From: Gammaproteobacteria bacterium
Lineage (GTDB): Bacteria; Pseudomonadota; Gammaproteobacteria; Steroidobacterales; Rariloculaceae
Direction: 5' to 3'
Assembly: GCA_022820625.1 (NCBI GenBank)
Contig: JAJEFE010000111.1
Span: 2,319-66,318 of the forward strand
DNA: 64,000 nt
Shown here: positions 1-64,000 of the stretch, piece after piece
How the letters are laid out: every line of letters begins with the position of its first letter
Numbering within the stretch: the stretch's first letter is position 1
Notes under the pieces: generated by a model
Told to the model about the DNA's origin: nothing
Database searches by the model: none
What the model saw: the letters and a program-made list of their open reading frames with translations, nothing else
Position numbers and translations under genes: made by a program

Positions 1-1607
1 CGCAGCATCTGCGCACCGCTCTGGACGGCGGTGCCTTCGGGAGCTACGGCGTGGCCAGCACCTACTACACCGGCGCGCTTCAGACCACCACGTACAGGAT
101 TCCCAATTACTGGTTCGAGGGCGCCCGGGCCTTCACCAACAAGCCGCCCTGCGGGCCGAAGCGCGGCCACGGTACGCCGCAGCCCCGGTTCGCCTTCGAG
201 GTGCACCTGGACAAAGCGGCGCATCACCTGGGTATCGATCCCGCCGAGTTGCGGCTCAGAAACCTGCAGCCGCCCGACTCGGTGACGGCAAACTGGTTGC
301 GCATCGGCTTGATCGAGCTGCGCGAGTGCATCGAGGCCGTGGTGCGCGGCAGCGGCTGGAAGGAGCGCTACGGCAAGCTGCCCGAAGGCCGGGGCCTGGG
401 CCTTGCTTGCGGCGCGTACCTCTGCGGCGCCGGATTGCCGATCTACTGGAACCACATGCCCCAGTCCGGCGTGCAGATCAAGCTGGACCGTAGCGGATGC
501 GTGGCCGTGTTCTGCGGCGAGACCGAGATCGGCCAGGGTTCGGACTCGGTGCTCGCCGCCATCGTGGCGGAGGTTCTTGGCATCGAGTTGGAAGATATCC
601 GCCTATGCGTAGGCGATACCGACCTGACACCGGTGGATCTGGGGAGCTACTCCTCCCGGGTCACCATGATGGTCGGCCATGCCGCGATGCAGGCTGCCGA
701 GCGCGCCCGCGACATCATTGCCAGAGCCGTCGCGGCGCAATTGCGGGTTTCGGAGACGGAACTGGTCTTCGCAGATCGGCGCGTGTTTCCCGCCGGCGAC
801 CCTGACGATGGACTCGACTTCAGCGCGGCCGTGGTGGCGGCCGAGGCCCGCTACGGCACCCTCGGCACCACCGGTTCCTACATCCCGCCCCGTGCGCCGG
901 GACGCTACCGCGGCGCCGGCGTCGGGCCTTCACCGACCTATTCCTATTCCGCCGCGGTGGTCGAGGTGGAAGTGGACCCGCAAACCGGCGTCTACGACTG
1001 CAGGCACGTCTGGATGGCGCACGATATCGGCCAGGCCATCAACCCGGTGCTGGCCCTGGGCCAGATCGAGGGCAGCATTTACATGGGTCTCGGCGAGGCG
1101 ATGATGGAGGAGCAGGTGTTCCGGCGCCTGCCGAAGAAGCTGTCCGCCGCGTTGGTCCACAAGATGCCGTCGCTGCTGGAGTACAAGAGCCCCGGCTTCC
1201 ACGACATGCCCGGGATCACCAGTTACATGATCGAATCCAGGGACGAGCGCGCGCCCATGGGCGCCAAGGAAGTCGGCCAGGGCCCGTTGCTGCCGATCAT
1301 GCCAGCCGTGGTCAACGCCATCTTCGATGCGGTCGGTGTGCGCGTCGACCAGGTTCCGGCGACGCCGGAACTGATCCTGAAGGGACTGGAAGCCAAGGCA
1401 AGGGGGCGTCCGGCAAGAGTTGGCCCCACCCGGTTCCCCAGGGTGGACTACGGCACGCCCGTGGAGGTGCCGACACCGGAACAGGGCGGCGACGGCCGCG
1501 CCAGGCACGACCCGAAACACCGCGGTTTGCGGTCGGCTTCCGGCACCATGAAGGACCGTGACGAGGCCTTGAAGGAGCGGCGCAGTGCTACGCTTACCAC
1601 CGCTTGA
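1..1607 (+). CDS. Xanthine dehydrogenase/aldehyde oxidase-family molybdopterin-binding large subunit, C-terminal portion (4-hydroxybenzoyl-CoA reductase alpha-like); 5' end outside window
   Basis: The frame of ORF 51..1607 stays open back to nt 3. Segments such as GPKRGHGTPQ, GETEIGQGSDSVLAAIVAEVLG, DLGSYSSRVT and MGAKEVGQGPL match the Mo-cofactor domains of the XDH/CODH/HBCR family. It is followed by an overlapping FAD-subunit gene. Confidence 0.8.
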   Translation, partial: QHLRTALDGGAFGSYGVASTYYTGALQTTTYRIPNYWFEGARAFTNKPPCGPKRGHGTPQPRFAFEVHLDKAAHHLGIDPAELRLRNLQPPDSVTANWLRIGLIELRECIEAVVRGSGWKERYGKLPEGRGLGLACGAYLCGAGLPIYWNHMPQSGVQIKLDRSGCVAVFCGETEIGQGSDSVLAAIVAEVLGIELEDIRLCVGDTDLTPVDLGSYSSRVTMMVGHAAMQAAERARDIIARAVAAQLRVSETELVFADRRVFPAGDPDDGLDFSAAVVAAEARYGTLGTTGSYIPPRAPGRYRGAGVGPSPTYSYSAAVVEVEVDPQTGVYDCRHVWMAHDIGQAINPVLALGQIEGSIYMGLGEAMMEEQVFRRLPKKLSAALVHKMPSLLEYKSPGFHDMPGITSYMIESRDERAPMGAKEVGQGPLLPIMPAVVNAIFDAVGVRVDQVPATPELILKGLEAKARGRPARVGPTRFPRVDYGTPVEVPTPEQGGDGRARHDPKHRGLRSASGTMKDRDEALKERRSATLTTA

Positions 1608-2631
1608 ATTCAGGGCGCCGACAAGTCTGGACGAGGCGCTGGCTTCATTGGAGGGTGGCGGCGCGAACGGCGCCGGCCGGGTTCGGCTGGTGGCCGGCGG
1701 CACGGACCTGTGGCCGAACATGAAGCGCCGCCACCAGCAGGCCGGGACCGTCGTCAGCCTGATGTCCATCGACGAATTGCGCCGGATCGAGCAGACGGCG
1801 CGGGGACTGACCATCGGCTCGACGGTCACCCTGACCGGCGTGCTTCGAAACCCGGCGGTCCGCGACCGCTATCCGGGATTCGCCCGCGCCGTGGCGGCCA
1901 TCTCCTCTCCACCCCTGCGCAACATGGGCACGCTCGGGGGCAATCTCTGCGTGGATACCCGCTGCACCTATTACAACCAGACCGAGGAATGGCGCCGCTC
2001 CATCGACTACTGCATGAAGGAGCAGGGCACGATCTGCTGGGTGGCCACCAACTCGCCGCGCTGCTGGGCCCACTCCGCCAGCGACGCCGCCCCCATGCTT
2101 TGCGCACTGGGCGCGAGACTCAAACTGGTTTCGTCAGCCGGCGAACGGGAGATCCCCCTCGCCGATCTCTATCGCGACGACGGCATCGACTATCTCGGCA
2201 TGCGTCCCGGTGAAATTCTCACTGAGGTAACCGTCCCCAACGATGCCGACTCCGAACATTGCCGGTCGGCTTTCTGGAAGCTTCGCCGACGGGGCTCGAT
2301 CGACTTTTCGGTCCTGTCGGTGGCCGTTGCGCTATGGATGGACAAGCACAACGCGGTCAGCCGCGCCGCCGTTTACCTCGGGGCCGTGGGTTCGAGCCCG
2401 GTGGCCGTAGATACAGCAGAGGAACTGCTGGTGGGCAAGACCATCGATGAGGATCTGATTGCCGCCGTGGCCCGCCAGGCCCGCAAGGACGCCACGCCCA
2501 TGAGCAACACCGACTTCGTGCCGGCCTGGCGGGGCAAGATGGCCGAACACTATACCCACGCCGCGCTCTGCGAAGCCGCCGGTCTGCCGGTGCGCCGCCA
2601 GGCGCCGAAACACGGGCTGACGGTGGTCTGA
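1585..2631 (+). CDS. FAD-binding medium subunit of a xanthine dehydrogenase-family enzyme (CoxM/HcrB-like) with a Cys-rich insertion
   Basis: GTG start overlaps the upstream gene by 23 nt. LVAGGTDLWPNMK is the FAD-binding signature. A five-Cys insertion (C122..C160: LCVDTRC...DYCMKEQGTICWVATNSPRC) is present. Typical length of 348 aa. Confidence 0.8.
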   Translation: MLRLPPLEFRAPTSLDEALASLEGGGANGAGRVRLVAGGTDLWPNMKRRHQQAGTVVSLMSIDELRRIEQTARGLTIGSTVTLTGVLRNPAVRDRYPGFARAVAAISSPPLRNMGTLGGNLCVDTRCTYYNQTEEWRRSIDYCMKEQGTICWVATNSPRCWAHSASDAAPMLCALGARLKLVSSAGEREIPLADLYRDDGIDYLGMRPGEILTEVTVPNDADSEHCRSAFWKLRRRGSIDFSVLSVAVALWMDKHNAVSRAAVYLGAVGSSPVAVDTAEELLVGKTIDEDLIAAVARQARKDATPMSNTDFVPAWRGKMAEHYTHAALCEAAGLPVRRQAPKHGLTVV

Positions 2632-2660
2632 TTCGGAGCTGCCCCTACGCCGAATCGGCC

Positions 2661-3092
2661 TCATGCTTCCGTGTTGTGTACCGGCAGAGCCTTGAGAAGT
2701 TGCTTCGGCGGGGGAACCGCCTGAATTTGTCCATCCCGTCCTTTTGCAACCACCCGAATCTCATGGCCTTCGGCGCAACGTCTTCCGTCGACGCTTACGA
2801 GATGGTCTACCCGGAGCGTCTTTCTCCGCCAGGAAGCGACGTGGCTTGCAAGCGTGACGGTGTCTCCGAAACGAATGGGACTCAGGAACCGGCTGCCGGC
2901 TTCGACCAGGGGCAGTCCCAGGAGTCCCAGCTCATTCCTGAGGAATGCGTAGGGTACGCCGGCCGCGTCCAGAAGATGGCGTGTACCGATGTCGAACCAC
3001 CTGAAGTAGTTGGGATAAAACACGATCGCGGCCTGATCGGTATCACCCCATTCCACCGGAATCTCGATTTCATTCTTCATGGCTCTTATCAT
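2661..3092 (-). CDS. Hotdog-fold acyl-CoA thioesterase (4HBT/YbgC-like)
   Basis: VEWGDTDQAAIVFYPNYFRWFD...GLPLVEAGSRFLSPIRFGD is typical of the 4-hydroxybenzoyl-CoA thioesterase family. The start is taken at the internal ATG (3092, alternatively 3080) because the first 32 codons of ORF 2661..3188 are Arg/Gly-rich and lack homology signal. Confidence 0.75.
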   Translation of the reverse strand: MIRAMKNEIEIPVEWGDTDQAAIVFYPNYFRWFDIGTRHLLDAAGVPYAFLRNELGLLGLPLVEAGSRFLSPIRFGDTVTLASHVASWRRKTLRVDHLVSVDGRRCAEGHEIRVVAKGRDGQIQAVPPPKQLLKALPVHNTEA

Positions 3093-3259
3093 GTCACAGT
3101 CAGTCCTGCCCAACTCACCTGCGACGGCCCACCCGCTCGCGCCAAGGCGCCGCGGCGGCGCACGCCGGCACGTCCGCCCACACCCCACCGCGCGACCGGA
3201 TGGGATGGGGTGAAATCGGCGGGCTGAAGGCGGGAGTACCGGGAGTAACGGAGCAAGAC

Positions 3260-5356
3260 ATGAGCGTTGTCAGCGTAGAGACAAGGGACAATCTGGCCAT
3301 CATTACCATCGACAATCCGCCGGTGAACGCGTTGTCGCAGGCCGTGCGTGCGGGGATCGTCAGTGCGCTGGACGAGGCCGAGGGTGCAGGCGCGGAGGCT
3401 GTCGTTCTGCACTGCGCGGGCCGGACCTTCGTCGCAGGCGCGGATATCCGTGAATTCGGCAAGTCTCTCAAGCCGCCCTGGCTTCCCGAAGTCATCGCCC
3501 GCATCGAGGCCTGCGACGGTCCGGTCGTGGCTGCGCTCCATGGCACGACGCTCGGCGGGGGGTTGGAACTCGCGCTGGGCTGCCATTACCGAATCGCCGT
3601 GCCAACCGCTCGTGTCGGATTTCCGGAGGTCAACCTGGGACTGATTCCGGGCGCCGGTGGCACCCAGCGGCTGCCGCGGCTGGTGGGTGCGGAACGCGCT
3701 CTGGATGTGATGATTTCCGGCAAGCCGGCGAATGCCGCAGAGGCGGCCAGGGCGGGCATCGTCGATCGGCTCGCCGAGAGCGGAAACCTCCTCGACGAAG
3801 CCATGAACTTCGCGAGGGAATTGGTTGCAGGTGGTGAGCCTCCACGGCTTATCCGGGATCTGTCTGTGGAACCCGTGGATCCGGATTTCTTCTCGGAATA
3901 TCGCAAGCGCATTGCCCCAAAGACACGCGGGCTCATGTCGCCGGAACGGATCGTGCGTTGCGTCGAAGCGTCGCTGCACGTGCCGATCGACCAGGCGCTC
4001 AAGGAGGAACGGGAGCACTTCTTCGAGTGCATGGCGTCGCCGCAGTCGAGCGCACTGCGGCATCTGTTCTTCGCCGAGCGCCAGGCGGTCAAGCCGCCAC
4101 CCGGCGTGAGCGCATCCGCCGAGGTCCCCGAGATGCGGCGCATTGCCGTCATCGGCGCCGGCACCATGGGCGCCGGAATCGCCTATAGCTGCCTTGGAGC
4201 GGGATTCGAAGTCACGGTGCTCGACAATGACGAAGCCGGGCTTGCCCGGGGACAGAAAACCATCGAAGGCCTTTACAAAGGCGGAGTCGCGCGCGGCAAG
4301 GTCAGTCGGGAGAAGGCAGCGGATGGGCTCGGCCGGTTGACAACGTCACAGGATTACGCGGCCGTGGGGGGGGTTGACCTGGTGATCGAAGCGGTTTTCG
4401 AAAGCATGGCGATCAAGCAGGAAGTCTTCGCCCGCCTGGACCGGGTGTGCGGCCCGGATACGATCCTGGCGACCAACACCTCGACACTGGACGTGGACCG
4501 CATCGCGGCCGCCACGGACAGGCCCGGCAAGGTCATCGGAACGCACTTCTTCAGTCCGGCCCATATCATGCGGCTGGTCGAAATCGTGCGCGGAGCGGAG
4601 ACTGAGGATTCGGTGATCGTCGCCGGGCTCCCGCTGGCGAAACGGTTGCGCAAGGTCGGCGTGGTCGTTGGCAACTGTTTCGGCTTTGTAGGCAACCGGA
4701 TGCTCTACGGGTACGGGCGGGAGAGTCAGTTGCTGCTGCTGGAAGGCGCTGCACCCGAACAGATCGACGGCGCACTCCAGGATTGGGGAATGGCCATGGG
4801 GCCTCATGCAGTGGGTGACCTGGCCGGTCTGGATGTTGGCTACAGTGTGCGCAGGGAGCGCACGGACTTGCCGGACGATCCCCGCTTCTACCGCGTGGCC
4901 GATGTGCTGGTGGAGGCCGGACGACTGGGGCGCAAAACCGGCAAGGGCATGTATCTGTACGAATCGGGATCCCGGGCGCCCATCCCGGATCCGGAAGTCG
5001 CGGCGTGGATTGCCAGTGAGGCGGAGGCGCTGGGGGTCGAGCAGCGGGCGATCGGAGAGCGGGAAATCGTCGAGCGGTGTATCTACGCACTCATCGTCGA
5101 GGGCGCGCGCATCCTGGAAGAGGGGATCGCAAGCCGCTCCGGCGACATCGATGTCGTGTGGGTCAACGGCTATGGGTTCCCGCGCTATCGTGGTGGCCCC
5201 ATGCACTACGCCGATACCATCGGTGTCGACAAGGTCTACGCGAAAGTTTGCGAGTTCCGCAATCGGTTCGGGCCAATGTACTGGGAAGTCCCGGAACTGC
5301 TGGAGGATCTGGCCCGTCGCGGCGGCAAGTTCGCGGACCTGAAACCGGCAGGGTAG
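3260..5356 (+). CDS. Bifunctional enoyl-CoA hydratase / 3-hydroxyacyl-CoA dehydrogenase (FadB/FadJ-like)
   Basis: N-terminal crotonase fold (ITIDNPPVNAL, FVAGADIREF, GGGLELALGCHYR). Central Rossmann fold (IAVIGAGTMGAGIA) and HAD C-terminal domains. ATG at 3260 is preceded by GGAG. Confidence 0.85.
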   Translation: MSVVSVETRDNLAIITIDNPPVNALSQAVRAGIVSALDEAEGAGAEAVVLHCAGRTFVAGADIREFGKSLKPPWLPEVIARIEACDGPVVAALHGTTLGGGLELALGCHYRIAVPTARVGFPEVNLGLIPGAGGTQRLPRLVGAERALDVMISGKPANAAEAARAGIVDRLAESGNLLDEAMNFARELVAGGEPPRLIRDLSVEPVDPDFFSEYRKRIAPKTRGLMSPERIVRCVEASLHVPIDQALKEEREHFFECMASPQSSALRHLFFAERQAVKPPPGVSASAEVPEMRRIAVIGAGTMGAGIAYSCLGAGFEVTVLDNDEAGLARGQKTIEGLYKGGVARGKVSREKAADGLGRLTTSQDYAAVGGVDLVIEAVFESMAIKQEVFARLDRVCGPDTILATNTSTLDVDRIAAATDRPGKVIGTHFFSPAHIMRLVEIVRGAETEDSVIVAGLPLAKRLRKVGVVVGNCFGFVGNRMLYGYGRESQLLLLEGAAPEQIDGALQDWGMAMGPHAVGDLAGLDVGYSVRRERTDLPDDPRFYRVADVLVEAGRLGRKTGKGMYLYESGSRAPIPDPEVAAWIASEAEALGVEQRAIGEREIVERCIYALIVEGARILEEGIASRSGDIDVVWVNGYGFPRYRGGPMHYADTIGVDKVYAKVCEFRNRFGPMYWEVPELLEDLARRGGKFADLKPAG

Positions 5357-5373
5357 CCGTCCGGTTTGCCGGC

Positions 5374-6630
5374 TCAGGGCTGGGCCGCTTGCGCGGTTGC
5401 CGCGAACTGCTCCACCTCCCGCCAGACACGCAGGAGATTGCCGCCCCAGAGTTTCTCGATGTCCTCCTGGCTGTAGCCGCGTCGTACCAGTTCCAGTGTC
5501 ACGTTGGCGGTTTCGCTGGCGTCCCACCAGCCGACAACGCCGCCGCCGCCGTCAAAGTCCGAGCTCAAGCCCACGTGATCGATGCCGATCAGGTTGACGG
5601 CGTAGTCCACGTGGTCGATGAAATCGCCGACATCGGCGTAGCCGATTTCCTCAAGCCTCGAACTGGCTTCAGCCCGCTGCTCGTCGGTAAGCGTGAACCA
5701 GCCCCGCATAGTTGCGATTCCGTATTCGCCAAGGATGGAAGCTGTCGCCTCCTGCAGTTCGGTCGTGTATTCCTTGACAAAAAAACTCAGCGCGGTGGCC
5801 TGCATCACTCCGCCGTTGTCGCGTAACGCCAGAAGCGTTTCGTCGTCCATGTTGCGGGGGTGGTTGGTCACCGCAAGCGCATTGGAGTGCGAAGCGATCA
5901 CCGGGGCTCGGGACAGGCGAATCGCATCCAGTGCTGCGGCCCTTGAGACATGGGAGAGATCCACCATGATCCCGAGCCGGTTCATCTCCGCGATGGCTTG
6001 CTCCCCGAATTCGCTGATGCCGTCGTGCTCCGATTCTTCATCGCCCAGGTCCATGCGGGGCTGTGCCGAGTCGGCGATGTCGTTATGGCCGTTGTGGGCG
6101 AGCGTCACATAGCGTGCGCCGAGATCGTGGTAGCGCTGCAGCAGGGCGAGATCCTGGCCGATCACGTAACCGTTCTCGATGCCGATGGCCGCCACCAGCT
6201 TGCCCTCGGAATGAATGCGTTCGACATCGTCGGGCGTATAGGCCAGTTCGATCAGGTCGGGGTACATCTCCCCGGCCATCCGGTGGATGGCGTCGAATTT
6301 CGTCATCGCATCTGCCTGCGCTTGCGCGTAGTTCTCCGGAGTGCGCTCGGTCTGGCCGACGTAGACGATGAAGAAAGCCGCGTCGAGACCGCCGGCGCGC
6401 ATCTTCTCAAGATTCAATTGGCGCGGGGCATTGAGCGGGTCCACGGCTTCGGTCGCGAAGTCGAACGGAATGTCGTCGTGGCTATCGACGGTCATCACCG
6501 CCTCGTGAATGGCGTGAGCGCGGGCATCTTGCATCGTCTGGCTATCCTCTCCGGGTTCCCTGTCGGCACATCCAACCGCTGCCGTCACCGCGGAGACGAC
6601 TGCACAGAGTCGCGATACTTGCAGTTTCAT
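5374..6630 (-). CDS. Membrane (renal-type) dipeptidase, peptidase family M19, lipoprotein
   Basis: Lipobox ...TAAVGC. M19 motifs HDDIPFDF, YVTLAHNGHNDIADS, MVDLSHVS, VIASHSN and IGIDHVGLSSDFDGGG. Confidence 0.85.
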   Translation of the reverse strand: MKLQVSRLCAVVSAVTAAVGCADREPGEDSQTMQDARAHAIHEAVMTVDSHDDIPFDFATEAVDPLNAPRQLNLEKMRAGGLDAAFFIVYVGQTERTPENYAQAQADAMTKFDAIHRMAGEMYPDLIELAYTPDDVERIHSEGKLVAAIGIENGYVIGQDLALLQRYHDLGARYVTLAHNGHNDIADSAQPRMDLGDEESEHDGISEFGEQAIAEMNRLGIMVDLSHVSRAAALDAIRLSRAPVIASHSNALAVTNHPRNMDDETLLALRDNGGVMQATALSFFVKEYTTELQEATASILGEYGIATMRGWFTLTDEQRAEASSRLEEIGYADVGDFIDHVDYAVNLIGIDHVGLSSDFDGGGGVVGWWDASETANVTLELVRRGYSQEDIEKLWGGNLLRVWREVEQFAATAQAAQP

Positions 6631-6839
6631 GGTTCGTGTTCAGTAAAAGGGGCCACAGGACTTGATTGTATCGCTTGCAGAGCGATGGTTCAGGAGCATG
6701 TCGTGTTGCGTCGCGAGAGAACCTGCAAAATTCCGCTGCCGCAGCCCGTATTTGTCCGCATCGCTGGCGCGGCCGCCCGTATACATACCTTGAATGATCA
6801 GGTATAGTGGCGGCATCTTTCGCCGGAGTGTTCGCTGCC

Positions 6840-7178
6840 ATGGGCAAGACCAATCCCCCCTTCATGACCGGCGTTCCCGAGCTCCTGGTGCTCCGGCTGC
6901 TGTCCCAGCGCGAGATGTACGGTTACGAACTGGTCAAGTCCGTGCGCATGGTGACCAGCGAAGCGATTTCGTTGGGCGAGGGCGTGATCTACCCCGTGCT
7001 CCACGGGCTGGAAAAGGCCGGGGCGCTCACGGCAAAGCGCAAGCCGGTCAACGGGCGGACCCGGGTTTATTATTCGGTTACGCCGCTGGGGCGCGAACGG
7101 CTGGAGCGGCTCAGCGGCGAGTGGGACCGGGTCAGTGCCGGAGTGGATTCCGCTCTTGGCGAGGCAGGGCATGTCTGA
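6840..7178 (+). CDS. PadR-family transcriptional regulator
   Basis: ELLVLRLLSQREMYGYELVKSV....GEGVIYPVLHGLEKAGAL....NGRTRVYYSVTPLGRERL is the PadR winged-helix signature. The internal ATG at 6840 is preferred over 6807. Confidence 0.85.
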   Translation: MGKTNPPFMTGVPELLVLRLLSQREMYGYELVKSVRMVTSEAISLGEGVIYPVLHGLEKAGALTAKRKPVNGRTRVYYSVTPLGRERLERLSGEWDRVSAGVDSALGEAGHV

Positions 7179-7626
7179 AATCCCGGCTTCGGCGCCCTCG
7201 AGTGAATTCCGGGCGTTGAGGCGGGAACTCCTCCGCGGGGGCGTGGCGCCAGCCATGGTCGCCCGCATGTTGGCCGAACTTTACGATCACTACGAAGATC
7301 TGGAATCCGAGGCGGTCGCATCGGGTCGCTCGATCGCCAAGGCATCCGCCGAGGCCATGGGACGGCTTGGTTCGAGCCGCGTGCTGGCCCGCGAGGTCTT
7401 GCGGAATCCGGAATTCCAGTCATGGGCGTTTCGATGGCCGTGGGTTCCGGCGGTACTGCGGCAGTTTGTCATCGTGACCTCGCTGGTGTCCGTGCCGGTA
7501 CTGGTCGTGGTATCCCGTGGCCCGCTGATCGTGCGCTGGTGCGTATCCACGGGCCTGGCGATGCTGATCACCGGCGCGCTGCTTCTTCTGCTGGCTCGCA
7601 TGATGATCGGGCGACTGCCTCTCTGA
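7171..7626 (+). CDS. PadR-associated membrane protein (cytoplasmic N-terminal helix domain plus about 3 TM helices)
   Basis: The start ATG overlaps the padR stop (ATGTCTGA, 8-nt overlap). Hydrophobic C-terminal half. The arrangement is typical of PadR partner genes. No specific family was recognised. Confidence 0.6.
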   Translation: MSEIPASAPSSEFRALRRELLRGGVAPAMVARMLAELYDHYEDLESEAVASGRSIAKASAEAMGRLGSSRVLAREVLRNPEFQSWAFRWPWVPAVLRQFVIVTSLVSVPVLVVVSRGPLIVRWCVSTGLAMLITGALLLLLARMMIGRLPL

Positions 7627-7660
7627 CCCGACCGGCCACTGGACATGCAGGGGTAAGGCC

Positions 7661-8243
7661 ATGGCGCGGGAGTCCGCATTTCTTGAGTCCGGGCCGAAAA
7701 ACGTTTTTGATCGACGATGCTTTCTGCTTGGCCTTGCGTCGAGTCTGGCCCTGCCCCGGCGCGTCGCTTCCCAGGTGCCGGGCAACCCGGACGTGGTGGT
7801 CATCGGCGCAGGGGCCGCGGGACTGGCCGCAACGCGGACGCTGATGGCGATGGGTTACGACGTCGCCCTGCTGGAGGCGGGCGCCCGAATCGGGGGACGC
7901 GCGCATACCAACATGAGCACCTGGGAAGCGATGACGGTCTCCACCGGCGTACTCGGTTCGGGAGCCATCGCGTTCACACCGCCACTCCCCGTGGCAAAGC
8001 AGGAATCGTTCGACGGAGTCTCAATGGGCCTTTACAACCACATCACGCTGCAGTTCGGCGAGGACATCTTCGGATTGGGTGAGGATGGATATCTGTTCTG
8101 GCAATTGCGAGACGAAGGGGGTTTCGGAGTGCTGACCAACGCGAACGGCCATGGTCTTGCCTATTGCGATATCGGCGACCGTCGCCGGTGCGCACCTCTC
8201 CGGTGTTGACAGCGGCGCGAGAGTCGCGCGGATGCTTGCGTAG
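7661..8243 (+). pseudogene. Flavin amine oxidase-like gene, decayed (large internal deletion plus frameshift)
   Basis: Tat-like signal (RRCFLLGLASSLALP) and an intact dinucleotide-binding start (DVVVIGAGAAGLAATRTL...LLEAGARIGGR). About 20 aa later it jumps to C-terminal-type sequence (AFTPPLPVAKQESFDG...ITLQFGEDIF). The expected C-terminal GA..SG..A motif (VAGAHLSGVDSGARVARMLA*) lies in the +1 frame at 8181..8243. Confidence 0.55.
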
Positions 8244-8397
8244 CGATTCATGCCTTCAATTGGAGTCGCGATTGCGACCGCCGAGTGGCTGGCGGGAATT
8301 GATGTAGTCGGCCGTACCCGAATGCGGTGTCAGGCTGATGTACTGGCATGTACATTCAAGAACATTCGCACCCGCTTCGGCAGCCTGGTTCTGGGGT

Positions 8398-9234
8398 TCA
8401 CGCCGCACGCGTCGGGGGCGCGATACCGCCCCATCGCTCGGGAAGATCGGTCGCGTGGTCGTAGACGAGCTTGCCGTCTTCGAGAAAGGGCACGGCGAGA
8501 TTGAGCCGCTCGCCCGTCTGTGAATGGCGGACGGGCGAGCTGGCGTATTGCGGCAGGTAGACGCGTCGCATGCGGTCCGTCCTGTTCGCGCCGCTGCTGT
8601 GCAGGTTGTAGCTCGAGAACGCGACTACGCTGCCCGCCGGAACCTCAATGGTGACTCCCCGATCGTCCCCCGTGTAGCCGACAAGGTCGTTGCTGTCGGG
8701 GTCCCTGTCATGGGTAATGATCCTGTTCGCCGTACCGCCTCGGGAATGCGGTAGCAGGTAAACGGTGCCGTTGGATTCGTCGACGGCGTCCAGTGTGCAC
8801 CAGCACGTGAGATAGGGGTCGTGCACGGTCCCTGAATCCTCGAACTTGACGTAGCCCGAATCCTGGTGCCAGGAGAAGTTCATGCCCTGCTCGGCGCACT
8901 TGACGACCCACTGCTCATGGAAGAGATACGCTTCGGTTCCGAGCGTGGCGCGGCAGACCTCGGCCATGAGGTCGCCGAAGATGAACTGCCACAGCCGCGA
9001 GCTGTAGCGGTAGAGGCCATTGACGAAATACCGTTTGCCCCGAACGGACAGTGCGCCGGCGGGGAGCAGGCCCGCGTCGATGCGGGCGTCCATGTAGCCG
9101 AGGAAGTAGGAACACTCCTCGCGCAGCATCTGCAGCGAATCTTCCGGTATGACGCTTTCGAGGATCATGTAGCCCTCTTCGGCATAGAGGCGCCGGTTCT
9201 CCGTGGAAACCAGATCGGCGTAAAGGTTGGACAT
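8398..9234 (-). CDS. Phytanoyl-CoA dioxygenase (PhyH) family Fe(II)/2-oxoglutarate oxygenase
   Basis: EEGYMILESVIPEDSL, facial-triad-type WHQDSGY (H-x-D), distal NLHSSGANRTDRMRRV (His and Arg). Confidence 0.8.
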   Translation of the reverse strand: MSNLYADLVSTENRRLYAEEGYMILESVIPEDSLQMLREECSYFLGYMDARIDAGLLPAGALSVRGKRYFVNGLYRYSSRLWQFIFGDLMAEVCRATLGTEAYLFHEQWVVKCAEQGMNFSWHQDSGYVKFEDSGTVHDPYLTCWCTLDAVDESNGTVYLLPHSRGGTANRIITHDRDPDSNDLVGYTGDDRGVTIEVPAGSVVAFSSYNLHSSGANRTDRMRRVYLPQYASSPVRHSQTGERLNLAVPFLEDGKLVYDHATDLPERWGGIAPPTRAA

Positions 9235-9374
9235 GTTCCGGCCCCGGCCATCGGTCGTGAACTGCGGCCCGATAACCGAAACTGCGAACGTACGTCATTA
9301 TTGCGATGGCGACGGGCGGTTTCGGTACGGCGCAACGCTACCGCAGCGTAGTCCCCCGCTTACATGCAGGCAAA

Positions 9375-9388
9375 TGAATACGTATGTT
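9375..9388. promoter_or_regulatory. LacI-type operator candidate TGAATACGTATGTT in the divergent PhyH/PhyH-ABC promoter region
   Basis: 14-bp CG-centred near-palindrome. 12/14 identical to the site upstream of the TonB-dependent receptor (39053..39066). It lies 59 nt upstream of the 9447 start. Confidence 0.4.
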
Positions 9389-9446
9389 GTTCGTCACCGG
9401 GCGACGTATAGATAGGTAGAATCGAGTCTTTCGAGAGGGAAGTGCG

Positions 9447-10355
9447 ATGCGGGACGATTCTTCGGTTGCCGCTCAGCCCGCCGACAAGGCTGATTTCTAT
9501 GCGGCGCAGGGCTATCTGATTGTCGAAGACCTGCTGAACAGCGATGAACTGGCGGAGCTCGAAGCCGACCTCATCAAGTTGGCTCGGGGTGGTTATGACG
9601 CACCCGGCTTGAAGGCCGTTGCCGCCGGCGTCAGTAACGTTGAAGCGCTCGAGCGCATCCTCTGCATCCACATGCCCCATTTCGCGTCGCCGGTCGTTCG
9701 GCGGTTCACGACGCATCCCGGGCTCGCGCGGATTCTCGGGCAAATTGTCGGCGCTCACCTGCAGCCCGGGTATTGGAACGGTGGCGTCAAGTGCATGCAA
9801 TCGATGTTCTTCGCCAAGCCGCCTGGAAAGCCCGGTCAGGCTTGGCACCAGGACGAGTGCTTCATTCCCACCCGTGACCGCAGCCTTTGCGCCGCCTGGA
9901 TCGCCATAGACGACGCAACGCCCGAGAACGGCTGTCTGTGGGTCGTGCCCGGCAGCCATCTTTCGGGCACGCTCTATCCGCTGAGGGAGCACAGCCGGAC
10001 CGACGAGTTCGACCCGGCGCCCGAGAGCTACGGGTTTGACGCGAGCAACGAGATTCCGGTCGAATTGCGCGCCGGGTCCGTGTTGTTTTTCAACGGTTAT
10101 CTCTTGCACCGAAGCATGAAGAATACAAGCGGCCGCTATCGGCGCGCGCTCGTGAACCACTACATGAGCACGCAGAGTCTGCTGCACTGGTGCCTCGACG
10201 AGGAACTTGTCGATGGCAGCAGGCACGGATCGGACAACCGCAGCGTGCACGTCGTCTGCGGCGAGGACCCGTACGCCCGGCTCGGCTACAAGATCCCGGC
10301 GAACCCGGTCTTCCTGCGCGAATACGAGGAGCACGGTGACGCGACACCGTCCTGA
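9447..10355 (+). CDS. Phytanoyl-CoA dioxygenase (PhyH) family Fe(II)/2-oxoglutarate oxygenase, first gene of the ABC-importer operon
   Basis: AQGYLIVEDLLNSDEL, WHQDECF (H-x-D), LLHRSMKNTSGRYRRALVNHY. The 3' end overlaps the next gene by 20 nt. Confidence 0.8.
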   Translation: MRDDSSVAAQPADKADFYAAQGYLIVEDLLNSDELAELEADLIKLARGGYDAPGLKAVAAGVSNVEALERILCIHMPHFASPVVRRFTTHPGLARILGQIVGAHLQPGYWNGGVKCMQSMFFAKPPGKPGQAWHQDECFIPTRDRSLCAAWIAIDDATPENGCLWVVPGSHLSGTLYPLREHSRTDEFDPAPESYGFDASNEIPVELRAGSVLFFNGYLLHRSMKNTSGRYRRALVNHYMSTQSLLHWCLDEELVDGSRHGSDNRSVHVVCGEDPYARLGYKIPANPVFLREYEEHGDATPS

Positions 10356-11811
10356 CATCGGCGCGGCAGCACTGTTGCTGTTTGGCGCCACTGCCGGTGT
10401 GCATGCGCAGCAGGTCTCGGTTGACGATGCGGCTCAGGCGTACCGGCAGATTCAGATCGACGTCAGCTACGCACCGTCCGACGCCATCGCGGGTTTCCAA
10501 GTCTGGTACTCCAGCGAGGCCTTCGAGACCACTCGCGACGCTGAATTGCACTCCACGGTCAGCGTGGCCGACACCACCGACCTCGAGCGCGTGCCGGGGG
10601 ACGCCGTCTTCGAACGCTGCTGGAGCGACGGCCTGCCGATACACCGCGACGCTGCCGGCAATCCCGTAGTGAGCACGGCCGCCACCGAATGGTCCTGTGC
10701 GCTGACCGGCATGACGCCCGGCGCCGGGCAATGGATAGCGGTCGTGCCCGTTGACGCCGAAGGCGCGCCGCTCGTGGATCCCGAACGCCTCCAGCCGGTG
10801 GTAGGCCGTACGGACGTACCCGACGAACGGACGCCGCCGCCGGATACGCGGCCGGTCCTGTACGCGCTCGGCATGGTGGCGCTGTCCGCCATCGTGCTGC
10901 TTTCCTTCCTGCGCTGGCAGGACGTCGGCCGCGGCCGCGCGAAGTCCCGCCTGGCTCACATCTACGTCGCGCCGGCCCTGATTGCGCTGGCCACGCTGAC
11001 GTTCTACCCGATCCTCTACGGCATGTGGCTCGCGTTTACCAACGCCGACCAGAGCCGGCTCGGCGACGAAGCCTGGATCGGGCTTGCAAACTTCGCGACG
11101 GTCTTCGCGAGTTCCGGACTCTGGCGCGTGACGCTGTTCACCTTCGTTTGGGCGGTCAGCAATGTCTTCGCGCACGTCTTTCTCGGCCTCGTGCTCGCCG
11201 TCGTGCTCAACCGCCGCGGCCTGCGGGGCAGGACCGTGTATCGCACGATCCTGCTGTTGCCCTGGGCGATTCCCGGCTACATCTCGGTGCTTGCCTGGAA
11301 CGGGATGCTGCAGCCCGACGGCCTCGTCAATGCTTTCCTAGGCACTGCCATCGATTTCTTCGCGGGCGCGAACTCGGCTCGCAGCGTCGTGATTCTCGTG
11401 AACATCTGGCTCGGCGTGCCGTTCATGATGATGGTCCTGAGCGGCGCGCTGCAGGCGCTGCCGTCGAACATGTACGAAGCGGCGAAGATCGACGGCGTCA
11501 GCCGCTGGGACCAGTTTCGCTACCTGACCTTCCCGAACCTCAAGGGCACTCTGGTGCCTGTGAGCCTGCTGAGCTTCATCTGGACCTTCAACACCTTCAA
11601 TACGATTTATCTGCTGACACGAGGCAATCCCTATGTCGGCTTCGGAGAACCGGGCGCGACCGATACGCTGATCACCTACGTGTTCGCCGTGGCGTTCGAG
11701 TACGGACGCTACGGGGTCGCTGCCGCGTGGTCGGTGCTGATCTTCCTGATGCTGGTCGGGTTTTCCTGGCTGTACCTGAAGCGTACACGGGCCATGGAGG
11801 CTGCGGCGTGA
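10336..11811 (+). CDS. Carbohydrate ABC transporter permease (MalF-like) with an N-terminal secreted extra domain
   Basis: GTG at 10336 lies 4 nt after GAGGAG (10326..10331). Signal-like DIGAAALLLFGATAGVHA/QQ is followed by a soluble region of about 170 aa, then a MalF-type core (FYPILYGMWLAFTN, EAAKIDGVSRWDQFRYLTFPNLK EAA loop). The part of ORF 10207.. upstream of 10336 overlaps the PhyH gene and is Arg/Ser/Thr junk. Confidence 0.8.
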   Translation: MTRHRPDIGAAALLLFGATAGVHAQQVSVDDAAQAYRQIQIDVSYAPSDAIAGFQVWYSSEAFETTRDAELHSTVSVADTTDLERVPGDAVFERCWSDGLPIHRDAAGNPVVSTAATEWSCALTGMTPGAGQWIAVVPVDAEGAPLVDPERLQPVVGRTDVPDERTPPPDTRPVLYALGMVALSAIVLLSFLRWQDVGRGRAKSRLAHIYVAPALIALATLTFYPILYGMWLAFTNADQSRLGDEAWIGLANFATVFASSGLWRVTLFTFVWAVSNVFAHVFLGLVLAVVLNRRGLRGRTVYRTILLLPWAIPGYISVLAWNGMLQPDGLVNAFLGTAIDFFAGANSARSVVILVNIWLGVPFMMMVLSGALQALPSNMYEAAKIDGVSRWDQFRYLTFPNLKGTLVPVSLLSFIWTFNTFNTIYLLTRGNPYVGFGEPGATDTLITYVFAVAFEYGRYGVAAAWSVLIFLMLVGFSWLYLKRTRAMEAAA

Positions 11812-13091
11812 CGGTCAGCGCGCGCAACGGCATGGGCGGTGGCCAAGCCACTGTCACACTCGCCGAACGGTGGTACGTGCCGGCGGAGGTCCGGGCGCTG
11901 CGCGCATGGATACCGTTCGCGTTGCTGGTCAATCTGATCATCCTCGGCGGCGAAGCGCTGCGCGGCGGCGGTACGGCACAACTCGCGGTACTGGGAGGGA
12001 TCGTGCTGTTGGCGGTGCTGTGGTGGTCGCTGCCCGACGGACGGCAACAGTGGCGGCGGACTGCGAGCCAGGGCCTCGCGGCTGCGATCCTGGTGCTGGG
12101 CGTGCTTTTGCTGCTGCTGAAGGACGGCGACTTCTACGATCTCTGGGCGAGTTCCTGGCTCATCGCCCCTTCGGCATTGGCGCTTTACTGGTTGTCAACC
12201 GGACTCAGCGGCTCCTGGTGCGCGGGCGATTCAGACCCGCGCTCGGCGGAACTCGGGCTCGCCCGCAACCGCCGCCTTGGCCCGCGGCTCGAGACCTTCG
12301 CCCTGCACACGCTCCTGCTTCACGCGGTGGCGCTCATCGTCGCGCCCGCAGTCTGGATCGTCGATTTGTCCATCTCACCGGGCAACATCCTCGGCGGCGC
12401 CATCGGCGATGCGTTCACGCTCGAACACTTTTGGGCGGTGTTGGGCGGCGAGACATTCTGGCGGTGGACTCGCAACTCCCTGATCGTGGCACTCGGCACG
12501 ACCCTCGTCGGTTTGCTGCTGGCGATACCCGCCGGTTACGCGTTCAGCCGTTACCGGTTTGCCGGCCGCAAGGGCGCGATGTTCGTTTTTATGCTCATCC
12601 AGATGTTTCCGGGCATCGTCATCCTCGTGCCGTACTTCATGGTCATGAAGACCCTTGGGCTGCTCAACACGAGCATCGGCCTGATCATCGCCTATTCGGT
12701 TACCGCGTTGCCGCTGTGCGTGTGGATGCTCAAGGGTTTTTTCGACGCCGTGCCGCGGGCGCTCGAAGAGGCGGCGCTTCTTGACGGCTGCACCCAGGTG
12801 GGCGTGTTCGTCTTCGTCGTCCTGCCATTGTCATTGCCGGCCGTCGCGATCACGGCATTGTTCTCGTTCCTGACGGCCTGGAACGAGTTCCTGCTGGCGC
12901 TCGTGTTCAACACCTCCAATGACTCGTATACGCTGCCGGTCGGACTCGCGTCCATGATTCCCGCCACCGGTCAGCTCTGGGGCGACTTTGCGGCCGCGAG
13001 TATCATCGTGAGCATCCCCGTGGTCGTGCTGTTCGTGCTGTTCCAGCGTGCTCTGATCCAGGGTCTGAGCGCGGGAAGCGTCAAGGGTTAG
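11808..13091 (+). CDS. Carbohydrate ABC transporter permease (MalG-like) with about 4 extra N-terminal TM helices
   Basis: GTG start in a GTGA overlap with the malF-like stop. Core motifs GYAFSRYRF, EEAALLDGCTQVGVF (EAA loop), WNEFLLALVF. An N-terminal hydrophobic extension of about 150 aa. The ORF-track start at 11025 overlaps the previous gene out of frame. Confidence 0.8.
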   Translation: MTVSARNGMGGGQATVTLAERWYVPAEVRALRAWIPFALLVNLIILGGEALRGGGTAQLAVLGGIVLLAVLWWSLPDGRQQWRRTASQGLAAAILVLGVLLLLLKDGDFYDLWASSWLIAPSALALYWLSTGLSGSWCAGDSDPRSAELGLARNRRLGPRLETFALHTLLLHAVALIVAPAVWIVDLSISPGNILGGAIGDAFTLEHFWAVLGGETFWRWTRNSLIVALGTTLVGLLLAIPAGYAFSRYRFAGRKGAMFVFMLIQMFPGIVILVPYFMVMKTLGLLNTSIGLIIAYSVTALPLCVWMLKGFFDAVPRALEEAALLDGCTQVGVFVFVVLPLSLPAVAITALFSFLTAWNEFLLALVFNTSNDSYTLPVGLASMIPATGQLWGDFAAASIIVSIPVVVLFVLFQRALIQGLSAGSVKG

Positions 13092-13094
13092 TGC

Positions 13095-14159
13095 GTGTCT
13101 GACGTCGAATTCATCGAGACGACAAAGGTCTACGACGACGGCACGGTCGCGCTCGATTCACTGAGTCTCAGGGTCCGGAAGGGCGAGTTTCTCGTGTTGC
13201 TCGGTCCGTCCGGCTGCGGCAAGTCGACTGCATTGCGCCTGCTCGCAGGTCTCGAGGACATCACGCGGGGGGAGATCAGGATCGGCGGCTCCAGGGTCAA
13301 CGACCTGCCGCCCGGAGCCCGCGGGCTCGGCATGGTGTTCCAGTCCTATGCCCTGTACCCCCACATGACGGTGCGCGCGAACCTCGCTTTCGGTCTGCGC
13401 CGCAACAGGGGCGATACGCGAGTCAGCGAAGCGGAAATCTCCGCGAGGGTCGAGGAAGCCACCGAATTGCTCGACCTGCGCAAGGTGCTCGAGAAGAAAC
13501 CCCGCGAATTGTCTGGCGGACAGCAGCAGCGGGTCGCCATCGGCCGGGCGCTCGTGCGGCGCCCCAAGGTTCTGCTCATGGACGAGCCGCTGTCCAACCT
13601 CGATGCGAGGCTGCGCAATCGAATGCGTTTCGAACTGCGCCGCCTGCACGAGGCGCACGGCACGACCACGCTCTACGTGACTCACGATCAGGTCGAGGCG
13701 ATGACCCTGGCCGATCGCGTCGCGATCATCTCCGAGGGCAGATTGCAGCAGAGTTCAAGGCCGCTCGAAGCCTATAACCGTCCCGCCAATTCCTTTGTCG
13801 CCTCCTTCCTCGGCACTCCGGCCATGAACCTCATCGAGGGCGCGGCGGAGCGGGGCGTTTTCACTGCCGGCGAACTCAGCTTCGCTCTGCCCGAGCACCT
13901 GGCGGGCTGGACGGGTCCCGGCATCTTCGGCGTTCGCCCGGAGGATGTGCGAATCGGCGAATCCGGGGACGTGCGATGCCGCGTCGGCGGTGTGGAACAC
14001 CTGGGCAGCGATTCGATCTACCACCTCGATGCCGGCGGCAACTGGATCAGGGCGCTCTGGCACCGTTCCGGGGGCGGAGCTGCGGGGTCCGACGGCGAGG
14101 AACACCGCGACGTCAGGGTGGATCTCGCCGTGCCTTCAGCCCTCATCTTCAAGGAATAG
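13095..14159 (+). CDS. Sugar ABC transporter ATP-binding protein (MalK/UgpC-like)
   Basis: Walker A GPSGCGKST, Q-loop, LSGGQQQRVAIGRAL signature, Walker B LLMDEPLSNLD, and a MalK-type C-terminal regulatory domain. GTG start 3 nt after the upstream stop. Confidence 0.9.
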   Translation: MSDVEFIETTKVYDDGTVALDSLSLRVRKGEFLVLLGPSGCGKSTALRLLAGLEDITRGEIRIGGSRVNDLPPGARGLGMVFQSYALYPHMTVRANLAFGLRRNRGDTRVSEAEISARVEEATELLDLRKVLEKKPRELSGGQQQRVAIGRALVRRPKVLLMDEPLSNLDARLRNRMRFELRRLHEAHGTTTLYVTHDQVEAMTLADRVAIISEGRLQQSSRPLEAYNRPANSFVASFLGTPAMNLIEGAAERGVFTAGELSFALPEHLAGWTGPGIFGVRPEDVRIGESGDVRCRVGGVEHLGSDSIYHLDAGGNWIRALWHRSGGGAAGSDGEEHRDVRVDLAVPSALIFKE

Positions 14160-14182
14160 GGCGCGTGTCCGCCGATTGGGAC

Positions 14183-15319
14183 ATGAGCGATCCCTTCGCC
14201 GAGGCGCGCCGCCGCGCAGGCGTGCTGGATGCGGATTTCCTCGGCGAGAGGATTCCTATGATCCTGGCCTACCACGACGTGCGCGCCGCGGCCCATGACT
14301 ACGGCACCTACAGCTCCGATGCGCCGTTTCGCGTGCCTATTCCGTCCGAAGAGCGCGTGCGCAAGGTCAGGCAGTTGCCCATCGAGACCGACCCGCCCGA
14401 GCACACCGAGTACCGGGCGATCGTACAGCCGTTCTTCAGCGTATCCGGGCGTCCCCGACTGGTCGAGGCTGTGGATGTCCTGATCGCTGAAATGCTCGAC
14501 GTAGCAGTAGGGAATTCCCGTCCCGTGGAAGTCGTGCGGGAGTTTGCGCTGCCGCTGCAGTCGCGCGCGCTCACGCTGCTGCTGCGCATGCCGCTTGAGG
14601 CCGCCGATGAATGGATCGGCTGGGGCCTGCACGTCTTTGCGGGCCCTGAAGGGCACAGCGAGGAGAAGGGCAATGTTCTCGACCGCTACCTGCACAGCCA
14701 GTTCGACCGAGCCGAGGCCGATCCTGGCGGCGATTTCTTCAGCGCATTGACCAGGGCGACGTTTCGCGGCCGGTCGTTGACGCGCGATGAGATGATTGGA
14801 TTTGCAAACCTGGTCTTTGCCGGCGGCCGGGATACCGTCATTGCCGCGGTTTCGCTGACGCTTGCGCACTTCGCCATGCACGCCGAAGACCTCCGCAAGG
14901 TGCAGGGCGAACCGCTGTTGGCGCGCCGCGCCGCCGAGGAAATCGTGCGCGTCGCCTCGCCGCTGACGATGATCGCGCGGGTCTGCCCGCAGGTTACCGA
15001 CATCCACGGCACAAGCGTTCCGGCCAACGACCGGGCGGCATTGTGCTGGGCCTCGGCAAACCGCGACGAGACCGTCTTCGAGGCGCCGAACAAACTCCTC
15101 ATCGACCGCAAGCGCAACCCGCATCTGGCGTACGGCGCCGGACCGCATCTTTGTCTTGGCGCATCGTATGCGCGCCTGCTGCTCAGGACGCTGATCAGGC
15201 TGATCGGAAGCAAGATCGGACGAATGGCAGTGGTCGGCTGCGAGCCCCACTACGAGGAAGCGACCGTATACAGGCGTCAAACAGGCTATGCGTCGCTCCG
15301 AATCCGATTTGGGCGCTAG
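14183..15319 (+). CDS. Cytochrome P450 monooxygenase
   Basis: I-helix AGGRDTV, E-x-x-R (EEIVR), heme-thiolate loop YGAGPHLCLGASYAR. ATG at 14183 (alternatively GTG at 14165) follows the ATPase gene by 23 nt. The upstream part of ORF 13976.. overlaps malK out of frame. Confidence 0.85.
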   Translation: MSDPFAEARRRAGVLDADFLGERIPMILAYHDVRAAAHDYGTYSSDAPFRVPIPSEERVRKVRQLPIETDPPEHTEYRAIVQPFFSVSGRPRLVEAVDVLIAEMLDVAVGNSRPVEVVREFALPLQSRALTLLLRMPLEAADEWIGWGLHVFAGPEGHSEEKGNVLDRYLHSQFDRAEADPGGDFFSALTRATFRGRSLTRDEMIGFANLVFAGGRDTVIAAVSLTLAHFAMHAEDLRKVQGEPLLARRAAEEIVRVASPLTMIARVCPQVTDIHGTSVPANDRAALCWASANRDETVFEAPNKLLIDRKRNPHLAYGAGPHLCLGASYARLLLRTLIRLIGSKIGRMAVVGCEPHYEEATVYRRQTGYASLRIRFGR

Positions 15320-15418
15320 GGCGGAGCAGGGAGCCGGCAGCCGACAGCCCCGGTGCGCTTGGGTTGCTGTCATCGACGAGCATGTATCATCGTGTCAGTC
15401 CGTGCAGGTGTTCCGGGG

Positions 15419-15452
15419 ATGTCTTAACCAGGTTGTTCGTCACAGAAGACAT
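15419..15452 (+). promoter_or_regulatory. Intra-operon inverted repeat ATGTCTT-N20-AAGACAT with nested AACCAGGTT
   Basis: Perfect 7-bp arms seen directly, located between the P450 stop and the binding-protein start in an otherwise lower-GC spacer. Function unknown (mRNA processing or stability hairpin, or a protein site). Confidence 0.3.
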
Positions 15453-15471
15453 TCTTGTAATACAATAACTT

Positions 15472-16794
15472 ATGGAGCATAAGGCGACGGTGGCTTACGT
15501 TTTTCACATCGGTCCCGGCGGCAGGCTTGCCTGTGGCCTGGCAGCCGTCCGGGTTGCGCTCCGTGCCACGGTCCTGCTGGCGGCACTACTGTTCGCGTCG
15601 CCGCCCGGCCGTGGCGCCGATGGCGAAGCCGCGATGCTCGAGGTCTGGCACACCTTTGGGACCAACAGCGAAGATGAGCGGATTTTCATGGGCGCCGTGG
15701 AAGCGTTCGAAGCCGCACATCCAGAAATTGCCGTGGAACCCGTGCGCATCCCCTACCTGCAGAATCTCCAGCAGTTCATCAATTCGTCACAGGGTGGGGA
15801 GGCCCCGGATGTCGTACGCCTCTCCGATACGGAACTCGGCAGGATCGGTCACATTTCAGTGGAGGGATTACCGCTGCTGGAGGATCTTCGGCCGCACTTG
15901 ACGCCGGTTCAACGCGCGCGCTTCGAGCCGCGTGCGCTGAACGCGATGCGCTACGGCGGTGCGCTGTATGCGATCCCGGTCAGTCAGGGCACGCTGGCGC
16001 TGCTTTACAACAAGGCTCTGTTCGACGCCGCGGGAGTCGGGTATCCGCGCGACGACTGGACCACGGACGACCTCATCGCCGCCGCCAAGGCTCTGACCGG
16101 CGACGACGTGCTCGGCATCGCGCTGCCGATCAGGTGGTCTTACTGGTTCATCCCGTTCCTGACGGGTTTCGGCGCGACATTGTTCGACGCCGATGCCAAT
16201 CCAACGCTCGATTCGCCGGGTTCCGCGCGAGCGCTTGAGTGGTACCTCGACCTCGAGCGCGTCCACGGCATCGCCGCTTCGAGTACGGGCATCGAGACGA
16301 TGTCGACGCAGTTTCAGCTATCGAGGGCGGCGATGGTGCTCGATGGTTCCTGGAACTGGAACGCCTATGTCGCGGCCGGGCTCGACCTTGGCCTGGCGAT
16401 CATGCCCATCGTTGCGGATACGGGAAACCGGATGGGTCCAATGCTCAGCGTGTTCGGCTGGAGCGTCTCGAAGCAGAGCGCGAGCAAGGTGGAGGCCGTC
16501 AAGCTCGCGCAGTGGCTGTCGTCCTACGACGTGCAGAAGGAATTCGCGATCGAAACCTACATGATCCCGACCGATCTCGCGCTTGCAAGGGACCCCGACA
16601 TTGCCGCAAATTCGACGCTGAACGGTTACCTCAGGCAGACGGAATTCGGCGCCGAAGTGCCGACGACGCGCGCAACCTACATGGTCTTCGAACAGCTCGA
16701 CACCGCGCTGGAACTGACTTCCACGGGCCAGATGGACGCGCGCTCGGCGCTTGAGGCCGCCGACGAGGAAATGGAGCGGATACTGCGGCAATAG
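15472..16794 (+). CDS. ABC transporter extracellular solute-binding protein, family 1 (sugar-binding, MalE-like)
   Basis: Hydrophobic signal region, then EVWHTFG....RIFMGAVEAFEAAHPEIAVEP, DVVRLSDTELGR, LLYNKALFDAAGV, typical of carbohydrate SBPs. The exact start is uncertain. Confidence 0.85.
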   Translation: MEHKATVAYVFHIGPGGRLACGLAAVRVALRATVLLAALLFASPPGRGADGEAAMLEVWHTFGTNSEDERIFMGAVEAFEAAHPEIAVEPVRIPYLQNLQQFINSSQGGEAPDVVRLSDTELGRIGHISVEGLPLLEDLRPHLTPVQRARFEPRALNAMRYGGALYAIPVSQGTLALLYNKALFDAAGVGYPRDDWTTDDLIAAAKALTGDDVLGIALPIRWSYWFIPFLTGFGATLFDADANPTLDSPGSARALEWYLDLERVHGIAASSTGIETMSTQFQLSRAAMVLDGSWNWNAYVAAGLDLGLAIMPIVADTGNRMGPMLSVFGWSVSKQSASKVEAVKLAQWLSSYDVQKEFAIETYMIPTDLALARDPDIAANSTLNGYLRQTEFGAEVPTTRATYMVFEQLDTALELTSTGQMDARSALEAADEEMERILRQ

Positions 16795-16827
16795 TGGCGG
16801 AGCAGGGGAGGCGACCGCTGTCCGGGG

Positions 16828-18246
16828 CTACTCGAAAATCGTGAGCGCCTCCGACATGCCCATGTCCTCCTTCCAGGCCTCGATGAGCGCCTGGAATTCC
16901 GTAACGAGTTCGGGATAGTCGTCCACGAGATTCTGTTCTGCCAGGCGATCGACGGTGACGTCGTAGAGCACCATGTCGCCGGTGTCCGCGTACCAGAGGA
17001 ACTGCCAGCGGTGAGTGCGCACCGAGTACCCCTCGGCGCGTTCCCCCATGGGCGTGGTCGTCGAACGCCGGTTGTCGGTATACCCGACGAGATGCGTGCG
17101 CTCCGGCATCGAGCGCCCCTCGATCAACGGCAGCAGGGAGTAACCGGGCAGTCCCTGCGGGATTTCGACGCCCGCGAGGTCCAGAATCGTCGGGAAGATG
17201 TCCATGGAAGAGACCAGGCTTGACGTATTGAACGAGTGGCGCAGGCGGTCCTTCCAATAGAAGACCAGGGGCGAGCGGAAGGACTGGTCGTAGAGCCCGT
17301 TCTTGCCGAGCGGCCCACCGTTGCCGAGCAGGTGATCGGTGGCGACTGTCGAGTCCTCGTGATGCTTGTACTCGACATTGGCGTCCTGTTCCCAGCCGTT
17401 GTCGCTGATGTATACGAAGAGCGTGTCGTCCATGAGCCCGTGGCTCTCGATGTGGTCCAGCAGCCGGCCTACGCCGTCGTCCCACCAGGTCACATTGGAG
17501 TAGTAGAGTTTTGCGGACTCCGAGATGTCCTTGTCCTGGTAGTACTTGCGGTAGGTGTATGGCGCGTCGAACGGCACGTGCGGCAGCGAGGGAGCGAACC
17601 AGATGAAGAACGGCTGTTCCCTGTTGCGGTCGATGAAATCGAATACCGGCTCCATCGTCTCGCGCACCAGATCGTTGCCGGCGGCCCCCATCAGTTCCTC
17701 GAAGAAAGTGTCGCCGCCGTAGGCCGACATGTCCCAGCCTTCGCTCATGCCTTCGGAGAAGTGGCCGTTGCGATAGTTGTTCTCCCACCATTTGCCGCCC
17801 TGCCAACTGACGTAGCCGGCCTCGCCGAGCAGCTTCGGCAGCGTGTCGAATTCGCGCATGGCCGCGGCCTTTTCGACCTGGTCCCAGAGGCCCCTCCGCA
17901 CGCTATCGAACGAGGCGTAGTCGGCGTCTTCGCTTCGCCGCCGTTCGACAATCTCGGTTTCGCGCTGAACGTATTGCACCGGGTGTAGGCCAGTGATCAG
18001 CGTGCGCAGGGACGGGCGGCAATAGGTCGCCGTGACGTGGGCGTGAGAGAATGTCACGCCGCCCGCGGCGAGCGCGTCCATCGAGGGGGTGACGACATTC
18101 TCGTCGCCCATGAATCCGAAATAGGGATAGCCGTGATCGTCACCCACGAGCAATACGATATTGGGTGGTCTCTGGGCGATTGCGGCGCCGCAGGCGAAGA
18201 CAAGCACAACGAGTAAGAGCCGATGGATACGCAGCACGCGGTTCAT
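16828..18246 (-). CDS. Sulfatase (formylglycine-type fold) with non-canonical C-R-P-S-L-R maturation motif
   Basis: PPNIVLLVGDDHGY metal site. The motif ATYCRPSLRTLITG keeps sulfatase spacing but has Leu where the CxPxR Arg is expected. ISDNGW. ATG at 18246 is preceded by GGAGG, 25 nt after the GH13 stop. The TTG at 18291 in the ORF track would overlap the GH13 gene. Confidence 0.85.
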   Translation of the reverse strand: MNRVLRIHRLLLVVLVFACGAAIAQRPPNIVLLVGDDHGYPYFGFMGDENVVTPSMDALAAGGVTFSHAHVTATYCRPSLRTLITGLHPVQYVQRETEIVERRRSEDADYASFDSVRRGLWDQVEKAAAMREFDTLPKLLGEAGYVSWQGGKWWENNYRNGHFSEGMSEGWDMSAYGGDTFFEELMGAAGNDLVRETMEPVFDFIDRNREQPFFIWFAPSLPHVPFDAPYTYRKYYQDKDISESAKLYYSNVTWWDDGVGRLLDHIESHGLMDDTLFVYISDNGWEQDANVEYKHHEDSTVATDHLLGNGGPLGKNGLYDQSFRSPLVFYWKDRLRHSFNTSSLVSSMDIFPTILDLAGVEIPQGLPGYSLLPLIEGRSMPERTHLVGYTDNRRSTTTPMGERAEGYSVRTHRWQFLWYADTGDMVLYDVTVDRLAEQNLVDDYPELVTEFQALIEAWKEDMGMSEALTIFE

Positions 18247-18271
18247 CTCGGACCTCCGAATTCGCGGCGCT

Positions 18272-20986
18272 TTATTCCGGCGCCAGTTCAAGCAGCGCGT
18301 CGTCCAGGATCTTCGGATCGCCGGGCTCGCCGCCGCTGAAAAACCAATCAGCGGGCTCGGACCGGAAGTCGATATAGTCGCCTTCGGCCGTAGCCGACCA
18401 TGTGGTCACGTAGACACGGCTTCCCGTCCAATCGTCGACTCCGAGCGCGTCGCCTTCGTAGAACAGGGTGATGGAGCGGCTGTCCCGATCGGCGCTCACC
18501 CGGGGAGAAACGCCCAGCTTGTCGCCCTGGCGGTTTGCGTCGCTGCCCGATGCGAGATAGGTATAGCTGTCCCAGCCACGGGCGAAGTGCGCAAGATCCC
18601 AATCCATCGATTCGGGCGCGCTGGCGTCGAGCAAGGGCAGCACTGTTGCGCCTTCCCGGTCCGGCAGGTCGAAAAACGTGGTCAGCAGAACATTGTCGAA
18701 ACCGTAGGGCGGCAACCAGGGCGTGGTGATTTCCGCCATGGTCAGGGTAAGTTCGAGGTTGCGTCCGGCGGTTCGCGCGCTCAAGGACTCGATCTCGCGC
18801 TGACGCGCGCTGTCGGGGTGCTGCGGTCTCACATATTGCCCGGTCGGGCCGTAGGCATCGTCCGGATCGTCCGCGACCTCGGCCGACAATACCGCATCCG
18901 CCACTCGAGTCGTGTAGTTGACACGCTCGGACAACCCATCGGATTCCGCCGAGTACACCTGCAGGAAGTGGGACGATTCACCGAGATCGCGAACGGGTAC
19001 TTCGATCCGCCATTCGCCCTGATCGTCCGCGGTGAAATCGGTCGCGCGATCGAAGTTGCCGTTCGGGATCAATTGCAAGGGCGCGTTGTCGCGGCTGACC
19101 CTGCCCGTGAGTTCGAAATCCCCGGTGAAGACGGCGCCTTCGATCCCCGACGAATCCACCACGATGTCAAGGTCCACGGCTGACTCGCCGGACGGCGCCG
19201 TCTCGCCGATGGACCGCAGCACGACAGTCGCCCTCGGCGGCAGCCGCAGACTCAGGCGTCCATCCGCGTCGGTGATTGCGGATTCCGCGGCGGGTTCGGC
19301 GAACAGCGCCTCCAGTCGCTGAAACGGCAGCGCGCCGACTTCGATACGATGGGCGAACGCGGTGTGATTTGCGGTGTTAAGCAAGACGATCACGCTCTCG
19401 CCCTGGTATTCGCGCCGGTAAGCCAGCACACCCGGCCCGGCGGACTCGGACGCCAGCACCTCAAGGCCGCCGCGGACCAGCACGGGATGTTCCGCGCGCA
19501 ACGCGGTCAGCCGCTGAAGGTATCGAAAGTGCTCGGAGTTCTCGTCGAACGACCCTTCGACGTTGCGGTAGCCGCCCGCGAACATTGCCATGCGCGATTC
19601 CGGCAGCGCCTGTTCCGTGCCCTGGTAAACGACGGGGATGCCCGGAATCGTGAACAGCAGCGCCAGCGCCTGGCGGAAAGATGCCGGGTGCCCGGCCGCA
19701 AGGAATCTCGCGGTGTCGTGATTGTCGATGAAGTTCGGAATCGTGAACGGATCCGGGTATAGCTCCATATACCGTTCCAGGCGGTAGCCGAGTGTCGCGG
19801 AAGGCGCGCCCCGGGCCAGGGCCCGGTTGATTTCATGATACAGGGGGTAGCCCAGCATGGAATTCGGGCCCAGCATGCCATCGGTCTCCAGGTACGCAAC
19901 CACCCTGCGTTCCCCTGCGTCGTCGTACGGATCGGACACCGCGGTCGCCTCGCCGAAGGTGAGGAAAAACTCCTTGCCGCGCTCACGGGCATGGGCGTAG
20001 ATGCCGTCGTCGTCGCGCAGGAACCGGTTCCAGAACGGGAACGGAACCAGGGAGACGGTATCCATGCGGAACGCGTCCACTCCCACCTCGTCGATCCAGA
20101 ACTTGTAGATCTCCTTGAACTTGGCGATCACCACGGGGTTTTCGGTGTTGATGTCGCCGACATGCCCGAGCGAGTAGTAGTGCTCCTGCTGGAGGCTGGC
20201 GAAGTCGGTAATCGGCGGGGTCCAGTGGTAGATGTCCGCGGCGTAATGCTCGGGATTGAGCCGGTCGATCTGGTTGAATGGGTATTGCACGGGCGCCGGC
20301 TGGTGGGAGTCCGGCTCCAGCAGGTAGAAACCCGCGGCAGTGTCATCGGGGTCGTATTCGCCTTCGTAGGCGTAGAAATTGCCGACGTGATTGGAGATCG
20401 TGTCCTGGATCAGGTACATCCCGCGGCAGTGCAATTCATGGGACAGGCGCTTGTAGTCGTCGAGCGTACCGTAGTGCGGGTCGACTTCCTGGAAATGCAC
20501 CGGCCAGTAGCCGTGCCAGCCGGTGGCCTGGTACGGCGTGCTCCACCACTGGTTGTAAAAGATCGGCGTAGTCCACACGGCCGTCATGCCGAGCCTGCGC
20601 AGGTAGTCGAGGCGGTCGATCACGCCCTGCAGGTCGCCGCCGCTGAAGTGGCTGGGCTGGCTTGGGTCGTATTCGCCGTAGCCCTGGTCGTTATTGGTTG
20701 GATCGCCGTCGTCGAAGCGGTCGGTCATCAGCATGTAGATGACCTGATCGCGCCAGTCGGGGGATGGCAAGTGCTGCAACTGCCGGTCGCCGGACGCGCA
20801 GGTTCCGGCACGGGCCAGGGCATCGGACGCTTGCGCGATGTTCCCGTCGTTCGGGATCGCGTCGGCGGGTTCCGGCGCCGGCACGCCCGAGCCGCGCTCC
20901 ACTTCGACTTCACCCGGAGAGCACGCCGCCAGTGACAGAAAAACGGTAACGAACAGGGTCTTGCGCATCGTGATCAACAATGACAT
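18272..20986 (-). CDS. GH13 alpha-amylase-family lipoprotein (about 900 aa) with a long C-terminal beta-rich extension
   Basis: Lipobox FLSLAAC. GH13 regions I-IV: YLIQDTISNH, GVDAFRMDTV, FLTFGEA, NFIDNHDTARF. The C-terminal ~350 aa resembles glucodextranase-type C-terminal domains (from memory, unverified). Alternative start at 20968. Confidence 0.85.
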   Translation of the reverse strand: MSLLITMRKTLFVTVFLSLAACSPGEVEVERGSGVPAPEPADAIPNDGNIAQASDALARAGTCASGDRQLQHLPSPDWRDQVIYMLMTDRFDDGDPTNNDQGYGEYDPSQPSHFSGGDLQGVIDRLDYLRRLGMTAVWTTPIFYNQWWSTPYQATGWHGYWPVHFQEVDPHYGTLDDYKRLSHELHCRGMYLIQDTISNHVGNFYAYEGEYDPDDTAAGFYLLEPDSHQPAPVQYPFNQIDRLNPEHYAADIYHWTPPITDFASLQQEHYYSLGHVGDINTENPVVIAKFKEIYKFWIDEVGVDAFRMDTVSLVPFPFWNRFLRDDDGIYAHARERGKEFFLTFGEATAVSDPYDDAGERRVVAYLETDGMLGPNSMLGYPLYHEINRALARGAPSATLGYRLERYMELYPDPFTIPNFIDNHDTARFLAAGHPASFRQALALLFTIPGIPVVYQGTEQALPESRMAMFAGGYRNVEGSFDENSEHFRYLQRLTALRAEHPVLVRGGLEVLASESAGPGVLAYRREYQGESVIVLLNTANHTAFAHRIEVGALPFQRLEALFAEPAAESAITDADGRLSLRLPPRATVVLRSIGETAPSGESAVDLDIVVDSSGIEGAVFTGDFELTGRVSRDNAPLQLIPNGNFDRATDFTADDQGEWRIEVPVRDLGESSHFLQVYSAESDGLSERVNYTTRVADAVLSAEVADDPDDAYGPTGQYVRPQHPDSARQREIESLSARTAGRNLELTLTMAEITTPWLPPYGFDNVLLTTFFDLPDREGATVLPLLDASAPESMDWDLAHFARGWDSYTYLASGSDANRQGDKLGVSPRVSADRDSRSITLFYEGDALGVDDWTGSRVYVTTWSATAEGDYIDFRSEPADWFFSGGEPGDPKILDDALLELAPE

Positions 20987-21017
20987 AGCGGGGTGGCTGG
21001 TTCAAAATTCCTTGCTA

Positions 21018-21031
21018 TGAATACGATTGCA
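21018..21031. promoter_or_regulatory. LacI-type operator candidate TGAATACGATTGCA in the GH13 / alpha-glucosidase divergent region
   Basis: CG-centred 14-mer, 12/14 identical to 39053..39066. It lies in the 188-bp divergent intergenic region. Confidence 0.4.
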
Positions 21032-21068
21032 GCCGTGTCGTGGTTCCGTCGTTTGGCCATAAACTCAA

Positions 21069-21082
21069 CGCGCACGTATTGA
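21069..21082. promoter_or_regulatory. Weaker second operator-like site (reverse complement TCAATACGTGCGCG)
   Basis: 10/14 match to the TGAATACGTATGCA core. One good half-site only. Confidence 0.2.
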
Positions 21083-21174
21083 ATCTTTGCAGGTATGAAC
21101 CAAAGCATGGTCGATAGCCGCCTCGGGAGGTCGCGGGTTGACGGCGCCGGCCGGGCGTTCGGGAGTACTCCAAC

Positions 21175-22806
<1,632 letters not shown>

Positions 22807-22868
22807 GCTGATTCCGTAGCTCGTTCCTGTCCGCAAGCGGCCTTGCCGGCGGAGCAGTACGATCCGCT

Positions 22869-23882
22869 TCAGACCGGGCCGCAGGAATCCCGCACGATCA
22901 GCTCGGGCTGGATGAGTTGCGATTCGACGTAGTCCCCCCGGACCAGCCGCAACAGGGTATCCACCATGACCTCCCCGGCCTTGACAGTATTCTGCCGAAC
23001 GGTTGTCAACGCCGGCGACATGTGCGTCGCGGAGGGAATATTGTCGAACCCGACGATCGACACGTCCTCCGGAATGCTCAGGTTTTCCTTCTGAACGGCA
23101 TGGACAGCGCCGAGCGCGGTCAGGTCGCTGCTGCTGAAGATCGCGCTGAAGCCGTTTCCGCGGGAAAAAAGTTCCCGCGCCGCGAGATGGCCGCTGTGCA
23201 TGGATGAGTGGGACGATGCCTGAAGCTCGGGGTCCACACTCAATCCGGCTTGTAGCAACGCGTCGCAGTATCCGCTGTAGCGGTCCTTGAATTCCGGGCA
23301 GTCATCCGAGATGTCGCCGAGAAAGCCGATGCGGGTATGCCCGAGTTCCAGCAGGTACCGGGTCGCGATGTAGCCGCCACGCCGGTTGTCGCAGCCGACG
23401 AAGTGGCCGGGCTGACCGTCGATGACGGGGCCCCAGGTCAGTACATGGGCATTGTCGAGCAGTTCGATCTTACGGATGTAGTCGGTATAGCCGCCGTAGC
23501 CCAGGAGGATGATGCCTTCTGCCTTGTTGCTGTTCTCGTAGTCGGCGATCCAGTTCTTGCTCAATTGCTGGAATGACAGCAGTACATCGTAGTTTCTCGC
23601 TGCCGCCGCTCTTGTGATGCTGGCCAGCATCGACACGAAGAACGGATTGATGTCGGAGTCCATCCCAGACTCCTCGTGCACCAGCATGGCGATGGTGCGG
23701 CTGTGCTGGGAGCGCAGGTTGCTGGCGCTGCGGTCCACCTTGTAATTGTGTTCCCTGGCGATGCGCTGGATTCTGCGGCGGGTCTCGGGATTGACCAGCG
23801 GGCTCTTGCGCAGGGCGCGCGAAACGGTGGACTGGGAGACGCCCGCCAGTTCAGCTATTTCAAGCGAGGTCACCTTGTGCAT
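22869..23882 (-). CDS. LacI-family transcriptional regulator
   Basis: N-terminal HTH VTSLEIAELAGVSQSTVSRALR plus a periplasmic-binding-protein-like sugar-sensor domain. 337 aa. Confidence 0.9.
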   Translation of the reverse strand: MHKVTSLEIAELAGVSQSTVSRALRKSPLVNPETRRRIQRIAREHNYKVDRSASNLRSQHSRTIAMLVHEESGMDSDINPFFVSMLASITRAAAARNYDVLLSFQQLSKNWIADYENSNKAEGIILLGYGGYTDYIRKIELLDNAHVLTWGPVIDGQPGHFVGCDNRRGGYIATRYLLELGHTRIGFLGDISDDCPEFKDRYSGYCDALLQAGLSVDPELQASSHSSMHSGHLAARELFSRGNGFSAIFSSSDLTALGAVHAVQKENLSIPEDVSIVGFDNIPSATHMSPALTTVRQNTVKAGEVMVDTLLRLVRGDYVESQLIQPELIVRDSCGPV

Positions 23883-23964
23883 GACACGGCCTCATGCCAA
23901 AGCCCAAAGCCTGACGGTAGCAGAATTTCGGCGACAGGTCCCGCATACGCCGGCGTCGTTGGGG

Positions 23965-25563
23965 TTACTCACTGACCAGCATGCCGGTCAGCGTCGGAAC
24001 CTGCTGTACTACCCCCCCGGTTTGGCCGATGTCGAGGTCAAGGCTCGCCTCGCTGAACTGCAACCTGAAGGTGACTACTTGCGGGGTCTCGGTATAGGCA
24101 AGGCGAAATGTGAGTTCATCGGTGCCGACCCAGGCCCCGGCAGCGGCCATGCGGTAACCGTCCGGCTGAGTTTCGCCCAGTAACGATCCGGTGCCCGGTA
24201 GCAGGTCAACGCCAGGAAAAAGGCCTGTGCGGCCAGCGGTCCAGGTTCCGGAGCCGACAGCGATCTCGTGGGCGCCGGTCTGCGTCGTGAAGATGGCCAT
24301 GGTCCGACCGCCCTGGTTGCGCAGGGTCAGCGCGTCGATGCCGAACTCGTTGTCCTCGAATTGCCAGGCGTGCCCCAGCCATTTCCGGCCTTCCTCTCCG
24401 ACCTGGTCGCCGGCCGGCATACGGATCGACAGGTTGTTCAATTGCTCGTGAAGGCGCTCGACTTCAGCCGGATTCTCTCGTAGCGGCTCCCCTTGCATGG
24501 CGGGCAACAAGCGGTCCCAGACGATACTCATGATGCGCCCCATGTCCGGCGTACCGCTGGTAATGGCGACAACGGCGTTCTGCTCGGGGAGGACGAGGGC
24601 GAACTGGCCGGCGGCGCCGTCGCCGCGGTAGCCGTGACGACTGCGCCAGAACTGGTAGCCGTAACCCTGGTCCCAATCGTTGTCGGGATCGCTTCCGCTT
24701 GAGGTCTGCCGGGTGGTCGCCTGAGCCACCCAGTCAGCGGAAAGCAGTTGCCGGCGTTCCCACTCGCCCTCTTGCAGATAGAGTTGCGCGAAGCGGGCGA
24801 TTGACTCCGTTGTCACGCTGAGCCCGAATCCGCCGTGCGCGATGCCCTGGGCGTCATCGCTCCAGGTCGCATCGACGATTTCCAGCGGGTCCAGCAACCG
24901 TGGACGCAGAAATTCCAGCAGATTCTCCCCGGTGATCGTCTGGAGAATTGCCGACAACATGTACGTTGCGGGCGTGTTGTATACGAAGAGGGTACCTGGC
25001 TTGTGGGCCACGGGAAGTTGCAGAAAAGCTTGCGGGAGCGGCGATGCCGAGTCGAATGAGAACGCGCTTAGGTCGTCGCCGTGATGGCCGGTGGACATGG
25101 ACAACAGATCGCGGATGCGCATGGCCTCGAGACGCCAGTCCGGTTCGTCCGGCACCGCATCGGGGAAGAACGATACGACCCTGTCGTCGAGACTTAACCG
25201 TCCCTCGTCGATCGCGATGCCTATGGCGGTCGATGTGAAACTTTTGCTCAGTGAGAGGAGCGTGTGGATGAATTCGGGGCGGTAGGGGTCCCACCAGCCC
25301 TCGGCCACGACGTGACCGTGCCGCAAGACCATCAGGCTGTGAATTTCCTCGATTTCGGTGTCGAGGGCGGTAACGAAATCGGCCACCGCGCCGGAGGCAA
25401 TGCCCTGTTGCTCAGGTGTGCTGCGGGGCAGTTCGGCCGGTGTGGAGACTTGGCCTGTGAGAACCCACAACACGAGGCAGGCGCTCGCTGTCGCCCAGGG
25501 GTGGCGGGTGGCGCTGATCATGATGCGCACCAGTCTACCGGAACGGAATAATCTGCACGACAT
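23965..25563 (-). CDS. Serine hydrolase, beta-lactamase/transpeptidase fold (esterase-like) with a C-terminal extra domain
   Basis: S-x-x-K motif in LLSLSKSFTSTAIGIAIDEG. Secretion signal. An additional C-terminal domain of about 130 aa. Alternative start at 25521. Confidence 0.8.
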   Translation of the reverse strand: MSCRLFRSGRLVRIMISATRHPWATASACLVLWVLTGQVSTPAELPRSTPEQQGIASGAVADFVTALDTEIEEIHSLMVLRHGHVVAEGWWDPYRPEFIHTLLSLSKSFTSTAIGIAIDEGRLSLDDRVVSFFPDAVPDEPDWRLEAMRIRDLLSMSTGHHGDDLSAFSFDSASPLPQAFLQLPVAHKPGTLFVYNTPATYMLSAILQTITGENLLEFLRPRLLDPLEIVDATWSDDAQGIAHGGFGLSVTTESIARFAQLYLQEGEWERRQLLSADWVAQATTRQTSSGSDPDNDWDQGYGYQFWRSRHGYRGDGAAGQFALVLPEQNAVVAITSGTPDMGRIMSIVWDRLLPAMQGEPLRENPAEVERLHEQLNNLSIRMPAGDQVGEEGRKWLGHAWQFEDNEFGIDALTLRNQGGRTMAIFTTQTGAHEIAVGSGTWTAGRTGLFPGVDLLPGTGSLLGETQPDGYRMAAAGAWVGTDELTFRLAYTETPQVVTFRLQFSEASLDLDIGQTGGVVQQVPTLTGMLVSE

Positions 25564-25792
25564 TGGGCAATGGCGGCGGGATCATCGGCAAGGACTGGAG
25601 AATGTCGGCAGAATACACTCTTGGTTGACGGACAATCGCGCCGTTATTGAAAATCATGGGTTATCGGTACAGGGCTACCTCAACCCGATGGATTTTGGAG
25701 TACGCTATGCTCGGCATTCGGCCCGTGGCCTGAATCTCGTGGCGTCGTTGTCCAACCGATGGGGGTCACTCCAATTTCAAGGGAAGCAGCAA

Positions 25793-27871
25793 ATGCCAAC
25801 TTTCTTCCGAGCCGTTGCGTTGGCGGCAGCGCTCTGGACTGCAGCCACAGGCAGCGCGCAGGAGTTTGAAGGCGAACGGTTGCGGTCGCCCGGCGGCGAC
25901 ATCGAAGTGAACGTTTCGGTGTCGGACGGGCGTCTACGATACGCTGTTCATTACCTGGGCGAAGAAATTGTTCGGCCATCGCAGCTTGGTCTGCTTTTTG
26001 AGAGTCGTCACGGCTTCCATGATGGATTGGTTCTGCTGGAGGAGCCTGAACGGCGCAGCGCCGACACGACCTGGGAGCAGCCCTGGGGCGAGAATCGCTT
26101 CGTCCGGGAGCACTACAACGAATTGCTGGTGACCGCCCGGCACGAAGATTCCGGTGCGGTGATCGATATCAGGCTTCGTGCATTCGATGACGGCATCGGG
26201 TTCCGCTACGAGATGCCGGAGCAGCCCGGAATCGAGTCGCTGAACATCGTCAGGGAACTGACGCAGTTTGCCTTGCCGCCCGAAGCGGCCGCATGGTGGA
26301 TTCCGGCGGACCGGACCAATCGATACGAATTGCTCTATCGGCAAACCGGCCTTGAGGAAATCGAACGCGTACACACCCCGGTGACCTTCCGCCTGCCGAG
26401 CGGTACGCACCTGAGCATCCACGAAGCCGCGCTGGTGGATTACTCGGGCATGACGCTCATGCAGGAATACACCGGGGGGTTCCGGGCGGCGTTGCGGCCC
26501 TGGTCGGACGGTGTGCTGGTGAAGACTGCCGTGCCGTTCGTGAGCCCCTGGCGGACCATCCAGATCGCGCCGGATGCGGTTGGCCTGATCAATTCAAACC
26601 TGATCCTCAATCTCAACGAACCCAACAGGCTGGGCGACGTCTCCTGGGTGAAGCCCGGCAAGTACGTCGGCATCTGGTGGGCGATGCATATCAACGAGCG
26701 CACCTGGGGCAGGGACGGGGTTCATGGCGCCACCACCGAAGAAACCATGCGCTACATGGACTTCGCTGCCGAGAATGGCTTCGTCGGCGTGTTGGTAGAG
26801 GGCTGGAACGTGGGATGGGACGGCGACTGGCAGGCGGCCGGCGACCTGTTCAGCTTTACCGAGAGTTATCCCGACTTCGACATCGAGGCGGTGACCCGGT
26901 ACGGGCACGAACTCGGCGTGGAGTTGATCGGACATCACGAGACTTCCGGCAATATCACCAACTACGAGCAGCAATTGGGTGCGGCGTTCGACCTGTACGA
27001 GGAACTGGGCGTGACGCGGGTAAAGACGGGTTACGTTGCCGGCACCTCATGGCTCAAGTGGGTCGACGAGGACGGCGTTCCGCACTACGAGTACCACGAT
27101 GGCCAGTTCGCCGTACAACATCACCTGAAGGTCATCAAGGAGGCCGCCGCGCGGGGCATTTCCATCAATCCCCACGAACCGGTGAAGGATACGGGCCTGC
27201 GGCGAACCTATCCGAACTGGGTCACCCGCGAAGGCGCCCGCGGCCAGGAGTACAACGCCTGGGGTCTGCCGCCCAATCCGCCGGAACACACGACCATATT
27301 GCCGTTCACGCGGATGCTGTCGGGACCCATGGACTTCACGCCGGGAATCTTCGACCTGATGCCCAACGAACGCCCTCCGGTGCGTGAGGACATGCCCAGG
27401 GGGAGCCCGGAAAGCCGCGTGGAAACGACGTTGGCGAAGCAACTGGCGCTGTACGTCATCATTCACAGCCCCATGCAAATGGCCGCCGATCTGCCCGAAA
27501 ACTACGAGTCGCGCCCGGACGCGTTCCAGTTCATCCGCGACGTTCCCGCGGACTGGGGCGAGACTGTCGCGCTGGCGGGGGAGGTGGGCGAATATGTCGT
27601 GATCGCCCGCCGCGAGCGAGGCGGGGACGACTGGTACCTGGGCGCGGTCACGAACGAAGAGGCGCGCGAAGTCGAAGTGGAGCTCTCTTTTCTGAATGCC
27701 GGCGATCCCCACGAAGCGCAACTCTATGTCGATGGGGGCGACGCTCACTGGGAGTCCAACCCGTACTCGATGACCATTGAATCGCGCCAGGTCGCGGCGG
27801 CGGATCGGCTGTCTCTCCAGCTCGCACCGGGTGGCGGCGCGGCCGTCCGGTTGACCCGGGCCGGGCAATAG
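25793..27871 (+). CDS. GH97 glycoside hydrolase (SusB-like alpha-glucosidase family)
   Basis: Signal MPTFFRAVALAAALWTAATGSAQE. GFVGVLVEGWNVGWDGDW, IGHHETSGN, VKTGYV, INPHEPVKDTGLRRTYPNW.TREGARGQEYNAW are characteristic of GH97. ORF-track residues 1-145 (25358..) lack signal and are discarded. Confidence 0.85.
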   Translation: MPTFFRAVALAAALWTAATGSAQEFEGERLRSPGGDIEVNVSVSDGRLRYAVHYLGEEIVRPSQLGLLFESRHGFHDGLVLLEEPERRSADTTWEQPWGENRFVREHYNELLVTARHEDSGAVIDIRLRAFDDGIGFRYEMPEQPGIESLNIVRELTQFALPPEAAAWWIPADRTNRYELLYRQTGLEEIERVHTPVTFRLPSGTHLSIHEAALVDYSGMTLMQEYTGGFRAALRPWSDGVLVKTAVPFVSPWRTIQIAPDAVGLINSNLILNLNEPNRLGDVSWVKPGKYVGIWWAMHINERTWGRDGVHGATTEETMRYMDFAAENGFVGVLVEGWNVGWDGDWQAAGDLFSFTESYPDFDIEAVTRYGHELGVELIGHHETSGNITNYEQQLGAAFDLYEELGVTRVKTGYVAGTSWLKWVDEDGVPHYEYHDGQFAVQHHLKVIKEAAARGISINPHEPVKDTGLRRTYPNWVTREGARGQEYNAWGLPPNPPEHTTILPFTRMLSGPMDFTPGIFDLMPNERPPVREDMPRGSPESRVETTLAKQLALYVIIHSPMQMAADLPENYESRPDAFQFIRDVPADWGETVALAGEVGEYVVIARRERGGDDWYLGAVTNEEAREVEVELSFLNAGDPHEAQLYVDGGDAHWESNPYSMTIESRQVAAADRLSLQLAPGGGAAVRLTRAGQ

Positions 27872-27963
27872 GAGGCCGGTGAGCCATGCCGGACAACGCG
27901 CCCGCCGGACACTCATCGGACAAGCATTCGCGTACGGCCCGCATGCCGGTATAGTGCTGGCGC

Positions 27964-29472
27964 ATGGACCGCGAACCCATCGAACAGGTCGTCATCGCCG
28001 GTGGCGGTACCGCCGGCTGGATGGCGGCGGCGTTGCTCGCCAAGACGATGGGGAAGACCGTCAGGATCCGACTGGTGGAGTCCGAGGAGATCGGCACTGT
28101 CGGGGTCGGGGAGGCCACGATTCCGCCGCTTCAGGAGTTCAACCGGGTGCTGGGCCTGGACGAGAACGACATGCTGCGCCGGGTCCAGGGCACCTTCAAG
28201 CTGGGCATCCAGTTCCAGAACTGGGGCCGGCGGGGCGACTGCTACATGCACGCCTTCGGGGACATCGGCCGCGACCTCGGCATGGGCAACTTCCACCAGT
28301 ACTGGCTGCGGGGCCTGCGCGAAGGATACGCCGAGCGCTTCTGGAATTATTCGGTCAACGAGACCGCCGCCCTGGCCAACCGATTCGACCGCATTGAAAA
28401 AATCCCCGGCAGTCCGCTGCCGGGCATCGTCTACGCGTTTCACTTCGACGCCTCCCTTTACGCCCGGTATCTGCGGGAATTCAGCGAACGGCTCGGCGTC
28501 GTCCGGACCGAAGGCAGGATCGCACGGGTGGAGCGCCGTCCGGCAGACGGTTTCATCGACGCGCTGGTGCTGGCGGACGGCACGCGCGTGGCGGGCGACC
28601 TGTTCATCGATTGCACCGGGTTCCGTGGACTGCTGATCGAGCAAACGCTTGGCACGGGGTACGACGATTGGTCGCACTGGCTGCCGTGCGACCGGGCCGT
28701 TGCGGTGGCCAGCGAACCTGCGAGACCAGTGGGGCCGTACACGCAGGCGATCGCGCGCGACGCCGGCTGGCAGTGGCGGATTCCGTTGCAGCACCGGATC
28801 GGCAACGGCCACGTCTATTGCAGCCGCTACATCAGCGACGACGAGGCGACCGCCACCTTGCTCGACAACCTGGACGGCGAGCCGCTGGGCGAACCCCGGT
28901 TGCTGCGTTTCACCACCGGCCGGCGCAGAAAGTTCTGGAACCGGAACTGCGTCGCGCTGGGCCTGGCGAGCGGCTTCATGGAGCCGCTGGAGTCCACCAG
29001 CATCCACCTCATCCAGACCGGCGTCAGCTGGCTGGTGCGCCTGTTCCCGGACCGGCGATTCGAGCAGGCCAACATCGACGAGTACAACCGCCACTGCCTG
29101 TTCGACTTCGACCGCATCCGCGACTTCTTGATCCTGCACTACAAGGCCACCGAGCGGGACGACGCGCCGTTCTGGCGGGACTGCCGGAACCTGGCCGTGC
29201 CGGACCGGCTCAAGCACCGGCTGGCGCTGTTCGAAGCCGCCGGGGGGGTCTACCGCGAACTGGGCGAACTGTTCACCGAGGCGGCCTGGCTGCAGGTGAT
29301 GCTCGGCCAGAACATCATGCCGCGCGGCTACCACTCCATCGCCGACGGCATCACATCGGCGCAGCTCCAGCAGTTCCTGCGCGACCTCACGACAATCATC
29401 CGCGGCGGAGTAGGGCAGATGCCGCAGCACGAGGAGTACATTCGTGCGCACTGCGCGACGGTGCCCCCATAG
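27964..29472 (+). CDS. Flavin-dependent (tryptophan-type) halogenase homologue
   Basis: GGGTAGW, GVGEATIP, Lys in GTFKLGIQF, and the GWQWRIPL (W-x-W-x-I-P) signature. 502 aa. Confidence 0.85.
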   Translation: MDREPIEQVVIAGGGTAGWMAAALLAKTMGKTVRIRLVESEEIGTVGVGEATIPPLQEFNRVLGLDENDMLRRVQGTFKLGIQFQNWGRRGDCYMHAFGDIGRDLGMGNFHQYWLRGLREGYAERFWNYSVNETAALANRFDRIEKIPGSPLPGIVYAFHFDASLYARYLREFSERLGVVRTEGRIARVERRPADGFIDALVLADGTRVAGDLFIDCTGFRGLLIEQTLGTGYDDWSHWLPCDRAVAVASEPARPVGPYTQAIARDAGWQWRIPLQHRIGNGHVYCSRYISDDEATATLLDNLDGEPLGEPRLLRFTTGRRRKFWNRNCVALGLASGFMEPLESTSIHLIQTGVSWLVRLFPDRRFEQANIDEYNRHCLFDFDRIRDFLILHYKATERDDAPFWRDCRNLAVPDRLKHRLALFEAAGGVYRELGELFTEAAWLQVMLGQNIMPRGYHSIADGITSAQLQQFLRDLTTIIRGGVGQMPQHEEYIRAHCATVPP

Positions 29473-29506
29473 ATGAGAGGGCGAGTCCTTCCATTGGCGA
29501 TTTTCT

Positions 29507-29551
29507 GGGATATTTTCACCTGGAAAGTGATAAAAGGCGGGATATTTTCAC
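29507..29551 (+). promoter_or_regulatory. Two perfect 13-nt direct repeats GGGATATTTTCAC (29507..29519, 29539..29551) flanking an inverted partial copy (GTGATAAAA)
   Basis: Seen directly in the AT-rich 152-bp spacer upstream of the MFS gene. The repeat period is 32 nt. Confidence 0.35.
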
Positions 29552-29624
29552 TTTGCGACCAAAAAATGCGGACAAACTCCCTTATGGCCGGTAGACGCCA
29601 CTTATCCACGAAAATGAGCAACTG

Positions 29625-31124
29625 ATGCAGACTCGACAAAGACCGCTGCTGGGTTTCTGGCAGATCTGGAACATGTGTTTCGGATTTCTCGGCATCCAGT
29701 TCGGGTTTGCGCTTCAGAATGCCAACGCCAGCAGGATTTTCCAGACGCTGGGGGCGGATATCGATACGCTGCCGCTGCTGTGGGTAGCCGCGCCGCTGAC
29801 CGGGTTGGTGGTGCAGCCCATCGTCGGCTACATGAGCGACCGGACGTGGAACATACTTGGACGCAGGCGCCCGTATTTCTTCTTTGGGGCCATATTCACG
29901 ACGCTGGCGCTGGTGGTGATGCCCAATTCCCCGGCCTTGTGGGTGGCGGCCGGGACGCTGTGGATTCTGGACGCGTCCATCAACATCACTATGGAACCGT
30001 TCCGGGCGTTCGTCGGCGACAACCTGGCGCCGAGCCAGCGCTCCACCGGCTACGTGATGCAGAGCTTCTTCATTGCGCTCGGGGCGGTGGTGGCATCGGC
30101 ATTGCCGTGGATGATGAGCAACTGGTTGGGGATTGCGAATACGGCGCCGGCAGGCGAGATTCCCGATTCCGTTCGCTATTCCTTCTACTTCGGGGCTGCG
30201 GTCCTGTTCTGTGCGGTCATGTGGACGGTGGTCAGTTCACGCGAATACGACCCTGAGGAATTGGCTTCCTTCGAGGACCCTGCCGGAGACAGCGCAGAAC
30301 GGGAACGAAGTTCGGCGACCGTGTTTCGTCCCCGGCACGCTGTGATATGGACGGGAATCGGCGTCGCAGCCCTGGCTCTGGCGGCGATACTGGGCGCGGA
30401 CCCGCCCATCTACCTGTTGGCGGTCGGGATTACCGTATTCGGTCTGTTGCAGTGGCTCGCCATCGATATGCAGCGGCGCGGACGCGTGGAAAACCTGTAC
30501 TTCGACATGTGTCGCAACCTGGTGGAAATGCCGGAGACGATGAAGCGCCTTGCGTGGGTGCAATTCTTCTCCTGGTTTGCGTTGTTCGCCATGTGGATCT
30601 ACTCGACGCCCGCGGTAACCGCCTATCACTATGGCACTGACGATGTCACTTCGCAGCTCTACAACCAGGGTGCCGATTGGGTGGCCGTTCTGTTTGCCGG
30701 CTACAATGTGGTCGCCGTCGCCGCGGCGATGACCATCCCGCTTTTCATTCGCTGGCTGGGGCTGTTTCGCTCGCACCAGCTCAATCTCTTGCTCGGCGCG
30801 ATCGGTTTGGCGTCGTTCCTGGTCATCAGGGACCCGGCGTGGTTGCTGGTCTCGATGGTTGGCGTAGGTTTTGCGTGGGCGTCCATCGTGTCGATTCCCT
30901 ACGCGATCCTGGCCAACGCCATTCCGGCGGCACGCATGGGCATTTTCATGGGTATCTTCAATTTCTTTATCGTCATACCGCAGTTGCTGGCCGCTGCGGT
31001 GCTCGGCATTATCGTGGAACATGTGTTTGGCGGGCGTGTCATCCTTGCTCTTCCGTTGGCCGGCCTTTCGATGGTAGTCGCTGCCTTCGCAGTGCGTTTC
31101 GTGGAGCGGCAGCCATTGTCATGA
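29625..31124 (+). CDS. MFS transporter, SLC45/GPH-like sugar:cation symporter
   Basis: 12-TM profile. GYMSDRTWNILGRRRPYFF motif as in the sucrose/maltose-type MFS carriers found in gammaproteobacterial alpha-glucan loci. Confidence 0.85.
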   Translation: MQTRQRPLLGFWQIWNMCFGFLGIQFGFALQNANASRIFQTLGADIDTLPLLWVAAPLTGLVVQPIVGYMSDRTWNILGRRRPYFFFGAIFTTLALVVMPNSPALWVAAGTLWILDASINITMEPFRAFVGDNLAPSQRSTGYVMQSFFIALGAVVASALPWMMSNWLGIANTAPAGEIPDSVRYSFYFGAAVLFCAVMWTVVSSREYDPEELASFEDPAGDSAERERSSATVFRPRHAVIWTGIGVAALALAAILGADPPIYLLAVGITVFGLLQWLAIDMQRRGRVENLYFDMCRNLVEMPETMKRLAWVQFFSWFALFAMWIYSTPAVTAYHYGTDDVTSQLYNQGADWVAVLFAGYNVVAVAAAMTIPLFIRWLGLFRSHQLNLLLGAIGLASFLVIRDPAWLLVSMVGVGFAWASIVSIPYAILANAIPAARMGIFMGIFNFFIVIPQLLAAAVLGIIVEHVFGGRVILALPLAGLSMVVAAFAVRFVERQPLS

Positions 31125-31146
31125 TTTCAGACTCAGGTGAAATGCA

Positions 31147-32868
31147 ATGAATCCAGGACCATCCAGATCGACGTTCATCAGGGCCGGGTTGATCGGTGTC
31201 ATCGGTGCCGTGTGCGTCGCGGCGATTCCGCCGGACGCGTTTGCCCAGACCGCCACTTTCCGGAACCCCATCCTTCGCGGCGGTTACCCCGACCCGTCCA
31301 TTACACGCGTGGGCGACGACTATTACATCGTCAATTCCACGTTCGAGTACTTTCCCGGGCTTCCGGTACACCACAGCACCGACCTGGTGAACTGGGAATT
31401 GGCGGGTTACGGCATCCAGGATCCCGACTTCTACCGGGATGCGGTCAACCTCGTGGATGTGCAATCCAACGGCGGCATTCACGCCCCGTCCATCCGCTGG
31501 CACGACGGGCTCTTCTACATAATCACCACGAATGTCTACAACCCCGGGGCCGGTCAGCCGACGCGAATGGTGAATTTCATCATCACCGCCGAGGACGTTG
31601 CCGGTCCCTGGTCGGAACCCTACGTCATCGAGGGTGCGCCGGGCATCGATCCGGACATCTTTTTCGATGACGACGGCAGGGTCTGGTACGTGGGCAACCA
31701 CGGCCCCCCGGACCCGGAGTTTGCCGGCCAGGGCGAAATCTGGTTGCAGGAGCTCGATCCGGAGAACTGGCAGCTCATCGGCGAGCGGCACTTTCTGTGG
31801 CGCGGCGCCTGCGACGGCACCTGGGCGGAAGGGCCGCACATCTACAAGCGCGACGGGCGCTACTATCTGCTGATCGCCGAAGGCGGCACCAGCTACAACC
31901 ACGCGGTCATGATCGCGGTCAGCGACGAAATTACCGGACCGTACATCTCCAACGACCGCAATCCAATCCTCACATCGCGGAACCTGTCCTACAGCAACTG
32001 GGTTCACAGCACCGGTCATGCGGACCTGGTGGAGTTGGCCGACGGGCGCTGGTACATGGTGGCGCTGGGCAAGCGCAACGACGAACAGGGCGACTCCAAC
32101 ATGGGCCGCGAGTCCCACCTGGTGCCGGTCGCCTGGGAGCGCGAGCCGTTCGATTGGAAGGAGGTCAAGTACGAGTGGCCGGTTGTCGCGCCTGACACGG
32201 GTCGCGTCGAGAGGTTTACGCCGCTGCCCTTCGAAGGCGCCCTGCAGCACCGTAACGATGCCTTCACCGACGATTTCGACAGCGGCACGCTCGATCTGCA
32301 ATGGAATTTCCGGCGCGTGCCGATGCCCGGGATCTACTCGCTGGACGAGCGGCCGGGATACCTGCGCCTCTACGCCCACCCAAACGTGATCGCCGAGCGC
32401 GGACGTGCCGCTCTGATGGGCGTACGCCAGCAGGAGAGCGATTTCGAATACAGCGCGAGGATGGCCTTCTCCCCGCAACAGGACAATGTCGAAGCGGGCG
32501 TCAGCCTGTTTCAGAAGGACTACAACTACCTGAACTTCACGGTGGTGGGGCGTGGCGAGGAAAATATCCTGCGGCTGGTGCTGATGGAACGCGAGCAGGG
32601 TCCGAGCACTGTCGAGGAGCGCGTGCTGGAGGACTATGACGGTGAGATCGTCTTCCGGGTAATATCAAAGGACAGCCGGTATGTATACGAGTATTCGCTT
32701 GACAGGGGCGCCAGCTTCGCCCGGTTCGCCGAAACTGACGCCGCCCGGTTGATCAGCCGCGGATATACGGGCGCCTATCTGGGTGTATACAGTAGCGGTA
32801 ACGGTACGGACTCGGGGGAGTACGCGGACTTTGACTGGGTGCGGTACAAGGGCTACGAGAGACTGTAA
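31147..32868 (+). CDS. GH43 glycoside hydrolase (beta-xylosidase / alpha-L-arabinofuranosidase type) with a C-terminal lectin-like domain
   Basis: NPILRGGYPDPSITRVGDDYYIVNSTFEYFPGLPVHHSTDLVNW, IDPDIFFDDDGRVWY, EGPHIYKRDGRYYLLIAEGG. Signal peptide present. Confidence 0.85.
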   Translation: MNPGPSRSTFIRAGLIGVIGAVCVAAIPPDAFAQTATFRNPILRGGYPDPSITRVGDDYYIVNSTFEYFPGLPVHHSTDLVNWELAGYGIQDPDFYRDAVNLVDVQSNGGIHAPSIRWHDGLFYIITTNVYNPGAGQPTRMVNFIITAEDVAGPWSEPYVIEGAPGIDPDIFFDDDGRVWYVGNHGPPDPEFAGQGEIWLQELDPENWQLIGERHFLWRGACDGTWAEGPHIYKRDGRYYLLIAEGGTSYNHAVMIAVSDEITGPYISNDRNPILTSRNLSYSNWVHSTGHADLVELADGRWYMVALGKRNDEQGDSNMGRESHLVPVAWEREPFDWKEVKYEWPVVAPDTGRVERFTPLPFEGALQHRNDAFTDDFDSGTLDLQWNFRRVPMPGIYSLDERPGYLRLYAHPNVIAERGRAALMGVRQQESDFEYSARMAFSPQQDNVEAGVSLFQKDYNYLNFTVVGRGEENILRLVLMEREQGPSTVEERVLEDYDGEIVFRVISKDSRYVYEYSLDRGASFARFAETDAARLISRGYTGAYLGVYSSGNGTDSGEYADFDWVRYKGYERL

Positions 32869-33039
32869 TCGATGAACGGGTGTCTCTTGATCCGAACCTT
32901 TGCGCCAGCGGGGCGCATCCTCGGTCTATCGGTCGTCTTCGGGCGGGTGGTCTTTCGCTCCATGCGGCGGTATTTTCGCCTCCGGCTGCCAGGGTCGGCC
33001 CACCATCGCAGGCATCTTGGCCATCGTCGCCTGAACTGG

Positions 33040-34647
33040 ATGTACGCGCAGTGGCGGAGCGGATTGCTTGCGGTCGCAGTTGTGACGGTGGGCACGGTCC
33101 CGGTTGTCACGACTGGCCAGGAGTCCGGCGCGGCGGCGCCGAATATCGTCTTCATCATCACCGACGACATGAGCTGGGCGCACATGGGCGCCTACGGCAG
33201 TGACGAAGTCGATACCCCCAACCTGGACCGCCTGGCGCGGGAGGGTGCGATTTTCGACAACGCCTTTGTCAGCACGCCCTCCTGCACGCCCTCCAGAGCG
33301 TCTATCCTTACCGGGCGGAACGGCTTCGAACTGGAGGAGGGCGCCACTCTGTGGGGATACCTGCCGGCCAAGTTCCCGACGTATACCGAGTTGCTGGCGG
33401 AGCAGGGGTATCGCGTCGGCGCCACGGGCAAGGGCTGGGCGCCCGGGTTTCTCATCGACAGGGACGTGAACCCGGCGGGCCAGCCGTATAACCGGATTCG
33501 GGTCAAGCCCTTCGGCGATCATTTCGAGTCGCTGGCCATGTCGGATATCGACTACGCCGCCAATTTTGAGTCGTTTCTGGATTCGACGGAAGCGGATCGG
33601 CCGTTCGTGTTCTGGATGGGCACGTACGAACCGCACCGAGGATATACGCCCGGCGTGGCGGCGGCGCGCGGCAAGGATACGGCGGTGGCGACAGTCCCGG
33701 CGTTTCTGCCCGACGTACCGGCGGTGCGGGAGGACATCAACGAGTACTACGCCGAAATCGAGCATGTCGATGACCATGTCGGCCGCGTGATGGAGGTGCT
33801 GAACCGGCGGGGCCTGCAGAACGATACATTGGTCGTGTTCACGTCGGACAATGGCATGCCCTTCCCGCGGGCGAAGGCCACGCTCTACGACTACGGCACG
33901 CACATGCCGCTGATCGTGTGGTGGGGGGACAATATCGCCGGCGGGCTACGCATCGACGAGTTCGCCAGTCACACCGATATCGCGCCAACATTTCTGGAGG
34001 TTGCGGGCGTCGAGGCGCCCCCGGAAATGACCGGCCGGAGCCTCCTGCCCCTGTTGACAACCGGAGAGCCTGCTCAGGCATCCCGTGACGCGGTCTACAT
34101 GTACCGGGAACGGCACGGTTTCTACGCCGGTACCGGCGGAATGTCCTTCCCGTCCCGGGCGGTTCGGACGGAGGACTACCTGTTGATCTGGAATGCGCGC
34201 CCGGATGCATTTCCCAGCGATGTCGACGGCGGCCCCACCAAATCGTACATGGAGGAGAACACGGAGGATCCGGCGTCGCTGTACGCGCTCAGTTTTGGAA
34301 CGCGGGACGAATACGAGCTCTACGATGTGCGCGCCGACGAATTCCAGATGAACAATCTGGCGGGGGATGAAGCCTATGAGGAGGTGTTCGAGGGCCTTCG
34401 CTCGCAACTTTTCGCCTACCTCGAGGCTCGCGGGGACCCTCGCATACTGGGGAACGCCGGGCGTTTCCTTTACGCACCCTATTTCGGTGTGGTCTTCAGG
34501 CCGGAGTTATTGCAGTGGGCGCCCGAGCAACAGGGGCAGGAACTTACGTTTGAAGAGCGGCGCGACCTGCTGCAAAAGGCGTATTCAATGATCGGTGAGA
34601 TCGAGTTCTATCAGCGAATGGTCGCCGGACAGGCGGGACGTTTGTGA
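33040..34647 (+). CDS. Sulfatase (Cys-type, canonical CTPSR)
   Basis: PNIVFIITDDMSW, STPSCTPSRASILTGR, FTSDNGMPFPR. Start taken at the ATG before the signal peptide (alternatives 32962 and 32872). Confidence 0.85.
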   Translation: MYAQWRSGLLAVAVVTVGTVPVVTTGQESGAAAPNIVFIITDDMSWAHMGAYGSDEVDTPNLDRLAREGAIFDNAFVSTPSCTPSRASILTGRNGFELEEGATLWGYLPAKFPTYTELLAEQGYRVGATGKGWAPGFLIDRDVNPAGQPYNRIRVKPFGDHFESLAMSDIDYAANFESFLDSTEADRPFVFWMGTYEPHRGYTPGVAAARGKDTAVATVPAFLPDVPAVREDINEYYAEIEHVDDHVGRVMEVLNRRGLQNDTLVVFTSDNGMPFPRAKATLYDYGTHMPLIVWWGDNIAGGLRIDEFASHTDIAPTFLEVAGVEAPPEMTGRSLLPLLTTGEPAQASRDAVYMYRERHGFYAGTGGMSFPSRAVRTEDYLLIWNARPDAFPSDVDGGPTKSYMEENTEDPASLYALSFGTRDEYELYDVRADEFQMNNLAGDEAYEEVFEGLRSQLFAYLEARGDPRILGNAGRFLYAPYFGVVFRPELLQWAPEQQGQELTFEERRDLLQKAYSMIGEIEFYQRMVAGQAGRL

Positions 34648-36233
34648 TGGGGATTCGGTTAGGTGGAATGTTGGCCCCGCGGCAGAGTGGCTGCACGGTT
34701 GAGGTATTCGCGAGGCAGCGAGCCAGCGCCGCCAGACGGCCGGCCGGTCCCGGCGCGACGCGGGGCATTTGCCACGGGCTGCTGGTCTCGTGCGTTCTTG
34801 CGAGCCTGTGGCTCATGTCCGGTTGCACGGACACGGCGGATACGGTTGATATGCCTGATGCGGCCGACACGTCCGGTGCGGCCACACCCGGTGCGGTCGA
34901 TGAGCGGCCGCCCAACTTCGTCGTTCTGTTCGCGGATGACCTGGGCTACGGCGACCTTGGCAGTTTCGGGCATCCCACCATCAAGACGCCCCACCTGGAC
35001 CGGTTGGCCCGGGAAGGGCTGAGGCTCACACAATTCTATGTTGCCGCATCGCTGTGTACGCCGAGCCGGGCGGCCCTGATGACGGGCCGGCTGCCGGTCC
35101 GAAACGGCATGGCGGGGCGTCGCGGCGTGTTGTTCCCGGATTCCTCGGGGGGATTGCCGGCGGCGGAGACCACGATCGCCGAGGCGCTCAAGGCTCACGG
35201 CTACGCCACTGCCACGGTCGGCAAGTGGCACCTGGGCCACATCCCGCGATATCTGCCGACCGCGCACGGGTTTGACGAGTACTTCGGCATCCCCTATTCC
35301 AATGACATGCGCCCCGAGAACAACTGGGCCTATGCCAGCGAGAATTTTCCAGTCCTGCCGTTAATGGAAGGAACGGAAGTTATCGAACGAATCTACGATC
35401 AGAGCCTGCTCACCGAACGCTACACGCAGCGGGCGATCGAGTTCATCGAGGCGAATCGGTCGCAGCCGTTTTTCCTCTATTTGCCCTACACGGCGCCACA
35501 TGTCCCGCTGATGGTCACCCCCGAACGGGCCGGCACCAGCAAGCGCGGCCTGTACGGCGACGTGGTCGAGGAGATCGACTGGAGCGTGGGAGAAATCGCC
35601 GCTGCTCTGGAGCGGCTCGGGCTGGCGGAGAACACCCTGGTCATCTTCACCAGCGACAACGGCCCCTGGGGTTGGGCCGGACTCGACGGCGGATCGGCCG
35701 GTCTTCTGCGCGGCGCCAAGGGTAGCCCGTGGGAAGGTGGATTCCGTGTGCCCACAATTGCTTGGATGCCCGGCACGGTGCCGGCCAATGTCGCGTCGGA
35801 TGCGCTCGGAACTACGATGGATTTGTTTCCGACCTTCCTGAACATGGCAGGGGGGGAGGCGGGCAACTACCCGGACCTGGACGGTATCGACATAACGGAG
35901 ACTTTCCTGGGCCTTCGCGCCGTACGCGAGCGGGTCATCTACTACCGACAGGAAGACTTCGTGGCCTACCGGCACGGCGCCTGGAAGCTCTTCGTCAACG
36001 ATCCTAATCCCTGGTCGGACGAAATCCAGGACAGTGACCTGCCGCTGCTCTACAACCTTGAAGTCGACCCGTCCGAAGCGTTCAACGTCGCGGAGGAAAA
36101 CCCCGAAGTGGTGGCGCGGATCACGGCGCTCGCCGCCGCCCACGAGGATTCCGTAGAAAGAGTCCCTTCCCAACTTATCGGGATATTGCCCGAATTCCAG
36201 GAAGAATATGATCGCTACCACAACAGTCAGTAG
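34647..36233 (+). CDS. Sulfatase (arylsulfatase A / GalNAc-6-sulfatase-like, canonical CTPSR), lipoprotein
   Basis: TGATG 1-nt overlap with the upstream sulfatase. Lipobox LWLMSGC. PNFVVLFADDLGYGDLG, ASLCTPSRAALMTGR, GKWHLG, FTSDNGPW. Confidence 0.85.
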   Translation: MGIRLGGMLAPRQSGCTVEVFARQRASAARRPAGPGATRGICHGLLVSCVLASLWLMSGCTDTADTVDMPDAADTSGAATPGAVDERPPNFVVLFADDLGYGDLGSFGHPTIKTPHLDRLAREGLRLTQFYVAASLCTPSRAALMTGRLPVRNGMAGRRGVLFPDSSGGLPAAETTIAEALKAHGYATATVGKWHLGHIPRYLPTAHGFDEYFGIPYSNDMRPENNWAYASENFPVLPLMEGTEVIERIYDQSLLTERYTQRAIEFIEANRSQPFFLYLPYTAPHVPLMVTPERAGTSKRGLYGDVVEEIDWSVGEIAAALERLGLAENTLVIFTSDNGPWGWAGLDGGSAGLLRGAKGSPWEGGFRVPTIAWMPGTVPANVASDALGTTMDLFPTFLNMAGGEAGNYPDLDGIDITETFLGLRAVRERVIYYRQEDFVAYRHGAWKLFVNDPNPWSDEIQDSDLPLLYNLEVDPSEAFNVAEENPEVVARITALAAAHEDSVERVPSQLIGILPEFQEEYDRYHNSQ

Positions 36234-36490
36234 CCGCGACAGTCGGTAGCTGCGGCCCTGACCGGGGCGAATGTCGGGTAGGAAATCCCTACCGAATCGT
36301 CGTGCCGGCAAATTGGTCGTGGCGCCATATGCCATTTGTGCCTCGTGGCGCGCTCGAAATACCCCAAAGGGAGCGCAAAACTCGTGATATGACATAGAAA
36401 AGAGTATGGAATGGTCCCGGTGCGTGAGCTATATTCGATTTCAGATTCACTGCGGACGGCGCGGTGCGCCAAGATGCGGAGCAACCGATT

Positions 36491-36967
36491 ATGCGTAACT
36501 TGATGGTTTCAGCCCTTGTCCTGCCACTGTCTTTTGCTGGAGGGTCAGGAGCCCAGGAGCCACCCGGCGCCCGAGAGTCTCCTGCCTCGCGCCAACTGCA
36601 ATTTCAGACTGAGGACACCCTGGATTGGCGGGAGCTACTGGCAAAACTCCATTCCGACTTTGACGTTGAGATCAGGATACGCGACTCTTCGCCACGGTTG
36701 TCCGTACATTTGGCGAGGGAGACGGAGAGCGACGGCCACGGTCTTCTGGGCCTGACATGGCAACATCGCGAGATTGCCAACCTCGAACTCGTTGAATTGG
36801 GAGAAAGGTTTTTCGTCATAGCGAATGCTACGGGTCAAGTGCATTCGAAAGCTCCCCTTGGGCGCTGGCACCTTGAAGAAGAAGGCTCCCTTTCAGAATT
36901 TCATTTCTACTCCGGTCCCGAGGTCGGCGCCTTGATCACCAATGTCGAGGTATACGCGGGTCCGTAA
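36491..36967 (+). CDS. Hypothetical secreted protein (orphan) in a lower-GC insert
   Basis: Signal-like MRNLMVSALVLPLSFAGGSGAQE. No family recognised. Composition visibly less GC-rich than the flanking sulfatase genes. Confidence 0.45.
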   Translation: MRNLMVSALVLPLSFAGGSGAQEPPGARESPASRQLQFQTEDTLDWRELLAKLHSDFDVEIRIRDSSPRLSVHLARETESDGHGLLGLTWQHREIANLELVELGERFFVIANATGQVHSKAPLGRWHLEEEGSLSEFHFYSGPEVGALITNVEVYAGP

Positions 36968-36992
36968 CCAAGCGGGACCCCGCAACGCTGGG

Positions 36993-37199
36993 ATGCCTTC
37001 CGATACCAAAACCCGAGGTCACCTCGCATTGATCGCAGCCTACGCAACGGTGGGCATTCCGACATTGGCGGTCGGCGGTGTGCTTTCCGGTACCATCCAT
37101 GTTCAAGACGTGGAACCTCTGCTCAACGCGGCGTGGTTGATTGTCGGTCCCATTGCGGGGCTTGTTTTCGGGTACTACTTCAGCGCCACCCGACAGTGA
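36993..37199 (+). CDS. Hypothetical small membrane protein (2 predicted TM helices)
   Basis: HLALIAAYATVGIPTLAVGGVL and AAWLIVGPIAGLVFGYYF hydrophobic stretches. ORF only, no homology evidence. Confidence 0.3.
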   Translation: MPSDTKTRGHLALIAAYATVGIPTLAVGGVLSGTIHVQDVEPLLNAAWLIVGPIAGLVFGYYFSATRQ

Positions 37200-37216
37200 G
37201 GACACGTCGCCACAAT

Positions 37217-38995
37217 ATGGGTGAGCGACAAAACGCACGCGCAGGACGGCTTGTCGCGCCAGTCCTTGTGCCGGTTCCGGTCCTCGCGACCCTGTCGGTT
37301 TTCATCGCCCTGTCGGTGCCGGTTTCCGCCTGGGGGCAGTCGCCGGAAGTAGCTGATCGCCCCAACATCCTCTGGCTGGTCGCCGAGGACATGAGCCCCA
37401 ACCTCGCCTCGTTCGGGGACCCGACCGTTTCGACGCCCAACCTCGACCGGCTTGCGGCCGAGGGCGTGCGCTACATCAACGTGTTCTCAGTTTCCGGGGT
37501 CTGCTCCCCCAGCCGGGCCGCGCTGGCGACGGGAATGTATCCCACCAGCATCGGCGCCCACCACATGCGTACCACTTACCAGCAACCCGAAGCCAGGGAA
37601 ATGGGCATTATCGACTACGAGGTCGTTCCGCCGCCCCACGTCAGGATGGTCAGCGAGATCATGCGCGAGCACGGCTACTACGCGAGCAACAATTCCAAGG
37701 AGGACTACCAGTTCCACCCGTCATTGATGGCCTGGGACGAAACCAGCCTGTTCGCCCATTGGCGCAACCGGCCCGAAGGCAAGCCGTTTTTCTCGGTATT
37801 CAACTTCGGCGTGACGCACGAGGGCCAGATCTGGAACCCGGCGACGACATGGAATCTTCGCTACGGCCGGGAGGTGTTTCCGCCGGACAGGAACCAGGAG
37901 TTGGTGTGGATACCCTTCCCTCCGGGCGTGGAAAAGGATTTGTACATTCCCGCGGATCTCCAGGTCCCCGTGCCCCCCTACCTGCCCGACACGCCGCCCG
38001 TCATCAAGGACATCCGCCGGATGTATTCCAATATCGTGGAGATGGACAGCTACGTCGGGGTCGTGCTGAACCAGTTGGAAGAAGACGGATTGTTCGACGA
38101 AACCATCATCGTCTGGTACACCGACCACGGCGGTCCGCTGCCGCGCCAGAAGCGGCTGCTTTACGACTCGGGCCTGCGCGTGCCGATGATCGTACGCTAT
38201 CCCGGCCGGGAGCGCGCCGGCGAGGTGGACGACCGGCTGATCAGTTTCGTCGATTTCGCGCCGACGTTGCTGTCGCAGGCGGGCATCCCGGCTCCCGGCT
38301 ACATGCAGGGCAGGGCATTCGACGGCGAATACGCGGAGGAGGGCGAACGCCCCTACATCTTCGCCGCGGCCGACCGCTTCGACGGCCACTACGACACGAT
38401 CCGGGCGGCACGGGACAAGCGGTACAAGTACCTGAGGAATTTTCAGCCCGAGCGCGGCTACTACCTGCCCCTGGATTATCGGGAACAAATGGCGACCATG
38501 CAGGAACTGTTGAGGCTGAGGGGCGCCGGCGAGCTGAACGAAATCCAGTCTCAGTGGTTTCGCTCGTCCAAACCCGAAGAGGAGTTCTTCGACACCTGGA
38601 ACGACCCGCATGAGTTTAACAACATAGCCGACGACCCGGTCCATGCCGAGCGACTGGCCGAATTTCGCCATGCCCTGCAGTTATGGATGGACGATGTCGG
38701 CGACATGGGCTTTATTCCCGAGACCGACTTGATCGACCAGTTCTGGCCCGGCAGTCAACAACCGGTCACGGCTGACCCTAGTGTTGAAAGCGCCGGCTCG
38801 GAAGTGACGATCTCCAGCGCCACGGAAGGCGCCTCCATCGGGTATCGGGGTCAGGGTCAGGGTGAAGCCGCACCCTGGTCAGGCTGGCATTTATACTCCG
38901 TACCTCTGCGCCTCGAGCCAGGCGAGCGAATCGAAGTGGTGGCCCATCGCATCGGCTATGCCCCCAGCGAGACAGTGACCTACACGCATCGTTGA
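37217..38995 (+). CDS. Sulfatase (Cys-type, canonical CSPSR) with a C-terminal extra domain
   Basis: PNILWLVAEDMSP, VSGVCSPSRAALATGMYP, WYTDHGGPLPRQK. Signal peptide after the ATG at 37217. Confidence 0.85.
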   Translation: MGERQNARAGRLVAPVLVPVPVLATLSVFIALSVPVSAWGQSPEVADRPNILWLVAEDMSPNLASFGDPTVSTPNLDRLAAEGVRYINVFSVSGVCSPSRAALATGMYPTSIGAHHMRTTYQQPEAREMGIIDYEVVPPPHVRMVSEIMREHGYYASNNSKEDYQFHPSLMAWDETSLFAHWRNRPEGKPFFSVFNFGVTHEGQIWNPATTWNLRYGREVFPPDRNQELVWIPFPPGVEKDLYIPADLQVPVPPYLPDTPPVIKDIRRMYSNIVEMDSYVGVVLNQLEEDGLFDETIIVWYTDHGGPLPRQKRLLYDSGLRVPMIVRYPGRERAGEVDDRLISFVDFAPTLLSQAGIPAPGYMQGRAFDGEYAEEGERPYIFAAADRFDGHYDTIRAARDKRYKYLRNFQPERGYYLPLDYREQMATMQELLRLRGAGELNEIQSQWFRSSKPEEEFFDTWNDPHEFNNIADDPVHAERLAEFRHALQLWMDDVGDMGFIPETDLIDQFWPGSQQPVTADPSVESAGSEVTISSATEGASIGYRGQGQGEAAPWSGWHLYSVPLRLEPGERIEVVAHRIGYAPSETVTYTHR

Positions 38996-39034
38996 GTGGC
39001 CGCACCGCTGTGTTGTTTGCGGGCCACACTATTG

Positions 39035-39066
39035 CGCATACGCATGCAAATATGAATACGTATGCA
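39035..39066. promoter_or_regulatory. Tandem LacI-type operator candidates CGCATACGCATGCA (39035..39048) and TGAATACGTATGCA (39053..39066)
   Basis: Both are CG-centred 14-mers. The second is a 6/7 palindrome (TGAATAC / TGCATAC) and fits the general LacI-family pattern TGnAAnCGnTTnCA apart from a symmetric A/T swap. They lie 76-107 nt upstream of the receptor start, and a TATAAT occurs at 39095..39100. Confidence 0.45.
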
Positions 39067-39141
39067 GGCTACACGCTGGCGGGACGCTTGAGCCTATAAT
39101 TCCGGAGATACCTCATCACGGCATAACATCGGGAGTGCAAA

Positions 39142-41925
39142 ATGGCGCGAAGCAAGAGGTCGAAGGCTCGGAATACGTCCAGGCGGGAGGACTTCCCACT
39201 CAGATTCAGCCCGCTTTCGCTGGCGGTGGCAACCGCCGTGGGCTCGATGGCCGGGCACGTCATGGCGCAGGAATCCGAGGACGCAGAGGCGGCAGAGGAC
39301 GAGCAGGTCATCGAAGAGGTGGTCGTGACCGGGTTTCGCCAAAGCCTCCAAAATGCCATGGAACTCAAACGAGACAACGAGCTGATTGTCGAGGCGATAT
39401 CTGCCGAAGACATCGGCAAGCTCCCTGACAATAGTATCGCGGAGGCGCTGACGCGGCTGACCGGCCTGGCCGGACAGCGTCTGAACGGACGTCAGCAGTA
39501 CATCAGTATTCGCGGACTATCACCGGACTTCTCCACCGCACTGCTGAACGGCCGCCAGCAGGTCAGTTCCGGCGACAACCGCGGTGTCGAATTCGACCAG
39601 TATCCGTCCGAGTTACTCAGCGGCGTTGTGGTCTACAAGACGCCCGGGGCGGCGCTGACCGGGCAGGGCCTGGCCGGTACGGTGGATATGCGTACCATCA
39701 GCCCGCTGGAATACGGCGAGCGTACCTTTGCAGCGAACATCCGCAACGAATGGAACTCGGTCAGCGCACTCAACCATGACGCTGACGACAGCGGCCTGCG
39801 TTACAGTCTGTCGTACATCGACCAGCTCGGGGACGGAAATGTCGGCCTGGCGATCGGATATTCACACATCGCCTCGCCAAGCCAGCGGCAGGTCATCGAT
39901 TTCTGGAACTATCGCAACTATGGGCCTGTTGGCGGTGCCCGGCTCGTTGACGGTTTCAACGCCAAGGCGCAGTCGGGAGAGCTGGAGCGAGACGGCGTCA
40001 TGGCCGTGATCGAGTTTCAACCTAATGACCGAGTTTCATCCACGGTCGATGTCTATCGGTCGAAATTCAATGAACTGGCGTTGTCGCGACAGTACTCGGC
40101 TCCTCTGTATCCACCGTGGAACAATACAACGCTCACCAACACCGAGGTCAATGACGGACTTGTTACGAGAGGCACGTACGGTGATGTCAAGGCGGTTTTA
40201 GGCAACAATCTTGAAGGTCGCGCAGCCGACCTGTGGGCTGCGGGCTGGAATCTCGAGTGGGATGTGGGTGACTCGTGGGCGGCTACCGTCGATATCAGCC
40301 ATTCGGCGATTGATCGTGAGGATACCAATCTTGCGTTGAACAGCGGGACCGGCCCGAACGGCCAGGGCGCCCTCGACACGCTCGAATTCAATCTGGGGGC
40401 GCATGCTCCGAACTTCTCCGCTGCCCTCGACTACAGTTCTCCCGGTGCGACCGTACTCACCAGCCCAAAGGGTTGGGGGCATCCGGTTGTCAACGGCGGC
40501 CAGGTGGGTTACGACAACCGGCCGTCGATCGACGACGAGCTGACCCAGATCAGGCTGAGCGCCGAGCGCTACATGGACGGTCCGATCAGCAGCGTCGACT
40601 TCGGCGTGCAGTTAGACAGTCGTACCAAGTCCAGAGTGAACAGCAACCAGGGATTCGTGAGTCTGGCCTCCGGCGAACTCAGCGAGAGTTTCACTCCTAC
40701 AGGCGAGGTCCATGTCGCGTTCGGTCTCCCGGCCATCGCTACGGTAGACCCAGGCGCCTTGTTCGACGGGGGAGTGTATGATCGGGTGGACCACTTCGGA
40801 GGCGGCGTGCATGCCAATGACTGGACCGTGGACGAAGATGTCACTGTGGCCTATGCACAGTTCAATCTCGATACGAATGTCGGCAATACTCCGCTGACAG
40901 GTAACTTCGGCCTCCAGGTCGTTCGAACCGACCAGAGTTCGGTCGGCACGGCCGGACTCGGAGGGTGGCCTCCACCGCCCTCCAGGGAAGAAGCCACCTC
41001 TCTGCGGCAGCTTTCGGAAGGCACAAGCTACACCGATTACCTGCCGAGCCTAAATCTCAACTTCCTGGTCGCCGACGGCCAGTTTGTCCGTCTCGGTGTG
41101 GCGCGCACGCTGGCCCGGGCCCGGATGGACGAAATGCGGGCTGGCCGGCGTGTCAATTTTCGCCCGTGGTTGGCCAGTTCCACGGACGTGAGCAACTCAG
41201 CGTGGATCGCCGACGGCGGCAATCCAGAACTAAAGCCGTGGGTAGCCGACTCCATCGACTTGTCCTACGAGCTGTATTTCCCGGATGGGATGGGATACTT
41301 CGCTGTTGCGGCATTCTACAAGGAACTCAATACGTACATTTACGACGAGAGCGTCCCCATCAGTTTCTCGGGCTATTCGACCGGCGGTGTGACGCCCGCG
41401 CTGATGACTGGGCTGTTCACCCGACCGGTGAATGGCGACGGCGGGGAGCTGTCGGGTTTCGAACTCTCTCTACAGGTGAGCGGTGACGTGTTGTCCCCTG
41501 CACTTTCGGCGTTTGGGGCAGTACTCAATGCGTCGTTCACCGACAGCGAGATCGAGCGCGGTACGGGCGATCCATCAACGCCGTTGCCGGGGCTGTCCGA
41601 GAATGTCAGGAACCTGACCCTGTTTTACGAACAGGGTGGCTTTTCCGCGCGAGTCAGCCACAACTACCGGTCGGACTTCCTGGGCGAAGTGCAGGGATTC
41701 GGCGCCTCGCGAACACTGCGTTTCATCAGCGAGGAAAACCTGGTAAACGCTCAGTTGAGCTACAGCTTTGAAGGCGGACATTTGGATGGTGTGACGCTGT
41801 ACTTGCAGGGAACCAACCTGACCGACGAACCCTTCAGCGGTTTCCTTAACAACGACCCGCGGCAGGTCAAGGACTGGCAGGAGTTTGGTTCGACTTACTT
41901 CTTCGGCGGTTCATACCGGTACTGA
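39142..41925 (+). CDS. TonB-dependent outer-membrane receptor (glycan-uptake type)
   Basis: Signal peptide. Plug motifs EEVVVTGFRQSL, ISAEDIGKLPDNSIAEALTRLTGL, ISIRGLSPDFS. Long beta-barrel ending ...YFFGGSYRY. 927 aa. Confidence 0.9.
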   Translation: MARSKRSKARNTSRREDFPLRFSPLSLAVATAVGSMAGHVMAQESEDAEAAEDEQVIEEVVVTGFRQSLQNAMELKRDNELIVEAISAEDIGKLPDNSIAEALTRLTGLAGQRLNGRQQYISIRGLSPDFSTALLNGRQQVSSGDNRGVEFDQYPSELLSGVVVYKTPGAALTGQGLAGTVDMRTISPLEYGERTFAANIRNEWNSVSALNHDADDSGLRYSLSYIDQLGDGNVGLAIGYSHIASPSQRQVIDFWNYRNYGPVGGARLVDGFNAKAQSGELERDGVMAVIEFQPNDRVSSTVDVYRSKFNELALSRQYSAPLYPPWNNTTLTNTEVNDGLVTRGTYGDVKAVLGNNLEGRAADLWAAGWNLEWDVGDSWAATVDISHSAIDREDTNLALNSGTGPNGQGALDTLEFNLGAHAPNFSAALDYSSPGATVLTSPKGWGHPVVNGGQVGYDNRPSIDDELTQIRLSAERYMDGPISSVDFGVQLDSRTKSRVNSNQGFVSLASGELSESFTPTGEVHVAFGLPAIATVDPGALFDGGVYDRVDHFGGGVHANDWTVDEDVTVAYAQFNLDTNVGNTPLTGNFGLQVVRTDQSSVGTAGLGGWPPPPSREEATSLRQLSEGTSYTDYLPSLNLNFLVADGQFVRLGVARTLARARMDEMRAGRRVNFRPWLASSTDVSNSAWIADGGNPELKPWVADSIDLSYELYFPDGMGYFAVAAFYKELNTYIYDESVPISFSGYSTGGVTPALMTGLFTRPVNGDGGELSGFELSLQVSGDVLSPALSAFGAVLNASFTDSEIERGTGDPSTPLPGLSENVRNLTLFYEQGGFSARVSHNYRSDFLGEVQGFGASRTLRFISEENLVNAQLSYSFEGGHLDGVTLYLQGTNLTDEPFSGFLNNDPRQVKDWQEFGSTYFFGGSYRY

Positions 41926-42033
41926 CCGCTTCAGTCGATTCGAGCAGCCCGCTGCTACATTACGTGCGGCAGGATTCAGCGTTGTTCGCGGCGGTACGCA
42001 TGCTCGTGGATTGGCTCGTTAACTTCACGCGTA

Positions 42034-42258
42034 TCAGCTCAGAAACCGGACGATTCCCAACGTGATGGCGGCGTTCGCACCGATGATGCCCAGGGCGACC
42101 CGGTAGAGATCTGCTCTGAGCCCGGCCAGGTCCGTCTTGGTGGCCAATTGCTCGGATTCGAGTTTTCCAACCGTGCGAGCGAGCGCTTCGGCCTGCTTGG
42201 GGTCGAATCCCGCATCCTGCAATTCCTTCGCCGCGTCCAATGTGTTGATCGATGCCAT
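42034..42258 (-). CDS. Small coiled-coil, C-terminally anchored protein (DUF1640-like)
   Basis: 74 aa. LDAAKELQDAGFDPKQAEALARTV...LATKTDLAGLRADL followed by a hydrophobic tail, a pattern recalled for DUF1640 proteins (unverified). Confidence 0.5.
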   Translation of the reverse strand: MASINTLDAAKELQDAGFDPKQAEALARTVGKLESEQLATKTDLAGLRADLYRVALGIIGANAAITLGIVRFLS

Positions 42259-42273
42259 GCGCCGACCCTTTTG

Positions 42274-42678
42274 CTAGGCGCCTGCCCGCAGGACAAGCGC
42301 GCCAACGCGCGTTATCGCCTCAAACTGCGTGTCGAATGTGAGCACGACCGCTCCCGCGCGTACGGCTGTGGCTGCGACCCAAAGGTCGTTGGTTGGTAAC
42401 GGACGACCGCGCTTGCGCAAGTCCGCGAATATCTCGCCGTATATTCTTGCCACGCTTGCGTCCGTGGGCAGGACTTTGACGACCGGGTGCGCGAGAAACT
42501 CGCCGAGTTGAGCCTCGTTCTCGTCGGCACGAGTTCCCGAAAGAAAACCTGCCCACAACTCACCCAGAACAATGCTGGGCACCCCGATCCACTGTGCCCG
42601 ATCGACATGAGCGACCACACGGGGTTCTCCACGCCGGAAATGGCTGTATGCGGAAGTATCCAGGCAATATCGGTTCAT
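42274..42678 (-). CDS. vapC: PIN-domain toxin VapC
   Basis: MNRYCLDTSAYSHF (first acidic PIN residue), VPSIVLGELWAG, PTNDLWVAATA. 4-nt ATGA overlap with the upstream antitoxin gene. The ORF-track start at 42753 is discarded. Confidence 0.8.
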   Translation of the reverse strand: MNRYCLDTSAYSHFRRGEPRVVAHVDRAQWIGVPSIVLGELWAGFLSGTRADENEAQLGEFLAHPVVKVLPTDASVARIYGEIFADLRKRGRPLPTNDLWVAATAVRAGAVVLTFDTQFEAITRVGALVLRAGA

Positions 42679-42923
42679 CGCCAGAGCTCTGTGTCGACCT
42701 CTGCAAACGGCGCTACGGCATCCTCGAACTGCCTGAATTCCTCCTCGTTCCATGTTCCGGCAAGCCGATGCAGCCCGTTGCTGCGGGTGTTGCCGTTTGT
42801 CCCCAGAGATTCCTCGATCAATGCGAGCACGGTGCGATTGAGAGAAAGCCCCCGACGGCGCTTCTCCTCGTTGAGGGCGGCAGCCACTTCCGGCGACACG
42901 TTACGAATGGTCATTGTGTTCAT
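42675..42923 (-). CDS. vapB: Type II antitoxin (ribbon-helix-helix, VapB/FitA-like)
   Basis: MTIRNVSPEVAAALNEEKRRRGLSLNRTVLALIEESL is an RHH-type N-terminus. 82 aa. Directly coupled to vapC. Confidence 0.7.
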   Translation of the reverse strand: MNTMTIRNVSPEVAAALNEEKRRRGLSLNRTVLALIEESLGTNGNTRSNGLHRLAGTWNEEEFRQFEDAVAPFAEVDTELWR

Positions 42924-42947
42924 GTGAATTCCAGGATGCAGTCAGTT

Positions 42948-42959
42948 TATGACATCATA
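42948..42959. promoter_or_regulatory. Palindrome TATGACATCATA upstream of vapB (possible autoregulatory operator)
   Basis: Perfect 5-bp arms around CA, 25 nt upstream of the vapB start in an AT-richer spacer. Confidence 0.3.
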
Positions 42960-43219
42960 TGGTAGCACCTTATTGCATGCTTAATGGAATGCTCTGCAAT
43001 TGAGGGTCTGGAACCGACAATGCGCGCGCTTCCGAGGAAGGTCACTGTCCAGATCGAGCCGCTGGCGAACAAGTCGCGAAACACGGTGAATTGGCAAGAT
43101 TCAAGCGCATCGCCCGACCGGTGCTTGTCGGCAAGCTATACTCAAACTGCCTGATTTCAGAACAGTAAGGAACTCATCGGCATGAAGCACGGTTATCGGT
43201 ACGTCGAGGTGAAACCGGC

Positions 43220-44584
43220 ATGACACGCCTTCCCGCTTTGGTTCCCCTGGTCATCGCTGCCGCTCTTGTCGGAATTTCGGCCGGCGCTCAGGAACAGGGC
43301 CGCCCGAACATCTTGCTCTTCGTCGCCGACGACATGACCTGGAGCGACGCAGGCGCGCTGGGCAATCCGATGGTCCACACTCCGAATCTGGACCGGCTGG
43401 CCCGGGAGGGAACCACCTATACGCACATGTTCACCGCGGCCGCCATGTGCTCGCCGACGCGCCACATGATCTACACCGGACAGTATCCGGTCCGGAGCGG
43501 CGCCTACCCGAACCACGCGCATGCATACGAGGACACAAGGAGCGTCGCGCACTACCTGACGGACCTGGGCTATCGCGTCGGACTGGCGGGCAAGAGGCAT
43601 GTGGCTCCGGAGAGCGTCTATCCATTCGAGAGGGTCGGCGACTGGTCCCTCGACTTCGATCCGATCGGCGAATTCATCGGTCGCGACCCGGAGCAACCCT
43701 TCGCCCTGATGGTCGGTTCGAACGAACCGCATCTGCCGTGGGACAAGGGCGATCCTTCGCGCTACGACGCGACGCAACTGGAGCTGCCGCCCTATTTCGT
43801 CGACACCCCCGAAACCCGGGATGCGCTGACCCGGTACTACGCCGAGATCACCTACATGGACGGCGAACTCGGCCGTATTCTCGACCTGCTCGAACAGCAT
43901 GGCGTGCACGAAAACACGCTGACCATGTTCTACAGCGAGCAGGGGATCGGCGGCCCCTTCGCCAAGTGGTCGCTCTACGATGCGGGCGTCAGGGCATCCC
44001 TCGTCATTCGCTGGATCGATCGGGTACCTGCCGGCAGGACATCGTCCGCCCTGCTCCAGGTCAACGATCTGCTTCCAACCTGGATCGAGGCCGCCGGGGG
44101 GATACCGGCTCCCGAGATCGAAGGACGGAGCATGCTGGATCTGCTCCTTGAGGCAGGCCCGACGCACCGCGACGTCGTTTACGGCATCCAGACCACGACC
44201 GGCATCGTCGCGAACCTGGAACCCTATCCGATTCGGTCGATCCGCGACGAGCGATACAAGCTGATCTGGAACCTGGTTCCAGGCAATCGGTTCACGAACC
44301 TCATCACCGAGGAAGGCAACGGCGGCTTCTACTTCTCCTGGCGCGACCTGGGCGAAACCGACGCCCACGCGAGGGAACTGTTCGAACGCTACCAGCACCG
44401 GCCCGAGTTCGAGTTCTTCGACCTGGAAGCGGACCCTCACGAGATGACGAACCTTGCGGAAATGGCGGAACACCAGGAACGGATCGCCGCCATGCTGGAG
44501 CAGCTACAAGCGTGGATGCGGGATCAGGGCGACCTGGGGCTGCAGACCGAGATCGAGGCGCCGACGCGTCAAGGGTCGCCGTAG
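43220..44584 (+). CDS. Sulfatase (Cys-type, canonical CSPTR)
   Basis: PNILLFVADDMTW, AAAMCSPTRHMIYTGQYP. Signal peptide. GAGG 8 nt before the ATG. Confidence 0.85.
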   Translation: MTRLPALVPLVIAAALVGISAGAQEQGRPNILLFVADDMTWSDAGALGNPMVHTPNLDRLAREGTTYTHMFTAAAMCSPTRHMIYTGQYPVRSGAYPNHAHAYEDTRSVAHYLTDLGYRVGLAGKRHVAPESVYPFERVGDWSLDFDPIGEFIGRDPEQPFALMVGSNEPHLPWDKGDPSRYDATQLELPPYFVDTPETRDALTRYYAEITYMDGELGRILDLLEQHGVHENTLTMFYSEQGIGGPFAKWSLYDAGVRASLVIRWIDRVPAGRTSSALLQVNDLLPTWIEAAGGIPAPEIEGRSMLDLLLEAGPTHRDVVYGIQTTTGIVANLEPYPIRSIRDERYKLIWNLVPGNRFTNLITEEGNGGFYFSWRDLGETDAHARELFERYQHRPEFEFFDLEADPHEMTNLAEMAEHQERIAAMLEQLQAWMRDQGDLGLQTEIEAPTRQGSP

Positions 44585-44656
44585 CCGGGTCGGAAGCGGA
44601 AGGATACGAACGCAGGTCGGCGCCGCAATAGTCCCGGCAAACGGGTGGTTTCGGGA

Positions 44657-46066
44657 CTACTCCGCCTGATACCGGTCCTGCGACAGGTGATGCTGCACCA
44701 CGCCACCGTATGGAAAGCCCGGCGTTTCGGTGCGGGCGGACTCGAACAGCCGGTTCATTCGCTGCACGAGCTCCGGATGATCGTCCGCCACGTCACTCGA
44801 TTCGGAAATATCCTGGTCCAGGTTGTATAGCTCCGTTGGCGAATCGACGCCGTAGCGCACCGCCTTCCATTCGCCCATTCTCGCGGATTGGCGAAATCCC
44901 CCGTCCGGCAGGGTTTGGAACCAGCCGCTCAGTTGAATCTCCCAGTTCAATACTTCGTGTTCCCGCTGCTCTTCGCCCAGCAGGAGCGGCAAAATCGATA
45001 TGCCATCGGTTTGCTCCGGGGTTTCAACGCCGGCTATGTCGGCGAAGGTGGGCATTAGATCCTGAAAGGCGGAGATATGCCCGGTCGTCGTTCCGGCCTC
45101 GACTCGTCCAGGCCAATACGCGATCAGCGGCACCCGAACACCGCCTTCGTACAGGTCTCTCTTCCCGCCCCTGAGTGCTCCATTGCTGTCGAAAAACTCA
45201 AGGTCGTGCCCCCCGGCCGCAAAGTGCGCGCCATTGTCGCTGGTGAACAGCACCAGGGTGTTGTCCAGCACGCCCATCTCCTCGAGCTTGTTCAGCAGGC
45301 GCCCGACCTGTCTGTCGAGCAGCGTGATCTTGGCCGCATGCACTCTTTCGATCTCCGGCCAGCCCCGGTCTGCGTAGAGATCGGTATCACGGAGCGGGCC
45401 TTCGAACGAGTGCGGCGCCCGGTAGGACATGAACAGGAAAAAGGGGCGCTCCCTGTCCATCGCGTCGAGAAATTCGATTGCGAAATCCGTTCGAAAATGG
45501 TCCTTGCCGTCGTATTGACGGTAATCGTAGGGGACGAATTCCTGGTCTCCGTTAACCCATAGCCGTTGCGGGGGAAACTCCCTGCCGCCGAAACGAGCGC
45601 TCCACTGTTCCTGCACGGCATAGTCGAAACCGTGGCCCCAGGCCCAGGTTTCCACGTCATCGGGGTTATCCAGATGCCACTTGCCGACGAAGGCCGTCTG
45701 GTATCCGGCTCCCTTCAACATCTCGCCAAGGGTGAATTCGTCCCTGTCGAGGGCGACGCCTTCCCACCTGTCGTTTCCAAAAAAGCCGGCATTGCCGCGG
45801 ATGGCCACGTTTGCCGCGCTCTTGCCGGTCAGAAGGACCGCTCGCGCCGGGGAGCAGACGGCATTTCCGGCGTAGAAGTCGGTAAACCGCATGCCTTGCG
45901 CCGCCAGCCTGTCCAGTTCCGGCGTCTGGATGACCGTTTGCCCGTACGAGCCGAGTTCGTTATAGCCCAGGTCGTCGGCCAGCAGGAAAACGATATTCGC
46001 CCGCGTCTGCTGGGCCTGTATGCCGACAGAGAGCGGCATAAGAACGAAAAGCAGAATCCAACGCAT
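44657..46066 (-). CDS. Sulfatase (Cys-type, canonical CSPAR)
   Basis: ANIVFLLADDLGYNELG, GNAVCSPARAVLLTGK, GKWHL, FTSDNGAH. The start ATG shares 1 nt with the GH13 stop (TGATG). Confidence 0.85.
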   Translation of the reverse strand: MRWILLFVLMPLSVGIQAQQTRANIVFLLADDLGYNELGSYGQTVIQTPELDRLAAQGMRFTDFYAGNAVCSPARAVLLTGKSAANVAIRGNAGFFGNDRWEGVALDRDEFTLGEMLKGAGYQTAFVGKWHLDNPDDVETWAWGHGFDYAVQEQWSARFGGREFPPQRLWVNGDQEFVPYDYRQYDGKDHFRTDFAIEFLDAMDRERPFFLFMSYRAPHSFEGPLRDTDLYADRGWPEIERVHAAKITLLDRQVGRLLNKLEEMGVLDNTLVLFTSDNGAHFAAGGHDLEFFDSNGALRGGKRDLYEGGVRVPLIAYWPGRVEAGTTTGHISAFQDLMPTFADIAGVETPEQTDGISILPLLLGEEQREHEVLNWEIQLSGWFQTLPDGGFRQSARMGEWKAVRYGVDSPTELYNLDQDISESSDVADDHPELVQRMNRLFESARTETPGFPYGGVVQHHLSQDRYQAE

Positions 46067-48762
46067 CAGTTCGTTCCTCCGAGTTCGAGGAGTATGTCGT
46101 CCATGATCCTGGGGTCATCCGGTTCGCCGCCGCCGAAGGCCCATTCGGAGGGCTCCGGGGCAAGTCCGGAATAGGCGCTGTCCCAGGTCGTGATGTAGAT
46201 GCGGGCGCCTGCCCAGTCATCCACGCCGAGCAATGCGCCTTCATAGAAGAAGGTCACCGTGCGGGCCGCCTGGTCGGTGGCCACCTTCGGAGACACGGCC
46301 AGCGTCTGCCCGAAGCGCTGGGGGCCCGCACCTTCGGTACCGTAAGTGATGCTGCCCCACCCGGTACCGATGTGGGCAAGTCCCCAGGTGAGTCCGTCCG
46401 GCATATCGGCGTTGACCCGGGGCAACACGGACAGCCCCTCCCTTCCGGGCAGGTGGAAGAAGACCGAAAATGAAACATTGTCGAACCCCGACGGCGGCAG
46501 CCAGTTGTCCGTGATCTCCCGCATGGTCAACGTCAGCTCCAGGTTGCTGCCCGCCGCCCGCGCCACGGCTCCTTCGATTTCCCGCTGTTGCCGGCTCTGG
46601 GGCTGCAATGGCCCCACATAGGTCCCCGTGGGGCCGTAGGCATCATCGCCGGGATCGGTTCGCTCGGCGGTGTGTTCCGCATCGGTAATCAGTGCGGTGT
46701 AGGTGACCTGCTCCGAGACGGCATTGTCTTCGACTGCCAGGACCTGCAGGCGGTGGGTGATCTCGCCCAGGTCCCGGACAGGCACGGTGACCTCCCACCG
46801 GCCGTCGGAATCGGCCACGAACTCGGTGGTTCGTTCCAGGTTACCGTTGGCGATGAGCTGCAGGGGCGTATTCGCACGACTGATCGTTCCCGTGAGCTGG
46901 AAGTCGCTGGACTGCACGCCTGCCGGACGCCCCTCGACGGTGATCTCTACGGACGGAGCCTCCACGGCTCCGGCTGCAGCCTCGCTGCCGGTCGGCCGCA
47001 GGACGAGAGTCGCACGAGGCGGCAGCGTAAGTGACAGGCGCCCATCGGGCGCGCCCGCCACATCGCCCCTGAAGTTCCGGGCGAACAGGGTTTCCAGTTG
47101 CTCGTTCGGAGCGAGACCGGCCTCGATACCGTGTGCCAGAACGGCGTGACTCGCGGTGTTCATCGCCACCAGGATCACCTCGTCGAGATGTTGTCGCCGG
47201 AAGGCAAAAATCCCCGGGTAGGCCGCATCGGATGCAAGCACCTCCACACTGCCCCGGGTCAGCGCCGCATGTGTTGTACGAAGATCCGCGAGATCCGCAA
47301 TGGTGGTGTAGTACTCTGATTGAGTATCGAAGCGCCCCTGCCCATCGCCTGTTCCGCCCAGAAACATGGGTTCGCGTCCGCCGGTGAAACCCTGCTCTGT
47401 ACCGTAGTAGACGATGGGAATACCGGGCGCCGTGAACAGGAAGGCGAGCGCCTGCTCAAAGGCATCGGGCGTCGCAGTGGCCAGAAAGCGGGCCATGTCG
47501 TGGTTGTCGATGAAATTCGGAATGACGAACGGGTCCCTGAATCTCTCCATCAACTGCTCGAGGCGATAGGTCATCTGGTGCGTCGGGTGACCGCGGGCGA
47601 ACACGCGCCCGATCTCCGAATTCATCGGGAAGCCGAGCATCGAATTGAACACCGGGTCCGCTTCGGTGCCCAGGTAGCCCGTTATCTTTGTCTCGCCGCT
47701 GTCGCCATAGGCGGGCGAGCCCGAAAATGCCTCTCCGAAGGTCAGAAAGTGGTCTTTGCCGAGCCGCCCCGCATGGGGATAGATGCCGTCCTCGTCGTGG
47801 AGGAATCGACGCCAGAACTCGTGAGGGACGTGCGCAGCGGTATCGACGCGAAACCCGTCGACGCCCACCTCCTCGATCCAGTATCGGTAGGTTTCCTTGA
47901 GCGCATCGATAACGACCGGGTTCTCGGTGTTGAGATCCGCCAGGTGCCCCAGTTGATAGTAGGTTTCCTGGTAGTGGTCGCTGAAATCCCGGATGGTCGG
48001 CGTCCAGTGATAGATGTCGGCGGCCACGTGTTCCGGATTCAGTCGGTCGATCATGTGGAACGGCGGCTGTGTAGGCGCCGGCTGGAACGAGTCGGGCTCC
48101 ATCAGGTAGAAGTTCTGCGCCGTGTCGTTCGGATCGTACTCGCCGTCGTAGTGGAAGAAGTTGGCCGTGTGGTTCGCAACGATGTCCTGGATCAGGTACA
48201 TGCCGTTGCAGTGCAACTCGTGGGACAGCTGGCGGTAGTCGTCCAGCGTGCCGAAGTGGGCATCGACCTCCTTGAAGTTGACCGCCCAATAACCGTGATT
48301 GCCGGCGCCGGAATACTGCGAACTCCACCACTGGTTGGCGACCGGCGGGGCGATCCAGACCGCGGTGATGCCCAAGGACTTGAGATAGCCGATCCTCCCG
48401 ATCAGGCCCTGGATATCGCCGCCGTTGAAGAGGCTGGAGTTGTCAGGGTCGTATTCGCCGTAGCCCTGGTCATTGTTGGTGGGATCGCCGTCGTCGAACC
48501 GGTCGAGCAGTAGCATGTAGATGACCTGGTCGCGCCAGTCGGGGGACGGGACGTGCAGGAGTTGCGTGTCGCCGGCAGCGCAAACCTGCGCCGCATTGCT
48601 GCTGCCGGTTGCCTGGTCGGTCCCGGTGGATACCTGGTCGGCGCCGGTGGGTACCTGGTCGGCCCCGGTGGAGTCCGGCTGCGAACAGCCGCCCAGTGCA
48701 AGAAGCATCAATGCCGGTATCCCGGCGTTTCCAGACATCGAACTGCTGCTGTCGTTATTCAT
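46066..48762 (-). CDS. GH13 alpha-amylase-family lipoprotein, full-length paralogue of 18272..20986
   Basis: Lipobox LLALGGC. YLIQDIVANH, GVDGFRVDTA, FLTFGEA, NFIDNHDMARF. Colinear with the first copy over the whole length, including the C-terminal extension (roughly 60 percent identity by eye). Confidence 0.85.
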   Translation of the reverse strand: MNNDSSSSMSGNAGIPALMLLALGGCSQPDSTGADQVPTGADQVSTGTDQATGSSNAAQVCAAGDTQLLHVPSPDWRDQVIYMLLLDRFDDGDPTNNDQGYGEYDPDNSSLFNGGDIQGLIGRIGYLKSLGITAVWIAPPVANQWWSSQYSGAGNHGYWAVNFKEVDAHFGTLDDYRQLSHELHCNGMYLIQDIVANHTANFFHYDGEYDPNDTAQNFYLMEPDSFQPAPTQPPFHMIDRLNPEHVAADIYHWTPTIRDFSDHYQETYYQLGHLADLNTENPVVIDALKETYRYWIEEVGVDGFRVDTAAHVPHEFWRRFLHDEDGIYPHAGRLGKDHFLTFGEAFSGSPAYGDSGETKITGYLGTEADPVFNSMLGFPMNSEIGRVFARGHPTHQMTYRLEQLMERFRDPFVIPNFIDNHDMARFLATATPDAFEQALAFLFTAPGIPIVYYGTEQGFTGGREPMFLGGTGDGQGRFDTQSEYYTTIADLADLRTTHAALTRGSVEVLASDAAYPGIFAFRRQHLDEVILVAMNTASHAVLAHGIEAGLAPNEQLETLFARNFRGDVAGAPDGRLSLTLPPRATLVLRPTGSEAAAGAVEAPSVEITVEGRPAGVQSSDFQLTGTISRANTPLQLIANGNLERTTEFVADSDGRWEVTVPVRDLGEITHRLQVLAVEDNAVSEQVTYTALITDAEHTAERTDPGDDAYGPTGTYVGPLQPQSRQQREIEGAVARAAGSNLELTLTMREITDNWLPPSGFDNVSFSVFFHLPGREGLSVLPRVNADMPDGLTWGLAHIGTGWGSITYGTEGAGPQRFGQTLAVSPKVATDQAARTVTFFYEGALLGVDDWAGARIYITTWDSAYSGLAPEPSEWAFGGGEPDDPRIMDDILLELGGTN
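48612..48674 (-). repeat. Three tandem 21-bp repeats within the GH13 lipoprotein linker
   Basis: cctggtcggtcccggtggata / cctggtcggcgccggtgggta / cctggtcggccccggtggagt. On the coding strand they encode the TGADQVP/TGADQVS/TGTDQAT heptads just after the lipobox Cys. Confidence 0.8.
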
Positions 48763-48955
48763 GGTAGCCGCTCCCCCAGAAAAACCTCACCCGATGGATG
48801 ACAAAACCACTTGCCGCTCAGGCAGTCAAGCGGCTCATGTCGGACGGCAGGCGCCCGCTCACACGAAGCACCTTCCAGCATACGGCTTTGCCGGACGGTT
48901 CCGTGGGTGTCCCCTCACTCAAGGCAACTTCGCGCCCCGTACGGTCCAAGCCGCG

Positions 48956-50449
48956 TCAATTCATCGTTCGAAACGGGGACGCCGGCAGCCCTGCGCCATT
49001 GAACAGATTGCCTTCCGGGTCATCCCCCCAGGCGTAGCGCGCCTGGACCGGCGCCTGTACGGCGGGGCTGGTCAGGATCACCGAGTTCCCGGCGATGCGG
49101 GCGTCGGCCTCGACGAACTTGCCGTCCGATCCAGCCAACTCGAAACCCACCAGTGGTGCGCCGCGCGCCTGCAGCCCCGAACCTGCGTGGTCAAACCAGA
49201 GCCGCAGCGTGGACCCCTGTGGCGTGGTCTGCCGGTACATCGGTCCCGAGAATTCCACGCCCTGCTCACCGTATGCGATGGCGCGCGCGGCCAGCGCCAG
49301 CCGGAGGCCCGCATCCTGCTTGTTGCCGGGGTGTATATCGGTCGAGTCGCCGATGTCGATGGTCACCGCCATGCCCGTGCCGGCGAGTCCAAGCGCCATG
49401 GACTGGGCTTCCCGCAGTTCCGGCCACTCGCTGTTCTCGGCGACGCGTGCAAAGTTGGGCAGTTGCACGAAGAGGAAGGGGAAGGCGCCGTGCCCCCATT
49501 CGTGCCGCCAGTCCTCGATCAGCGCGCGAAACAGCCGGCGGTACAGAAGCGCCTGGCGGTTGTTGGCGTCGTTTTCCCCCTGGTACCAGATCACGCCGCG
49601 TATCGGGTACGGGGTCAGGGGCGCGATCATCGCGTTGAAGAGCCACGACGGTGTTGCCGTCGGGTTCAGGGTGCGCGGGCGTGGTGGCCTTCGCGGGGCT
49701 TCGTCTCCGGCGGCTTCAGCTTCTGCGGCCCGCCTTTCCCAGTCCGCGAACGCAGCCTCATAGCCCGGTTTGAGCCTTTCCCCTTCCGCCTCGAAATTCG
49801 CCACGAATTCGGCCAATGTCGGATCGGCCGAAAGCGCGCGCGAACTCGTCCATGCCTGGGCAGGCGTCCCGCCCCAGGCCGATTGGATGATCCCGAACGG
49901 TACGCCGAGTTCGCCGTGCAAATGGCGCGCGAAGAAGTACGCCAGACCGGAAAACTCGCCTGCCGTCTCCGGCGTTACGGTCTGCCACTCGCCTTCGACA
50001 TCGTCCTTGCGTGTATCCGCAGCCACCCGCAGGACCTTGAAATAGCGAATGCCGGGATACTGCGCTGCCGCAATCTCCCGCGCCGCGTCGTTGGCTCTTT
50101 CGAGCGGCCATTCCATGTTGGACTGGCCTGAACCAACCCAGACGTCGCCGACAAGAATGTCGCTCAGCCGAATCGAGTTCTCGCCTTCGATGCCGAGATC
50201 GTAGGGCCCCCCCGCTTCGGTGGGCTCGAGGTAGACCTCCCAACGGCCGTCGGGCGAGGCGGTGGTGGCCGCCGTTTCTCCGCGAAAGGCAACGCTGACG
50301 GTTTCGCCGGGGTCGGCCCAGCCCCAGACGTGAATCGGCATGTCGCGCTGCAGAACCATGCGGTCGCCGAACAACGCAGGGACCCGCACATCGGCCCAAA
50401 GGTCGGCGGACAGGGCAGAAAGAAGAAGCACCAGTGCCAAGACCCTCAT
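48956..50449 (-). CDS. SASA/DUF303-family carbohydrate O-acetylesterase (sialate O-acetylesterase-like)
   Basis: Signal peptide. GDRMVLQRD, VWVGSGQSNME (catalytic Ser motif), GVIWYQGENDA. Confidence 0.8.
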   Translation of the reverse strand: MRVLALVLLLSALSADLWADVRVPALFGDRMVLQRDMPIHVWGWADPGETVSVAFRGETAATTASPDGRWEVYLEPTEAGGPYDLGIEGENSIRLSDILVGDVWVGSGQSNMEWPLERANDAAREIAAAQYPGIRYFKVLRVAADTRKDDVEGEWQTVTPETAGEFSGLAYFFARHLHGELGVPFGIIQSAWGGTPAQAWTSSRALSADPTLAEFVANFEAEGERLKPGYEAAFADWERRAAEAEAAGDEAPRRPPRPRTLNPTATPSWLFNAMIAPLTPYPIRGVIWYQGENDANNRQALLYRRLFRALIEDWRHEWGHGAFPFLFVQLPNFARVAENSEWPELREAQSMALGLAGTGMAVTIDIGDSTDIHPGNKQDAGLRLALAARAIAYGEQGVEFSGPMYRQTTPQGSTLRLWFDHAGSGLQARGAPLVGFELAGSDGKFVEADARIAGNSVILTSPAVQAPVQARYAWGDDPEGNLFNGAGLPASPFRTMN

Positions 50450-50462
50450 CGCGCACCCATTG

Positions 50463-50765
50463 TTACTTGCGTTCGAGCCGAATTTTAACCCATGCGCGGA
50501 TTTTCAAAACGTACCGAGTGACCAGGTTCTGGACGTACTCCGGTATGCCGATCCACTGTGCGCACATGAAGCGCTGGATGTACTGGTTCACGAGGGTCTC
50601 CAGCCAATTCTGCCTTGCGCTTATGCGGGCCGGCTCGCCGTTTGCGGCGGCGATATCCCGTAGCGCTTCGAGGCCGAAGTCGCCGCGCTCGCCATCGTAG
50701 ATGACGGCCTTCAGACTCTGCGTGTTGAGGTCGATCCCGAGGAACCGGCTCGTGGGTGGCAGGCG
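50463..50765 (-). pseudogene. Relic of an FGGY-family sugar kinase (xylulokinase-like N-terminus), no start codon, truncated after about 100 codons
   Basis: The minus-strand frame reads RFLGIDLNTQSLKAVIYDGERGDF....ARQNWLETLVNQYIQRF..., resembling the FLG(I/F)DxSTQxxK N-terminal ATPase motif of xylulokinases. It is bounded by TAA at 50766..50768 upstream, has no ATG/GTG/TTG before the motif, and stops at 50463. Confidence 0.35.
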
Positions 50766-50843
50766 TTACCGTGGCACGTTGTGTTGAGTGTTAACATTGC
50801 GCGCTCCAGCGCATTTTCCGGCCCCCGCAAGGAGCCCATCGTC

Positions 50844-52133
50844 ATGTTGAATCTTCGTTCCCTGTCCGTGGCCTTCGCGGGTCTGGCGCTCTCGACTCTT
50901 TCGGGCCAGGCTGCTGCCGCGGTCAGCATTCCCGACCCCGACGCCGTGGATGCCGTCATCGATGGCTTCGTGGATGACGGCTATTACCCCTTCATTTATG
51001 CGCGACTGGAAGATCGGGACGGCAATGTCGTCTACGAGCACGGCGCGGTCAATCGCGAACTCCTGCCGGACGCCGAAATCGATGGCCAGACGTGGATCCG
51101 CATCTGGTCCATGAGCAAGATCGTCACCATCTCCACGGTTCTTGACCTGGTGGAGGACGGCGTTCTGGGCCTCGAGGATCCGGTCATCGACTACATTCCC
51201 GAATTTGAGAACATGCAGGTTGCGGTGACGGCCGATGGCAGGGATCTCAGCCAGGTGGAACGGGACCAACGGGCATCGGCCTGCCCATTTGAACGGGTGC
51301 CCATGGATACGGTCATGACGGTGCGTCACCTGATCGATCACGAGGCCGGGTTCTACTACGCCACGACCAATTTTCCGTGCCTGGATGCCGCGTTGAACGA
51401 GCAGAATGTTGCTGTGGCGGCCGATACCCGGGACTTCATCGATCGGCTGGCGGGGCTGCCGCTTGTTCAGCAGCCGGGCGCGCGGTACCACTACGGGACC
51501 AACACGACCGTGCTTGGCATGGTGGCGGAGCGTGCGACGAACAAGAGTCTCAAGCAGTTGGTGGAGGAGCGGCTGACCGGGCCGTTGGGCATCCACGGAC
51601 TGCAGTACGGCCTCCCGGCGGGCGTGGAACTGTTGCCGAAAGTCAGCGGCCGCGATAACGAATTGCGGGTTGCGCATCCCGGGGAGCTGGACATCTTCGG
51701 CGCGGACGTGCCGGGCTACGACCCCGGGCATCCTCTCTACCTGGGCGGCGAGGGCATGCTGGCGACCGCCGACGGCTACGCCGATTTCCTGCGGATGCTG
51801 CTGAATCATGGGACGCTGAACGGGCAACGCTTCCTCGAGACGGCCACCGTGGAGAACATCTACGCGCCGCATACTCAACTGGACAACCCCGAAGGACACA
51901 ATGGAATGAATCTCTGGGTTCCCGGAGAACCGATGCGGGAGCGCGGGGAGGGCGAGGCAGGACTCTGGATCGGCGGCGGATACGAGGGCACGCACTTCTG
52001 GGTGGACCCCAAACGTGAATTCGTCGGCGTGATCATGTCCCAGATGTATGCGGTTCCCCAGGGCGGCGGGGGCAGGGACGGGGCGATTCGAGCCGAGCTC
52101 TACCGGCAGTTCTGGGCGGAAGAAGCCAATTGA
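50844..52133 (+). CDS. Serine hydrolase, beta-lactamase fold (esterase-like), secreted
   Basis: AAGGAG before the ATG at 50844. Signal MLNLRSLSVAFAGLALSTLSGQAAAA. S-x-x-K in IWSMSKIVTISTVLDL. Confidence 0.8.
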   Translation: MLNLRSLSVAFAGLALSTLSGQAAAAVSIPDPDAVDAVIDGFVDDGYYPFIYARLEDRDGNVVYEHGAVNRELLPDAEIDGQTWIRIWSMSKIVTISTVLDLVEDGVLGLEDPVIDYIPEFENMQVAVTADGRDLSQVERDQRASACPFERVPMDTVMTVRHLIDHEAGFYYATTNFPCLDAALNEQNVAVAADTRDFIDRLAGLPLVQQPGARYHYGTNTTVLGMVAERATNKSLKQLVEERLTGPLGIHGLQYGLPAGVELLPKVSGRDNELRVAHPGELDIFGADVPGYDPGHPLYLGGEGMLATADGYADFLRMLLNHGTLNGQRFLETATVENIYAPHTQLDNPEGHNGMNLWVPGEPMRERGEGEAGLWIGGGYEGTHFWVDPKREFVGVIMSQMYAVPQGGGGRDGAIRAELYRQFWAEEAN

Positions 52134-53518
52134 ACTCCAGGTTCATTATCGCGATCAGCTGCATCGCGACCATTGGCGGCTTTCTCTTCGGCTTCGACAG
52201 CGGAGTCATTAACGGCACCGTAGACGGGCTGCAGATCGCGTTCCAGTCCGACAGTGTCGGCACGGGGTTCAACGTCGCCTCAATGCTGCTCGGGTGCGCG
52301 GCGGGCGCGTTTTTCGCCGGACGTCTGGCGGACGTAATCGGGCGCCGCAACCTGCTCATCGTTGCCTCGATCTTCTTTTTGGTCAGCGCCTGGGGTTCGG
52401 GCATCGCGTCCAGTTCCGCCGAATTCGTGTTCTTCCGCGTGCTCGGCGGGATGGCGGTCGGAGCCGCCAGCGTTATCGCACCGGCCTATATCGGTGAGGT
52501 CGCACCGGCCCACTACCGCGGACGCCTGATCACCGTACAGCAGATCGCCATCATCACGGGGCTCTTCAGCGCCTTTGTCAGCAACTTCCTTCTGGCAGGA
52601 TTCGCAGGCGCATCCACTTCCGAGTTGTGGCTGGGATTCGAGGCCTGGCGCTGGATGTTCTGGATCGAAATCGCACCGGCGGTGCTGTTCTTCCTCGGAT
52701 TGCTGCTGATCCCGGAAAGCCCGCGGTATCTCGTGATTCGCGGCAGGACGCAGACCGCACGTGCCGTTCTGACCCGGCTCTACGGTCGGGAGCGCGGTGA
52801 GGAGAAGCTCACGGAAATCGACGAATCCCTGGCCGAGGATCACCATCGCCCGAGATTCTCGGACCTGATTGACGGCACCACGGGAAGAGTTCGAAAGCTC
52901 GTCTGGGTCGGAATCGGGCTGGCGACGTTCCAACAACTCGTCGGCATCAATGTGGTCTTCTATTACGGCGCGGTGCTCTGGCAGTCGGTCGGGTTTTCCG
53001 AGAGCGACGCGCTTCTGATCAACGTCATCTCGGGCGCCGTCAGCATCGGCGCCTGCCTGATCACTGTCAGCCTGATCGACCGGATCGGCAGAAAACCGCT
53101 GCTGTGGATCGGTTCGGTCGGCATGGCCTTCACGCTTTCCGCCATGGCGCTGGCGTTCGCAAGCGCCACCCTGGACGAGCAGGGCGCGCTGCAGTTGTCG
53201 GATACCATGGGAACCGTCGCGCTGGTAGCCGCAAACTTGTATGTATTCTTTTTCAACGCATCGTGGGGACCGGTAATGTGGGTCATGCTGGGCGAGATGT
53301 TCCCAAACCAGATTCGCGGTTCCGGCCTCGCCATCAGCGGTCTTGCGCAATGGGGATCGAATTTCGGGATCACCATGACGTTCCCCATTCTGCTCGTCAG
53401 CATTGGACTGATGGGTGCGTATTCGCTGTATGCGCTGGCGGCGGTCATTTCGGTTTACTTTGTAGTAAAGCACGTTCACGAAACGCGCGGGCTTGAGCTG
53501 GAGGAGATGCAGGGGTAG
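52130..53518 (+). CDS. MFS sugar porter-family transporter (glucose/galactose/xylose:H+ symporter type)
   Basis: GGFLFGFDSGVINGT, GRLADVIGRR, PESPRYL, and C-terminal HETRG (PETKG-type) motifs. TTG start in a TTGA overlap with the upstream stop. Confidence 0.85.
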   Translation: MNSRFIIAISCIATIGGFLFGFDSGVINGTVDGLQIAFQSDSVGTGFNVASMLLGCAAGAFFAGRLADVIGRRNLLIVASIFFLVSAWGSGIASSSAEFVFFRVLGGMAVGAASVIAPAYIGEVAPAHYRGRLITVQQIAIITGLFSAFVSNFLLAGFAGASTSELWLGFEAWRWMFWIEIAPAVLFFLGLLLIPESPRYLVIRGRTQTARAVLTRLYGRERGEEKLTEIDESLAEDHHRPRFSDLIDGTTGRVRKLVWVGIGLATFQQLVGINVVFYYGAVLWQSVGFSESDALLINVISGAVSIGACLITVSLIDRIGRKPLLWIGSVGMAFTLSAMALAFASATLDEQGALQLSDTMGTVALVAANLYVFFFNASWGPVMWVMLGEMFPNQIRGSGLAISGLAQWGSNFGITMTFPILLVSIGLMGAYSLYALAAVISVYFVVKHVHETRGLELEEMQG

Positions 53519-53523
53519 GTGAC

Positions 53524-55374
53524 ATGAGAACAATGGCGAAGCGATCAAGTGTCGCTCTGGCAATGTGGCTGGGGTGCGCGGCTCCTCACGTGTTGGCCGC
53601 CGGGATCGAACGTGTCGAACCACCGTTCTGGTGGGTCGGATTCGAGAATCCGCAACTTCAATTGCTTGTCTACGGCGAGGATATGGGTACGATGTCGCCG
53701 GCCGTTGACTGGCCGGGCGTCACCGTGGGGGAGGTCACGACGACGGGCAATCCGAACTACCTGTTCGTGCACCTGCAGATCGACGTCGATGCCGAAGCGG
53801 GTCAGTTCGACATCGTTTTCAGCGACGGCGAAGAAACCATTGCCTGGCCGTATCGACTGGACCGGCGCAACCCGGACCCCGACCACACCCGCGGATTTTC
53901 CTCCGCCGACGCGATCTACCTGATCACGCCGGACCGATTCGCCAATGGCGACCCGAGCAACGATGAGATCGAGGGTCTCGGAGATATTCTGGACAGGAGT
54001 CTGCCCAGAGCCCGGCACGGAGGCGACGTGAGGGGCATTATCGATCGGCTCGACTACATTGCCGATCTTGGTTTCACCGCCGTGTGGCTGAATCCCGTGC
54101 TCGAGAATGCGATGCCGGAATTTTCCTACCACGGCTATTCGACCACGGATTTCTACCGGGTGGACCCGCGCAAGGGCAGCAATGAAGACCTGGCGGAACT
54201 GGCCCGGACCGGACGCGAAAAGGGCGTCGGACTGATCATGGACATGATAGTCAATCACAGCGGACTGAATCACTGGTGGATGGAGGACCCGCCGATGGAC
54301 GACTGGGTGCACCAGTGGGACGGCTACGTCGGAACCACCCACGCCAAGTCGCTCAGCGTCGACCCCTACGGCGCCGAAGTCGACAGGCGCGAGTTCTACG
54401 ATGGCTGGTTCGTGCCGTCCATGCCCGATCTCAACCAGGACAATCCCCTGATGTCGGAGTACCTCATCCAGAACGCCATCTGGTGGATCGAGTACCTGGG
54501 CCTGGCCGGCGTGCGCATGGATACCTATCCGTACTCCGGGGCGGAGTTCATGGCGGAGTGGACGCGACGGGTGATGGAGGAATTTCCGGACTTCAACGTG
54601 GTGGGCGAGGAGTGGACCGAGAATCCCCTGATCGTCGCCTACTGGCAGGGCGGCGCGGAAAAGCACGACGGCTACCGTTCCTGGTTGCGCAGCGTGATGG
54701 ATTTTCCGCTCAACTCCGTGCTCGCCTCCTCACTGGTGGCCGAGGAACGGTTTTCTCAAGGCTTTCGATCCCTCTACTCGATGCTGGCGAACGATGTCCT
54801 CTACCCGGACCCCAATGAGCTGGTTATCTTCGGGGACAACCACGACATGAGGCGCGTGTACTCGCAGCTTGGGGAGGACTTTGCACTGTTCGAACTGGCC
54901 ATGGCGTACCTCGCAACCATGCGCGGTGCTCCGCAGATCTACTACGGAACCGAGATTCTGGCTGTCAGTGGCGGCGATCACGGAGTTATTCGCAGTGATT
55001 TTCCGGGAGGCTGGGAGGGCGATGCGGTCGACGCGGTCTCCGGAAGCGGCCTGACGGATGATCAGCTCAGAGCTCAGGAACTGGTGAAGACGCTCTTCAA
55101 CTGGCGCAAGGATTCTCAGGCCGTGCATCGTGGCGGACTCACCCACTTCCTGCCGAAGGACAGTGTCTACGTCTATTTCCGCTACCTGGACGACGAGAAG
55201 GTCATGGTTATCCTCAACAAGAATACCGAGCCCTATTCGCTTGCGATGGAGCGCTTTGGGGAAGTTCTCGGCGACGCAGGCAGCGGCGTGGACGTCATTC
55301 GCGGCGGTGCGTACGATCTGACTTCGGCAATCGGGTTGGAGCCGCGCACGGCGTTGGTATTGCAGGTTGAGTAA
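53524..55374 (+). CDS. GH13 cyclomaltodextrinase/neopullulanase-like alpha-amylase with an N-terminal beta-sandwich domain
   Basis: Signal peptide. VEPPFWWVGF N-domain. ITPDRFANGDPSND, GFTAVWLNPVLEN, GLIMDMIVNHSG, GLAGVRMDTYPY, VVGEEWT, IFGDNHDMRR. Confidence 0.85.
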   Translation: MRTMAKRSSVALAMWLGCAAPHVLAAGIERVEPPFWWVGFENPQLQLLVYGEDMGTMSPAVDWPGVTVGEVTTTGNPNYLFVHLQIDVDAEAGQFDIVFSDGEETIAWPYRLDRRNPDPDHTRGFSSADAIYLITPDRFANGDPSNDEIEGLGDILDRSLPRARHGGDVRGIIDRLDYIADLGFTAVWLNPVLENAMPEFSYHGYSTTDFYRVDPRKGSNEDLAELARTGREKGVGLIMDMIVNHSGLNHWWMEDPPMDDWVHQWDGYVGTTHAKSLSVDPYGAEVDRREFYDGWFVPSMPDLNQDNPLMSEYLIQNAIWWIEYLGLAGVRMDTYPYSGAEFMAEWTRRVMEEFPDFNVVGEEWTENPLIVAYWQGGAEKHDGYRSWLRSVMDFPLNSVLASSLVAEERFSQGFRSLYSMLANDVLYPDPNELVIFGDNHDMRRVYSQLGEDFALFELAMAYLATMRGAPQIYYGTEILAVSGGDHGVIRSDFPGGWEGDAVDAVSGSGLTDDQLRAQELVKTLFNWRKDSQAVHRGGLTHFLPKDSVYVYFRYLDDEKVMVILNKNTEPYSLAMERFGEVLGDAGSGVDVIRGGAYDLTSAIGLEPRTALVLQVE

Positions 55375-55492
55375 AGCCGGGGACCCACCGCCGGCGCGGC
55401 GCATGGCCGCGAACAGCCGGTCGCTGTTGGCCTGGCAGGTTGACTATAGAGGGGAACCATCCGCAGAAAGCCCCAGGTAAAGAGGGAGAATA

Positions 55493-57058
55493 ATGAAGAC
55501 TGTCGCTTATTCGGTGTTTGGTCTGGTTGTGCTTTTCGGCACGGAATCGATTGCATGCGAATTGGCCGTTTTCGCACAGCCGGCTTACGACTCGCCCCAC
55601 GGCGTCACGCTTGCCGGCGCGGAACGGATCGACGACGGCGCCGGTTACTGCCAGGTGGAAGGCATGATCGCCAACTCCGTCGACCGGCAGAGCCGCATCC
55701 GGTTCCGGCTGCGCCTGCCGGATGAAGCCGACTGGAACGGCCGCTTCCTGGTGTTGGGCAACGGCGGTACGGCCGGTACCTTTCAGGGCGAAAATCGGGC
55801 ACAGGTCGCCCTGCAACTCGGTTACGCTACCGGACAGACCGATACGGGGCATACCCGGGACGGGCCCGAAGATTGGCTGATACGGGAATCGGAGGACGGT
55901 TCCGCGCTACCCAATACCGCCGCCATGGAAGATTTCGGGCATCGGTCCATCCACCTCACCTCCGTGGTCGGCAGGCAACTGGCGGACGCCTACTATGCCT
56001 CGGCGCCGGAGCATTCCTACTACTTCGGCTGCTCCACCGGCGGGCGCCAGGGGCTCAAGGCCATGCAGCGCTATCCCGGGGATTTCGACGGAATTGTTGC
56101 CGGTGCCCCGGTTTTTTCACTGACCCGCCTGAACATGTCACAGGTATGGATGGCGAAGGAGGCAGCGCGTCTGGCGTCCGAGGATCAGCCGTTGTCCGCA
56201 GCTCAACTGGAGCTCATCCATGATGGCGCACTTACGGCCTGCGATGCGAACGACGGGATCGCGGACCGCCTCATCGACGATCCTCGCCAGTGCGGATTCG
56301 ATCCCGGCGTGCTGCAATGCAGCGGATCGGAGACGCCGCCCATGTGCCTGACGGAGCGTCAGGTCGATTTCGTCCGCATGGTCTACGATGGGCCCGTCAC
56401 CGACGCGGGCGAACGGCTCTACCCGGGCCGCGTCGCGGGGGGCGAGGGCAACGGCAGGCAGGGCTGGCAAGCCTTTCTTGGGGCCGCCTGCCACAATGCC
56501 GAGGCGACGGGGCGCTGCGATCTGGTTGCCCGTGCCTGGTTTCAGGAGCCCGGCATGAACATGATGGCCGAGTTTGACATCAATGATCCGGCCGACGTCC
56601 TGGCGGCGGATACGTCCTTCTATTCGGCCGTCACCCGGGCGGACAATCCGGACGTGACGCCATTCGTGCAGCGAGGCGGCAAGGCGATTCTCTACCACGG
56701 CTGGAGCGACACCAACGTCACGCCCACTCCCACCGTGGAACTGTACGAGGCGATGCAGGACACCGTCTCCCGGAAACGCGGCGCCGATGACTTTCGCGAT
56801 CATGTGCGCTTGTTCATGGCGCCGGGGATGGCGCACTGTGGCGGGGGAGAAGGGCCCAACGACTATGTGGCTTCGGTCCTGGAGGCTATCGACGCCTGGG
56901 TGACCGAGGGTGACGCGCCGGATGCGATCGTGGCGACCCACGAGGAGCGGGGCATGTCCCGTCCCTGGTGTCCGTATCCCCACGTCGCTCGCCTGAGTGA
57001 TCCGAATCTGGACCCCAGCGAGGCCGACAGTTTCCAGTGCGTCGCGCCGCCCGAGTAG
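55493..57058 (+). CDS. Tannase/feruloyl-esterase-family hydrolase
   Basis: FGCSTGGRQGLKAMQRYPGDFDGIVAGAP (nucleophile elbow G-C-S-x-G-G). Conserved Cys pairs. Signal peptide. Confidence 0.8.
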   Translation: MKTVAYSVFGLVVLFGTESIACELAVFAQPAYDSPHGVTLAGAERIDDGAGYCQVEGMIANSVDRQSRIRFRLRLPDEADWNGRFLVLGNGGTAGTFQGENRAQVALQLGYATGQTDTGHTRDGPEDWLIRESEDGSALPNTAAMEDFGHRSIHLTSVVGRQLADAYYASAPEHSYYFGCSTGGRQGLKAMQRYPGDFDGIVAGAPVFSLTRLNMSQVWMAKEAARLASEDQPLSAAQLELIHDGALTACDANDGIADRLIDDPRQCGFDPGVLQCSGSETPPMCLTERQVDFVRMVYDGPVTDAGERLYPGRVAGGEGNGRQGWQAFLGAACHNAEATGRCDLVARAWFQEPGMNMMAEFDINDPADVLAADTSFYSAVTRADNPDVTPFVQRGGKAILYHGWSDTNVTPTPTVELYEAMQDTVSRKRGADDFRDHVRLFMAPGMAHCGGGEGPNDYVASVLEAIDAWVTEGDAPDAIVATHEERGMSRPWCPYPHVARLSDPNLDPSEADSFQCVAPPE

Positions 57059-57100
57059 CCGTCGGTGGATTTACGTTAGACAGGCCGATCGGGAGCACGG

Positions 57101-58648
57101 GTGAACGGCGTCAGAGCTAGGATCAAACACAAATCGGTACGCGATCGGGATGGCCCACGGTCAGGGCTGGCCGCTTTCGCGGCCTTTTTGCTATTGCAGA
57201 CATTCGCCGGTGGGGCAGGGGCGCAGGATTCGGCCCCTCAAGAATCCCCCAACGTACTGCTCATCATTGTCGATGACCTTCGCCCGCAACTGGGCGCCTA
57301 CGGTTTCGACGTCATGCGCACGCCGAACATCGATCGTCTCGCCGAGGAGGGATTGCTGTTCCGTCGAGCGTACGCCCAGTGGCCCGTATGTGGTCCGTCG
57401 CGGGCCAGCCTGCTGAGCGGACTGCGGCCCGACACTACCGGCATCTACAACAACGGTCGGCGGCTGGATTCTGCGGACACCGAGATCGTTTCCCTGCCGG
57501 CGCACTTCAGGCGCAACGGCTACCGGACGCTTTCCGTCGGAAAGGTCTACCACTCTCGGAACGACGATCTGGGCGCCTGGAGCGAACAACCCCTCAATAC
57601 CGCGCCGAACGACGACAATTGGCAAGGGTATGGCTCTCCCGAGACCCATGAGTTGAGGCTTCGCCTGTGGGAGGAAGCGCTGGCGGAGGATCCGAATGCG
57701 CTGTTCCACCAATTCAACGCAGGCGCCGTGGAAAGAGCGGACCTGCCCGACAGCGAGTATCGCGACGGCAAGATCGCCGACATGGCCGTGGAAGTGCTGC
57801 GCGAAAACGCAGGCCAACCGTTCTTCGCCGCAGTGGGATTCGTCAAGCCGCACTTGCCGTTCGCCGCGCCGAGCCGGTATTGGGATCTGTACGATCGCGC
57901 CGACCTGCAGCCGATGGCCGGTTCGACCCGGCCTGATGGCACGACGGAGATTCCCTACATCTACAGTGAACTGGAGTCCTATCGGGGCATTGGGTCGGAC
58001 GACGAACTGACCGGGGAGCAGGTGCTGGAGCTGATTCACGGATATTTCGCCGCGGTCAGCTTCGTCGACGCCCAGGTCGGCAAGCTGCTGGACGAACTGG
58101 ACCGTCTGGACATCAGGGACAACACCATCGTCGCCCTGGTGGGCGACCACGGATTCCATCTGGGCGAGCAGGGCATCTGGGCGAAGCACAGCCTGTTCGA
58201 ACTGTCGTCGCAGACGCCGCTGATTGTCAGCGCTCCCGGTCAGGCGACTGCCGGCGCCTCCACGAACGCGCTGGTGGAGCTGGTCGACATCTACCCCAGC
58301 CTGGTGGAACTGGCCGGGCTCGATCCGTCGCCTCGTTTCGACGGTGAGAGTTTCGTGCCGCTGATGGACGACCCGGACACGCCCTTCAAGGATGCGGCGC
58401 TGAGCCAGTATCGGCATTTCATGGAGCCGTATCGGGAAATCATGGGATACAGCATCCGGACGGATCGGTACCGGTTTTCGCTCTGGCGGGATAACGCGCG
58501 CCAGGGCGCAGCATTTGCAAGGGAGTTGTACGACCTGGGCGTCGATGGCAGCGAGTCGGTCAACCTTGCCCACGATCCGGCGTACGAGGTCACAGTACAG
58601 GACTTGACGAATCGAATCGACGCTTTACGCGGAGGCAACACGCCCTGA
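57101..58648 (+). CDS. Sulfatase (iduronate-2-sulfatase-like, canonical CGPSR)
   Basis: PNVLLIIVDDLRPQLGAYG, QWPVCGPSRASLLSGLRPDTTG, GKVYH, LVGDHGFHLGE. GTG start. Confidence 0.85.
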   Translation: MNGVRARIKHKSVRDRDGPRSGLAAFAAFLLLQTFAGGAGAQDSAPQESPNVLLIIVDDLRPQLGAYGFDVMRTPNIDRLAEEGLLFRRAYAQWPVCGPSRASLLSGLRPDTTGIYNNGRRLDSADTEIVSLPAHFRRNGYRTLSVGKVYHSRNDDLGAWSEQPLNTAPNDDNWQGYGSPETHELRLRLWEEALAEDPNALFHQFNAGAVERADLPDSEYRDGKIADMAVEVLRENAGQPFFAAVGFVKPHLPFAAPSRYWDLYDRADLQPMAGSTRPDGTTEIPYIYSELESYRGIGSDDELTGEQVLELIHGYFAAVSFVDAQVGKLLDELDRLDIRDNTIVALVGDHGFHLGEQGIWAKHSLFELSSQTPLIVSAPGQATAGASTNALVELVDIYPSLVELAGLDPSPRFDGESFVPLMDDPDTPFKDAALSQYRHFMEPYREIMGYSIRTDRYRFSLWRDNARQGAAFARELYDLGVDGSESVNLAHDPAYEVTVQDLTNRIDALRGGNTP

Positions 58649-58812
58649 CAGCGGCACGCTTGCCACAGACTGCCAGTGCTCTATCCAACCGATACGCCAC
58701 TATCAGTTGGACAGGGCACTTCATACTTGCGCGAACCACCGCTTGTAGTCAGGATACGCAGCACGCTCAAACGTTATTCTTCTTGATCAGACAACCAACC
58801 TTGGGAAAATCA

Positions 58813-59379
58813 ATGAAAAACTATCTATTCGGATTCCTGGCTTCCTCAGCCATTGCGCTACCCGCTTACGGGGCGCTCCAGGCCGGCGATGATGCGCCAT
58901 TGTTCGAGGCGACCGCTTCGCTGGCGGGCGAGGCGTTCGACTTTTCGCTTCGTGACGCGCTCGACGAAGGACCGGTCGTGGTCTATTTCTATCCGTCAGC
59001 TTATACGCGCGGCTGCAACATTCAGGCGCGTGAGTTTGCCGACAATATGGAAGCCTTCAACGCCGCAGGCGCCAGCGTGATCGGGGTCTCGCTCGACAGT
59101 GTCGAGCGGTTGAACGACTTCTCCGCGGATCCTGAGTATTGCGCAGGCAAGCTTGCGGTTGCGTCCGATGCGAGCGGCGAGATTGCAAGGTCCTACGACC
59201 TCAACATCCGCGAGGGCAATCCGGAAGCGACGGATACGCGCGGGATCGCGATCGGCCACGACTTTGTCGAGCGCACGACCTTTATCGTGACGTCCGACGG
59301 CAAGATCGCACAGACGATCAGCGATCTTGCTCCGGCCGACAACGTTCTGGAGGCGCTGGAAGCGGTTCAGGGCCAGTAG
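58813..59379 (+). CDS. Secreted peroxiredoxin (AhpC/TSA family, Bcp/PrxQ-like)
   Basis: Signal MKNYLFGFLASSAIALPAYG. VVVYFYPSAYTRGCNIQAREF peroxidatic-Cys motif. ORF-track residues 1-51 (58660..) are discarded. Confidence 0.8.
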   Translation: MKNYLFGFLASSAIALPAYGALQAGDDAPLFEATASLAGEAFDFSLRDALDEGPVVVYFYPSAYTRGCNIQAREFADNMEAFNAAGASVIGVSLDSVERLNDFSADPEYCAGKLAVASDASGEIARSYDLNIREGNPEATDTRGIAIGHDFVERTTFIVTSDGKIAQTISDLAPADNVLEALEAVQGQ

Positions 59380-59417
59380 CCGCCGCGGCCCCTCGCGGGG
59401 GCAGTGGCGCCGCGAGA

Positions 59418-59506
59418 GGCAATCCCGCGCGCGCGAGTGGCAAACGCCGTTCGCCGTGATCCGAGAGCGTCTCGCCGCGGCAATCCCGCGCGTGCGAGCG
59501 GCAGAC
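59418..59506. repeat. Two 28-nt direct repeats (59418..59445 and 59479..59506, 25/28 identical) in the convergent intergenic region
   Basis: ggcaatcccgcgcgCgcgagTggcaAac versus ggcaatcccgcgcgTgcgagCggcaGac. Both are preceded by cgccgcg. The period is 61 nt. Confidence 0.5.
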
Positions 59507-59525
59507 CGGGCGCTTCCGCGCGCCC

Positions 59526-60146
59526 TTACTCCAGTACCTGCACGGCGTAGTTGAGTACGCCTTCTCCGTCCACGCGGATTCGATACGACTCGACGAAGAT
59601 CTTGCCGACGATCTCCTGCTGGGGATTGAGCACGAATATCCCGGGGTGGGGGATGCCGTACGTCCGGTCACCGGGCTGGTGGTCTTCGTTCAGGATGCCG
59701 AGCGCCACCATGGTTGCGGTATCGATGTCGGAGATGAACGGGTAGGTGATCCCTTCGTCTTCAACGAACGCCTGTTGCAGTTCCGGGGCGTCGTAAGTAA
59801 TGACGACGATACCGATCCCGGCCTGTTCGAAAGCATCTACGTGCTGTTGCAGCTCCACGAGCTGGTTCTTGCAGAAGGGTCACCAGTCGGCCGAACGATT
59901 GGCGATGAAAATAGCGCCGTTTTCGCCCATAAATGCGTCGATCGAGGAGATTTCCTCTCCTTCGTAGAGCGCGCGTATTGGCGGAAACTGATCGCCGATG
60001 GCCAGACCCGGGTCGAACCCGTCGGTATCCTCGGCGATGAACATCTCGTCCAGGTTCGGTTGGGCCATGAGCTGCGTACTCCAGGCCTGGGCCAATGCCG
60101 CCAGCAGCGCCAAGCCCCCTGCCGGGGAGCGCCAGTTATTCTTCAT
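59526..60146 (-). CDS. Candidate selenoprotein: secreted AhpC/TSA-redoxin-family thiol oxidoreductase with a U-P-F-C redox motif (in-frame TGA at 59880..59882)
   Basis: ORFs 59880..60146 and 59526..59858 are in the same frame. Joined, they read ...AIFIANRSADW-[TGA]-PFCKNQLVELQQHVDAFEQAGIGIVVITYD...FISD..., one continuous thioredoxin-fold redoxin. The TGA falls where homologues carry the first Cys of WCP(F/Y)C. N-terminal signal peptide. A hairpin follows the TGA. Confidence 0.55.
59842..59873 (-). promoter_or_regulatory. SECIS-like mRNA hairpin downstream of the in-frame UGA
   Basis: mRNA reads UGA CCC UUC UGC AAG AAC CAGCUC GUG GAGCUG CAA CAG CA. There is a perfect 6-bp stem CAGCUC/GAGCUG (59850..59864) with apical loop GUG starting 22 nt 3' of the UGA. 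It can be extended by the pairs UGC/GCA and G-C (+7..+38). Confidence 0.4.
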
Positions 60147-60248
60147 GATTGTACCTCCGGCTCTTGAATTCGCCGCTGACTGCCGATTGTCTCCGGTCTC
60201 GACCCGAACTACAAGCGATCATCCGTCTACCAATTCGTCGCTAAATCG

Positions 60249-61355
60249 CTAGTGAGCCAACGCCTGTACCACTTGTTCGGCGATGGCCAGCGATGACGTG
60301 AGTCCCGGCGATTCGATGCCGTACAGGTTGACCAGCCCCGGTATCCCATGCGCGGCAGGCCCCTGGATCATGAAGTCGCCCGGCGGATCGCCGGGGCGGA
60401 TGAGCTTGGCGCGCACGCCGACGTATCCGGGCGCCAGCCGGTCGCGGTCCACCTTGGGCCACCAGGTCCGGATGGCGTCGTGGAATCGGTCCCGGCGCGA
60501 CTCGTCCACCGCGTAGTCGGGCGCGTCGATCCACTGGACGTCCGGACCGAATCGCGCCTGGCCATTGAGATCGAGGGTGACGTGCACGCCCAGTCCGCCG
60601 GGTTCCGGCACCGGGTACACCAGGTGGCGAAACGGGTGTTTGCCCCGGTAGACGAAGTAGTTGCCCTTGGCGAAACGTATGCGGGGGACAAGCCGCTGCG
60701 GCAGGCCGTCGATGCGCCGCGCAACGTGTTCCGCGGCCAGTCCGGCAGAGTTGATGACCGTCCTTGCCTTGACTTCGACCGGCTCGCCCGCCGATCGGAT
60801 GCGCAACCTGAAGCCTTCCCCGTCCACCTGCGCCCGCAAAAACTCGCATCGCAGGGCGAGGGTTCCTCCGGCTGCCTCCAGGTCGCCCTGAAACGACATC
60901 ATCAGCCCGTGGCTGTCGACAATTCCGGTGGAGGGTGAAATCAGGGCCGATGTACAAACGACCGCAGGCTCCAGTCTTGCCGCCCCCGCCTGGTCCATGA
61001 TCGTCAGATCGTCGACTCCGCTTGCCTGCCCCTGGGCCTGGATCGCCTCCAGTTCCGCGTGTTGGGTTTCGTTCGCCGCGACGATCAACTTGCCGCAGCG
61101 CCGATGGCGGATCGATCGATCCCGGCAGTAGCGGTACAGCAGTTCCTTGCCGCGAACGCACAGCTTCGCTTTCAGACTGTCGGGCGGGTAGTGAATGCCC
61201 GCGTGGATGACCTCGGAATTGCGCGACGAGGTTTCTTCGCCGATCCGCCGGTGCCGCTCGATCACGAGCACGTCGCGGCCGTCGATTGCCAGCGCCCGGG
61301 CAATGGCGAGACCCGCAACGCCCGCGCCGATGACTACCGCATCCTGCGACTCCAT
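60249..61355 (-). CDS. FAD-dependent oxidoreductase (DAO family, L-2-hydroxyglutarate oxidase-like)
   Basis: AVVIGAGVAGLAIARAL, ERHRRIGEETSSRNSEVIHAGIHYPP, VNLYGIESPGLTSSLAIA. Confidence 0.8.
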   Translation of the reverse strand: MESQDAVVIGAGVAGLAIARALAIDGRDVLVIERHRRIGEETSSRNSEVIHAGIHYPPDSLKAKLCVRGKELLYRYCRDRSIRHRRCGKLIVAANETQHAELEAIQAQGQASGVDDLTIMDQAGAARLEPAVVCTSALISPSTGIVDSHGLMMSFQGDLEAAGGTLALRCEFLRAQVDGEGFRLRIRSAGEPVEVKARTVINSAGLAAEHVARRIDGLPQRLVPRIRFAKGNYFVYRGKHPFRHLVYPVPEPGGLGVHVTLDLNGQARFGPDVQWIDAPDYAVDESRRDRFHDAIRTWWPKVDRDRLAPGYVGVRAKLIRPGDPPGDFMIQGPAAHGIPGLVNLYGIESPGLTSSLAIAEQVVQALAH

Positions 61356-61514
61356 GGGCGGATACTAGCGACCCGAGGGCTTATCCGCGAGTCGTCCGGG
61401 TTCTCTGACAACGATTCTGCAACTCGAGGGCGGACAACGGTCGAGGTCGTCGCGTTGGCCATTCGGTACTACGATTGGGGTATTCTGAGCGCACCAATCC
61501 AGGAGACGCTGCAA

Positions 61515-62345
61515 TTGAACAATCCCAGGTACTGGGCTTCCCAGTGGTATGCAACCAAATTTGCCGAAGCACCCTGGCCAGGGGGGTGGTACTGGCACGA
61601 TCAACAATACAACTGGCACGGTCCCTACGAAACCGAGCATGACGCCGCAGTTGCATTGAAGGACCACCAGGAGCAGGAGCGCGAAGCCAGCGACGCGCAT
61701 GAGCGAGCGCGGCCGCAATTCGAACTCTATTACCACCCGTTGTCGACGTATTCGCAGAAAGTCCTGATAGCCATTTACGAGAAGAACCTCGTGTTCAGGC
61801 CGCATATCGTTAACCTGATGGTGGAACGGGAACGGGAGCAGTACCGCAAGATTTACCCCCTCGGAAAGATCCCGTTGATCGTGCTCAATCACGGCCCGCT
61901 CATACCGGAGTCCAGCATCATCATCGAGTATGTCGACAGCCTGGGCGGTGCGCCACTGATCTCGACCAATCCCGACGTGGCGCGCAAGACGCGGTTCAAG
62001 GATCGGTTCATCGACTTCTACCTGACCGATTCAGTAGTTGCGTTGTTCAGCGAAAGCCGTAAGCCGAAGGGAGAGCGCGACAAACGGAAAATCGAAACGG
62101 CTCGTTACCGTTCCAAGGCGGTGTACGACTTTCTGGAATACGAATTGAGCGAAAGCGCATGGGCCAACGGGGACGAGTTTTCGCTGTCGGATTGCGCTGC
62201 GGGGGCCGCATTCTGCTACGCCGACAAGTTCATGCCCTATGACGAGTATCCTGTCGTTTCCGCGTACGCCGAGCGATTGGCGGAACGGCCTTCCATCAGG
62301 CGCGTTCGCGAAGAGGTGGAGTCACGCAGGACCGATCAAGTCTGA
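61515..62345 (+). CDS. Glutathione S-transferase-family protein with an aromatic-rich N-terminal extension; start uncertain
   Basis: GST fold from FELYYHPLSTYSQKV...GKIPLIV...ESSIIIEYV plus an alpha-helical C-domain. No ATG or GTG lies in frame between the end of the divergent gene (61355) and the fold. TTG at 61515 (AGGAG 9 nt upstream) or TTG at 61455 (GAGG 8 nt upstream) are the candidates. The ORF-track start at 61059 overlaps the opposite-strand gene. Confidence 0.65.
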   Translation: MNNPRYWASQWYATKFAEAPWPGGWYWHDQQYNWHGPYETEHDAAVALKDHQEQEREASDAHERARPQFELYYHPLSTYSQKVLIAIYEKNLVFRPHIVNLMVEREREQYRKIYPLGKIPLIVLNHGPLIPESSIIIEYVDSLGGAPLISTNPDVARKTRFKDRFIDFYLTDSVVALFSESRKPKGERDKRKIETARYRSKAVYDFLEYELSESAWANGDEFSLSDCAAGAAFCYADKFMPYDEYPVVSAYAERLAERPSIRRVREEVESRRTDQV

Positions 62346-62377
62346 GAGTCATACCCTGCGGGCGCCACCTACGGTCG

Positions 62378-63436
62378 CTATCGAGCTCCCGAGAGCGCAT
62401 TCGAGGCTCGGTACTTGTGATGCGGGCTCAGCGCGTAATGCTGCGACAGGAGATCCTGGCCAAAATCTCCGGTCAGATCTCGCCAGACCGAATGAATGTG
62501 ATTAGCGCCGTTCTGCCGGTTGTCGTACTCGATGAGGAACGTCGGACCCTGAACCCGATAGTAGTGGGGCTCGCCGAACTCATCGCCCCCGGCCCAGCCG
62601 AAGTGAATCTCTTCCACGCCTGCTCTGCGAATCTCCGCCAGTTCCGCGTCCGCCAGTTCGGGGCGGATTCTGTACGCATACTCCTCGACCAGTTGCATGA
62701 GGAGCTCGGCCTGTCCCTCGTCCATCTCGCGGACCGAAAGCCCCCGCGGCGGCCCGGGCTCGACTTGCACGATCTCGCGAGTCTCGATGTCTACGGGCGG
62801 CTCATCCGCGTAGACAACGATCTCCAGCTGTTCGTCGTCGAACAGGTGAAGGAGGCGTCTGGCCATTTCCTGCTCGTCTTTCAATACCTCCATCCCTGCC
62901 TGGGCCCCATTCCGTATCCGCGCCGGATTGGCGCCCATGAACATCGGCGAGGTGGAAATGACCTCACCGTCCTGAATGGTGACATTCAACGACAGGTGAT
63001 GCCCCTCCACGCGCCAGCCCCAGTTGCCCTCGGTCGAGGGATCACCAAAGATCGTGACATAGTAGAGTTCGGAATCGCGCCTTTCGTTTCGCTCGATCTC
63101 CCATAGAATCTGATCCAGGTACATCACGCCAAGCGCCTTGGACATGCCCTCATGGCTGAGCGCCGTGCTCATCAGACGATGACCGAGCTGACTTTGAGGG
63201 ACAGTCATGAACTTGTACGGCATCCCCTTTCGCTCGCCCATCCTGGGAATGTAGTGCCAGTCGTAGCGGTTCTCGTCGTCGAAAGCGAGGTTCGCCATTC
63301 TCCGGCTTTCCATATGGAGGGAGCGCAGGAAGTCTCGTGCGTTCTCTGCCATGACCGCGGCGATGTTTATGCCGTTCGACCAGCCGGCGGAAACGACGAG
63401 TAACAGAAAGGGTATCAGGGCAATCTTTGCTCGCAT
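62378..63436 (-). CDS. DUF3500-family secreted protein
   Basis: Signal MRAKIALIPFLLLVVSAGWS. WGWRVEGHHLSLN and GPTFLIEYDN.QNGANHIHSVWRD segments recalled as DUF3500 hallmarks (unverified). GAGGAG before the ATG at 63436. The upstream 49 codons of the ORF track run into the IS end and are discarded. Confidence 0.75.
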   Translation of the reverse strand: MRAKIALIPFLLLVVSAGWSNGINIAAVMAENARDFLRSLHMESRRMANLAFDDENRYDWHYIPRMGERKGMPYKFMTVPQSQLGHRLMSTALSHEGMSKALGVMYLDQILWEIERNERRDSELYYVTIFGDPSTEGNWGWRVEGHHLSLNVTIQDGEVISTSPMFMGANPARIRNGAQAGMEVLKDEQEMARRLLHLFDDEQLEIVVYADEPPVDIETREIVQVEPGPPRGLSVREMDEGQAELLMQLVEEYAYRIRPELADAELAEIRRAGVEEIHFGWAGGDEFGEPHYYRVQGPTFLIEYDNRQNGANHIHSVWRDLTGDFGQDLLSQHYALSPHHKYRASNALSGAR

Positions 63437-63575
63437 GGCGATCTCCTCACGGTGAGGGTTCCACCGGGGAGCGACATTTGGCGCCCAAACAGCCCCAAGT
63501 CTCCCCCTTGGTGGCTTTAGTCGGAACTTCACGCGCCGATTTGGCGGATAGTGTAATCGTATCAGTCGGTTAGCG

Positions 63576-64000
63576 TTATTCAACCTGGACGCGCACTGGG
63601 AACATTTTCGCCGGATCGACGTCGAGCAGTTCGAACGCGCGTCTTTGTAGGGGTGTGGGCTGGGTAGCCACGTTGAAGCGGTTCTCGGGGTTGTCCGGCA
63701 GATGCACGGTGTTCAGCGTCAGCGTGGCCAGGTCATCCAGCAGGCTTGGCAGGCTGTGCACGGGCAAGCCCTCGGCGGTGCGCCCGGTGGCGCTCTTGCG
63801 GCGCGCTTGTTCGGACGTTCGTGCCGGTTGCACGGGCGAGGCGCGCTGGGCGGCGGCGCCTTCGGGATCGTCGTCCTCGAACAGCATCGGGGCCAGGCGC
63901 CGCCGCAGGTGCCATTCCACGTGGCAGGCCAGGGCGCACAGGAACACATGGGCGCGCACGCGCTCGGGGCTGTACACGTACACGGGCCGGACCTGAAGCC
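63576..64000 (-). mobile_element. 3' end of an IS4/IS1634-type DDE transposase gene (continues beyond the window)
   Basis: The frame is open to the window edge. ...LQVRPVYVYSPERVRAHVFLCALACHVEWHLRRRLAPMLF... is the conserved C-terminal block of IS1634-like transposases, followed by the usual low-complexity tail. The IS terminus must lie between about 63437 and 63575 but was not identified. Confidence 0.7.

Follow-up and report, generated by a model that had tools for sequence, protein, structure and literature searches.

A CUT1 importer operon encoding a PhyH-family dioxygenase and a CYP236-family cytochrome P450 in a gammaproteobacterial glycan locus

Results and Discussion

An importer operon with two oxygenases

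Six genes encoding a PhyH-family dioxygenase (PhyH1), a MalF-like permease, a MalG-like permease, a MalK-like ATPase, a cytochrome P450 and a family-1 solute-binding protein are tightly packed on one strand of the window (the whole stretch of 64 kb analyzed here), and a second PhyH gene (PhyH2) is divergent from them. We lean towards the view that this operon provides the inner-membrane and cytoplasmic steps of a LacI-controlled, TonB-dependent, starch-like locus for a decorated alpha-glucan, with O-demethylation by the P450 after import. If so, a decorated alpha-glucan would be trimmed oxidatively after its import in a marine gammaproteobacterium. Gene identities were obtained with Pfam and NCBIfam and from genes called independently on near-identical metagenome contigs; together with direct reading of the sequence, they bear out the packing and the divergent second PhyH gene given in a preliminary description of this DNA.

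The MalF-like permease (491 amino acids; 10336..11811, + strand; PF00528) matches NCBIfam MalF with an E-value of 2.9e-55, the match being confined to residues 245-486; according to its hydropathy profile, an N-terminal signal-like segment is followed by a periplasmic domain of ~145 amino acids ahead of the transmembrane core. The MalG-like permease (427 amino acids; 11808..13091, + strand; PF00528, BPD_transp_1) matches NCBIfam MalG over residues 160-427 (E 3.2e-50) and carries ~160 extra amino acids at the N terminus, containing additional transmembrane segments in the same type of profile. The ATPase (13095..14159, + strand; PF00005, OB_MalK, TOBE_2, CysA_C_terminal) is of the MalK/UgpC type (NCBIfam UgpC, E 1.7e-115; MalK, E 5.8e-98) and possesses a C-terminal OB/TOBE regulatory domain. 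For the binding protein (CUT1; 440 amino acids; 15472..16794, + strand; SBP_bac_1, E 3.5e-32), the top solved structures are the acarbose/maltose-binding protein GacH and MalE homologues (~1e-28), and the galacto-oligosaccharide binder GanS (NCBIfam) scores equally well (E 1.4e-28). The earlier assignment to sugar import therefore holds, and the system is of the CUT1/MalEFGK type, with MalF, MalG, MalK/UgpC and GacH/MalE as best matches.

Four of the junctions read as previously described: the PhyH1 and MalF-like genes overlap by 20 nt (GAGGAG at 10326-10331, 4 nt upstream of GTG 10336), the two permease genes share a GTGA overlap, 3 nt separate the MalG-like from the MalK-like gene, and 152 nt the P450 from the binding-protein gene. 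The gap of 23 nt reported between the MalK-like and P450 genes (ATG 14183) needs correction, as the P450 most likely starts with GTG 14165, 5 nt past malK; this start was used by the gene caller, and the 5-nt gap recurs in most relatives. The 152-nt spacer (15320..15471, + strand) does contain the reported inverted repeat, but it is poor (18-nt arms, 72% complementary), and the spacer folds no better than shuffles (z -1.6) and has no terminator-like character. A promoter-like match is present in it (TCGTCA-18-TACAAT, 15437-15466), in a scan whose total matches did not exceed those of shuffles. The 12-mer GTTGTTCGTCAC at 15432-15443 is repeated at 9386-9397.

The surrounding locus and its operators

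The operon is part of a larger locus with a LacI regulator, a TonB-dependent receptor, four GH13 proteins, GH97, GH43, esterases and eight sulfatases. Next to it lies S1 sulfatase A (16828..18291, - strand; PF00884, E 4.4e-48), a member of the conserved module with a signal peptide (signal-like transmembrane segment) and an atypical CRPSLR active-site motif that is conserved in orthologues; its gene accompanies the operon in L001-3, L006, L090, L100 and L117. It is followed by a lipoprotein GH13 alpha-amylase with a Glucodextran_C tail (904 amino acids; 18272..20986, - strand; Pfam; lipobox LSLAAC; match to a solved alpha-amylase structure, E 1.6e-159) and a cytoplasmic GH13 alpha-glucosidase of the HaG/XgtA type (21175..22806, + strand; 6AAV, E 1.5e-205; 3WY1, E 2.8e-199), whose gene comes directly after malK in L098 and L100. 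The LacI-family regulator (22869..23882, - strand; PF00356, Peripla_BP_1, Peripla_BP_3) precedes a region encoding GH97, a Trp-halogenase-like protein, an MFS transporter, GH43 and three S1 sulfatases (25793..38995, + strand; Pfam gene calls, identical contig L138); the Trp-halogenase-like, MFS and GH43 genes of L001 and L097 come after PhyH2 on the same strand. Further on are the TonB-dependent outer-membrane receptor (39142..41925, + strand; Plug, TonB_dep_Rec_b-barrel) and a distal part (43220..58648; Pfam) with three sulfatases, a second amylase with Glucodextran_C, a cyclomaltodextrinase, a SASA esterase, a beta-lactamase-family protein, a Sugar_tr MFS transporter and a tannase/feruloyl esterase. 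The GH13 amylases, alpha-glucosidase, cyclomaltodextrinase, GH97, receptor and LacI, a context missed in the preliminary description, favor a substrate of the alpha-glucan type over porphyran. The gene content suggests as target a decorated alpha-glucan or alpha-glucoside that would be sulfated, probably O-methylated and possibly acylated. No natural alpha-glucan that is both sulfated and methylated is known to us from this habitat, and systems for several glycans could be combined in one locus.

A LacI-type operator, TGAATACGnnTGCA, is found in three places: before the operon, in the amylase/alpha-glucosidase gap and before the receptor gene. The first site (TGAATACGTATGTT, 9375..9388) lies in the PhyH2/PhyH1 intergenic region, with a left half, TGAATACG, shared exactly with the sites at 21018 and 39053. 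It is unaltered in the 91-92% relatives L146 and L147, and counterparts (TGAATACGATTGCA, TGAATTCGATTGCA, TGAATACGTTTGCA) are present in the PhyH2/PhyH1 region of L001, L002, L006, L086, L087, L095, L097, L100 and L129. The second site (TGAATACGATTGCA, 21018..21031) lies where the amylase and alpha-glucosidase genes diverge and has an identical copy in this region of L001 and L002; the third (TGAATACGTATGCA, 39053..39066) is ~75 nt upstream of the receptor gene. In relatives, TGAATACGnnTGCA occurs almost only in these intergenic regions, all matches with 0-1 mismatch being near these genes. The operator-like site noted earlier in front of PhyH1 is thus real, being supported by the relatives and by two similar sites in the window.

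In the pathway that we propose, the lipoprotein GH13 amylase, secreted S1 sulfatases and esterases would cleave and partly undecorate the polymer outside the cytoplasm. The fragments would be taken up by the TonB-dependent receptor, the oligosaccharides then imported by the MalEFGK-type ABC system, and monomers freed by the cytoplasmic HaG-type alpha-glucosidase.

The P450 is a homologue of a methyl-sugar demethylase

The P450 (14165..15319, + strand), a predicted methyl-sugar O-demethylase, belongs to the CYP236 family but not to subfamily A. Among solved structures, 6G5O/6G5Q (P450ZoGa, CYP236A2), the 6-O-methyl-D-galactose (G6Me) demethylase, matches it best (E 3.6e-95 over the full length, 42% identity); this is exactly the enzyme to which the preliminary description had pointed. 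The I-helix (AGGRDT), ExxR (EEIVR) and Cys-loop (HLCLG) motifs are all in place, and in the alignment with CYP236A2, whose substrate-binding and catalytic residues have assigned roles (PMC6292453), the protein retains E62, R66, Q70, G220, G221, D223, T224, L267 and C330, and with them the acid-alcohol pair and the Cys ligand. The polar triad E62/R66/Q70, which binds O2, O3 and O4 of the sugar in the G6Me demethylase (PMC6292453), is invariant in 91/91 aligned P450 homologues. Since the P450 is homologous to this demethylase, we infer on good grounds that an imported methyl-sugar would be O-demethylated oxidatively in the cytoplasm, and the retained triad makes a 6-O-methyl hexose the most likely substrate. 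Hydroxylation of its methyl group would yield a product that breaks down into the free sugar and formaldehyde. Electrons would come from a ferredoxin and a reductase encoded elsewhere: as claimed before, these are missing from the window, where a tblastn search of the 64 kb with both proteins of the Bacteroidota loci retrieved nothing and real ORFs have no Fe-S Cys motifs.

However, V58, F73 and M270 of the hydrophobic pocket, invariant in CYP236A, are replaced here (V58P, F73I, M270I); in P450ZoGa, V58A and F73A abolish G6Me binding, and M270A weakens it ~40-fold (PMC6292453). The substrate may therefore differ from that of CYP236A or be no sugar at all. These replacements also bear on the possibility that the operon serves the same chemistry as CYP236A, i.e., that red-algal agar/porphyran oligosaccharides are imported and the P450 demethylates G6Me, which we regard as unlikely. 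The closest characterized enzyme, the retained O2/O3/O4-binding triad, the resemblance of the binding protein to GanS and the sulfatases, which are typical of porphyran loci, would fit such a function. But no agarase or porphyranase family was detected among the ORFs scanned, the glycoside hydrolases being GH13 (four), GH97 and GH43, and in L098 and L100 the alpha-glucosidase gene shares an operon with the transporter genes. Furthermore, Bacteroidota loci possess an AraC regulator and adjacent ferredoxin/reductase genes, whereas here there are none of these, and members of the same P450 clade are common in Verrucomicrobiota MAGs with lake, soil or wastewater labels. The clade is not specific to alpha-glucans, since ~60 P450 homologues from Verrucomicrobiota and Planctomycetota lie outside any ABC or GH13 context.

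The PhyH dioxygenases

PhyH1 (302 amino acids; 9447..10355, + strand; PF05721, E 1.6e-41), encoded by the operon's first gene, and PhyH2 (278 amino acids; 8398..9234, - strand; PF05721, E 2.6e-20) are Fe(II)/2OG dioxygenases of the PhyH family and 25% identical to each other. Both carry the H-x-D...H...R motif ascribed to them earlier: H134, D136, H221 and R232/R233 of PhyH1 are invariant in 35 homologues, and PhyH2 has WHQD...LHSS...RMRR. HMM searches assign both to PF05721 as sole family match, with remote similarity to PHYHD1, SnoK/N, EvdO and MysH; for PhyH2, the top solved-structure match is EvdO2 (remote). The AF2 model of PhyH1 (pLDDT 85.8) has the PhyH fold (TM 0.55-0.62 by query length and up to 0.73 by target length against MysH, PhyH, SnoK/N and PHYHD1). 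The protein has neither a transmembrane segment nor a signal peptide and is predicted to be cytoplasmic. PhyH1, as a cytoplasmic Fe(II)/2OG oxygenase, might oxidize another feature of the glycan that the importer brings in, and PhyH2 might be an accessory paralogue.

The preliminary description had considered oxidative desulfation by enzymes of the TauD/AtsK type, a type that is ruled out here by the lack of any TauD/AtsK-family match; for such a reaction we found no positive evidence, the proteins being PhyH with eight S1 sulfatases nearby. The PhyH proteins could still cleave sugar sulfate esters in the cytoplasm as AtsK does, hydroxylating the ester-bearing carbon to give sulfate and an oxo-sugar. 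Eight sulfatase genes imply a sulfated substrate, the many invariant basic residues of PhyH1 (among them K115, K124, R143, R145 and a number of His) could accommodate an anionic ligand, and in L090 PhyH1 comes immediately after sulfatase A. We nevertheless consider this improbable: the locus has many hydrolytic sulfatases, the operon-adjacent one with a signal peptide, the operon has no oxo-sugar reductase, and to our knowledge there is no precedent for sulfate-ester cleavage by the PhyH fold.

A 2OG dioxygenase inside an ABC importer operon has precedents in tauABCD and in the phosphonate phnY*/phnZ loci. The novelty previously claimed for the combination of an oxygenase with ABC permease genes is thus restricted to the sugar CUT1 importer, for which we found no published description of such an operon.

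Conservation of the gene set

PhyH1, the ABC genes, alpha-glucosidase, sulfatase A, P450, PhyH2 and amylase form a set that is found again in Pseudohongiella and further Pseudomonadales, in Ca. Rariloculaceae and Lysobacterales, and in an unclassified Pseudomonadota MAG. The PhyH-ABC-P450 synteny, proposed earlier as a check, therefore extends to several gammaproteobacterial lineages, with the gene order shuffled in L098, L100 and L117. PhyH1 is the most constant member of the module, being present in every locus that covers its position; a homologue occurs even in the Woeseiaceae MAG L125, between amylase and alpha-glucosidase and beside LacI and MFS genes, with no ABC genes within the 16.8 kb covered. 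L090, otherwise the most similar species-representative genome found, has the operon without P450 and PhyH2. Loss of the oxygenases from close relatives, which according to the preliminary description would, together with independent transcription, speak against their role, thus applies in this one relative to these two genes. The P450 is therefore accessory, whereas PhyH1 is always kept.

The absence of the P450 from L090 would also suit oxygenases that are passengers, acting on non-carbohydrate molecules such as hydrocarbons, lipids or compatible solutes and placed in the operon by local rearrangement alone. Moreover, a CYP236A enzyme has been reported to hydroxylate cyclohexane in vitro (PMC11910816), PhyH1 homologues with ~55% identity occur in many unrelated contexts, the operon is split in one MAG, and in another a foreign cassette is inserted in the P450/binding-protein spacer. 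Yet the gene set survives shuffling across several families, close junctions (overlapping or 5-nt) are retained among relatives, and an operator is common to the operon, amylase and receptor genes. The invariant sugar-binding triad of the P450 and the mostly carbohydrate-related contexts of distant PhyH1 homologues (GH44, DUF5060, apionate lactonase, other CUT1 permeases in Caldilineaceae) also argue against passengers, which we find quite improbable. The P450 of L117 belongs to a different, PVC-like lineage, yet occupies the same locus, which suggests that it may have been recruited independently.

Organization of the operon

ORF listing together with Pfam and NCBIfam searches confirmed six tightly packed genes on the plus strand and a divergent dioxygenase gene, as a preliminary description of this region had proposed. 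The operon encodes a PhyH-family Fe(II)/2-oxoglutarate dioxygenase (PhyH1; 9447-10355), a MalF-like permease (10336-11811), a MalG-like permease (11808-13091), a MalK/UgpC-type ATPase (13095-14159), a cytochrome P450 recognized by Pfam (ending at 15319) and a family-1 binding protein (15472-16794); a second PhyH-family protein (PhyH2; 8398-9234) is encoded on the minus strand. The same gene calls are found on near-identical metagenome contigs. Most of the junctions were read in the sequence as previously described: PhyH1 and the MalF-like permease gene overlap by 20 nt, with GAGGAG four bases before the permease GTG, the two permease genes share a GTGA overlap, the malG-like and malK-like genes are separated by 3 nt, and the spacer between the P450 and binding protein genes measures 152 nt. 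However, the gap between malK and the P450 gene, described as 23 nt, is better given as 5 nt, as the gene caller starts the P450 gene at the likelier GTG at 14165, and a 5-nt gap is found in most relatives. An exact look-up of the P450 protein with the ATG start gave no match, the recorded gene starting at the upstream GTG.

The inverted repeat reported for the 152-nt spacer is present, but it is weak (72% complementary, folding z-score -1.6). The spacer folds no better than its shuffles, terminator and promoter scans did not rise above shuffles either, and Rfam gave zero matches across the whole 64-kb window; a structured attenuator or terminator at this position was therefore no longer considered. 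A 12-mer, GTTGTTCGTCAC, occurs exactly twice in the 64 kb (9386-9397 and 15432-15443), once just 5' of PhyH1 and once just 5' of the binding protein gene, where it overlaps a promoter-like TCGTCA-18-TACAAT. As it is only partially conserved in relatives with 91% identity and absent in those with ~80% identity, we did not adopt it as a part of the mechanism. A related motif, GTTCGTCAAC, is invariant in relatives in the PhyH2-proximal part of the PhyH2/PhyH1 intergenic region.

The P450 belongs to a sister clade of the 6-O-methylgalactose demethylases

The P450 has the hallmarks of its superfamily (PF00067 above the cut-off, HLCLG loop, EEIVR and AGGRDT motifs). In a search of all solved structures its best match was 6G5O/6G5Q (E = 3.6e-95, residues 2-377 of 378), about 60 orders of magnitude in E-value ahead of the next solved structures. 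These are structures of P450ZoGa (CYP236A2), the 6-O-methyl-D-galactose (G6Me) demethylase of Zobellia galactanivorans (PMC6292453); enzymes of this type oxidize G6Me, giving galactose plus formaldehyde. Thus, a demethylating P450 that had been brought up purely as an analogy proved to be a full-length homologue of the protein studied here. Identity to CYP236A2, whose sequence was rebuilt from the structure-match alignment, is 42% (157 of 375 aligned positions), narrowly above the 40% used as the family line in CYP nomenclature, and identity to nine Bacteroidota homologues is 37-47%; as the subfamily line is drawn at 55%, the protein can be assigned by identity to the family CYP236, outside subfamily A.

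An alignment in which the window P450 and P450ZoGa were set beside 89 homologues from public genomes (91 sequences in all) separates what this P450 shares with the demethylases from what it does not. The B-C loop residues E62, R66 and Q70 (P450ZoGa numbering), polar residues holding O2, O3 and O4 of the sugar (PMC6292453), are kept in the window P450 and in all aligned sequences. The window P450 also retains G220, G221, D223, T224, L267 and the Cys ligand, and across the alignment this whole set of residues has only three single-sequence exceptions (L267 twice, G220 once). The hydrophobic pocket of V58, F73, L267 and M270 is reported to be absolutely conserved in CYP236A and needed for binding, the V58A and F73A mutations of P450ZoGa abolishing binding and M270A weakening it ~40-fold (PMC6292453). 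In the window P450, L267 is retained, and the other three positions are P58, I73 and I270. This P/I/I pattern marks every non-Bacteroidota homologue, and V, F and M occur only in nine Bacteroidota-type sequences. The clade of the window P450 is large and consists mostly of Verrucomicrobiota and Planctomycetota, with several Gammaproteobacteria.

The window P450 shares with the CYP236A demethylases (P450ZoGa and P450FoAg of Formosa agariphila; PMC6292453) the short architecture of ~380 amino acids and the location in a sulfatase-rich polysaccharide utilization locus. Unlike them, it is encoded in a CUT1 ABC operon 5 nt 3' of malK, stands in a GH13/alpha-glucan rather than an agar/porphyran context, and has no adjacent genes for ferredoxin, ferredoxin reductase and an AraC regulator. 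That its substrate is nevertheless G6Me from red-algal galactans would agree with the invariant sugar-holding residues and with the closest solved structure; given the replaced pocket residues and the alpha-glucan surroundings, we regard this as improbable.

Redox partners of the P450

In seven of the eight Bacteroidota loci the P450 gene is followed in a row by ferredoxin and ferredoxin reductase genes; in the eighth the ferredoxin gene is present and the contig ends before the position of the reductase. An AraC gene lies upstream in six of these eight loci. A few Opitutia loci have a ferredoxin gene upstream of the P450 gene, whereas the other loci of Verrucomicrobiota/Planctomycetota (PVC) and all gammaproteobacterial loci carry neither ferredoxin nor reductase genes beside it. 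A tblastn search of the 64-kb window with the ferredoxin, reductase and AraC proteins of the Bacteroidota and Opitutia loci gave no match, and regular-expression scans for Fe-S motifs hit only off-frame ORFs, bearing out the earlier statement that the window holds no redox partner of the P450. The cognate ferredoxin and reductase that adjoin CYP236A are accordingly missing from the neighbourhood.

An ORF at 7661-8209 (182 amino acids) covers no more of an amine-oxidase/DAO-type flavoprotein than its N-terminal Rossmann part, which binds FAD/NAD(P). The ORF is apparently truncated and has no counterpart in an otherwise syntenic locus (L147); that it serves as P450 reductase is unlikely.

PhyH1 and PhyH2 are PhyH-fold dioxygenases

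Both dioxygenases match PF05721 (143 and 74 bits, cut-off 22), and alignment to PHYHD1 and EvdO2 confirmed that both keep the HxD...H triad and the 2-oxoglutarate-binding Arg, which are invariant in the homologues. They are only 25% identical to each other. The double-stranded beta-helix fold was seen for the AlphaFold2 model of PhyH1 (pLDDT 85.8), which in Foldseek matched only PhyH-fold enzymes (TM 0.55-0.73), including MysH, PhyH, SnoK/N, PHYHD1, proline hydroxylase and EvdO2; these are generic neighbours in fold, and the model gave no clue to the substrate. SnoK/SnoN and EvdO1/EvdO2, which act on sugar moieties of natural products, and PHYHD1 are among the best matches in both sequence and structure, and they share with PhyH1 and PhyH2 the fold, the triad and the Arg. 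However, the window proteins are only 15-25% identical to them, with the TM values given for the model, and SnoK/N and EvdO are biosynthetic tailoring enzymes, whereas PhyH1 and PhyH2 belong to a catabolic sugar-uptake operon.

The preliminary description had proposed that these dioxygenases cleave sulfate esters oxidatively in the manner of TauD/AtsK-type enzymes. Oxidative desulfation would suit the wealth of sulfatase genes around the operon, but neither PhyH protein matches the TauD family (PF02668) in Pfam or NCBIfam at E <= 0.01, and TauD and AtsK structures are absent both from the sequence matches and from the 50 fold matches listed. The TauD/AtsK assignment was given up, and we consider oxidative desulfation an unlikely role for the PhyH proteins. 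The only view to which we commit ourselves is that they oxidize some feature of the imported glycan.

The PhyH1 clade is very large and unnamed, with more than 6000 proteins at E <= 1e-20 and 55-60% identity across phyla. Distant homologues of PhyH1 are found in mixed, mostly carbohydrate-related contexts. Those with 52-58% identity in other phyla have varied neighbours, among them apionate-lactonase, RuBisCO-like and sugar-kinase genes as well as DUF5060 or GH44 genes; in Caldilineaceae the homologues lie directly 3' of a different CUT1 permease pair, and the neighbour met most often in Verrucomicrobiota and Polyangiales is a divergently oriented AraC regulator gene. These neighbourhoods (AraC, other CUT1, GH44, apionate) are too heterogeneous for a transfer of function.

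The importer and the surrounding glycan locus

The sugar ABC importer was correctly recognized from the start, as all components of a CUT1 (MalEFGK-type) system are present: the two BPD_transp_1 permeases are of the MalF/MalG type, the MalK-type ATPase carries a regulatory domain at its C-terminus, and the binding protein belongs to family 1. Among solved structures GacH and MalE-type binders come nearest to the binding protein, and SmoF is also among its matches; it scores about equally well against GanS. The system thus resembles the MalEFGK/GacH-type maltodextrin importers in its permeases (best matches MalF and MalG), in the MalK/UgpC-type ATPase with regulatory tail and in the GacH/MalE-like binder. 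Because of the GH13 context and of an alpha-glucosidase gene inside the operon in two relatives (L098 and L100), we favour an alpha-glucoside as the predicted ligand.

Both permeases carry N-terminal additions that are conserved in relatives. In the MalF-like protein (10336-10860) a signal-like segment (AHA/QQ) and a periplasmic domain of ~145 residues without Pfam match precede the first core transmembrane segment, whereas E. coli MalF has the P2 loop instead. The MalG-like protein (11808-12290) has ~160 extra residues with three to four additional transmembrane segments (about four when compared with the MalEFGK/GacH-type importers, which lack them).

Downstream of the operon follow genes for a secreted S1 sulfatase (sulfatase A; 16828..18291, minus strand), a GH13 amylase (a lipoprotein ending in Glucodextran_C), a GH13 alpha-glucosidase that is cytoplasmic and matches Halomonas HaG and Xanthomonas XgtA very closely (E about 1e-200), and a LacI regulator (22869-23882). 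Further on there are genes for GH97, a Trp-halogenase-like protein, an MFS transporter, GH43, three sulfatases and a TonB-dependent receptor; after the receptor, two more sulfatases and a second amylase with Glucodextran_C; and distally a SASA esterase, a Sugar_tr transporter, a cyclomaltodextrinase, a tannase/feruloyl esterase and one more sulfatase. The locus has the gene content of a gammaproteobacterial TonB-dependent starch/maltodextrin locus plus eight sulfatases, several esterases and three oxygenases. With LacI-regulated TonB-dependent starch loci of Gammaproteobacteria it shares amylase, alpha-glucosidase, cyclomaltodextrinase, receptor, Trp-halogenase-like gene and LacI with palindromic operators, and it differs from starch/maltodextrin loci in the oxygenase genes inside the transporter operon and in its sulfatases and esterases.

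In sulfatase A, residues 91-96 (18004-18021, minus strand) read CRPSLR in place of the usual S1 motif C-x-P-x-R, which the other seven sulfatases of the window have. The variant is kept in all module orthologues (L001-3, L090, L094, L095, L100, L117).

LacI-type operators

The LacI-type operator-like site noticed between the two dioxygenase genes (TGAATACGTATGTT, 9375-9388) has kin in the window, its left half being identical to the left halves of TGAATACGATTGCA (at 21018, between the divergent amylase and alpha-glucosidase genes) and TGAATACGTATGCA (at 39053, ~75 nt upstream of the TonB-dependent receptor gene). The site at 9375-9388 is unchanged in relatives with 91-92% identity, in which the neighbouring bases vary. 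When the loci of relatives were searched for the operator 14-mers with up to two mismatches, every match with 0-1 mismatch was close to genes of the locus: most fell either between PhyH2 and PhyH1 (nine loci) or between the amylase genes, and the rest lay 5' of sulfatase A (L090), between alpha-glucosidase and sulfatase genes (L117) or at unannotated upstream positions (L087, L095, L125). A LacI gene and predicted palindromic operators resembling TGnAAnCGnTTnCA before genes of the locus, kept in relatives, are thus found here as in LacI regulons. The shared left half and the conserved positions of the sites are good comparative evidence that the operon is part of the putative regulon of the LacI gene at 22869-23882.

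At 39030-39066 a degenerate second copy, CGCATACGCATGCA, lies a few bases before TGAATACGTATGCA, which suggests tandem operators upstream of the receptor gene.

Conservation of the gene set

The full arrangement is present at 70-92% protein identity in metagenome-assembled genomes (MAGs) labelled Pseudohongiella, Pseudomonadales, Gammaproteobacteria and Ca. Rariloculaceae. The synteny of PhyH, ABC and P450 genes is thus kept in these relatives and reshuffled farther away, where the gene set is retained and its order changed. In L098 the order is PhyH1, binding protein, MalFGK, alpha-glucosidase, P450. In L100 (Lysobacterales) one strand carries P450 and PhyH2, and the opposite strand PhyH1, binding protein, MalFGK, alpha-glucosidase and sulfatase. 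In L117 (OZ244040.1) all genes are rearranged, and the P450 gene, on the opposite strand, has its nearest kin among PVC sequences (51%), not among gammaproteobacterial ones. In L125, a Woeseiaceae MAG, the PhyH1 homologue stands between amylase and alpha-glucosidase genes beside LacI and MFS transporter genes, and ABC genes are absent within 16.8 kb.

The most similar species-representative genome (L090; OY761822.1, 6545-16900), with 90% identity in MalF and MalK, has an operon of sulfatase A, PhyH1, MalF, MalG, MalK and binding protein, the last two separated by 67 nt. Neither P450 nor PhyH2 was found within the 16.9 kb examined, so this locus represents a natural P450-less variant. The pattern-based homologue scan missed one P450 actually present, in L086. 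From the gene content of L090 and of the distant loci, PhyH1 is, by comparative sequence evidence, the constant oxygenase, the P450 and PhyH2 being accessory. The P450-less variant could be taken to mean that the oxygenases are unrelated passengers of the operon; however, the retention of the gene set through shuffling argues that PhyH1, P450 and PhyH2 would all work on one substrate, and we think it very unlikely that they are passengers.

Several further differences were observed among the relatives. In L117 (8001-9747 and 15268-16083) the PhyH1 match covers only residues 13-210, so the protein may be truncated, and a second, unrelated P450 (27%) follows malK. In the Pseudohongiella MAG OZ241324.1 the operon appears to be split into two sites ~290 kb apart, PhyH2 and PhyH1-MalF-MalG at one and MalK-P450 at the other, which could be a rearrangement or a misassembly. 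The spacer between the P450 and binding protein genes is the variable point of the operon: in L001 (11255-12876) it contains a ~1.7-kb two-gene cassette encoding an XRE-HTH/ImmA-like metallopeptidase with HELFH motif and a 173-aa protein. In two loci (L001, 2-4998; L097, 3988-7817) Trp-halogenase-like, MFS and GH43 genes follow PhyH2 on the same strand, from which PhyH2 may head a predicted operon of its own; in the window these genes are at 27964-32868, 19 kb from PhyH2.

Proposed role of the oxygenases

Sugar methyl ethers are beyond the reach of hydrolases and are thought to make marine carbohydrates persistent. To our knowledge, the sole characterized enzyme type removing them is CYP236A, acting with its own ferredoxin and reductase in agar- and porphyran-degrading Flavobacteriia. 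For the present locus we propose that a polymer would be cut and desulfated outside the cytoplasm, its fragments would be taken up via the TonB-dependent receptor and then the MalEFGK-type importer, the alpha-glucosidase would act on them in the cytoplasm, the P450 would O-demethylate with redox partners encoded elsewhere, and PhyH1 would carry out a second oxidation. This is the best-supported model, and as a whole we find it somewhat more credible than not. A further-reaching proposal, which we put forward tentatively and with more doubt than belief, is that PhyH1 is the founding member of a new class of carbohydrate-active Fe(II)/2-oxoglutarate oxygenases and partners the redox-partner-less CYP236-clade P450 in a cytoplasmic decoration-stripping module. 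From the alpha-glucan oligosaccharides brought in by the importer, the two enzymes would remove different hard- or non-hydrolysable groups (methyl ethers and perhaps sulfate esters), and the P450 clade outside Bacteroidota would act on something other than 6-O-methyl-galactose, such as 6-O-methyl-glucose.

Operons combining an importer with an oxygenase are known for sulfonates, phosphonates and sulfoquinovose (tauABCD with TauD, ssuEADCB, the phnY*/phnZ loci and the Agrobacterium sulfoquinovose monooxygenase (smo) cluster), so that the earlier view of such a coupling as undescribed does not hold in general; for the particular arrangement of P450 and PhyH in a sugar ABC operon, no published description was found in the literature searched. 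The known systems follow the logic that the genes imply for the window, in which an ABC importer is transcribed together with an oxygenase that strips a substituent from the cargo in the cytoplasm; in the smo cluster the cargo is a glycoside and the binding protein belongs to family 1. Yet their oxygenases are TauD-type, flavin-dependent or HD-domain enzymes, in contrast to PhyH and P450 here, and they serve to scavenge S or P or to break a C-S bond, unlike the proposed pathway. We know of none among them that pairs a P450 with a 2-oxoglutarate dioxygenase.

None of the P450 family, the importer type and the PhyH fold is new in itself. The novelty lies in an uncharacterized CYP236 sister clade, whose pocket is remodelled and which lacks linked partners, in its insertion into a sugar ABC operon and pairing with an uncharacterized PhyH clade, and in the alpha-glucan and sulfatase context. 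A P450 wired directly into the importer operon of a sulfatase-rich, starch-like locus offers a concrete setting in which candidate substrates can be tested. The locus also draws attention to a PhyH clade that is large, highly conserved and so far entirely uncharacterized: in these Gammaproteobacteria PhyH1 accompanies the genes for alpha-glucoside uptake and cleavage more constantly than any other partner, which makes it a candidate for a new carbohydrate-active oxygenase.

Searches of the literature on PhyH with sulfatase, sponge or polysaccharide and on sponge sulfated glucans yielded nothing useful. Sponge sulfated glucans and mycobacterial-type methylglucose polysaccharide might be suggested as the natural polymer; we adopt neither. 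Many of the related MAGs bear names (SB06xx, IRC1, KELL22) that look sponge-derived.

Follow-up and report, generated by a model that had tools for sequence, protein, structure and literature searches.

The 64,000-nucleotide stretch of DNA analysed here (the window) comes from a sponge-associated gammaproteobacterium (Pseudomonadales, Ca. Rariloculaceae-like). On balance, we read its gene island as a composite that occupies a variable site in the chromosome and in which a LacI-controlled, decoration-removing alpha-glucan heart is joined by accretions. From the identities and associations of its genes, which we observed directly, the heart would be an alpha-glucan or alpha-glucoside system with enzymes for removing sulfate, acyl, methyl and pentosyl groups. 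Judged by these associations, the functional link that ties some of the extra genes to the alpha-glucan set is real and conserved.

Organization of the island

Pfam scans confirmed every gene class that a first-pass annotation had placed in the island (Table 1). The alpha-glucan set comprises four GH13 enzymes, one GH97, a TonB-dependent receptor (TBDR), a halogenase homologue, a LacI regulator and two MFS transporters, one SLC45/GPH-like and the other a XylE-like sugar porter. The further genes are a GH43, seven Cys-type sulfatases, a SASA esterase, a tannase and two beta-lactamase-fold hydrolases (blac1 and blac2) that both keep S-x-x-K. The annotated 1-nt overlap between two sulfatases holds (sulf2/sulf3), as does one between GH13L_b and sulf6. 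The locus had been delimited as 16828-58648, but the system reaches left to 8398 and takes in PhyH-1, PhyH-2, two ABC permeases (about 10336-11811 and 11808-13091), a MalK-like ATPase (13095-14159), a P450 and an SBP. An ORF opposite PhyH-2 (9360-10391) was rejected as a shadow ORF; relatives conserve the plus frame at 77-82% and the minus frame at 54-63%.

Table 1 Features of the window and the basis of their assignment
Feature	Position	Strand	Basis
PhyH-1, Fe(II)/2-oxoglutarate dioxygenase family, divergent from PhyH-2	8398..9234	-	PF05721 E 2.6e-20
Weak LacI-type operator TGAATACGTATGTT, PhyH-1/PhyH-2 divergent region	9375..9388		PWM 13.3 bits
PhyH-2, second Fe/2OG dioxygenase, first gene of ABC operon	9447..10355	+	PF05721 E 1.6e-41
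ABC sugar importer	10207..14159	+	BPD_transp_1 and ABC_tran/OB_MalK domains
Cytochrome P450, homologue of 6-O-methyl-D-galactose demethylase P450ZoGa (CYP236A)	14165..15319	+	PDB 6G5O match
SBP of ABC importer	15472..16794	+	SBP_bac_1 E 3.5e-32
Sulf1, periplasmic S1-type sulfatase, C-R-P-S-L clade, conserved sulfatase partner	16828..18246	-	PF00884 E 4e-48
GH13L_a, surface lipoprotein alpha-amylase, Glucodextran_C-like tail, lipobox LAAC	18272..20986	-	PF00128 E 7e-53
LacI operator TGAATACGATTGCA, divergent region with GH13_o16	21018..21031		32 nt upstream of GH13L_a
GH13_o16, cytoplasmic AglA/oligo-1,6-glucosidase-like alpha-glucosidase	21175..22806	+	PF00128 E 7e-122; NCBIfam matches
LacI-family regulator of alpha-glucan regulon	22869..23882	-	LacI and Peripla_BP domains
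Blac1, beta-lactamase-fold hydrolase (S-L-S-K)	23965..25563	-	PF00144 E 3e-38
GH97 (25793-27871), Trp-halogenase homologue, SLC45-like MFS; canonical maltodextrin-locus genes	25793..31124	+	Pfam scan
GH43 (+ GH43_C2), periplasmic pentosidase, conserved partner of alpha-glucan loci	31147..32868	+	PF04616 E 6.5e-79
Sulf2, sulf3, about 1 kb with unk167, sulf4; canonical CxPxR	32872..38995	+	Pfam scans
Tandem LacI operators CGCATACGCATGCA and TGAATACGTATGCA	39035..39066		76 nt upstream of TBDR
TBDR, maltodextrin-locus type	39142..41925	+	Plug and barrel domains
CCDC90-like small gene, VapC (PIN), VapB; module junction	42034..42923	-	ORF scan
Module C: sulf5 (+), sulf6 (-), GH13L_b (-), SASA (-)	43220..50449		sulf6 overlaps GH13L_b stop by 1 nt
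GH13L_b, ~900-aa lipoprotein GH13, Glucodextran_C tail	46066-48762	-	Pfam scan
Blac2 (family-VIII carboxylesterase type, S-M-S-K) and XylE-like porter	50844..53518	+	PF00144; 4-nt overlap
GH13_cmd, tannase/feruloyl esterase, sulf7	53524..58648	+	Pfam scan
GH13_cmd alone, cyclomaltodextrinase-type GH13	53524-55374	+	Pfam scan

All seven sulfatases match PF00884, and each carries a Cys motif and, near its N-terminus, a DD/ED metal site. Their pairwise identity is only 24-34%, so they represent seven separate lineages and not tandem duplicates. They are packed into the 42-kb island, whereas the 22 kb of flanks contain none, and the density in relatives is lower (0-1 per ~22 kb in loci L002, L004, L007, L164 and L171-L173). 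The annotation had taken all seven to be of the formylglycine type; the canonical C-x-P-x-R motif is present in six, but sulf1 reads C-R-P-S-L-R. As had been noted, FGE and anSME domains are absent from the scanned ORFs, which span the whole window, and the leftover gaps are too small for such a gene.

Sulf1 and its partners recur with surface amylases

Sulf1 starts at an SD-supported ATG (18246) and is separated from the upstream GH13L_a by a 25-nt gap, with no overlap. GH13L_a matches a PDB alpha-amylase (9X8F, E 1.6e-159), its catalytic D309/E346/D424 are invariant, and it is 55% identical to GH13L_b. We surveyed 80 GH13L loci from GTDB species representatives and found a sulf1 orthologue (38-82% identity) adjoining GH13L in 23 of them (sulf1-type), with varying order and strand. 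The partner genes differ between these and the 57 other loci: P450 (14/23 versus 2/57), SBP (17/23 versus 5/57), PhyH-1 orthologues of 67-82% identity (9/23 versus 0/57) and blac2 (7/23 versus 0/57). GH13_o16 is present in 18 of the sulf1-type loci, and the ABC permeases and ATPase are conserved with sulf1 in 15-16, while the halogenase is rarer there (1/23 versus 14/57). In a search from the sulfatase side, every sulf1 homologue with 53% identity or more was accompanied by GH13_o16, P450 and ABC genes wherever its contig was long enough. Among the carriers is a cultured organism, Pseudomaricurvus alkylphenolicus KCTC 32386 (locus L032). Partner genes were found at 14 of 37 sulf1-clade loci versus none of 43 loci of more distant control sulfatases in the same scan (Fisher p = 4e-6). 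The neighbours of the clade are GH13 amylases, blac2, GH43 and the CYP236-like sugar O-demethylase, in genomes of 35 to 66% GC. Several relatives have sulf1 without P450 (L005, L059, L082) or GH13L without sulf1 (L002, L013), and the gene set is thus modular, not obligate.

The combination recurs independently in other phyla, in loci of 35-47% GC: GH13L, blac2, sulf1-like, GH127-like and GH43 genes in L068; GH43, beta-lactamase-fold, GH13 and sulfatase genes in L166; blac2, GH43 and sulf1-like genes in L103; and GH127-like, GH13 and sulf1-like genes in L091. Many of these cross-phylum loci come from MAGs or unbinned contigs, so their taxonomic labels are provisional. Stand-alone pairs also occur, sulf1-like/blac2 in Balneola and P450/sulf1-like in L117. 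Blac2, whose nearest structures are EstU1 (4IVI) and Est-Y29, is 60-65% conserved across phyla. GH43, nearest to a beta-xylosidase (5Z5D) and the BoGH43A/B arabinofuranosidases, lies inside GH13 strings in L068, L103, L166, L167, L171 and L173. Gene fusions tie the esterases to the amylase and to each other: GH13L (54% identity) and a blac2-type esterase (49% identity) form one protein in P0061, a PF00756 esterase is fused to GH13L in P0083 and P0093, and blac2 and SASA form a single ORF in L012.

The P450 is 42% identical to its PDB match (E 1.4e-95). It keeps the sugar-binding residues E62, R66 and Q70 together with L267 and the heme Cys, and it carries two changes, V58P and F73I. No ferredoxin or reductase for it was found within the window.

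A shared LacI operator

LacI orthologues (74-88%) adjoin GH13_o16 in L005, L010, L011, L030 and L171. We counted 76 copies of the palindrome TGMAWWCGWWTKCA in 2.69 Mb of loci, where a base-frequency calculation predicts less than one, and nearly all of them precede GH13L, TBDR, MFS, SBP or PhyH. The top site in the window is the tandem CGCATACGCATGCA/TGAATACGTATGCA (28.1 bits), which is also tandem in L162 and L163. More than 15 loci share the TGAATACGATTGCA site, ~30 nt ahead of GH13L, and where the window has TGAATACGTATGTT, its third best site, L003 and L021 have exact sites. In the window the operator precedes GH13L_a-sulf1/GH13_o16, TBDR and, weakly, PhyH-1/PhyH-2-ABC-P450. It stands directly upstream of sulf1 in L005, L031, L082 and L171, and blac2-porter lies within an operator-headed operon in L171. 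Within the window, no operator of their own is recognisable for blac2, SASA or GH43, and none precedes the units of sulf2-4, sulf5/sulf6/GH13L_b/SASA, tannase and sulf7. Metatranscriptome coverage was too thin for co-expression to be seen.

Accretions at a variable site

A canonical maltodextrin locus of TBDR, halogenase, MFS and GH97 appears to have been joined to the heart. Its GH97/halogenase/MFS string is also present in L162 (85-93%) and L173, and its TBDR is 33-44% identical to those adjoining halogenase/GH13L in Ferrimonas, Rheinheimera and Shewanella. Sulf2-4 look like a lineage-specific insertion: they are present in L162, L163 and L168 (82-93%) and missing after GH43 in L173, L171 and L164. 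Blac1 has no orthologue in any of 160 loci surveyed, and L162 has two TBDRs in its place. A VapBC toxin-antitoxin pair (42274-42923) lies between TBDR and sulf5; in L168 the same pair is followed directly by blac2, and sulf5, sulf6, GH13L_b and SASA are all missing. Module C is conserved only in the close relatives L014 and L024 (86-93%), at 0.4-0.6 Mb from the GH13L_a-type copy (OZ241971.1, OZ242031.1). GH13_cmd, tannase and sulf7 are stepwise additions, all three being missing in L171 and only the tannase in L168.

Sulf2-7, tannase and blac1 show no conservation beyond close relatives, and the six sulfatases other than sulf1 look like recent local add-ons. Sulf1 travels with GH13, whereas sulf2-7 are missing at the corresponding junctions of other relatives. 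By type, the nearest enzymes are non-glucan ones for sulf3 (GALNS/ARSA-like), sulf4 (S1_8-like) and sulf6 (PDB 7AN1 and 7ANA). The substrates of these six sulfatases, the tannase and blac1, probably lineage-specific accretions, need not be alpha-glucans.

This variability raises the alternative of a pure mosaic: the sulfatases and esterases would be unrelated cargo at a recombination hot spot of a sulfatase-rich sponge symbiont, and their adjacency to GH13 would be functionally meaningless. The island's make-up does vary among close relatives (L162, L168, L171, L164, L173, L014, L024), a junction is marked by VapBC, six of seven sulfatases are unconserved outside close relatives, and arylsulfatase genes rank with the functions most enriched in sponge symbionts (PMC5649159). 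Accretion of modules at one site, the alternative offered in the first-pass annotation, is evident from L171, where the window's flanks (FadB, M19, AhpC; 80-86%) surround a 16-kb core only. However, that compact core consists of sulf1, GH13_o16, LacI, GH43, TBDR, blac2 and porter and so keeps the conserved partners. The cross-phylum recurrences and fusions speak against chance for sulf1, blac2, SASA, GH43, P450 and PhyH, as do the control-sulfatase contrast and the shared operator. For the core genes a mosaic is already contradicted, and as an account of the island we consider it unlikely.

Is sulf1 a sulfatase?

The S1 catalytic residues of sulf1 are invariant across its clade, as is C-R-P-S-L, with Leu (L95) in place of the Arg of C-x-P-x-R. 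This Arg is a feature recognised by FGE and anSME, and because it is missing, sulf1 is perhaps no formylglycine sulfatase at all. It could be an AP-superfamily phosphatase or phosphodiesterase that clears amylase-blocking phosphate esters from fragments of starch or glycogen, on both of which C3/C6 phosphate monoesters occur naturally; the alpha-glucan link would then be real and involve no sulfate. The metal and nucleophile positions are kept, the nearest solved sulfatases are distant (E ~1e-29), and phosphonate-monoester and multifunctional AP-superfamily hydrolases are among the matches. We nevertheless regard a phosphatase as improbable. K167, H238 and K330 are invariant, Lys and His being the sulfate binders of S1 enzymes, the C-R-P-S-L motif also occurs in sulfatases within sulfatase-rich islands, and a phospho-glucan does not account for the co-conserved P450, esterases and GH43.

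Discussion

The annotation had proposed that the island targets a sulfated and O-acylated alpha-glucan. The recurrence of sulf1, blac2, SASA and GH43 with GH13 across phyla supports this idea for the heart, but a single coherent system spanning the whole island is not supported. In its full form, the proposal makes all 42 kb, with seven sulfatases and four esterases, one system for one heavily sulfated and acylated alpha-glucosidic glycan, such as a sponge matrix polymer. The window is present in sponge metagenomes, and entries among the references of PMC3039475 name an 'acidic glycogen' from Aplysina fulva and a sulfated glucose/fucose polymer. Genes in compact same-strand runs overlap by 1-4 nt (MFS-GH43-sulf2-sulf3, GH13L_b-sulf6, blac2-porter), and in L162 the string that contains sulf2-4 begins with a TBDR that has an operator before it. 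Against this, for each of sulf2-4, sulf5/6, sulf7 and tannase there is at least one relative that keeps the alpha-glucan genes but lacks the unit at that junction, no operator stands before these units in the window, sulf3, sulf4 and sulf6 resemble enzymes that are not glucan sulfatases, and the two GH13L modules lie far apart in OZ241971.1 and OZ242031.1. A single 42-kb system is therefore quite improbable. It is very improbable indeed that the conserved set serves a small decorated alpha-glucoside, such as a disaccharide bearing sulfate, acyl or methyl groups, the head group of a glycolipid or a natural-product glycoside: the esterases fused to the 900-aa surface amylase point to a polymer, and TBDR and GH13L share a regulon. 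In favour of a small substrate, the L171 core and the Balneola and L117 pairs have no large amylase, GH13_o16 and the ABC genes are similar to the Agl alpha-glucoside system of rhizobia, the porter is of the monosaccharide-transporting kind, and the 60-68% identity of blac2 and GH43 across phyla suggests one invariant small substrate.

Several known systems resemble parts of the favoured composite. CUT maltodextrin loci of Alteromonadales, Xanthomonas and Caulobacter likewise combine TBDR, Trp-halogenase homologue, 900-aa GH13 lipoprotein, SLC45-like MFS, GH97, cytoplasmic GH13 and LacI, and in Rheinheimera, Ferrimonas and Shewanella their TBDR, GH13L and MFS genes are preceded by the same palindromic operator. 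They are without sulfatase, P450, PhyH or esterase (0/57 for sulf1 and blac2), whereas the window has a second, ABC-type system with such genes and six more sulfatases. The rhizobial AglEFGAK unit combines a GH13 alpha-glucosidase with an SBP, two permeases and a MalK-like ATPase; on an Agrobacterium-derived NCBIfam model, GH13_o16 reaches 776 bits, below the curated cut-offs. Unlike that unit, the operon here includes P450 and PhyH dioxygenase, and it has a surface amylase and a sulfatase as partners. Porphyran/agar loci of Zobellia and Formosa also place a sugar-demethylating P450, the CYP236A 6-O-methyl-galactose demethylase, beside S1 sulfatases (PMC6292453, PMC10033563). The window P450 differs from it in sequence (identity under subfamily level, V58P, F73I) and in having no ferredoxin or reductase nearby, and agarase/porphyranase families are absent from the window, where the conserved glycosidases are all GH13, GH97 and GH43. 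Sulfatase PULs for carrageenan, ulvan, fucoidan and mucin share periplasmic S1 sulfatases among glycoside hydrolases and an outer-membrane importer, but here the hydrolases are alpha-glucan enzymes. As a substrate analogue and not a locus, the mycobacterial 6-O-methylglucose lipopolysaccharide, an alpha-glucan with O-methyl and base-labile acyl groups (PMC6016469), fits the combination of amylase, esterases and O-demethylase; unlike the predicted substrate, it is neither sulfated nor pentosylated, is intracellular in Actinobacteria, and has nothing to tie it to these marine loci. The literature that we searched contained no locus for a sulfated alpha-glucan, nor any natural alpha-glucan of characterised structure in which sulfation, methylation and acylation are combined.

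For the composite, we propose the following path. GH13L_a would cleave the decorated alpha-glucan at the surface, and TBDR would import the fragments to the periplasm. There, sulf1 would remove sulfate, blac2 and SASA O-acyl groups and GH43 a pentosyl branch, while GH97 and the cyclomaltodextrinase would trim the chain. Uptake of the products would rely on the MFS transporters and the Agl-like ABC importer. In the cytoplasm, the GH13 alpha-glucosidase would split them, and the CYP236-like P450, perhaps with the two PhyH dioxygenases, may free the released sugars of O-methyl or other ether groups. Because cross-phylum recurrence, fusions and the LacI operator link the subset of extra genes to GH13, a sulfated and acylated, probably methylated, alpha-glucosidic substrate is a reasonable inference. 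As conserved, fused or co-regulated partners of the amylases in very distant bacteria, one sulfatase, two esterases, a pentosidase and a sugar-demethylating P450 point to an undescribed decorated alpha-glucan as the food.

Gene content of the island

Pfam, NCBIfam and PDB sequence searches recovered every gene class listed in the first-pass annotation: two GH13 lipoproteins of ~900 aa (GH13L_a and GH13L_b; Pfam), an AglA/oligo-1,6-glucosidase-like GH13 (GH13_o16) and a cyclomaltodextrinase-type GH13 (GH13_cmd), one each of GH97, Trp-halogenase homologue, SLC45-like MFS transporter, XylE-like sugar porter, TonB-dependent receptor (TBDR) and LacI regulator, a GH43, a SASA-type O-acetylesterase, a tannase, two beta-lactamase-fold hydrolases (blac1 and blac2), and seven PF00884 sulfatases (sulf1 to sulf7). 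The two lipoproteins are 55% identical to each other and share a Glucodextran_C-like tail. Their assignment to GH13_37 (AmyP) was abandoned: the solved structure closest to them is that of an unnamed alpha-amylase (9X8F), and the 60 best hits do not include AmyP. The blac2 protein has the PF00144 fold with S-M-S-K at residue 89, and its best solved relatives are EstU1 (4IVI) and Est-Y29; by fold, S-x-x-K nucleophile motif and nearest relatives it is predicted to be a family VIII carboxylesterase. The best NCBIfam match of blac1 is the 3-succinylated cholic acid synthase model, at 296 bits far under the cut-off of 800, and no blac1 orthologue was found in any fetched locus.

The maltodextrin-type CUT assignment proposed earlier holds, as far as sequence can tell, for each feature tested, operator included. 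As in such alpha-glucan loci, a TBDR stands beside GH13 and GH97 genes together with an inner-membrane sugar transporter and a LacI regulator (Pfam). The TBDR is 33-44% identical to those of Alteromonadales alpha-glucan loci, and the halogenase homologue is 50-55% identical to its counterparts next to TBDR and GH13L in Rheinheimera and Ferrimonas. The LacI palindrome that CUT-type loci share between receptor and amylase is also present, and the same motif precedes TBDR, GH13L and MFS genes in dozens of loci. The locus is not a Bacteroidota-type SusC/SusD PUL: the window has no SusD-like gene, and a lone TBDR is the arrangement of proteobacterial CUT loci.

The window is ~63% GC overall, stays between 0.60 and 0.65 throughout, and has no module that stands out as foreign in base composition. 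Its sequence is present in sponge metagenomes, and its proteins have their nearest relatives in MAGs of uncultured Pseudomonadales, among which are many sponge bins or chromosomes bearing the labels Ca. Rariloculaceae or Pseudohongiella. For this uncultured bacterium, one sponge metatranscriptome dataset (X20) gave only a few contigs on the region, all shorter than 200 nt and too sparse to show co-expression. Scans for promoters and terminators over 8-64 kb were uninformative, with counts no higher than expected from shuffled sequence.

Coordinates of features in the window
Feature	Position	Strand	Remarks
Two short ORFs	7135-8209		
PhyH-1	8398-9234		divergent from the PhyH-2 operon
ORF	9360-10391	-	rejected
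Predicted operator	9375		13 bits
PhyH-2	9447-10355	+	heads operon
P450	14165-15319		CYP236-like
sulf1	16828-18246	-	sulfatase-like
GH13L_a	18272-20986	-	GH13 lipoprotein
Predicted operator	21018		23 bits
GH13_o16	21175-22806	+	AglA/oligo-1,6-glucosidase-like
blac1	23965-25563	-	beta-lactamase-fold hydrolase
Trp-halogenase homologue	27964-29472		PF04820, E 1.5e-191
Extra DNA	36234-37216		between sulf3 and sulf4
Predicted operators	39035/39053		tandem; 28 bits at 39053
TBDR	39142-41925		
CCDC90-like gene and VapC/VapB	42034-42923	-	between TBDR and sulf5
Module C	43220-50449		sulf5, sulf6, GH13L_b, SASA
GH13L_b	46066-48762	-	GH13 lipoprotein
GH13_cmd	53524-55374	+	cyclomaltodextrinase-type

A sulfatase-like gene that travels with the amylase

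We surveyed 80 GH13L loci from GTDB species representatives, many of them MAGs, annotated against the window proteins. A sulf1 orthologue (38-82% identity) stands beside GH13L in 23 loci, in gene orders that vary from GH13L-sulf1 to GH13_o16-P450-sulf1-GH13L-blac2 and opposite-strand arrangements. Among the carriers are several lineages of Pseudomonadales, MAGs labelled Lysobacterales, Caulobacterales, Calditrichia and Bacteroidota, and the cultured Pseudomaricurvus alkylphenolicus KCTC 32386, whose locus has P450, TBDR, GH13L and sulf1. Genes for a P450 (14/23 versus 2/57), blac2 (7/23 versus 0/57) and PhyH (9/23 versus 0/57) concentrate in the sulf1-bearing loci, which are also enriched in GH13_o16 (18/23) and ABC genes (15-17/23). 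The halogenase is commoner without sulf1 (14/57 versus 1/23), and the 57 loci that lack sulf1 are of the classical TBDR/halogenase/MFS type. The enrichment pattern therefore divides GH13L loci into two kinds, each represented once in the window.

The association was also found from the sulfatase side, when metagenome contigs were searched with sulf1. On long enough contigs, all homologues of at least 53% identity occur with GH13_o16, P450 and ABC genes. The wider sulf1 clade (37-48% identity) has GH13, GH97, GH43, blac2 or P450 neighbours in 14 of 37 loci, against none of 43 for the more distant sulfatases of the same scan, which sit among other sulfatases (Fisher p = 4e-6). The set is modular, with P450 or sulf1 missing in some relatives.

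The other six sulfatases vary between relatives

The alternative to a single glycan system is a mosaic of modules brought together at one site. In part the island is such a mosaic: close relatives put its modules together in different ways. One of them, L171 (OZ244860.1), keeps the flanks of the window (FadB 80%, M19 84% and AhpC 86%), with only a core between them: sulf1 (80%), GH13_o16, LacI, GH43, a different TBDR, FG-GAP/VCPO-like genes, blac2 and the porter; the GH13L_a copy of that genome is 2.5 Mb away. L162, whose GH43 is 96% identical, has TBDR, TBDR, GH97, halogenase, MFS, GH43, sulf2, sulf3, sulf4, TBDR and sulf5, but on its left no module A (the PhyH, ABC, P450, SBP, GH13L_a-sulf1 and GH13_o16 genes). 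L168 runs sulf2-4, TBDR, VapCB, blac2, porter, GH13_cmd, sulf7 and AhpC, without sulf5, sulf6, GH13L_b, SASA or tannase. L173 has LacI, GH13_cmd, GH97, halogenase, MFS and GH43 with zero sulfatases, and L164 has GH43 with only LacI and TBDR. On two Rariloculaceae chromosomes, SASA, GH13L_b, sulf6 and sulf5 are located 0.4-0.6 Mb from the GH13L_a-type gene.

The first-pass annotation had proposed synteny as a check on whether the sulfatases travel with the GH13/GH97 genes, and had named an alpha-glucan core devoid of sulfatases at the same junctions as evidence against its reading. We found just such junctions for the tannase and for six sulfatases, all but sulf1. Arylsulfatase genes are abundant in sponge symbionts (PMC5649159), a richness that fits local accretion.

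Between TBDR and sulf5 lies a CCDC90-like 74-aa gene with a VapC (PIN)/VapB (RHH) toxin-antitoxin pair; because blac2-porter directly follows the same pair in L168, we take it to mark a rearrangement junction. The TBDR shares just 71-72% identity with its positional orthologues (L162 and L168), compared with 82-96% for its neighbours, reflecting either faster divergence or allele replacement. About 1 kb of extra DNA separates sulf3 from sulf4 and contains an ORF of 167 aa that begins like a signal peptide and matches no family, unlike L162 and L168, where the two genes abut or overlap. L164, L165 and L171 have a recurring string of GH43, TBDR, FG-GAP/ASPIC and DUF6851/VCPO-like genes under a LacI regulator, which in L171 runs on into blac2-porter.

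A LacI operator shared by the receptor and the amylase unit

A 14-bp palindrome, TGAATACGTATGCA, lies upstream of the TBDR at 39053, with a near twin 32 nt upstream of GH13L_a. A degenerate motif first derived from these two window sites, TGMAWWCGWWTKCA, has 76 copies in 2.69 Mb of fetched loci, where fewer than one is expected from base frequencies, and it is these independent loci that give the motif its value. Nearly all copies are upstream of GH13L, TBDR, MFS, an SBP-headed ABC operon or PhyH. In L005, L031, L082 and L171, sulf1 is the first gene of its own unit and has a copy directly upstream, and L171 has a further copy before the operon ending in blac2-porter. Conservation of the motif is strong in the Rheinheimera, Ferrimonas, Shewanella and other loci L039-L066, where typically two copies are found ~410 and ~123 nt upstream of TBDR and a third either ~30 nt before GH13L or before the MFS gene; it thus offers a ready-made regulon marker for alpha-glucan loci.

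Scanning the window with a matrix built from these sites gave only three good sites, the weakest of which falls between the divergent PhyH-1 and PhyH-2 genes; at that position exact sites occur in L003 and L021. From these predicted operators, the PhyH, ABC, P450, SBP, GH13L_a-sulf1 and GH13_o16 genes (module A) together with TBDR therefore appear to form one LacI regulon. No site above 9 bits was found before GH97...sulf3, sulf4, sulf5, GH13L_b-sulf6, SASA, blac2 and the genes following it, or tannase-sulf7.

A CYP236-like P450 in the operon left of the island

Directly left of the start of the island as first delimited is an operon of PhyH-2, two ABC permeases, a MalK-like ATPase, the P450 and a solute-binding protein, with a second PhyH-family dioxygenase (PhyH-1) divergent from it. 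The longer minus-strand ORF, a candidate for a conserved gene of unknown family, was discarded as a shadow ORF of PhyH-2, since the plus strand has the Pfam match and higher amino-acid conservation in relatives. Farther left, the second of two short ORFs resembles FAD amine-oxidase-type enzymes only in their N-terminal Rossmann part, and the pair may represent a disrupted gene.

The P450 matches P450ZoGa (PDB 6G5O; E 1.4e-95, 42% identity), a CYP236A enzyme that demethylates 6-O-methyl-D-galactose in porphyran use. Membership of CYP236A was judged by at least 55% identity (the P450 subfamily rule) and by V58, E62, R66, Q70, F73 and L267. The window enzyme keeps the sugar hydrogen-bonding E62, R66 and Q70, as well as L267 and the heme Cys (GAGPHLCLG loop), and has P for V58 and I for F73, both strictly conserved in CYP236A. 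Judged by its sequence, it is a related family member (CYP236-like) and not a CYP236A enzyme. No Fer2-like ORF was found in the window, and no reductase adjoins the P450.

The sulf1 clade has a variant active-site motif

The seven sulfatases are only 24-34% identical to one another. All have the PF00884 fold's N-terminal metal-binding Asp pair and Cys motif, and six (sulf2-7) have the C/S-x-P/A-x-R maturation motif, which is absent from sulf1. There the motif reads C-R-P-S-L-R, with C-R-P-S-L invariant across the clade, as are D51, D52, K167, H238, D297, N298 and K330. Their equivalence to ARSA residues was taken from an alignment with 6BIA together with established knowledge. By this alignment sulf1 appears to keep the remaining S1 catalytic residues (Lys/His sulfate binders and Asp/Asn metal ligands). 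Because it lacks C-x-P-x-R, we file sulf1 as sulfatase-like; without the motif arginine it could mature in another way or could be a phosphatase that works on phospho-glucans. Nowhere in the 64-kb window does an FGE or anSME domain occur, just as first stated.

C-R-P-S/A-L without the canonical arginine is also found in a large group of more distant sulfatases ('TALCRPSLMTLATG') in sulfatase-rich islands on metagenome contigs L121-L161, and the variant is therefore widespread and not peculiar to sulf1. Among solved structures, the nearest to sulf1 is no closer than E 1e-29 (PDB). By the same measure sulf3 is GALNS/ARSA-like, sulf4 is S1_8-like and sulf6 is nearest to 7AN1 and 7ANA; sulf2 had no PDB match at E 1e-45.

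Recurrence across phyla and gene fusions

The same families recur as tight same-strand strings in genomes of 35-47% GC. These include GH13L, blac2, sulf1-like, GH127-like and GH43 (L068); GH43, beta-lactamase-fold, GH13 and sulfatase (L166); blac2, GH43 and sulf1-like (L103); GH127-like, GH13 and sulf1-like (L091); and an alpha-glucan locus with GH43 in Marinimicrobia. Stand-alone pairs occur as well, sulf1-like/blac2 in Balneola and P450/sulf1-like among housekeeping genes in L117. GH43 and blac2 are 60-68% identical across phyla, which is unusually high, and often have contigs in common. At L068:3488-9663 and L166:3975-9927, Planctomycete-type PSCyt1/PSCyt2/PSD1 (DUF1549/DUF1553) and DUF1501 genes immediately precede the GH13/GH43/esterase/sulfatase strings.

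Among the predicted proteins, three natural fusions link esterases to the amylase. P0061 consists of a GH13L (54% identity) and, after it, a blac2-type domain (49% identity), a 713-aa ORF in L012 joins blac2 to SASA, and P0083 and P0093 join a PF00756 esterase to GH13L.

A proposed route for a decorated alpha-glucan

From the observed identities, associations, fusions and shared operator, we infer the following steps. GH13L_a, which has a lipobox, would cut a decorated alpha-glucan at the surface, and the fragments would be imported via the TBDR. In the periplasm, sulf1, blac2, SASA and GH43, all four of which have signal peptides, would take off sulfate, acyl and pentosyl groups, while GH97 and the cyclomaltodextrinase would trim the chain. 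The products would be taken up through the ABC importer and MFS transporters and split in the cytoplasm by GH13_o16, and methyl ethers would be removed by the P450 and possibly the PhyH dioxygenases. The core would be under LacI control.

The locus had initially been read as one system for a sulfated and acylated alpha-glucosidic glycan. That reading is partly supported: it is reasonable for the sulf1-centred core, with its conserved links, fusions and operator, and unsupported for the six other sulfatases and the tannase. In the literature searched, we found no description of an alpha-glucan regulon with a dedicated set of sulfatase, esterase, demethylase and GH43, and no catabolic locus for a sulfated or acylated alpha-glucan; 'sulfated glucan' there denotes chemical derivatives or uncharacterised algal fractions, the seaweed sulfated glucans on record among the latter. 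Pieces of the chemistry in question are known one at a time. Alpha-glucans that are both methylated and acylated exist in mycobacteria (PMC6016469). In sponges, 'acidic glycogen' and a sulfated glucose/fucose polymer have been reported, to go by titles in the references of PMC3039475. Free-living marine bacteria have the core too, which speaks against a substrate found only in sponges.

Alpha-glucans (starch, glycogen and bacterial storage glucans) are held to be simpler and more labile than any other marine glycans, and their loci serve to mark 'easy' carbon. That alpha-glucan regulons contain a sulfatase, esterases, a pentosidase and a sugar demethylase as a set that is conserved, co-regulated and in part fused would mean that some of the alpha-glucan pool is chemically decorated and needs special enzymes. 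We put forward tentatively, and think it rather doubtful, that several marine phyla share a toolkit (a C-R-P-S-L sulfatase clade, GH43, a CYP236-like O-demethylase and a family VIII esterase that in some cases is fused to the amylase) for an abundant, undescribed class of decorated alpha-glucans (sulfated, O-acylated, O-methylated and possibly pentosylated). On this view sulf1 would be the founder of a sulfatase subfamily specific for glucans, whose maturation or action does not need the canonical arginine of C-x-P-x-R. Decoration of part of the alpha-glucan pool would in any case change how alpha-glucan loci are read in metagenomes, and it would imply a natural glycan new to science, a sulfatase of new specificity whose active-site motif is unusual, and a second class of substrate for the P450s that demethylate carbohydrates. 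For the sponge symbiosis, it may provide a link to the host or microbial 'acidic glycogen' that those reference titles name.

Follow-up and report, generated by a model that had tools for sequence, protein, structure and literature searches.

The minus strand of the 64-kb stretch of gammaproteobacterial DNA analysed here (hereafter, the window) carries two adjacent short ORFs, at 59880..60146 and 59526..59879, that together form a single frame whose sole interruption is a TGA. When translated, this region read exactly as the original prediction had claimed for two same-frame ORFs split by a TGA alone: 88 codons (60146..59883), the TGA, and a further 117 codons ending at a TAA (59528-59526). 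The residues before the TGA are ...FIANRSADW, the junction context is ...NRSADW(TGA)PFCKNQ..., and the 117 codons past the TGA read PFCKNQLVELQQ...VQVLE. With Cys put for the stop, the joined product of 206 residues matched Pfam AhpC-TSA at 71.6 bits (cut-off 26) over residues 50-180, and also matched Pfam Redoxin. One domain therefore crosses the TGA, and the joined product is the single AhpC/TSA-type protein that had been proposed. A putative export signal precedes this domain (Table 1), and the N-termini of homologues are likewise hydrophobic anchors or lipobox-like ends (e.g., LLAGC, AVAAC).

Table 1. Features of the predicted selenoprotein locus and its neighbours, in window coordinates.
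Feature	Position	Strand	Basis and remarks
Predicted selenoprotein gene for an exported Prx-fold redoxin, site W88-U89-P90-F91-C92	59526..60146	-	206 codons + TAA; frame, domain and homologues; export predicted
UGA predicted to be read as selenocysteine (residue 89)	59880..59882	-	Sec/Cys column, open frame, dN/dS
TGC codon, Cys92, second residue of the UxxC centre	59871..59873	-	Invariant in homologues; aligns with the peroxidatic Cys of BCP/PrxQ (PDB 5iiz)
Putative N-terminal export signal, MKNNWRSPAGGLALLAALAQAWSTQLMAQ	60060..60146	-	Judged by eye from the sequence
SECIS-type hairpin CAGCUC-GUG-GAGCUG, 6-bp stem	59850..59864	-	Sequence and comparison; loop GUG 59856-59858; spacer of 15 nt, 59865-59879
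Convergent secreted BCP-type Cys peroxiredoxin (context only)	58813..59379	+	AhpC-TSA 88.9 bits; PxxxTxxC motif, PSAYTRGC
DAO-family oxidase, upstream neighbour	60249..61355	-	Best NCBIfam match L-2-hydroxyglutarate oxidase, below cut-off

Marine selenoproteins of this kind are well known, and gene callers routinely cut their genes in two. The annotation of the source metagenome does so here, giving pieces of 88 and 110 aa, and the "GTG start" that ORF finders assign to the 110-aa fragment is the GTG of the hairpin loop. The gene was miscalled as two ORFs in every relative examined; for the cultured Candidatus Litorirhabdus singularis IMCC14734, the NCBI entry is only a 115-aa "redoxin domain-containing protein". 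NCBIfam models, including those specific for selenoproteins, did not reach their cut-offs with either the joined protein or 18 of its relatives, and it is for this reason that the public annotation is still split.

A protein search returned 11 full-length Cys homologues (49-64% identity) with W-C-P-[YF]-C at the position of the TGA, approximately 40 fragments of the C-terminal part, 113-116 residues in length, that start right after the xxC (e.g., MAQFVQLQ...), one N-terminal fragment with the end ...RSVDW, and two entries reading W-W-P-x-C, in which the TGA is translated as Trp. Judged from these sequences, such a mix of hits is the trace that gene callers would leave on meeting a selenoprotein gene. 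The full-length homologues run through the motif with Cys at the critical column, as expected from the proposal that the TGA replaces the first Cys of W-C-P-[FY]-C. The in-frame UGA is thus aligned with the Cys of homologues as a Sec/Cys pair.

We scanned for the locus using one genome per species, which yielded 80 loci. The aligned codon was TGA at 47 of these and TGC or TGT at the other 33. Adding the window gives the 48 TGA forms referred to below, and a sixth close relative that was fetched separately (L081) brings them to 49. TGA forms were present in Candidatus Rariloculaceae MAGs, which are the window's nearest relatives (82-96% protein and 83-91% DNA identity) and, at that DNA identity, represent different species. 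They were also present in Woeseia, in Halioglobus and other Halieaceae, in Ca. Litorirhabdus singularis IMCC14734, in Pseudohongiella and other Pseudomonadales, in one alphaproteobacterial MAG and in Acidobacteria (Bryobacterales). In a neighbor-joining tree, the window fell within a clade consisting entirely of TGA forms, and the Cys forms fell into four or more groups, of which two were nested in TGA clades. A TGA unique to one strain had been named in advance as evidence against recoding; the TGA instead recurs at the same column in more than half of the species-level genomes and in several families.

The sequence past the TGA is open and under purifying selection. At least 115 in-frame codons follow the TGA in 49/49 TGA forms, compared with 115-127 in the Cys forms. 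For the window and six close relatives (83-91% DNA identity), dN/dS was 0.05-0.26 downstream of the TGA and 0.03-0.24 upstream, with most differences at third codon positions. The open frame and the dN/dS values past the TGA therefore rule out a recent nonsense mutation, and purifying selection past the TGA, combined with the single domain, rules out two independent genes; the small probabilities that we leave to these readings are given below.

The hairpin downstream of the TGA was found in the sequence where it had been described, with its cap, its stem and its distance from the TGA all as claimed. Its first loop G lies 22 nt past the A of the UGA, for a UGA-loop spacing of 21 nt. The loop G-U of Escherichia coli fdhF lies about 2 nt nearer to its UGA. 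The calculated folding energy was -6.7 kcal/mol for the hairpin alone, -7.4 in a context of 36 nt and -10.3 in one of 48 nt. Compared with dinucleotide shuffles, contexts of 36, 48 and 66 nt folded no better (z = -0.05, -0.26 and +1.7, respectively). Taken alone, the window's hairpin is not beyond chance in DNA of 63% GC. We therefore did not use single-sequence folding as evidence, and any significance of the hairpin comes from relatives alone. Rfam gave no match at the site at gathering or permissive thresholds, a result that is uninformative, as bacterial SECIS elements were not matched by any Rfam model in this analysis.

Comparison of relatives linked the hairpin to the TGA. A stem of at least 5 contiguous bp, placed 15-16 nt past the TGA codon, occurred in 48/48 TGA forms, always capped by a loop with G first, and in only 10/33 Cys forms. 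The loops of the TGA forms were GUG, GUU, GUC, GGG or GUA, and those of the 10 Cys forms with a stem were mostly CAG or CAA. The original prediction would have been contradicted by a hairpin that was not conserved; its co-occurrence with the TGA was instead complete. The proposed extension by a lower stem did not hold up, as this part is not conserved and RNAalifold chose the same short upper helix without a lower stem.

We scored covariation separately on alignments of the TGA forms (44 sequences) and of the Cys forms. The helix columns 21-27/31-37 were 89% paired in the TGA forms and 72% paired in the Cys forms. The covariation score of the TGA forms was 0.409, against 0.161±0.018 in shuffles, and 0/500 shuffles reached 0.409; sliding the 3' partner as a control gave at most 0.139. 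The score of the Cys forms was 0.162, against 0.125 in shuffles. Compensatory changes in the TGA forms included GC 15, UA 12 and CG 10 at pair 21-37, GC 34 and AU 8 at pair 24-34, and CG 26 and UA 17 at pair 25-33, which was unbroken in the TGA forms and broken in 20/33 Cys forms. Pairs 22-26 were never broken in the TGA forms. Two of the covarying pairs lie at synonymous Gln and Leu positions, and the third joins a third codon position with the first position five codons on. Cys forms that encode QLQQL often do so with non-complementary codons (e.g., CAACTC..CAACTA); the peptide Q-L-x-Q-L therefore does not force the stem.

Published criteria for bacterial SECIS elements specify a loop of 3-9 nt, a stem of 4-16 bp, a G within the first two nucleotides of the loop, a UGA-loop distance of 16-37 nt and a minimum free energy of no more than -7.5 kcal/mol (PMC13188914). 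The GUG loop, the 6-bp stem and the spacing of the window's hairpin agree with this model, and its energy is borderline, on the permitted side in 48 nt and just outside it in 36 nt. Like the consensus element (bSECISearch model, PMC13188914 Fig. 2) and that of E. coli fdhF, the hairpin sits directly 3' of the UGA within the coding region, and it shares with the consensus an apical loop of 3-5 nt beginning with G-U. It differs from both in being very short, with neither a conserved lower stem nor a bulged U.

No genes for selenocysteine insertion were found around this gene: selA, selB, selD and tRNA-Sec were all absent from the 64-kb window, over which Rfam and ARAGORN found nothing. Searching the window and the 80 loci by tblastn with approximate E. 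coli SelA, SelB and SelD probes found just a selD in Woeseia, and a protein search with that Woeseia SelD gave thousands of matches, none assignable to Rariloculaceae. A crude scan of the window for further genes split by a TGA turned up no candidate with a redox motif; it missed the known case as well and is thus uninformative. We assume that the organism represented by the window has the Sec machinery.

The Woeseia locus (L009) gives indirect support for a link with selenium. Its TGA-form homologue, at 10001-10519, has selD directly upstream (NCBIfam NF002098, 525 bits versus a cut-off of 299) and is flanked by an AhpD-related gene (NF041238) with a TGA inside its CFYUT motif, which is a second split selenoprotein gene. 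A tRNA with anticodon UCA, called as tRNA-SeC by ARAGORN, lies 1.2 kb downstream; it scored 43.7 bits with the Rfam tRNA-Sec model, against a gathering threshold of 47, and the 5' strand of its acceptor stem is poorly paired. Strains HTCC2080 and HIMB55 presumably belong to the OM60/NOR5 group, which includes the Halieaceae. Together with HTCC2143, these marine gammaproteobacteria are recorded as Sec-utilising (Table S2, PMC5029168).

We weighed three other explanations of the TGA. If it were an ordinary stop, as annotation pipelines treat it and as the splitting of the gene by all gene callers implies, a recent nonsense mutation would have left either a pseudogene or a gene coding for just the 88-residue N-terminal piece. 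We regard this as extremely improbable, given that the same TGA column is occupied in 47 species-level genomes from several families, that the stop coincides exactly with the column of the catalytic Cys, that the frame stays open past every TGA within the length range of the Cys forms, and that dN/dS past the TGA is low in the window's clade. No more credible is a pair of functional genes, one for an 88-aa secreted peptide and the other for a 110-aa protein initiated at the GTG at 59858, which lies 8 codons past the TGA and is the start that gene callers use. Each piece is half of a single AhpC-TSA domain, the C-terminal piece would have neither active site nor export signal, and the Cys forms are uninterrupted; the fragment starts vary among relatives, being ATG (Met) or a TTG read as Leu, and the GTG is itself the conserved hairpin loop. 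Somewhat less remote, and still very unlikely, is that the UGA is read through as Cys, Trp or Gly by a suppressor or near-cognate tRNA, or by a tRNA-Sec-like tRNA that is otherwise charged. The window's lack of Sec machinery and the atypical tRNA-Sec-like gene by the Woeseia homologue would suit such read-through, as would the two database entries with Trp, for which the gene caller's genetic code table is the simplest cause. Against it, the hairpin matches SelB-dependent elements in its position and its G-U loop, the codon alternates with Cys codons only, as Sec does, the Woeseia homologue has selD and another selenoprotein gene as neighbours, and HTCC2080 and HIMB55 are listed as Sec-utilising (PMC5029168 Table S2).

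The two short "genes" are therefore almost certainly one selenoprotein gene in which the active-site Cys is replaced by Sec. The main proposal of the original prediction, that this is a selenoprotein gene with a recoded UGA and neither a gene pair nor a dead gene, gains its support from comparison among relatives and not from the single sequence: the Sec/Cys column, the covarying hairpin linked to the TGA, and purifying selection downstream. Recoding of the UGA, as such, appears highly probable from these comparisons. It is very likely, by a barely smaller measure, that the region as a whole is one gene for a Sec-containing, exported, Prx-fold thiol/selenol-disulfide oxidoreductase.

The nearest solved sequences were those of BCP/PrxQ peroxiredoxins (5iiz, E = 2.6e-6). 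In the alignment with 5iiz, Sec89 falls on the conserved Thr of TxxC and Cys92 on the peroxidatic Cys; S85 stands in place of the Prx Pro, and P-H-P in place of the Prx Arg. As the catalytic Thr and Arg of peroxiredoxins are not kept, "redoxin" is a more accurate name than "peroxiredoxin". In an AlphaFold model of a Cys homologue with 59% identity (pLDDT 85.9), the CxxC lies where helix 90-100 begins. Compared with the PDB, this model gave target-normalised TM scores of 0.55-0.85 among the matches listed, and of approximately 0.75-0.85 for chains of similar length; the best 50 Foldseek matches were all peroxiredoxins. The Prx-like fold, the CxxC at the helix start and the alignment with 5iiz together indicate a scaffold of the Prx type that carries a thioredoxin-type U-x-x-C centre.

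Among described families, the gene fits, by its sequence features, the published class called Prx-like 1 or Prx-like thiol:disulfide oxidoreductase (PF00578, UxxC). It matches PF00578 well above the cut-off (71.6 bits versus 26), and its UxxC motif, W-U-P-F-C, would lie at the N-terminus of a helix, as in the homologue model. This class was reported as a "Prx-like protein" with PF00578 and UxxC in 22 sequences from the Sargasso Sea (PMC1088965), as "Prx-like 1" (pfam00578, UxxC) with 225 selenoproteins and 2,740 Cys homologues in the GOS survey (Table 2, PMC2398784), and as "Prx-like thiol:disulfide oxidoreductase" (PF00578, UxxC/UxxU), "predicted with high confidence", in a 2026 review (Table 1, PMC13188914). 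Prx-like 1 selenoproteins likewise have UxxC rather than TxxU, many Cys homologues, a marine bacterial origin and a function known by prediction; our assignment is by these published defining features; the reference member of the family is WP_010940744.1 (Geobacter). Relative to that class, the present clade is distinguished by the motif RSxDW-U-P-[FY]-C, by a predicted export signal or anchor and by its hosts, which are aerobic Gammaproteobacteria (Rariloculaceae, Woeseia, Halieaceae, Pseudohongiella) and also Acidobacteria; it reaches no NCBIfam cut-off.

Other thioredoxin-superfamily groups resemble the protein less closely. Sec-peroxiredoxins (TxxU; PrxU NF040737, Prx-SUH NF045827) and BCP/PrxQ (5iiz) share its fold, with Cys92 at the peroxidatic position, but the present Sec lies three residues earlier, on the Thr position, and the Prx Pro, Thr and Arg are not kept. 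The NCBIfam models of these groups scored far below their cut-offs with the present protein; for BCP/PrxQ, PxxxTxxC and the Arg are absent and NF006960 gave 30.2 bits versus 140. SelL-related proteins (NF040769) and ResA/TlpA/DsbE are likewise thioredoxin-superfamily proteins with W-C/U-x-x-C and, like the product predicted here, are exported, and they gave the best or near-best of the weak NCBIfam matches. NF040769 nevertheless scored 31.9 bits versus 120, with a best result among 18 relatives of E = 6e-12, far below cut-off, and NF002854 (ResA/TlpA/DsbE) 25.4 bits versus 170. The nearest structures to the present protein, as in the 50 best fold matches, are peroxiredoxins and not ResA or TlpA.

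From motif and domain context, we hold with moderate confidence that the protein carries out thiol/selenol-disulfide chemistry. In the acidobacterial TGA forms, it is fused to a periplasmic DsbD_N domain (31.9 bits versus a cut-off of 25). The function is inferred from the motif and this fusion only, and the best reading of the two is an envelope oxidoreductase that would be fed by a DsbD-type relay. On this model, a ribosome would encounter the UGA at codon 89, and the hairpin 15 nt downstream, with its 6-bp stem and G-U-first loop, would recruit SelB·GTP·Sec-tRNA(Sec), so that Sec is inserted in place of termination. Export to the cell envelope would then be directed by the N-terminal signal. 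Once in the envelope, U89 and C92, located where helix alpha-1 begins, would alternate between the selenol/thiol and selenenylsulfide states, with Sec as the probable attacking nucleophile. This centre may reduce oxidised envelope substrates and would probably be recharged via the DsbD-type relay.

The selenoprotein might instead be a peroxidase in which Sec89 attacks peroxide and Cys92 resolves, acting with or in parallel to the neighbouring peroxiredoxin. Selenols react fast with peroxides, the fold and nearest solved structures are those of peroxiredoxins, and a secreted peroxiredoxin is adjacent in the window's clade. We consider this activity a serious but less likely alternative, as Sec replaces the catalytic Thr and P-H-P the Arg of peroxiredoxins, the NCBIfam BCP model stays at 30 bits against its cut-off of 140, and the UxxC at a helix N-terminus has thioredoxin-like geometry in the homologue model. 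The DsbD_N fusion points to a thiol-disulfide relay, and the peroxiredoxin neighbour is not conserved beyond close relatives. A thiol/selenol-disulfide oxidoreductase thus remains our preferred reading of the gene product.

A broader interpretation joins these observations, and we offer it tentatively, at slightly less than even chances. The gene may belong to a distinct clade of exported Prx-fold selenoproteins without a curated model, marked by RSxDW-U-P-[FY]-C and distributed among aerobic marine, sediment and probably sponge-associated Gammaproteobacteria and, in addition, in Acidobacteria. The clade would use an unusually small SECIS of 6 bp, and the G-U of its loop would fix a Val codon. 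In several branches, Sec would have come first and been replaced repeatedly by Cys, leaving "fossil" hairpins (e.g., at L007). If this distinct-clade reading is true, the acidobacterial DsbD_N fusion would suggest that one branch of the reducing pathway in the envelope depends on selenium.

Knowledge of recoding or of selenoprotein families is unchanged by this gene, which is an unannotated member of a kind already known. It extends predicted Sec use to a lineage of Gammaproteobacteria with a probable sponge association, and its relatives form a natural Sec/Cys series suited to asking why an envelope redoxin gains from selenium. A family model and a simple SECIS pattern built from the present data would mend the annotation in dozens of genomes.

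The genes beside the selenoprotein gene differ among its carriers. The convergent neighbour is the Cys peroxiredoxin it had been taken for (Table 1). Its suggested role as the other half of a periplasmic pair is unsupported, since the synteny is confined to the six closest relatives: the arrangement with the peroxiredoxin and the DAO-family oxidase recurs only in the Rariloculaceae relatives, with the peroxiredoxin adjacent in L001-L005 and L081. The peroxiredoxin was absent from the remaining loci and from three other neighbourhoods examined, those of Ca. Litorirhabdus singularis and two unclassified metagenome contigs, whose neighbouring genes are unrelated. No partner gene was conserved across the clades examined, and a search of the literature on Rariloculaceae found nothing relevant. 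The remainder of the window is occupied mostly by sulfatase and glycoside hydrolase genes.

Several Cys forms of the redoxin family retain the SECIS-type hairpin that follows the active-site TGA in TGA forms: those at L007 and L033, and the Pseudohongiella Cys clade (L047, L061, L072 and L077). At L007:10247-10306, in a Halioglobus MAG, the active-site codon is TGC and is followed by CAATTC-GTG-CAATTG, an exact Sec-type hairpin. Because this Cys form is also nested among TGA forms, its sequence and placement suggest a recent Sec-to-Cys switch that may have left a 'fossil' SECIS. In the Pseudohongiella Cys clade a 6-bp stem persists, but the loop is CAG or CAA. The MAG CAJXPR01 holds two Cys-form paralogues of the family, L072 and L076, on separate contigs.

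In the window, the GTG that forms the apical loop of the SECIS hairpin (59856-59858, minus strand) is used by ORF finders as the start of a 110-aa C-terminal fragment; in relatives, the corresponding fragment begins with Met, or with a TTG taken as Leu, a few codons past the xxC of the motif. Two family database entries, P0009 and P0056, the latter representing 154 member sequences, read W-W-P-x-C, with the TGA rendered as Trp. These genes were presumably called under a code in which TGA specifies Trp, and the entries are therefore full-length yet wrong. In the gene of the close relative L081 (ENA contig ctg359492_3x_l), at 10380-10420, the family C-terminal sequence is lost approximately 12 codons before the gene end (...RVDGDRRPQLRP...), and some 30 extra codons run on past that point. 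The simplest explanation for this altered C-terminus is a frameshift error, the assembly being of low coverage (3x).

Homologues of approximately 355 residues have a C-terminal DsbD_N domain (PF11412) fused to the redoxin domain (three genomic loci, tabulated below, and proteins P0057 and P0060-P0063). The active-site codon is TGA in all three genomic loci.

A small 'selenium cluster' occupies L009:6888-11873 in Woeseia sp. MAG SI072_bin43 (JABIUH010000436.1). Its tRNA-Sec-like gene narrowly misses the Rfam score threshold, shows poor pairing of the 5' acceptor strand, and may represent either an atypical tRNA-Sec or a partial copy.

Features of the Woeseia selenium cluster and DsbD_N-fused loci
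Feature	Locus	Position	Strand
AhpD-related gene, CFYUT motif containing in-frame TGA	L009	6888-8015	minus
selD	L009	8649-9689	
TGA-form redoxin	L009	10001-10519	
CoA-transferase	L009	within 6888-11873	
tRNA-Sec-like gene, anticodon UCA	L009	11791-11873	minus
DsbD_N-fused homologue, Acidobacteria / Bryobacterales MAGs	L038	781	
DsbD_N-fused homologue, Acidobacteria / Bryobacterales MAGs	L040	8788	
DsbD_N-fused homologue, Acidobacteria / Bryobacterales MAGs	L042	2689	

Elsewhere, the window has a high density of genes for sulfatases, of which there are at least eight, and for glycoside hydrolases, at 16828-18291, 32872-38995, 43220-46066, 57101-58648 and nearby. The glycoside hydrolases comprise several GH13 alpha-amylase-family genes, including two encoding proteins of approximately 900 aa whose C-termini are glucodextranase-like, as well as members of GH97 and GH43. 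Also present are genes for a TonB-dependent receptor, for sugar transporters of the MFS and ABC types, and for a member of the tryptophan-halogenase family. This gene content suggests a region for the utilisation of sulfated polysaccharides.
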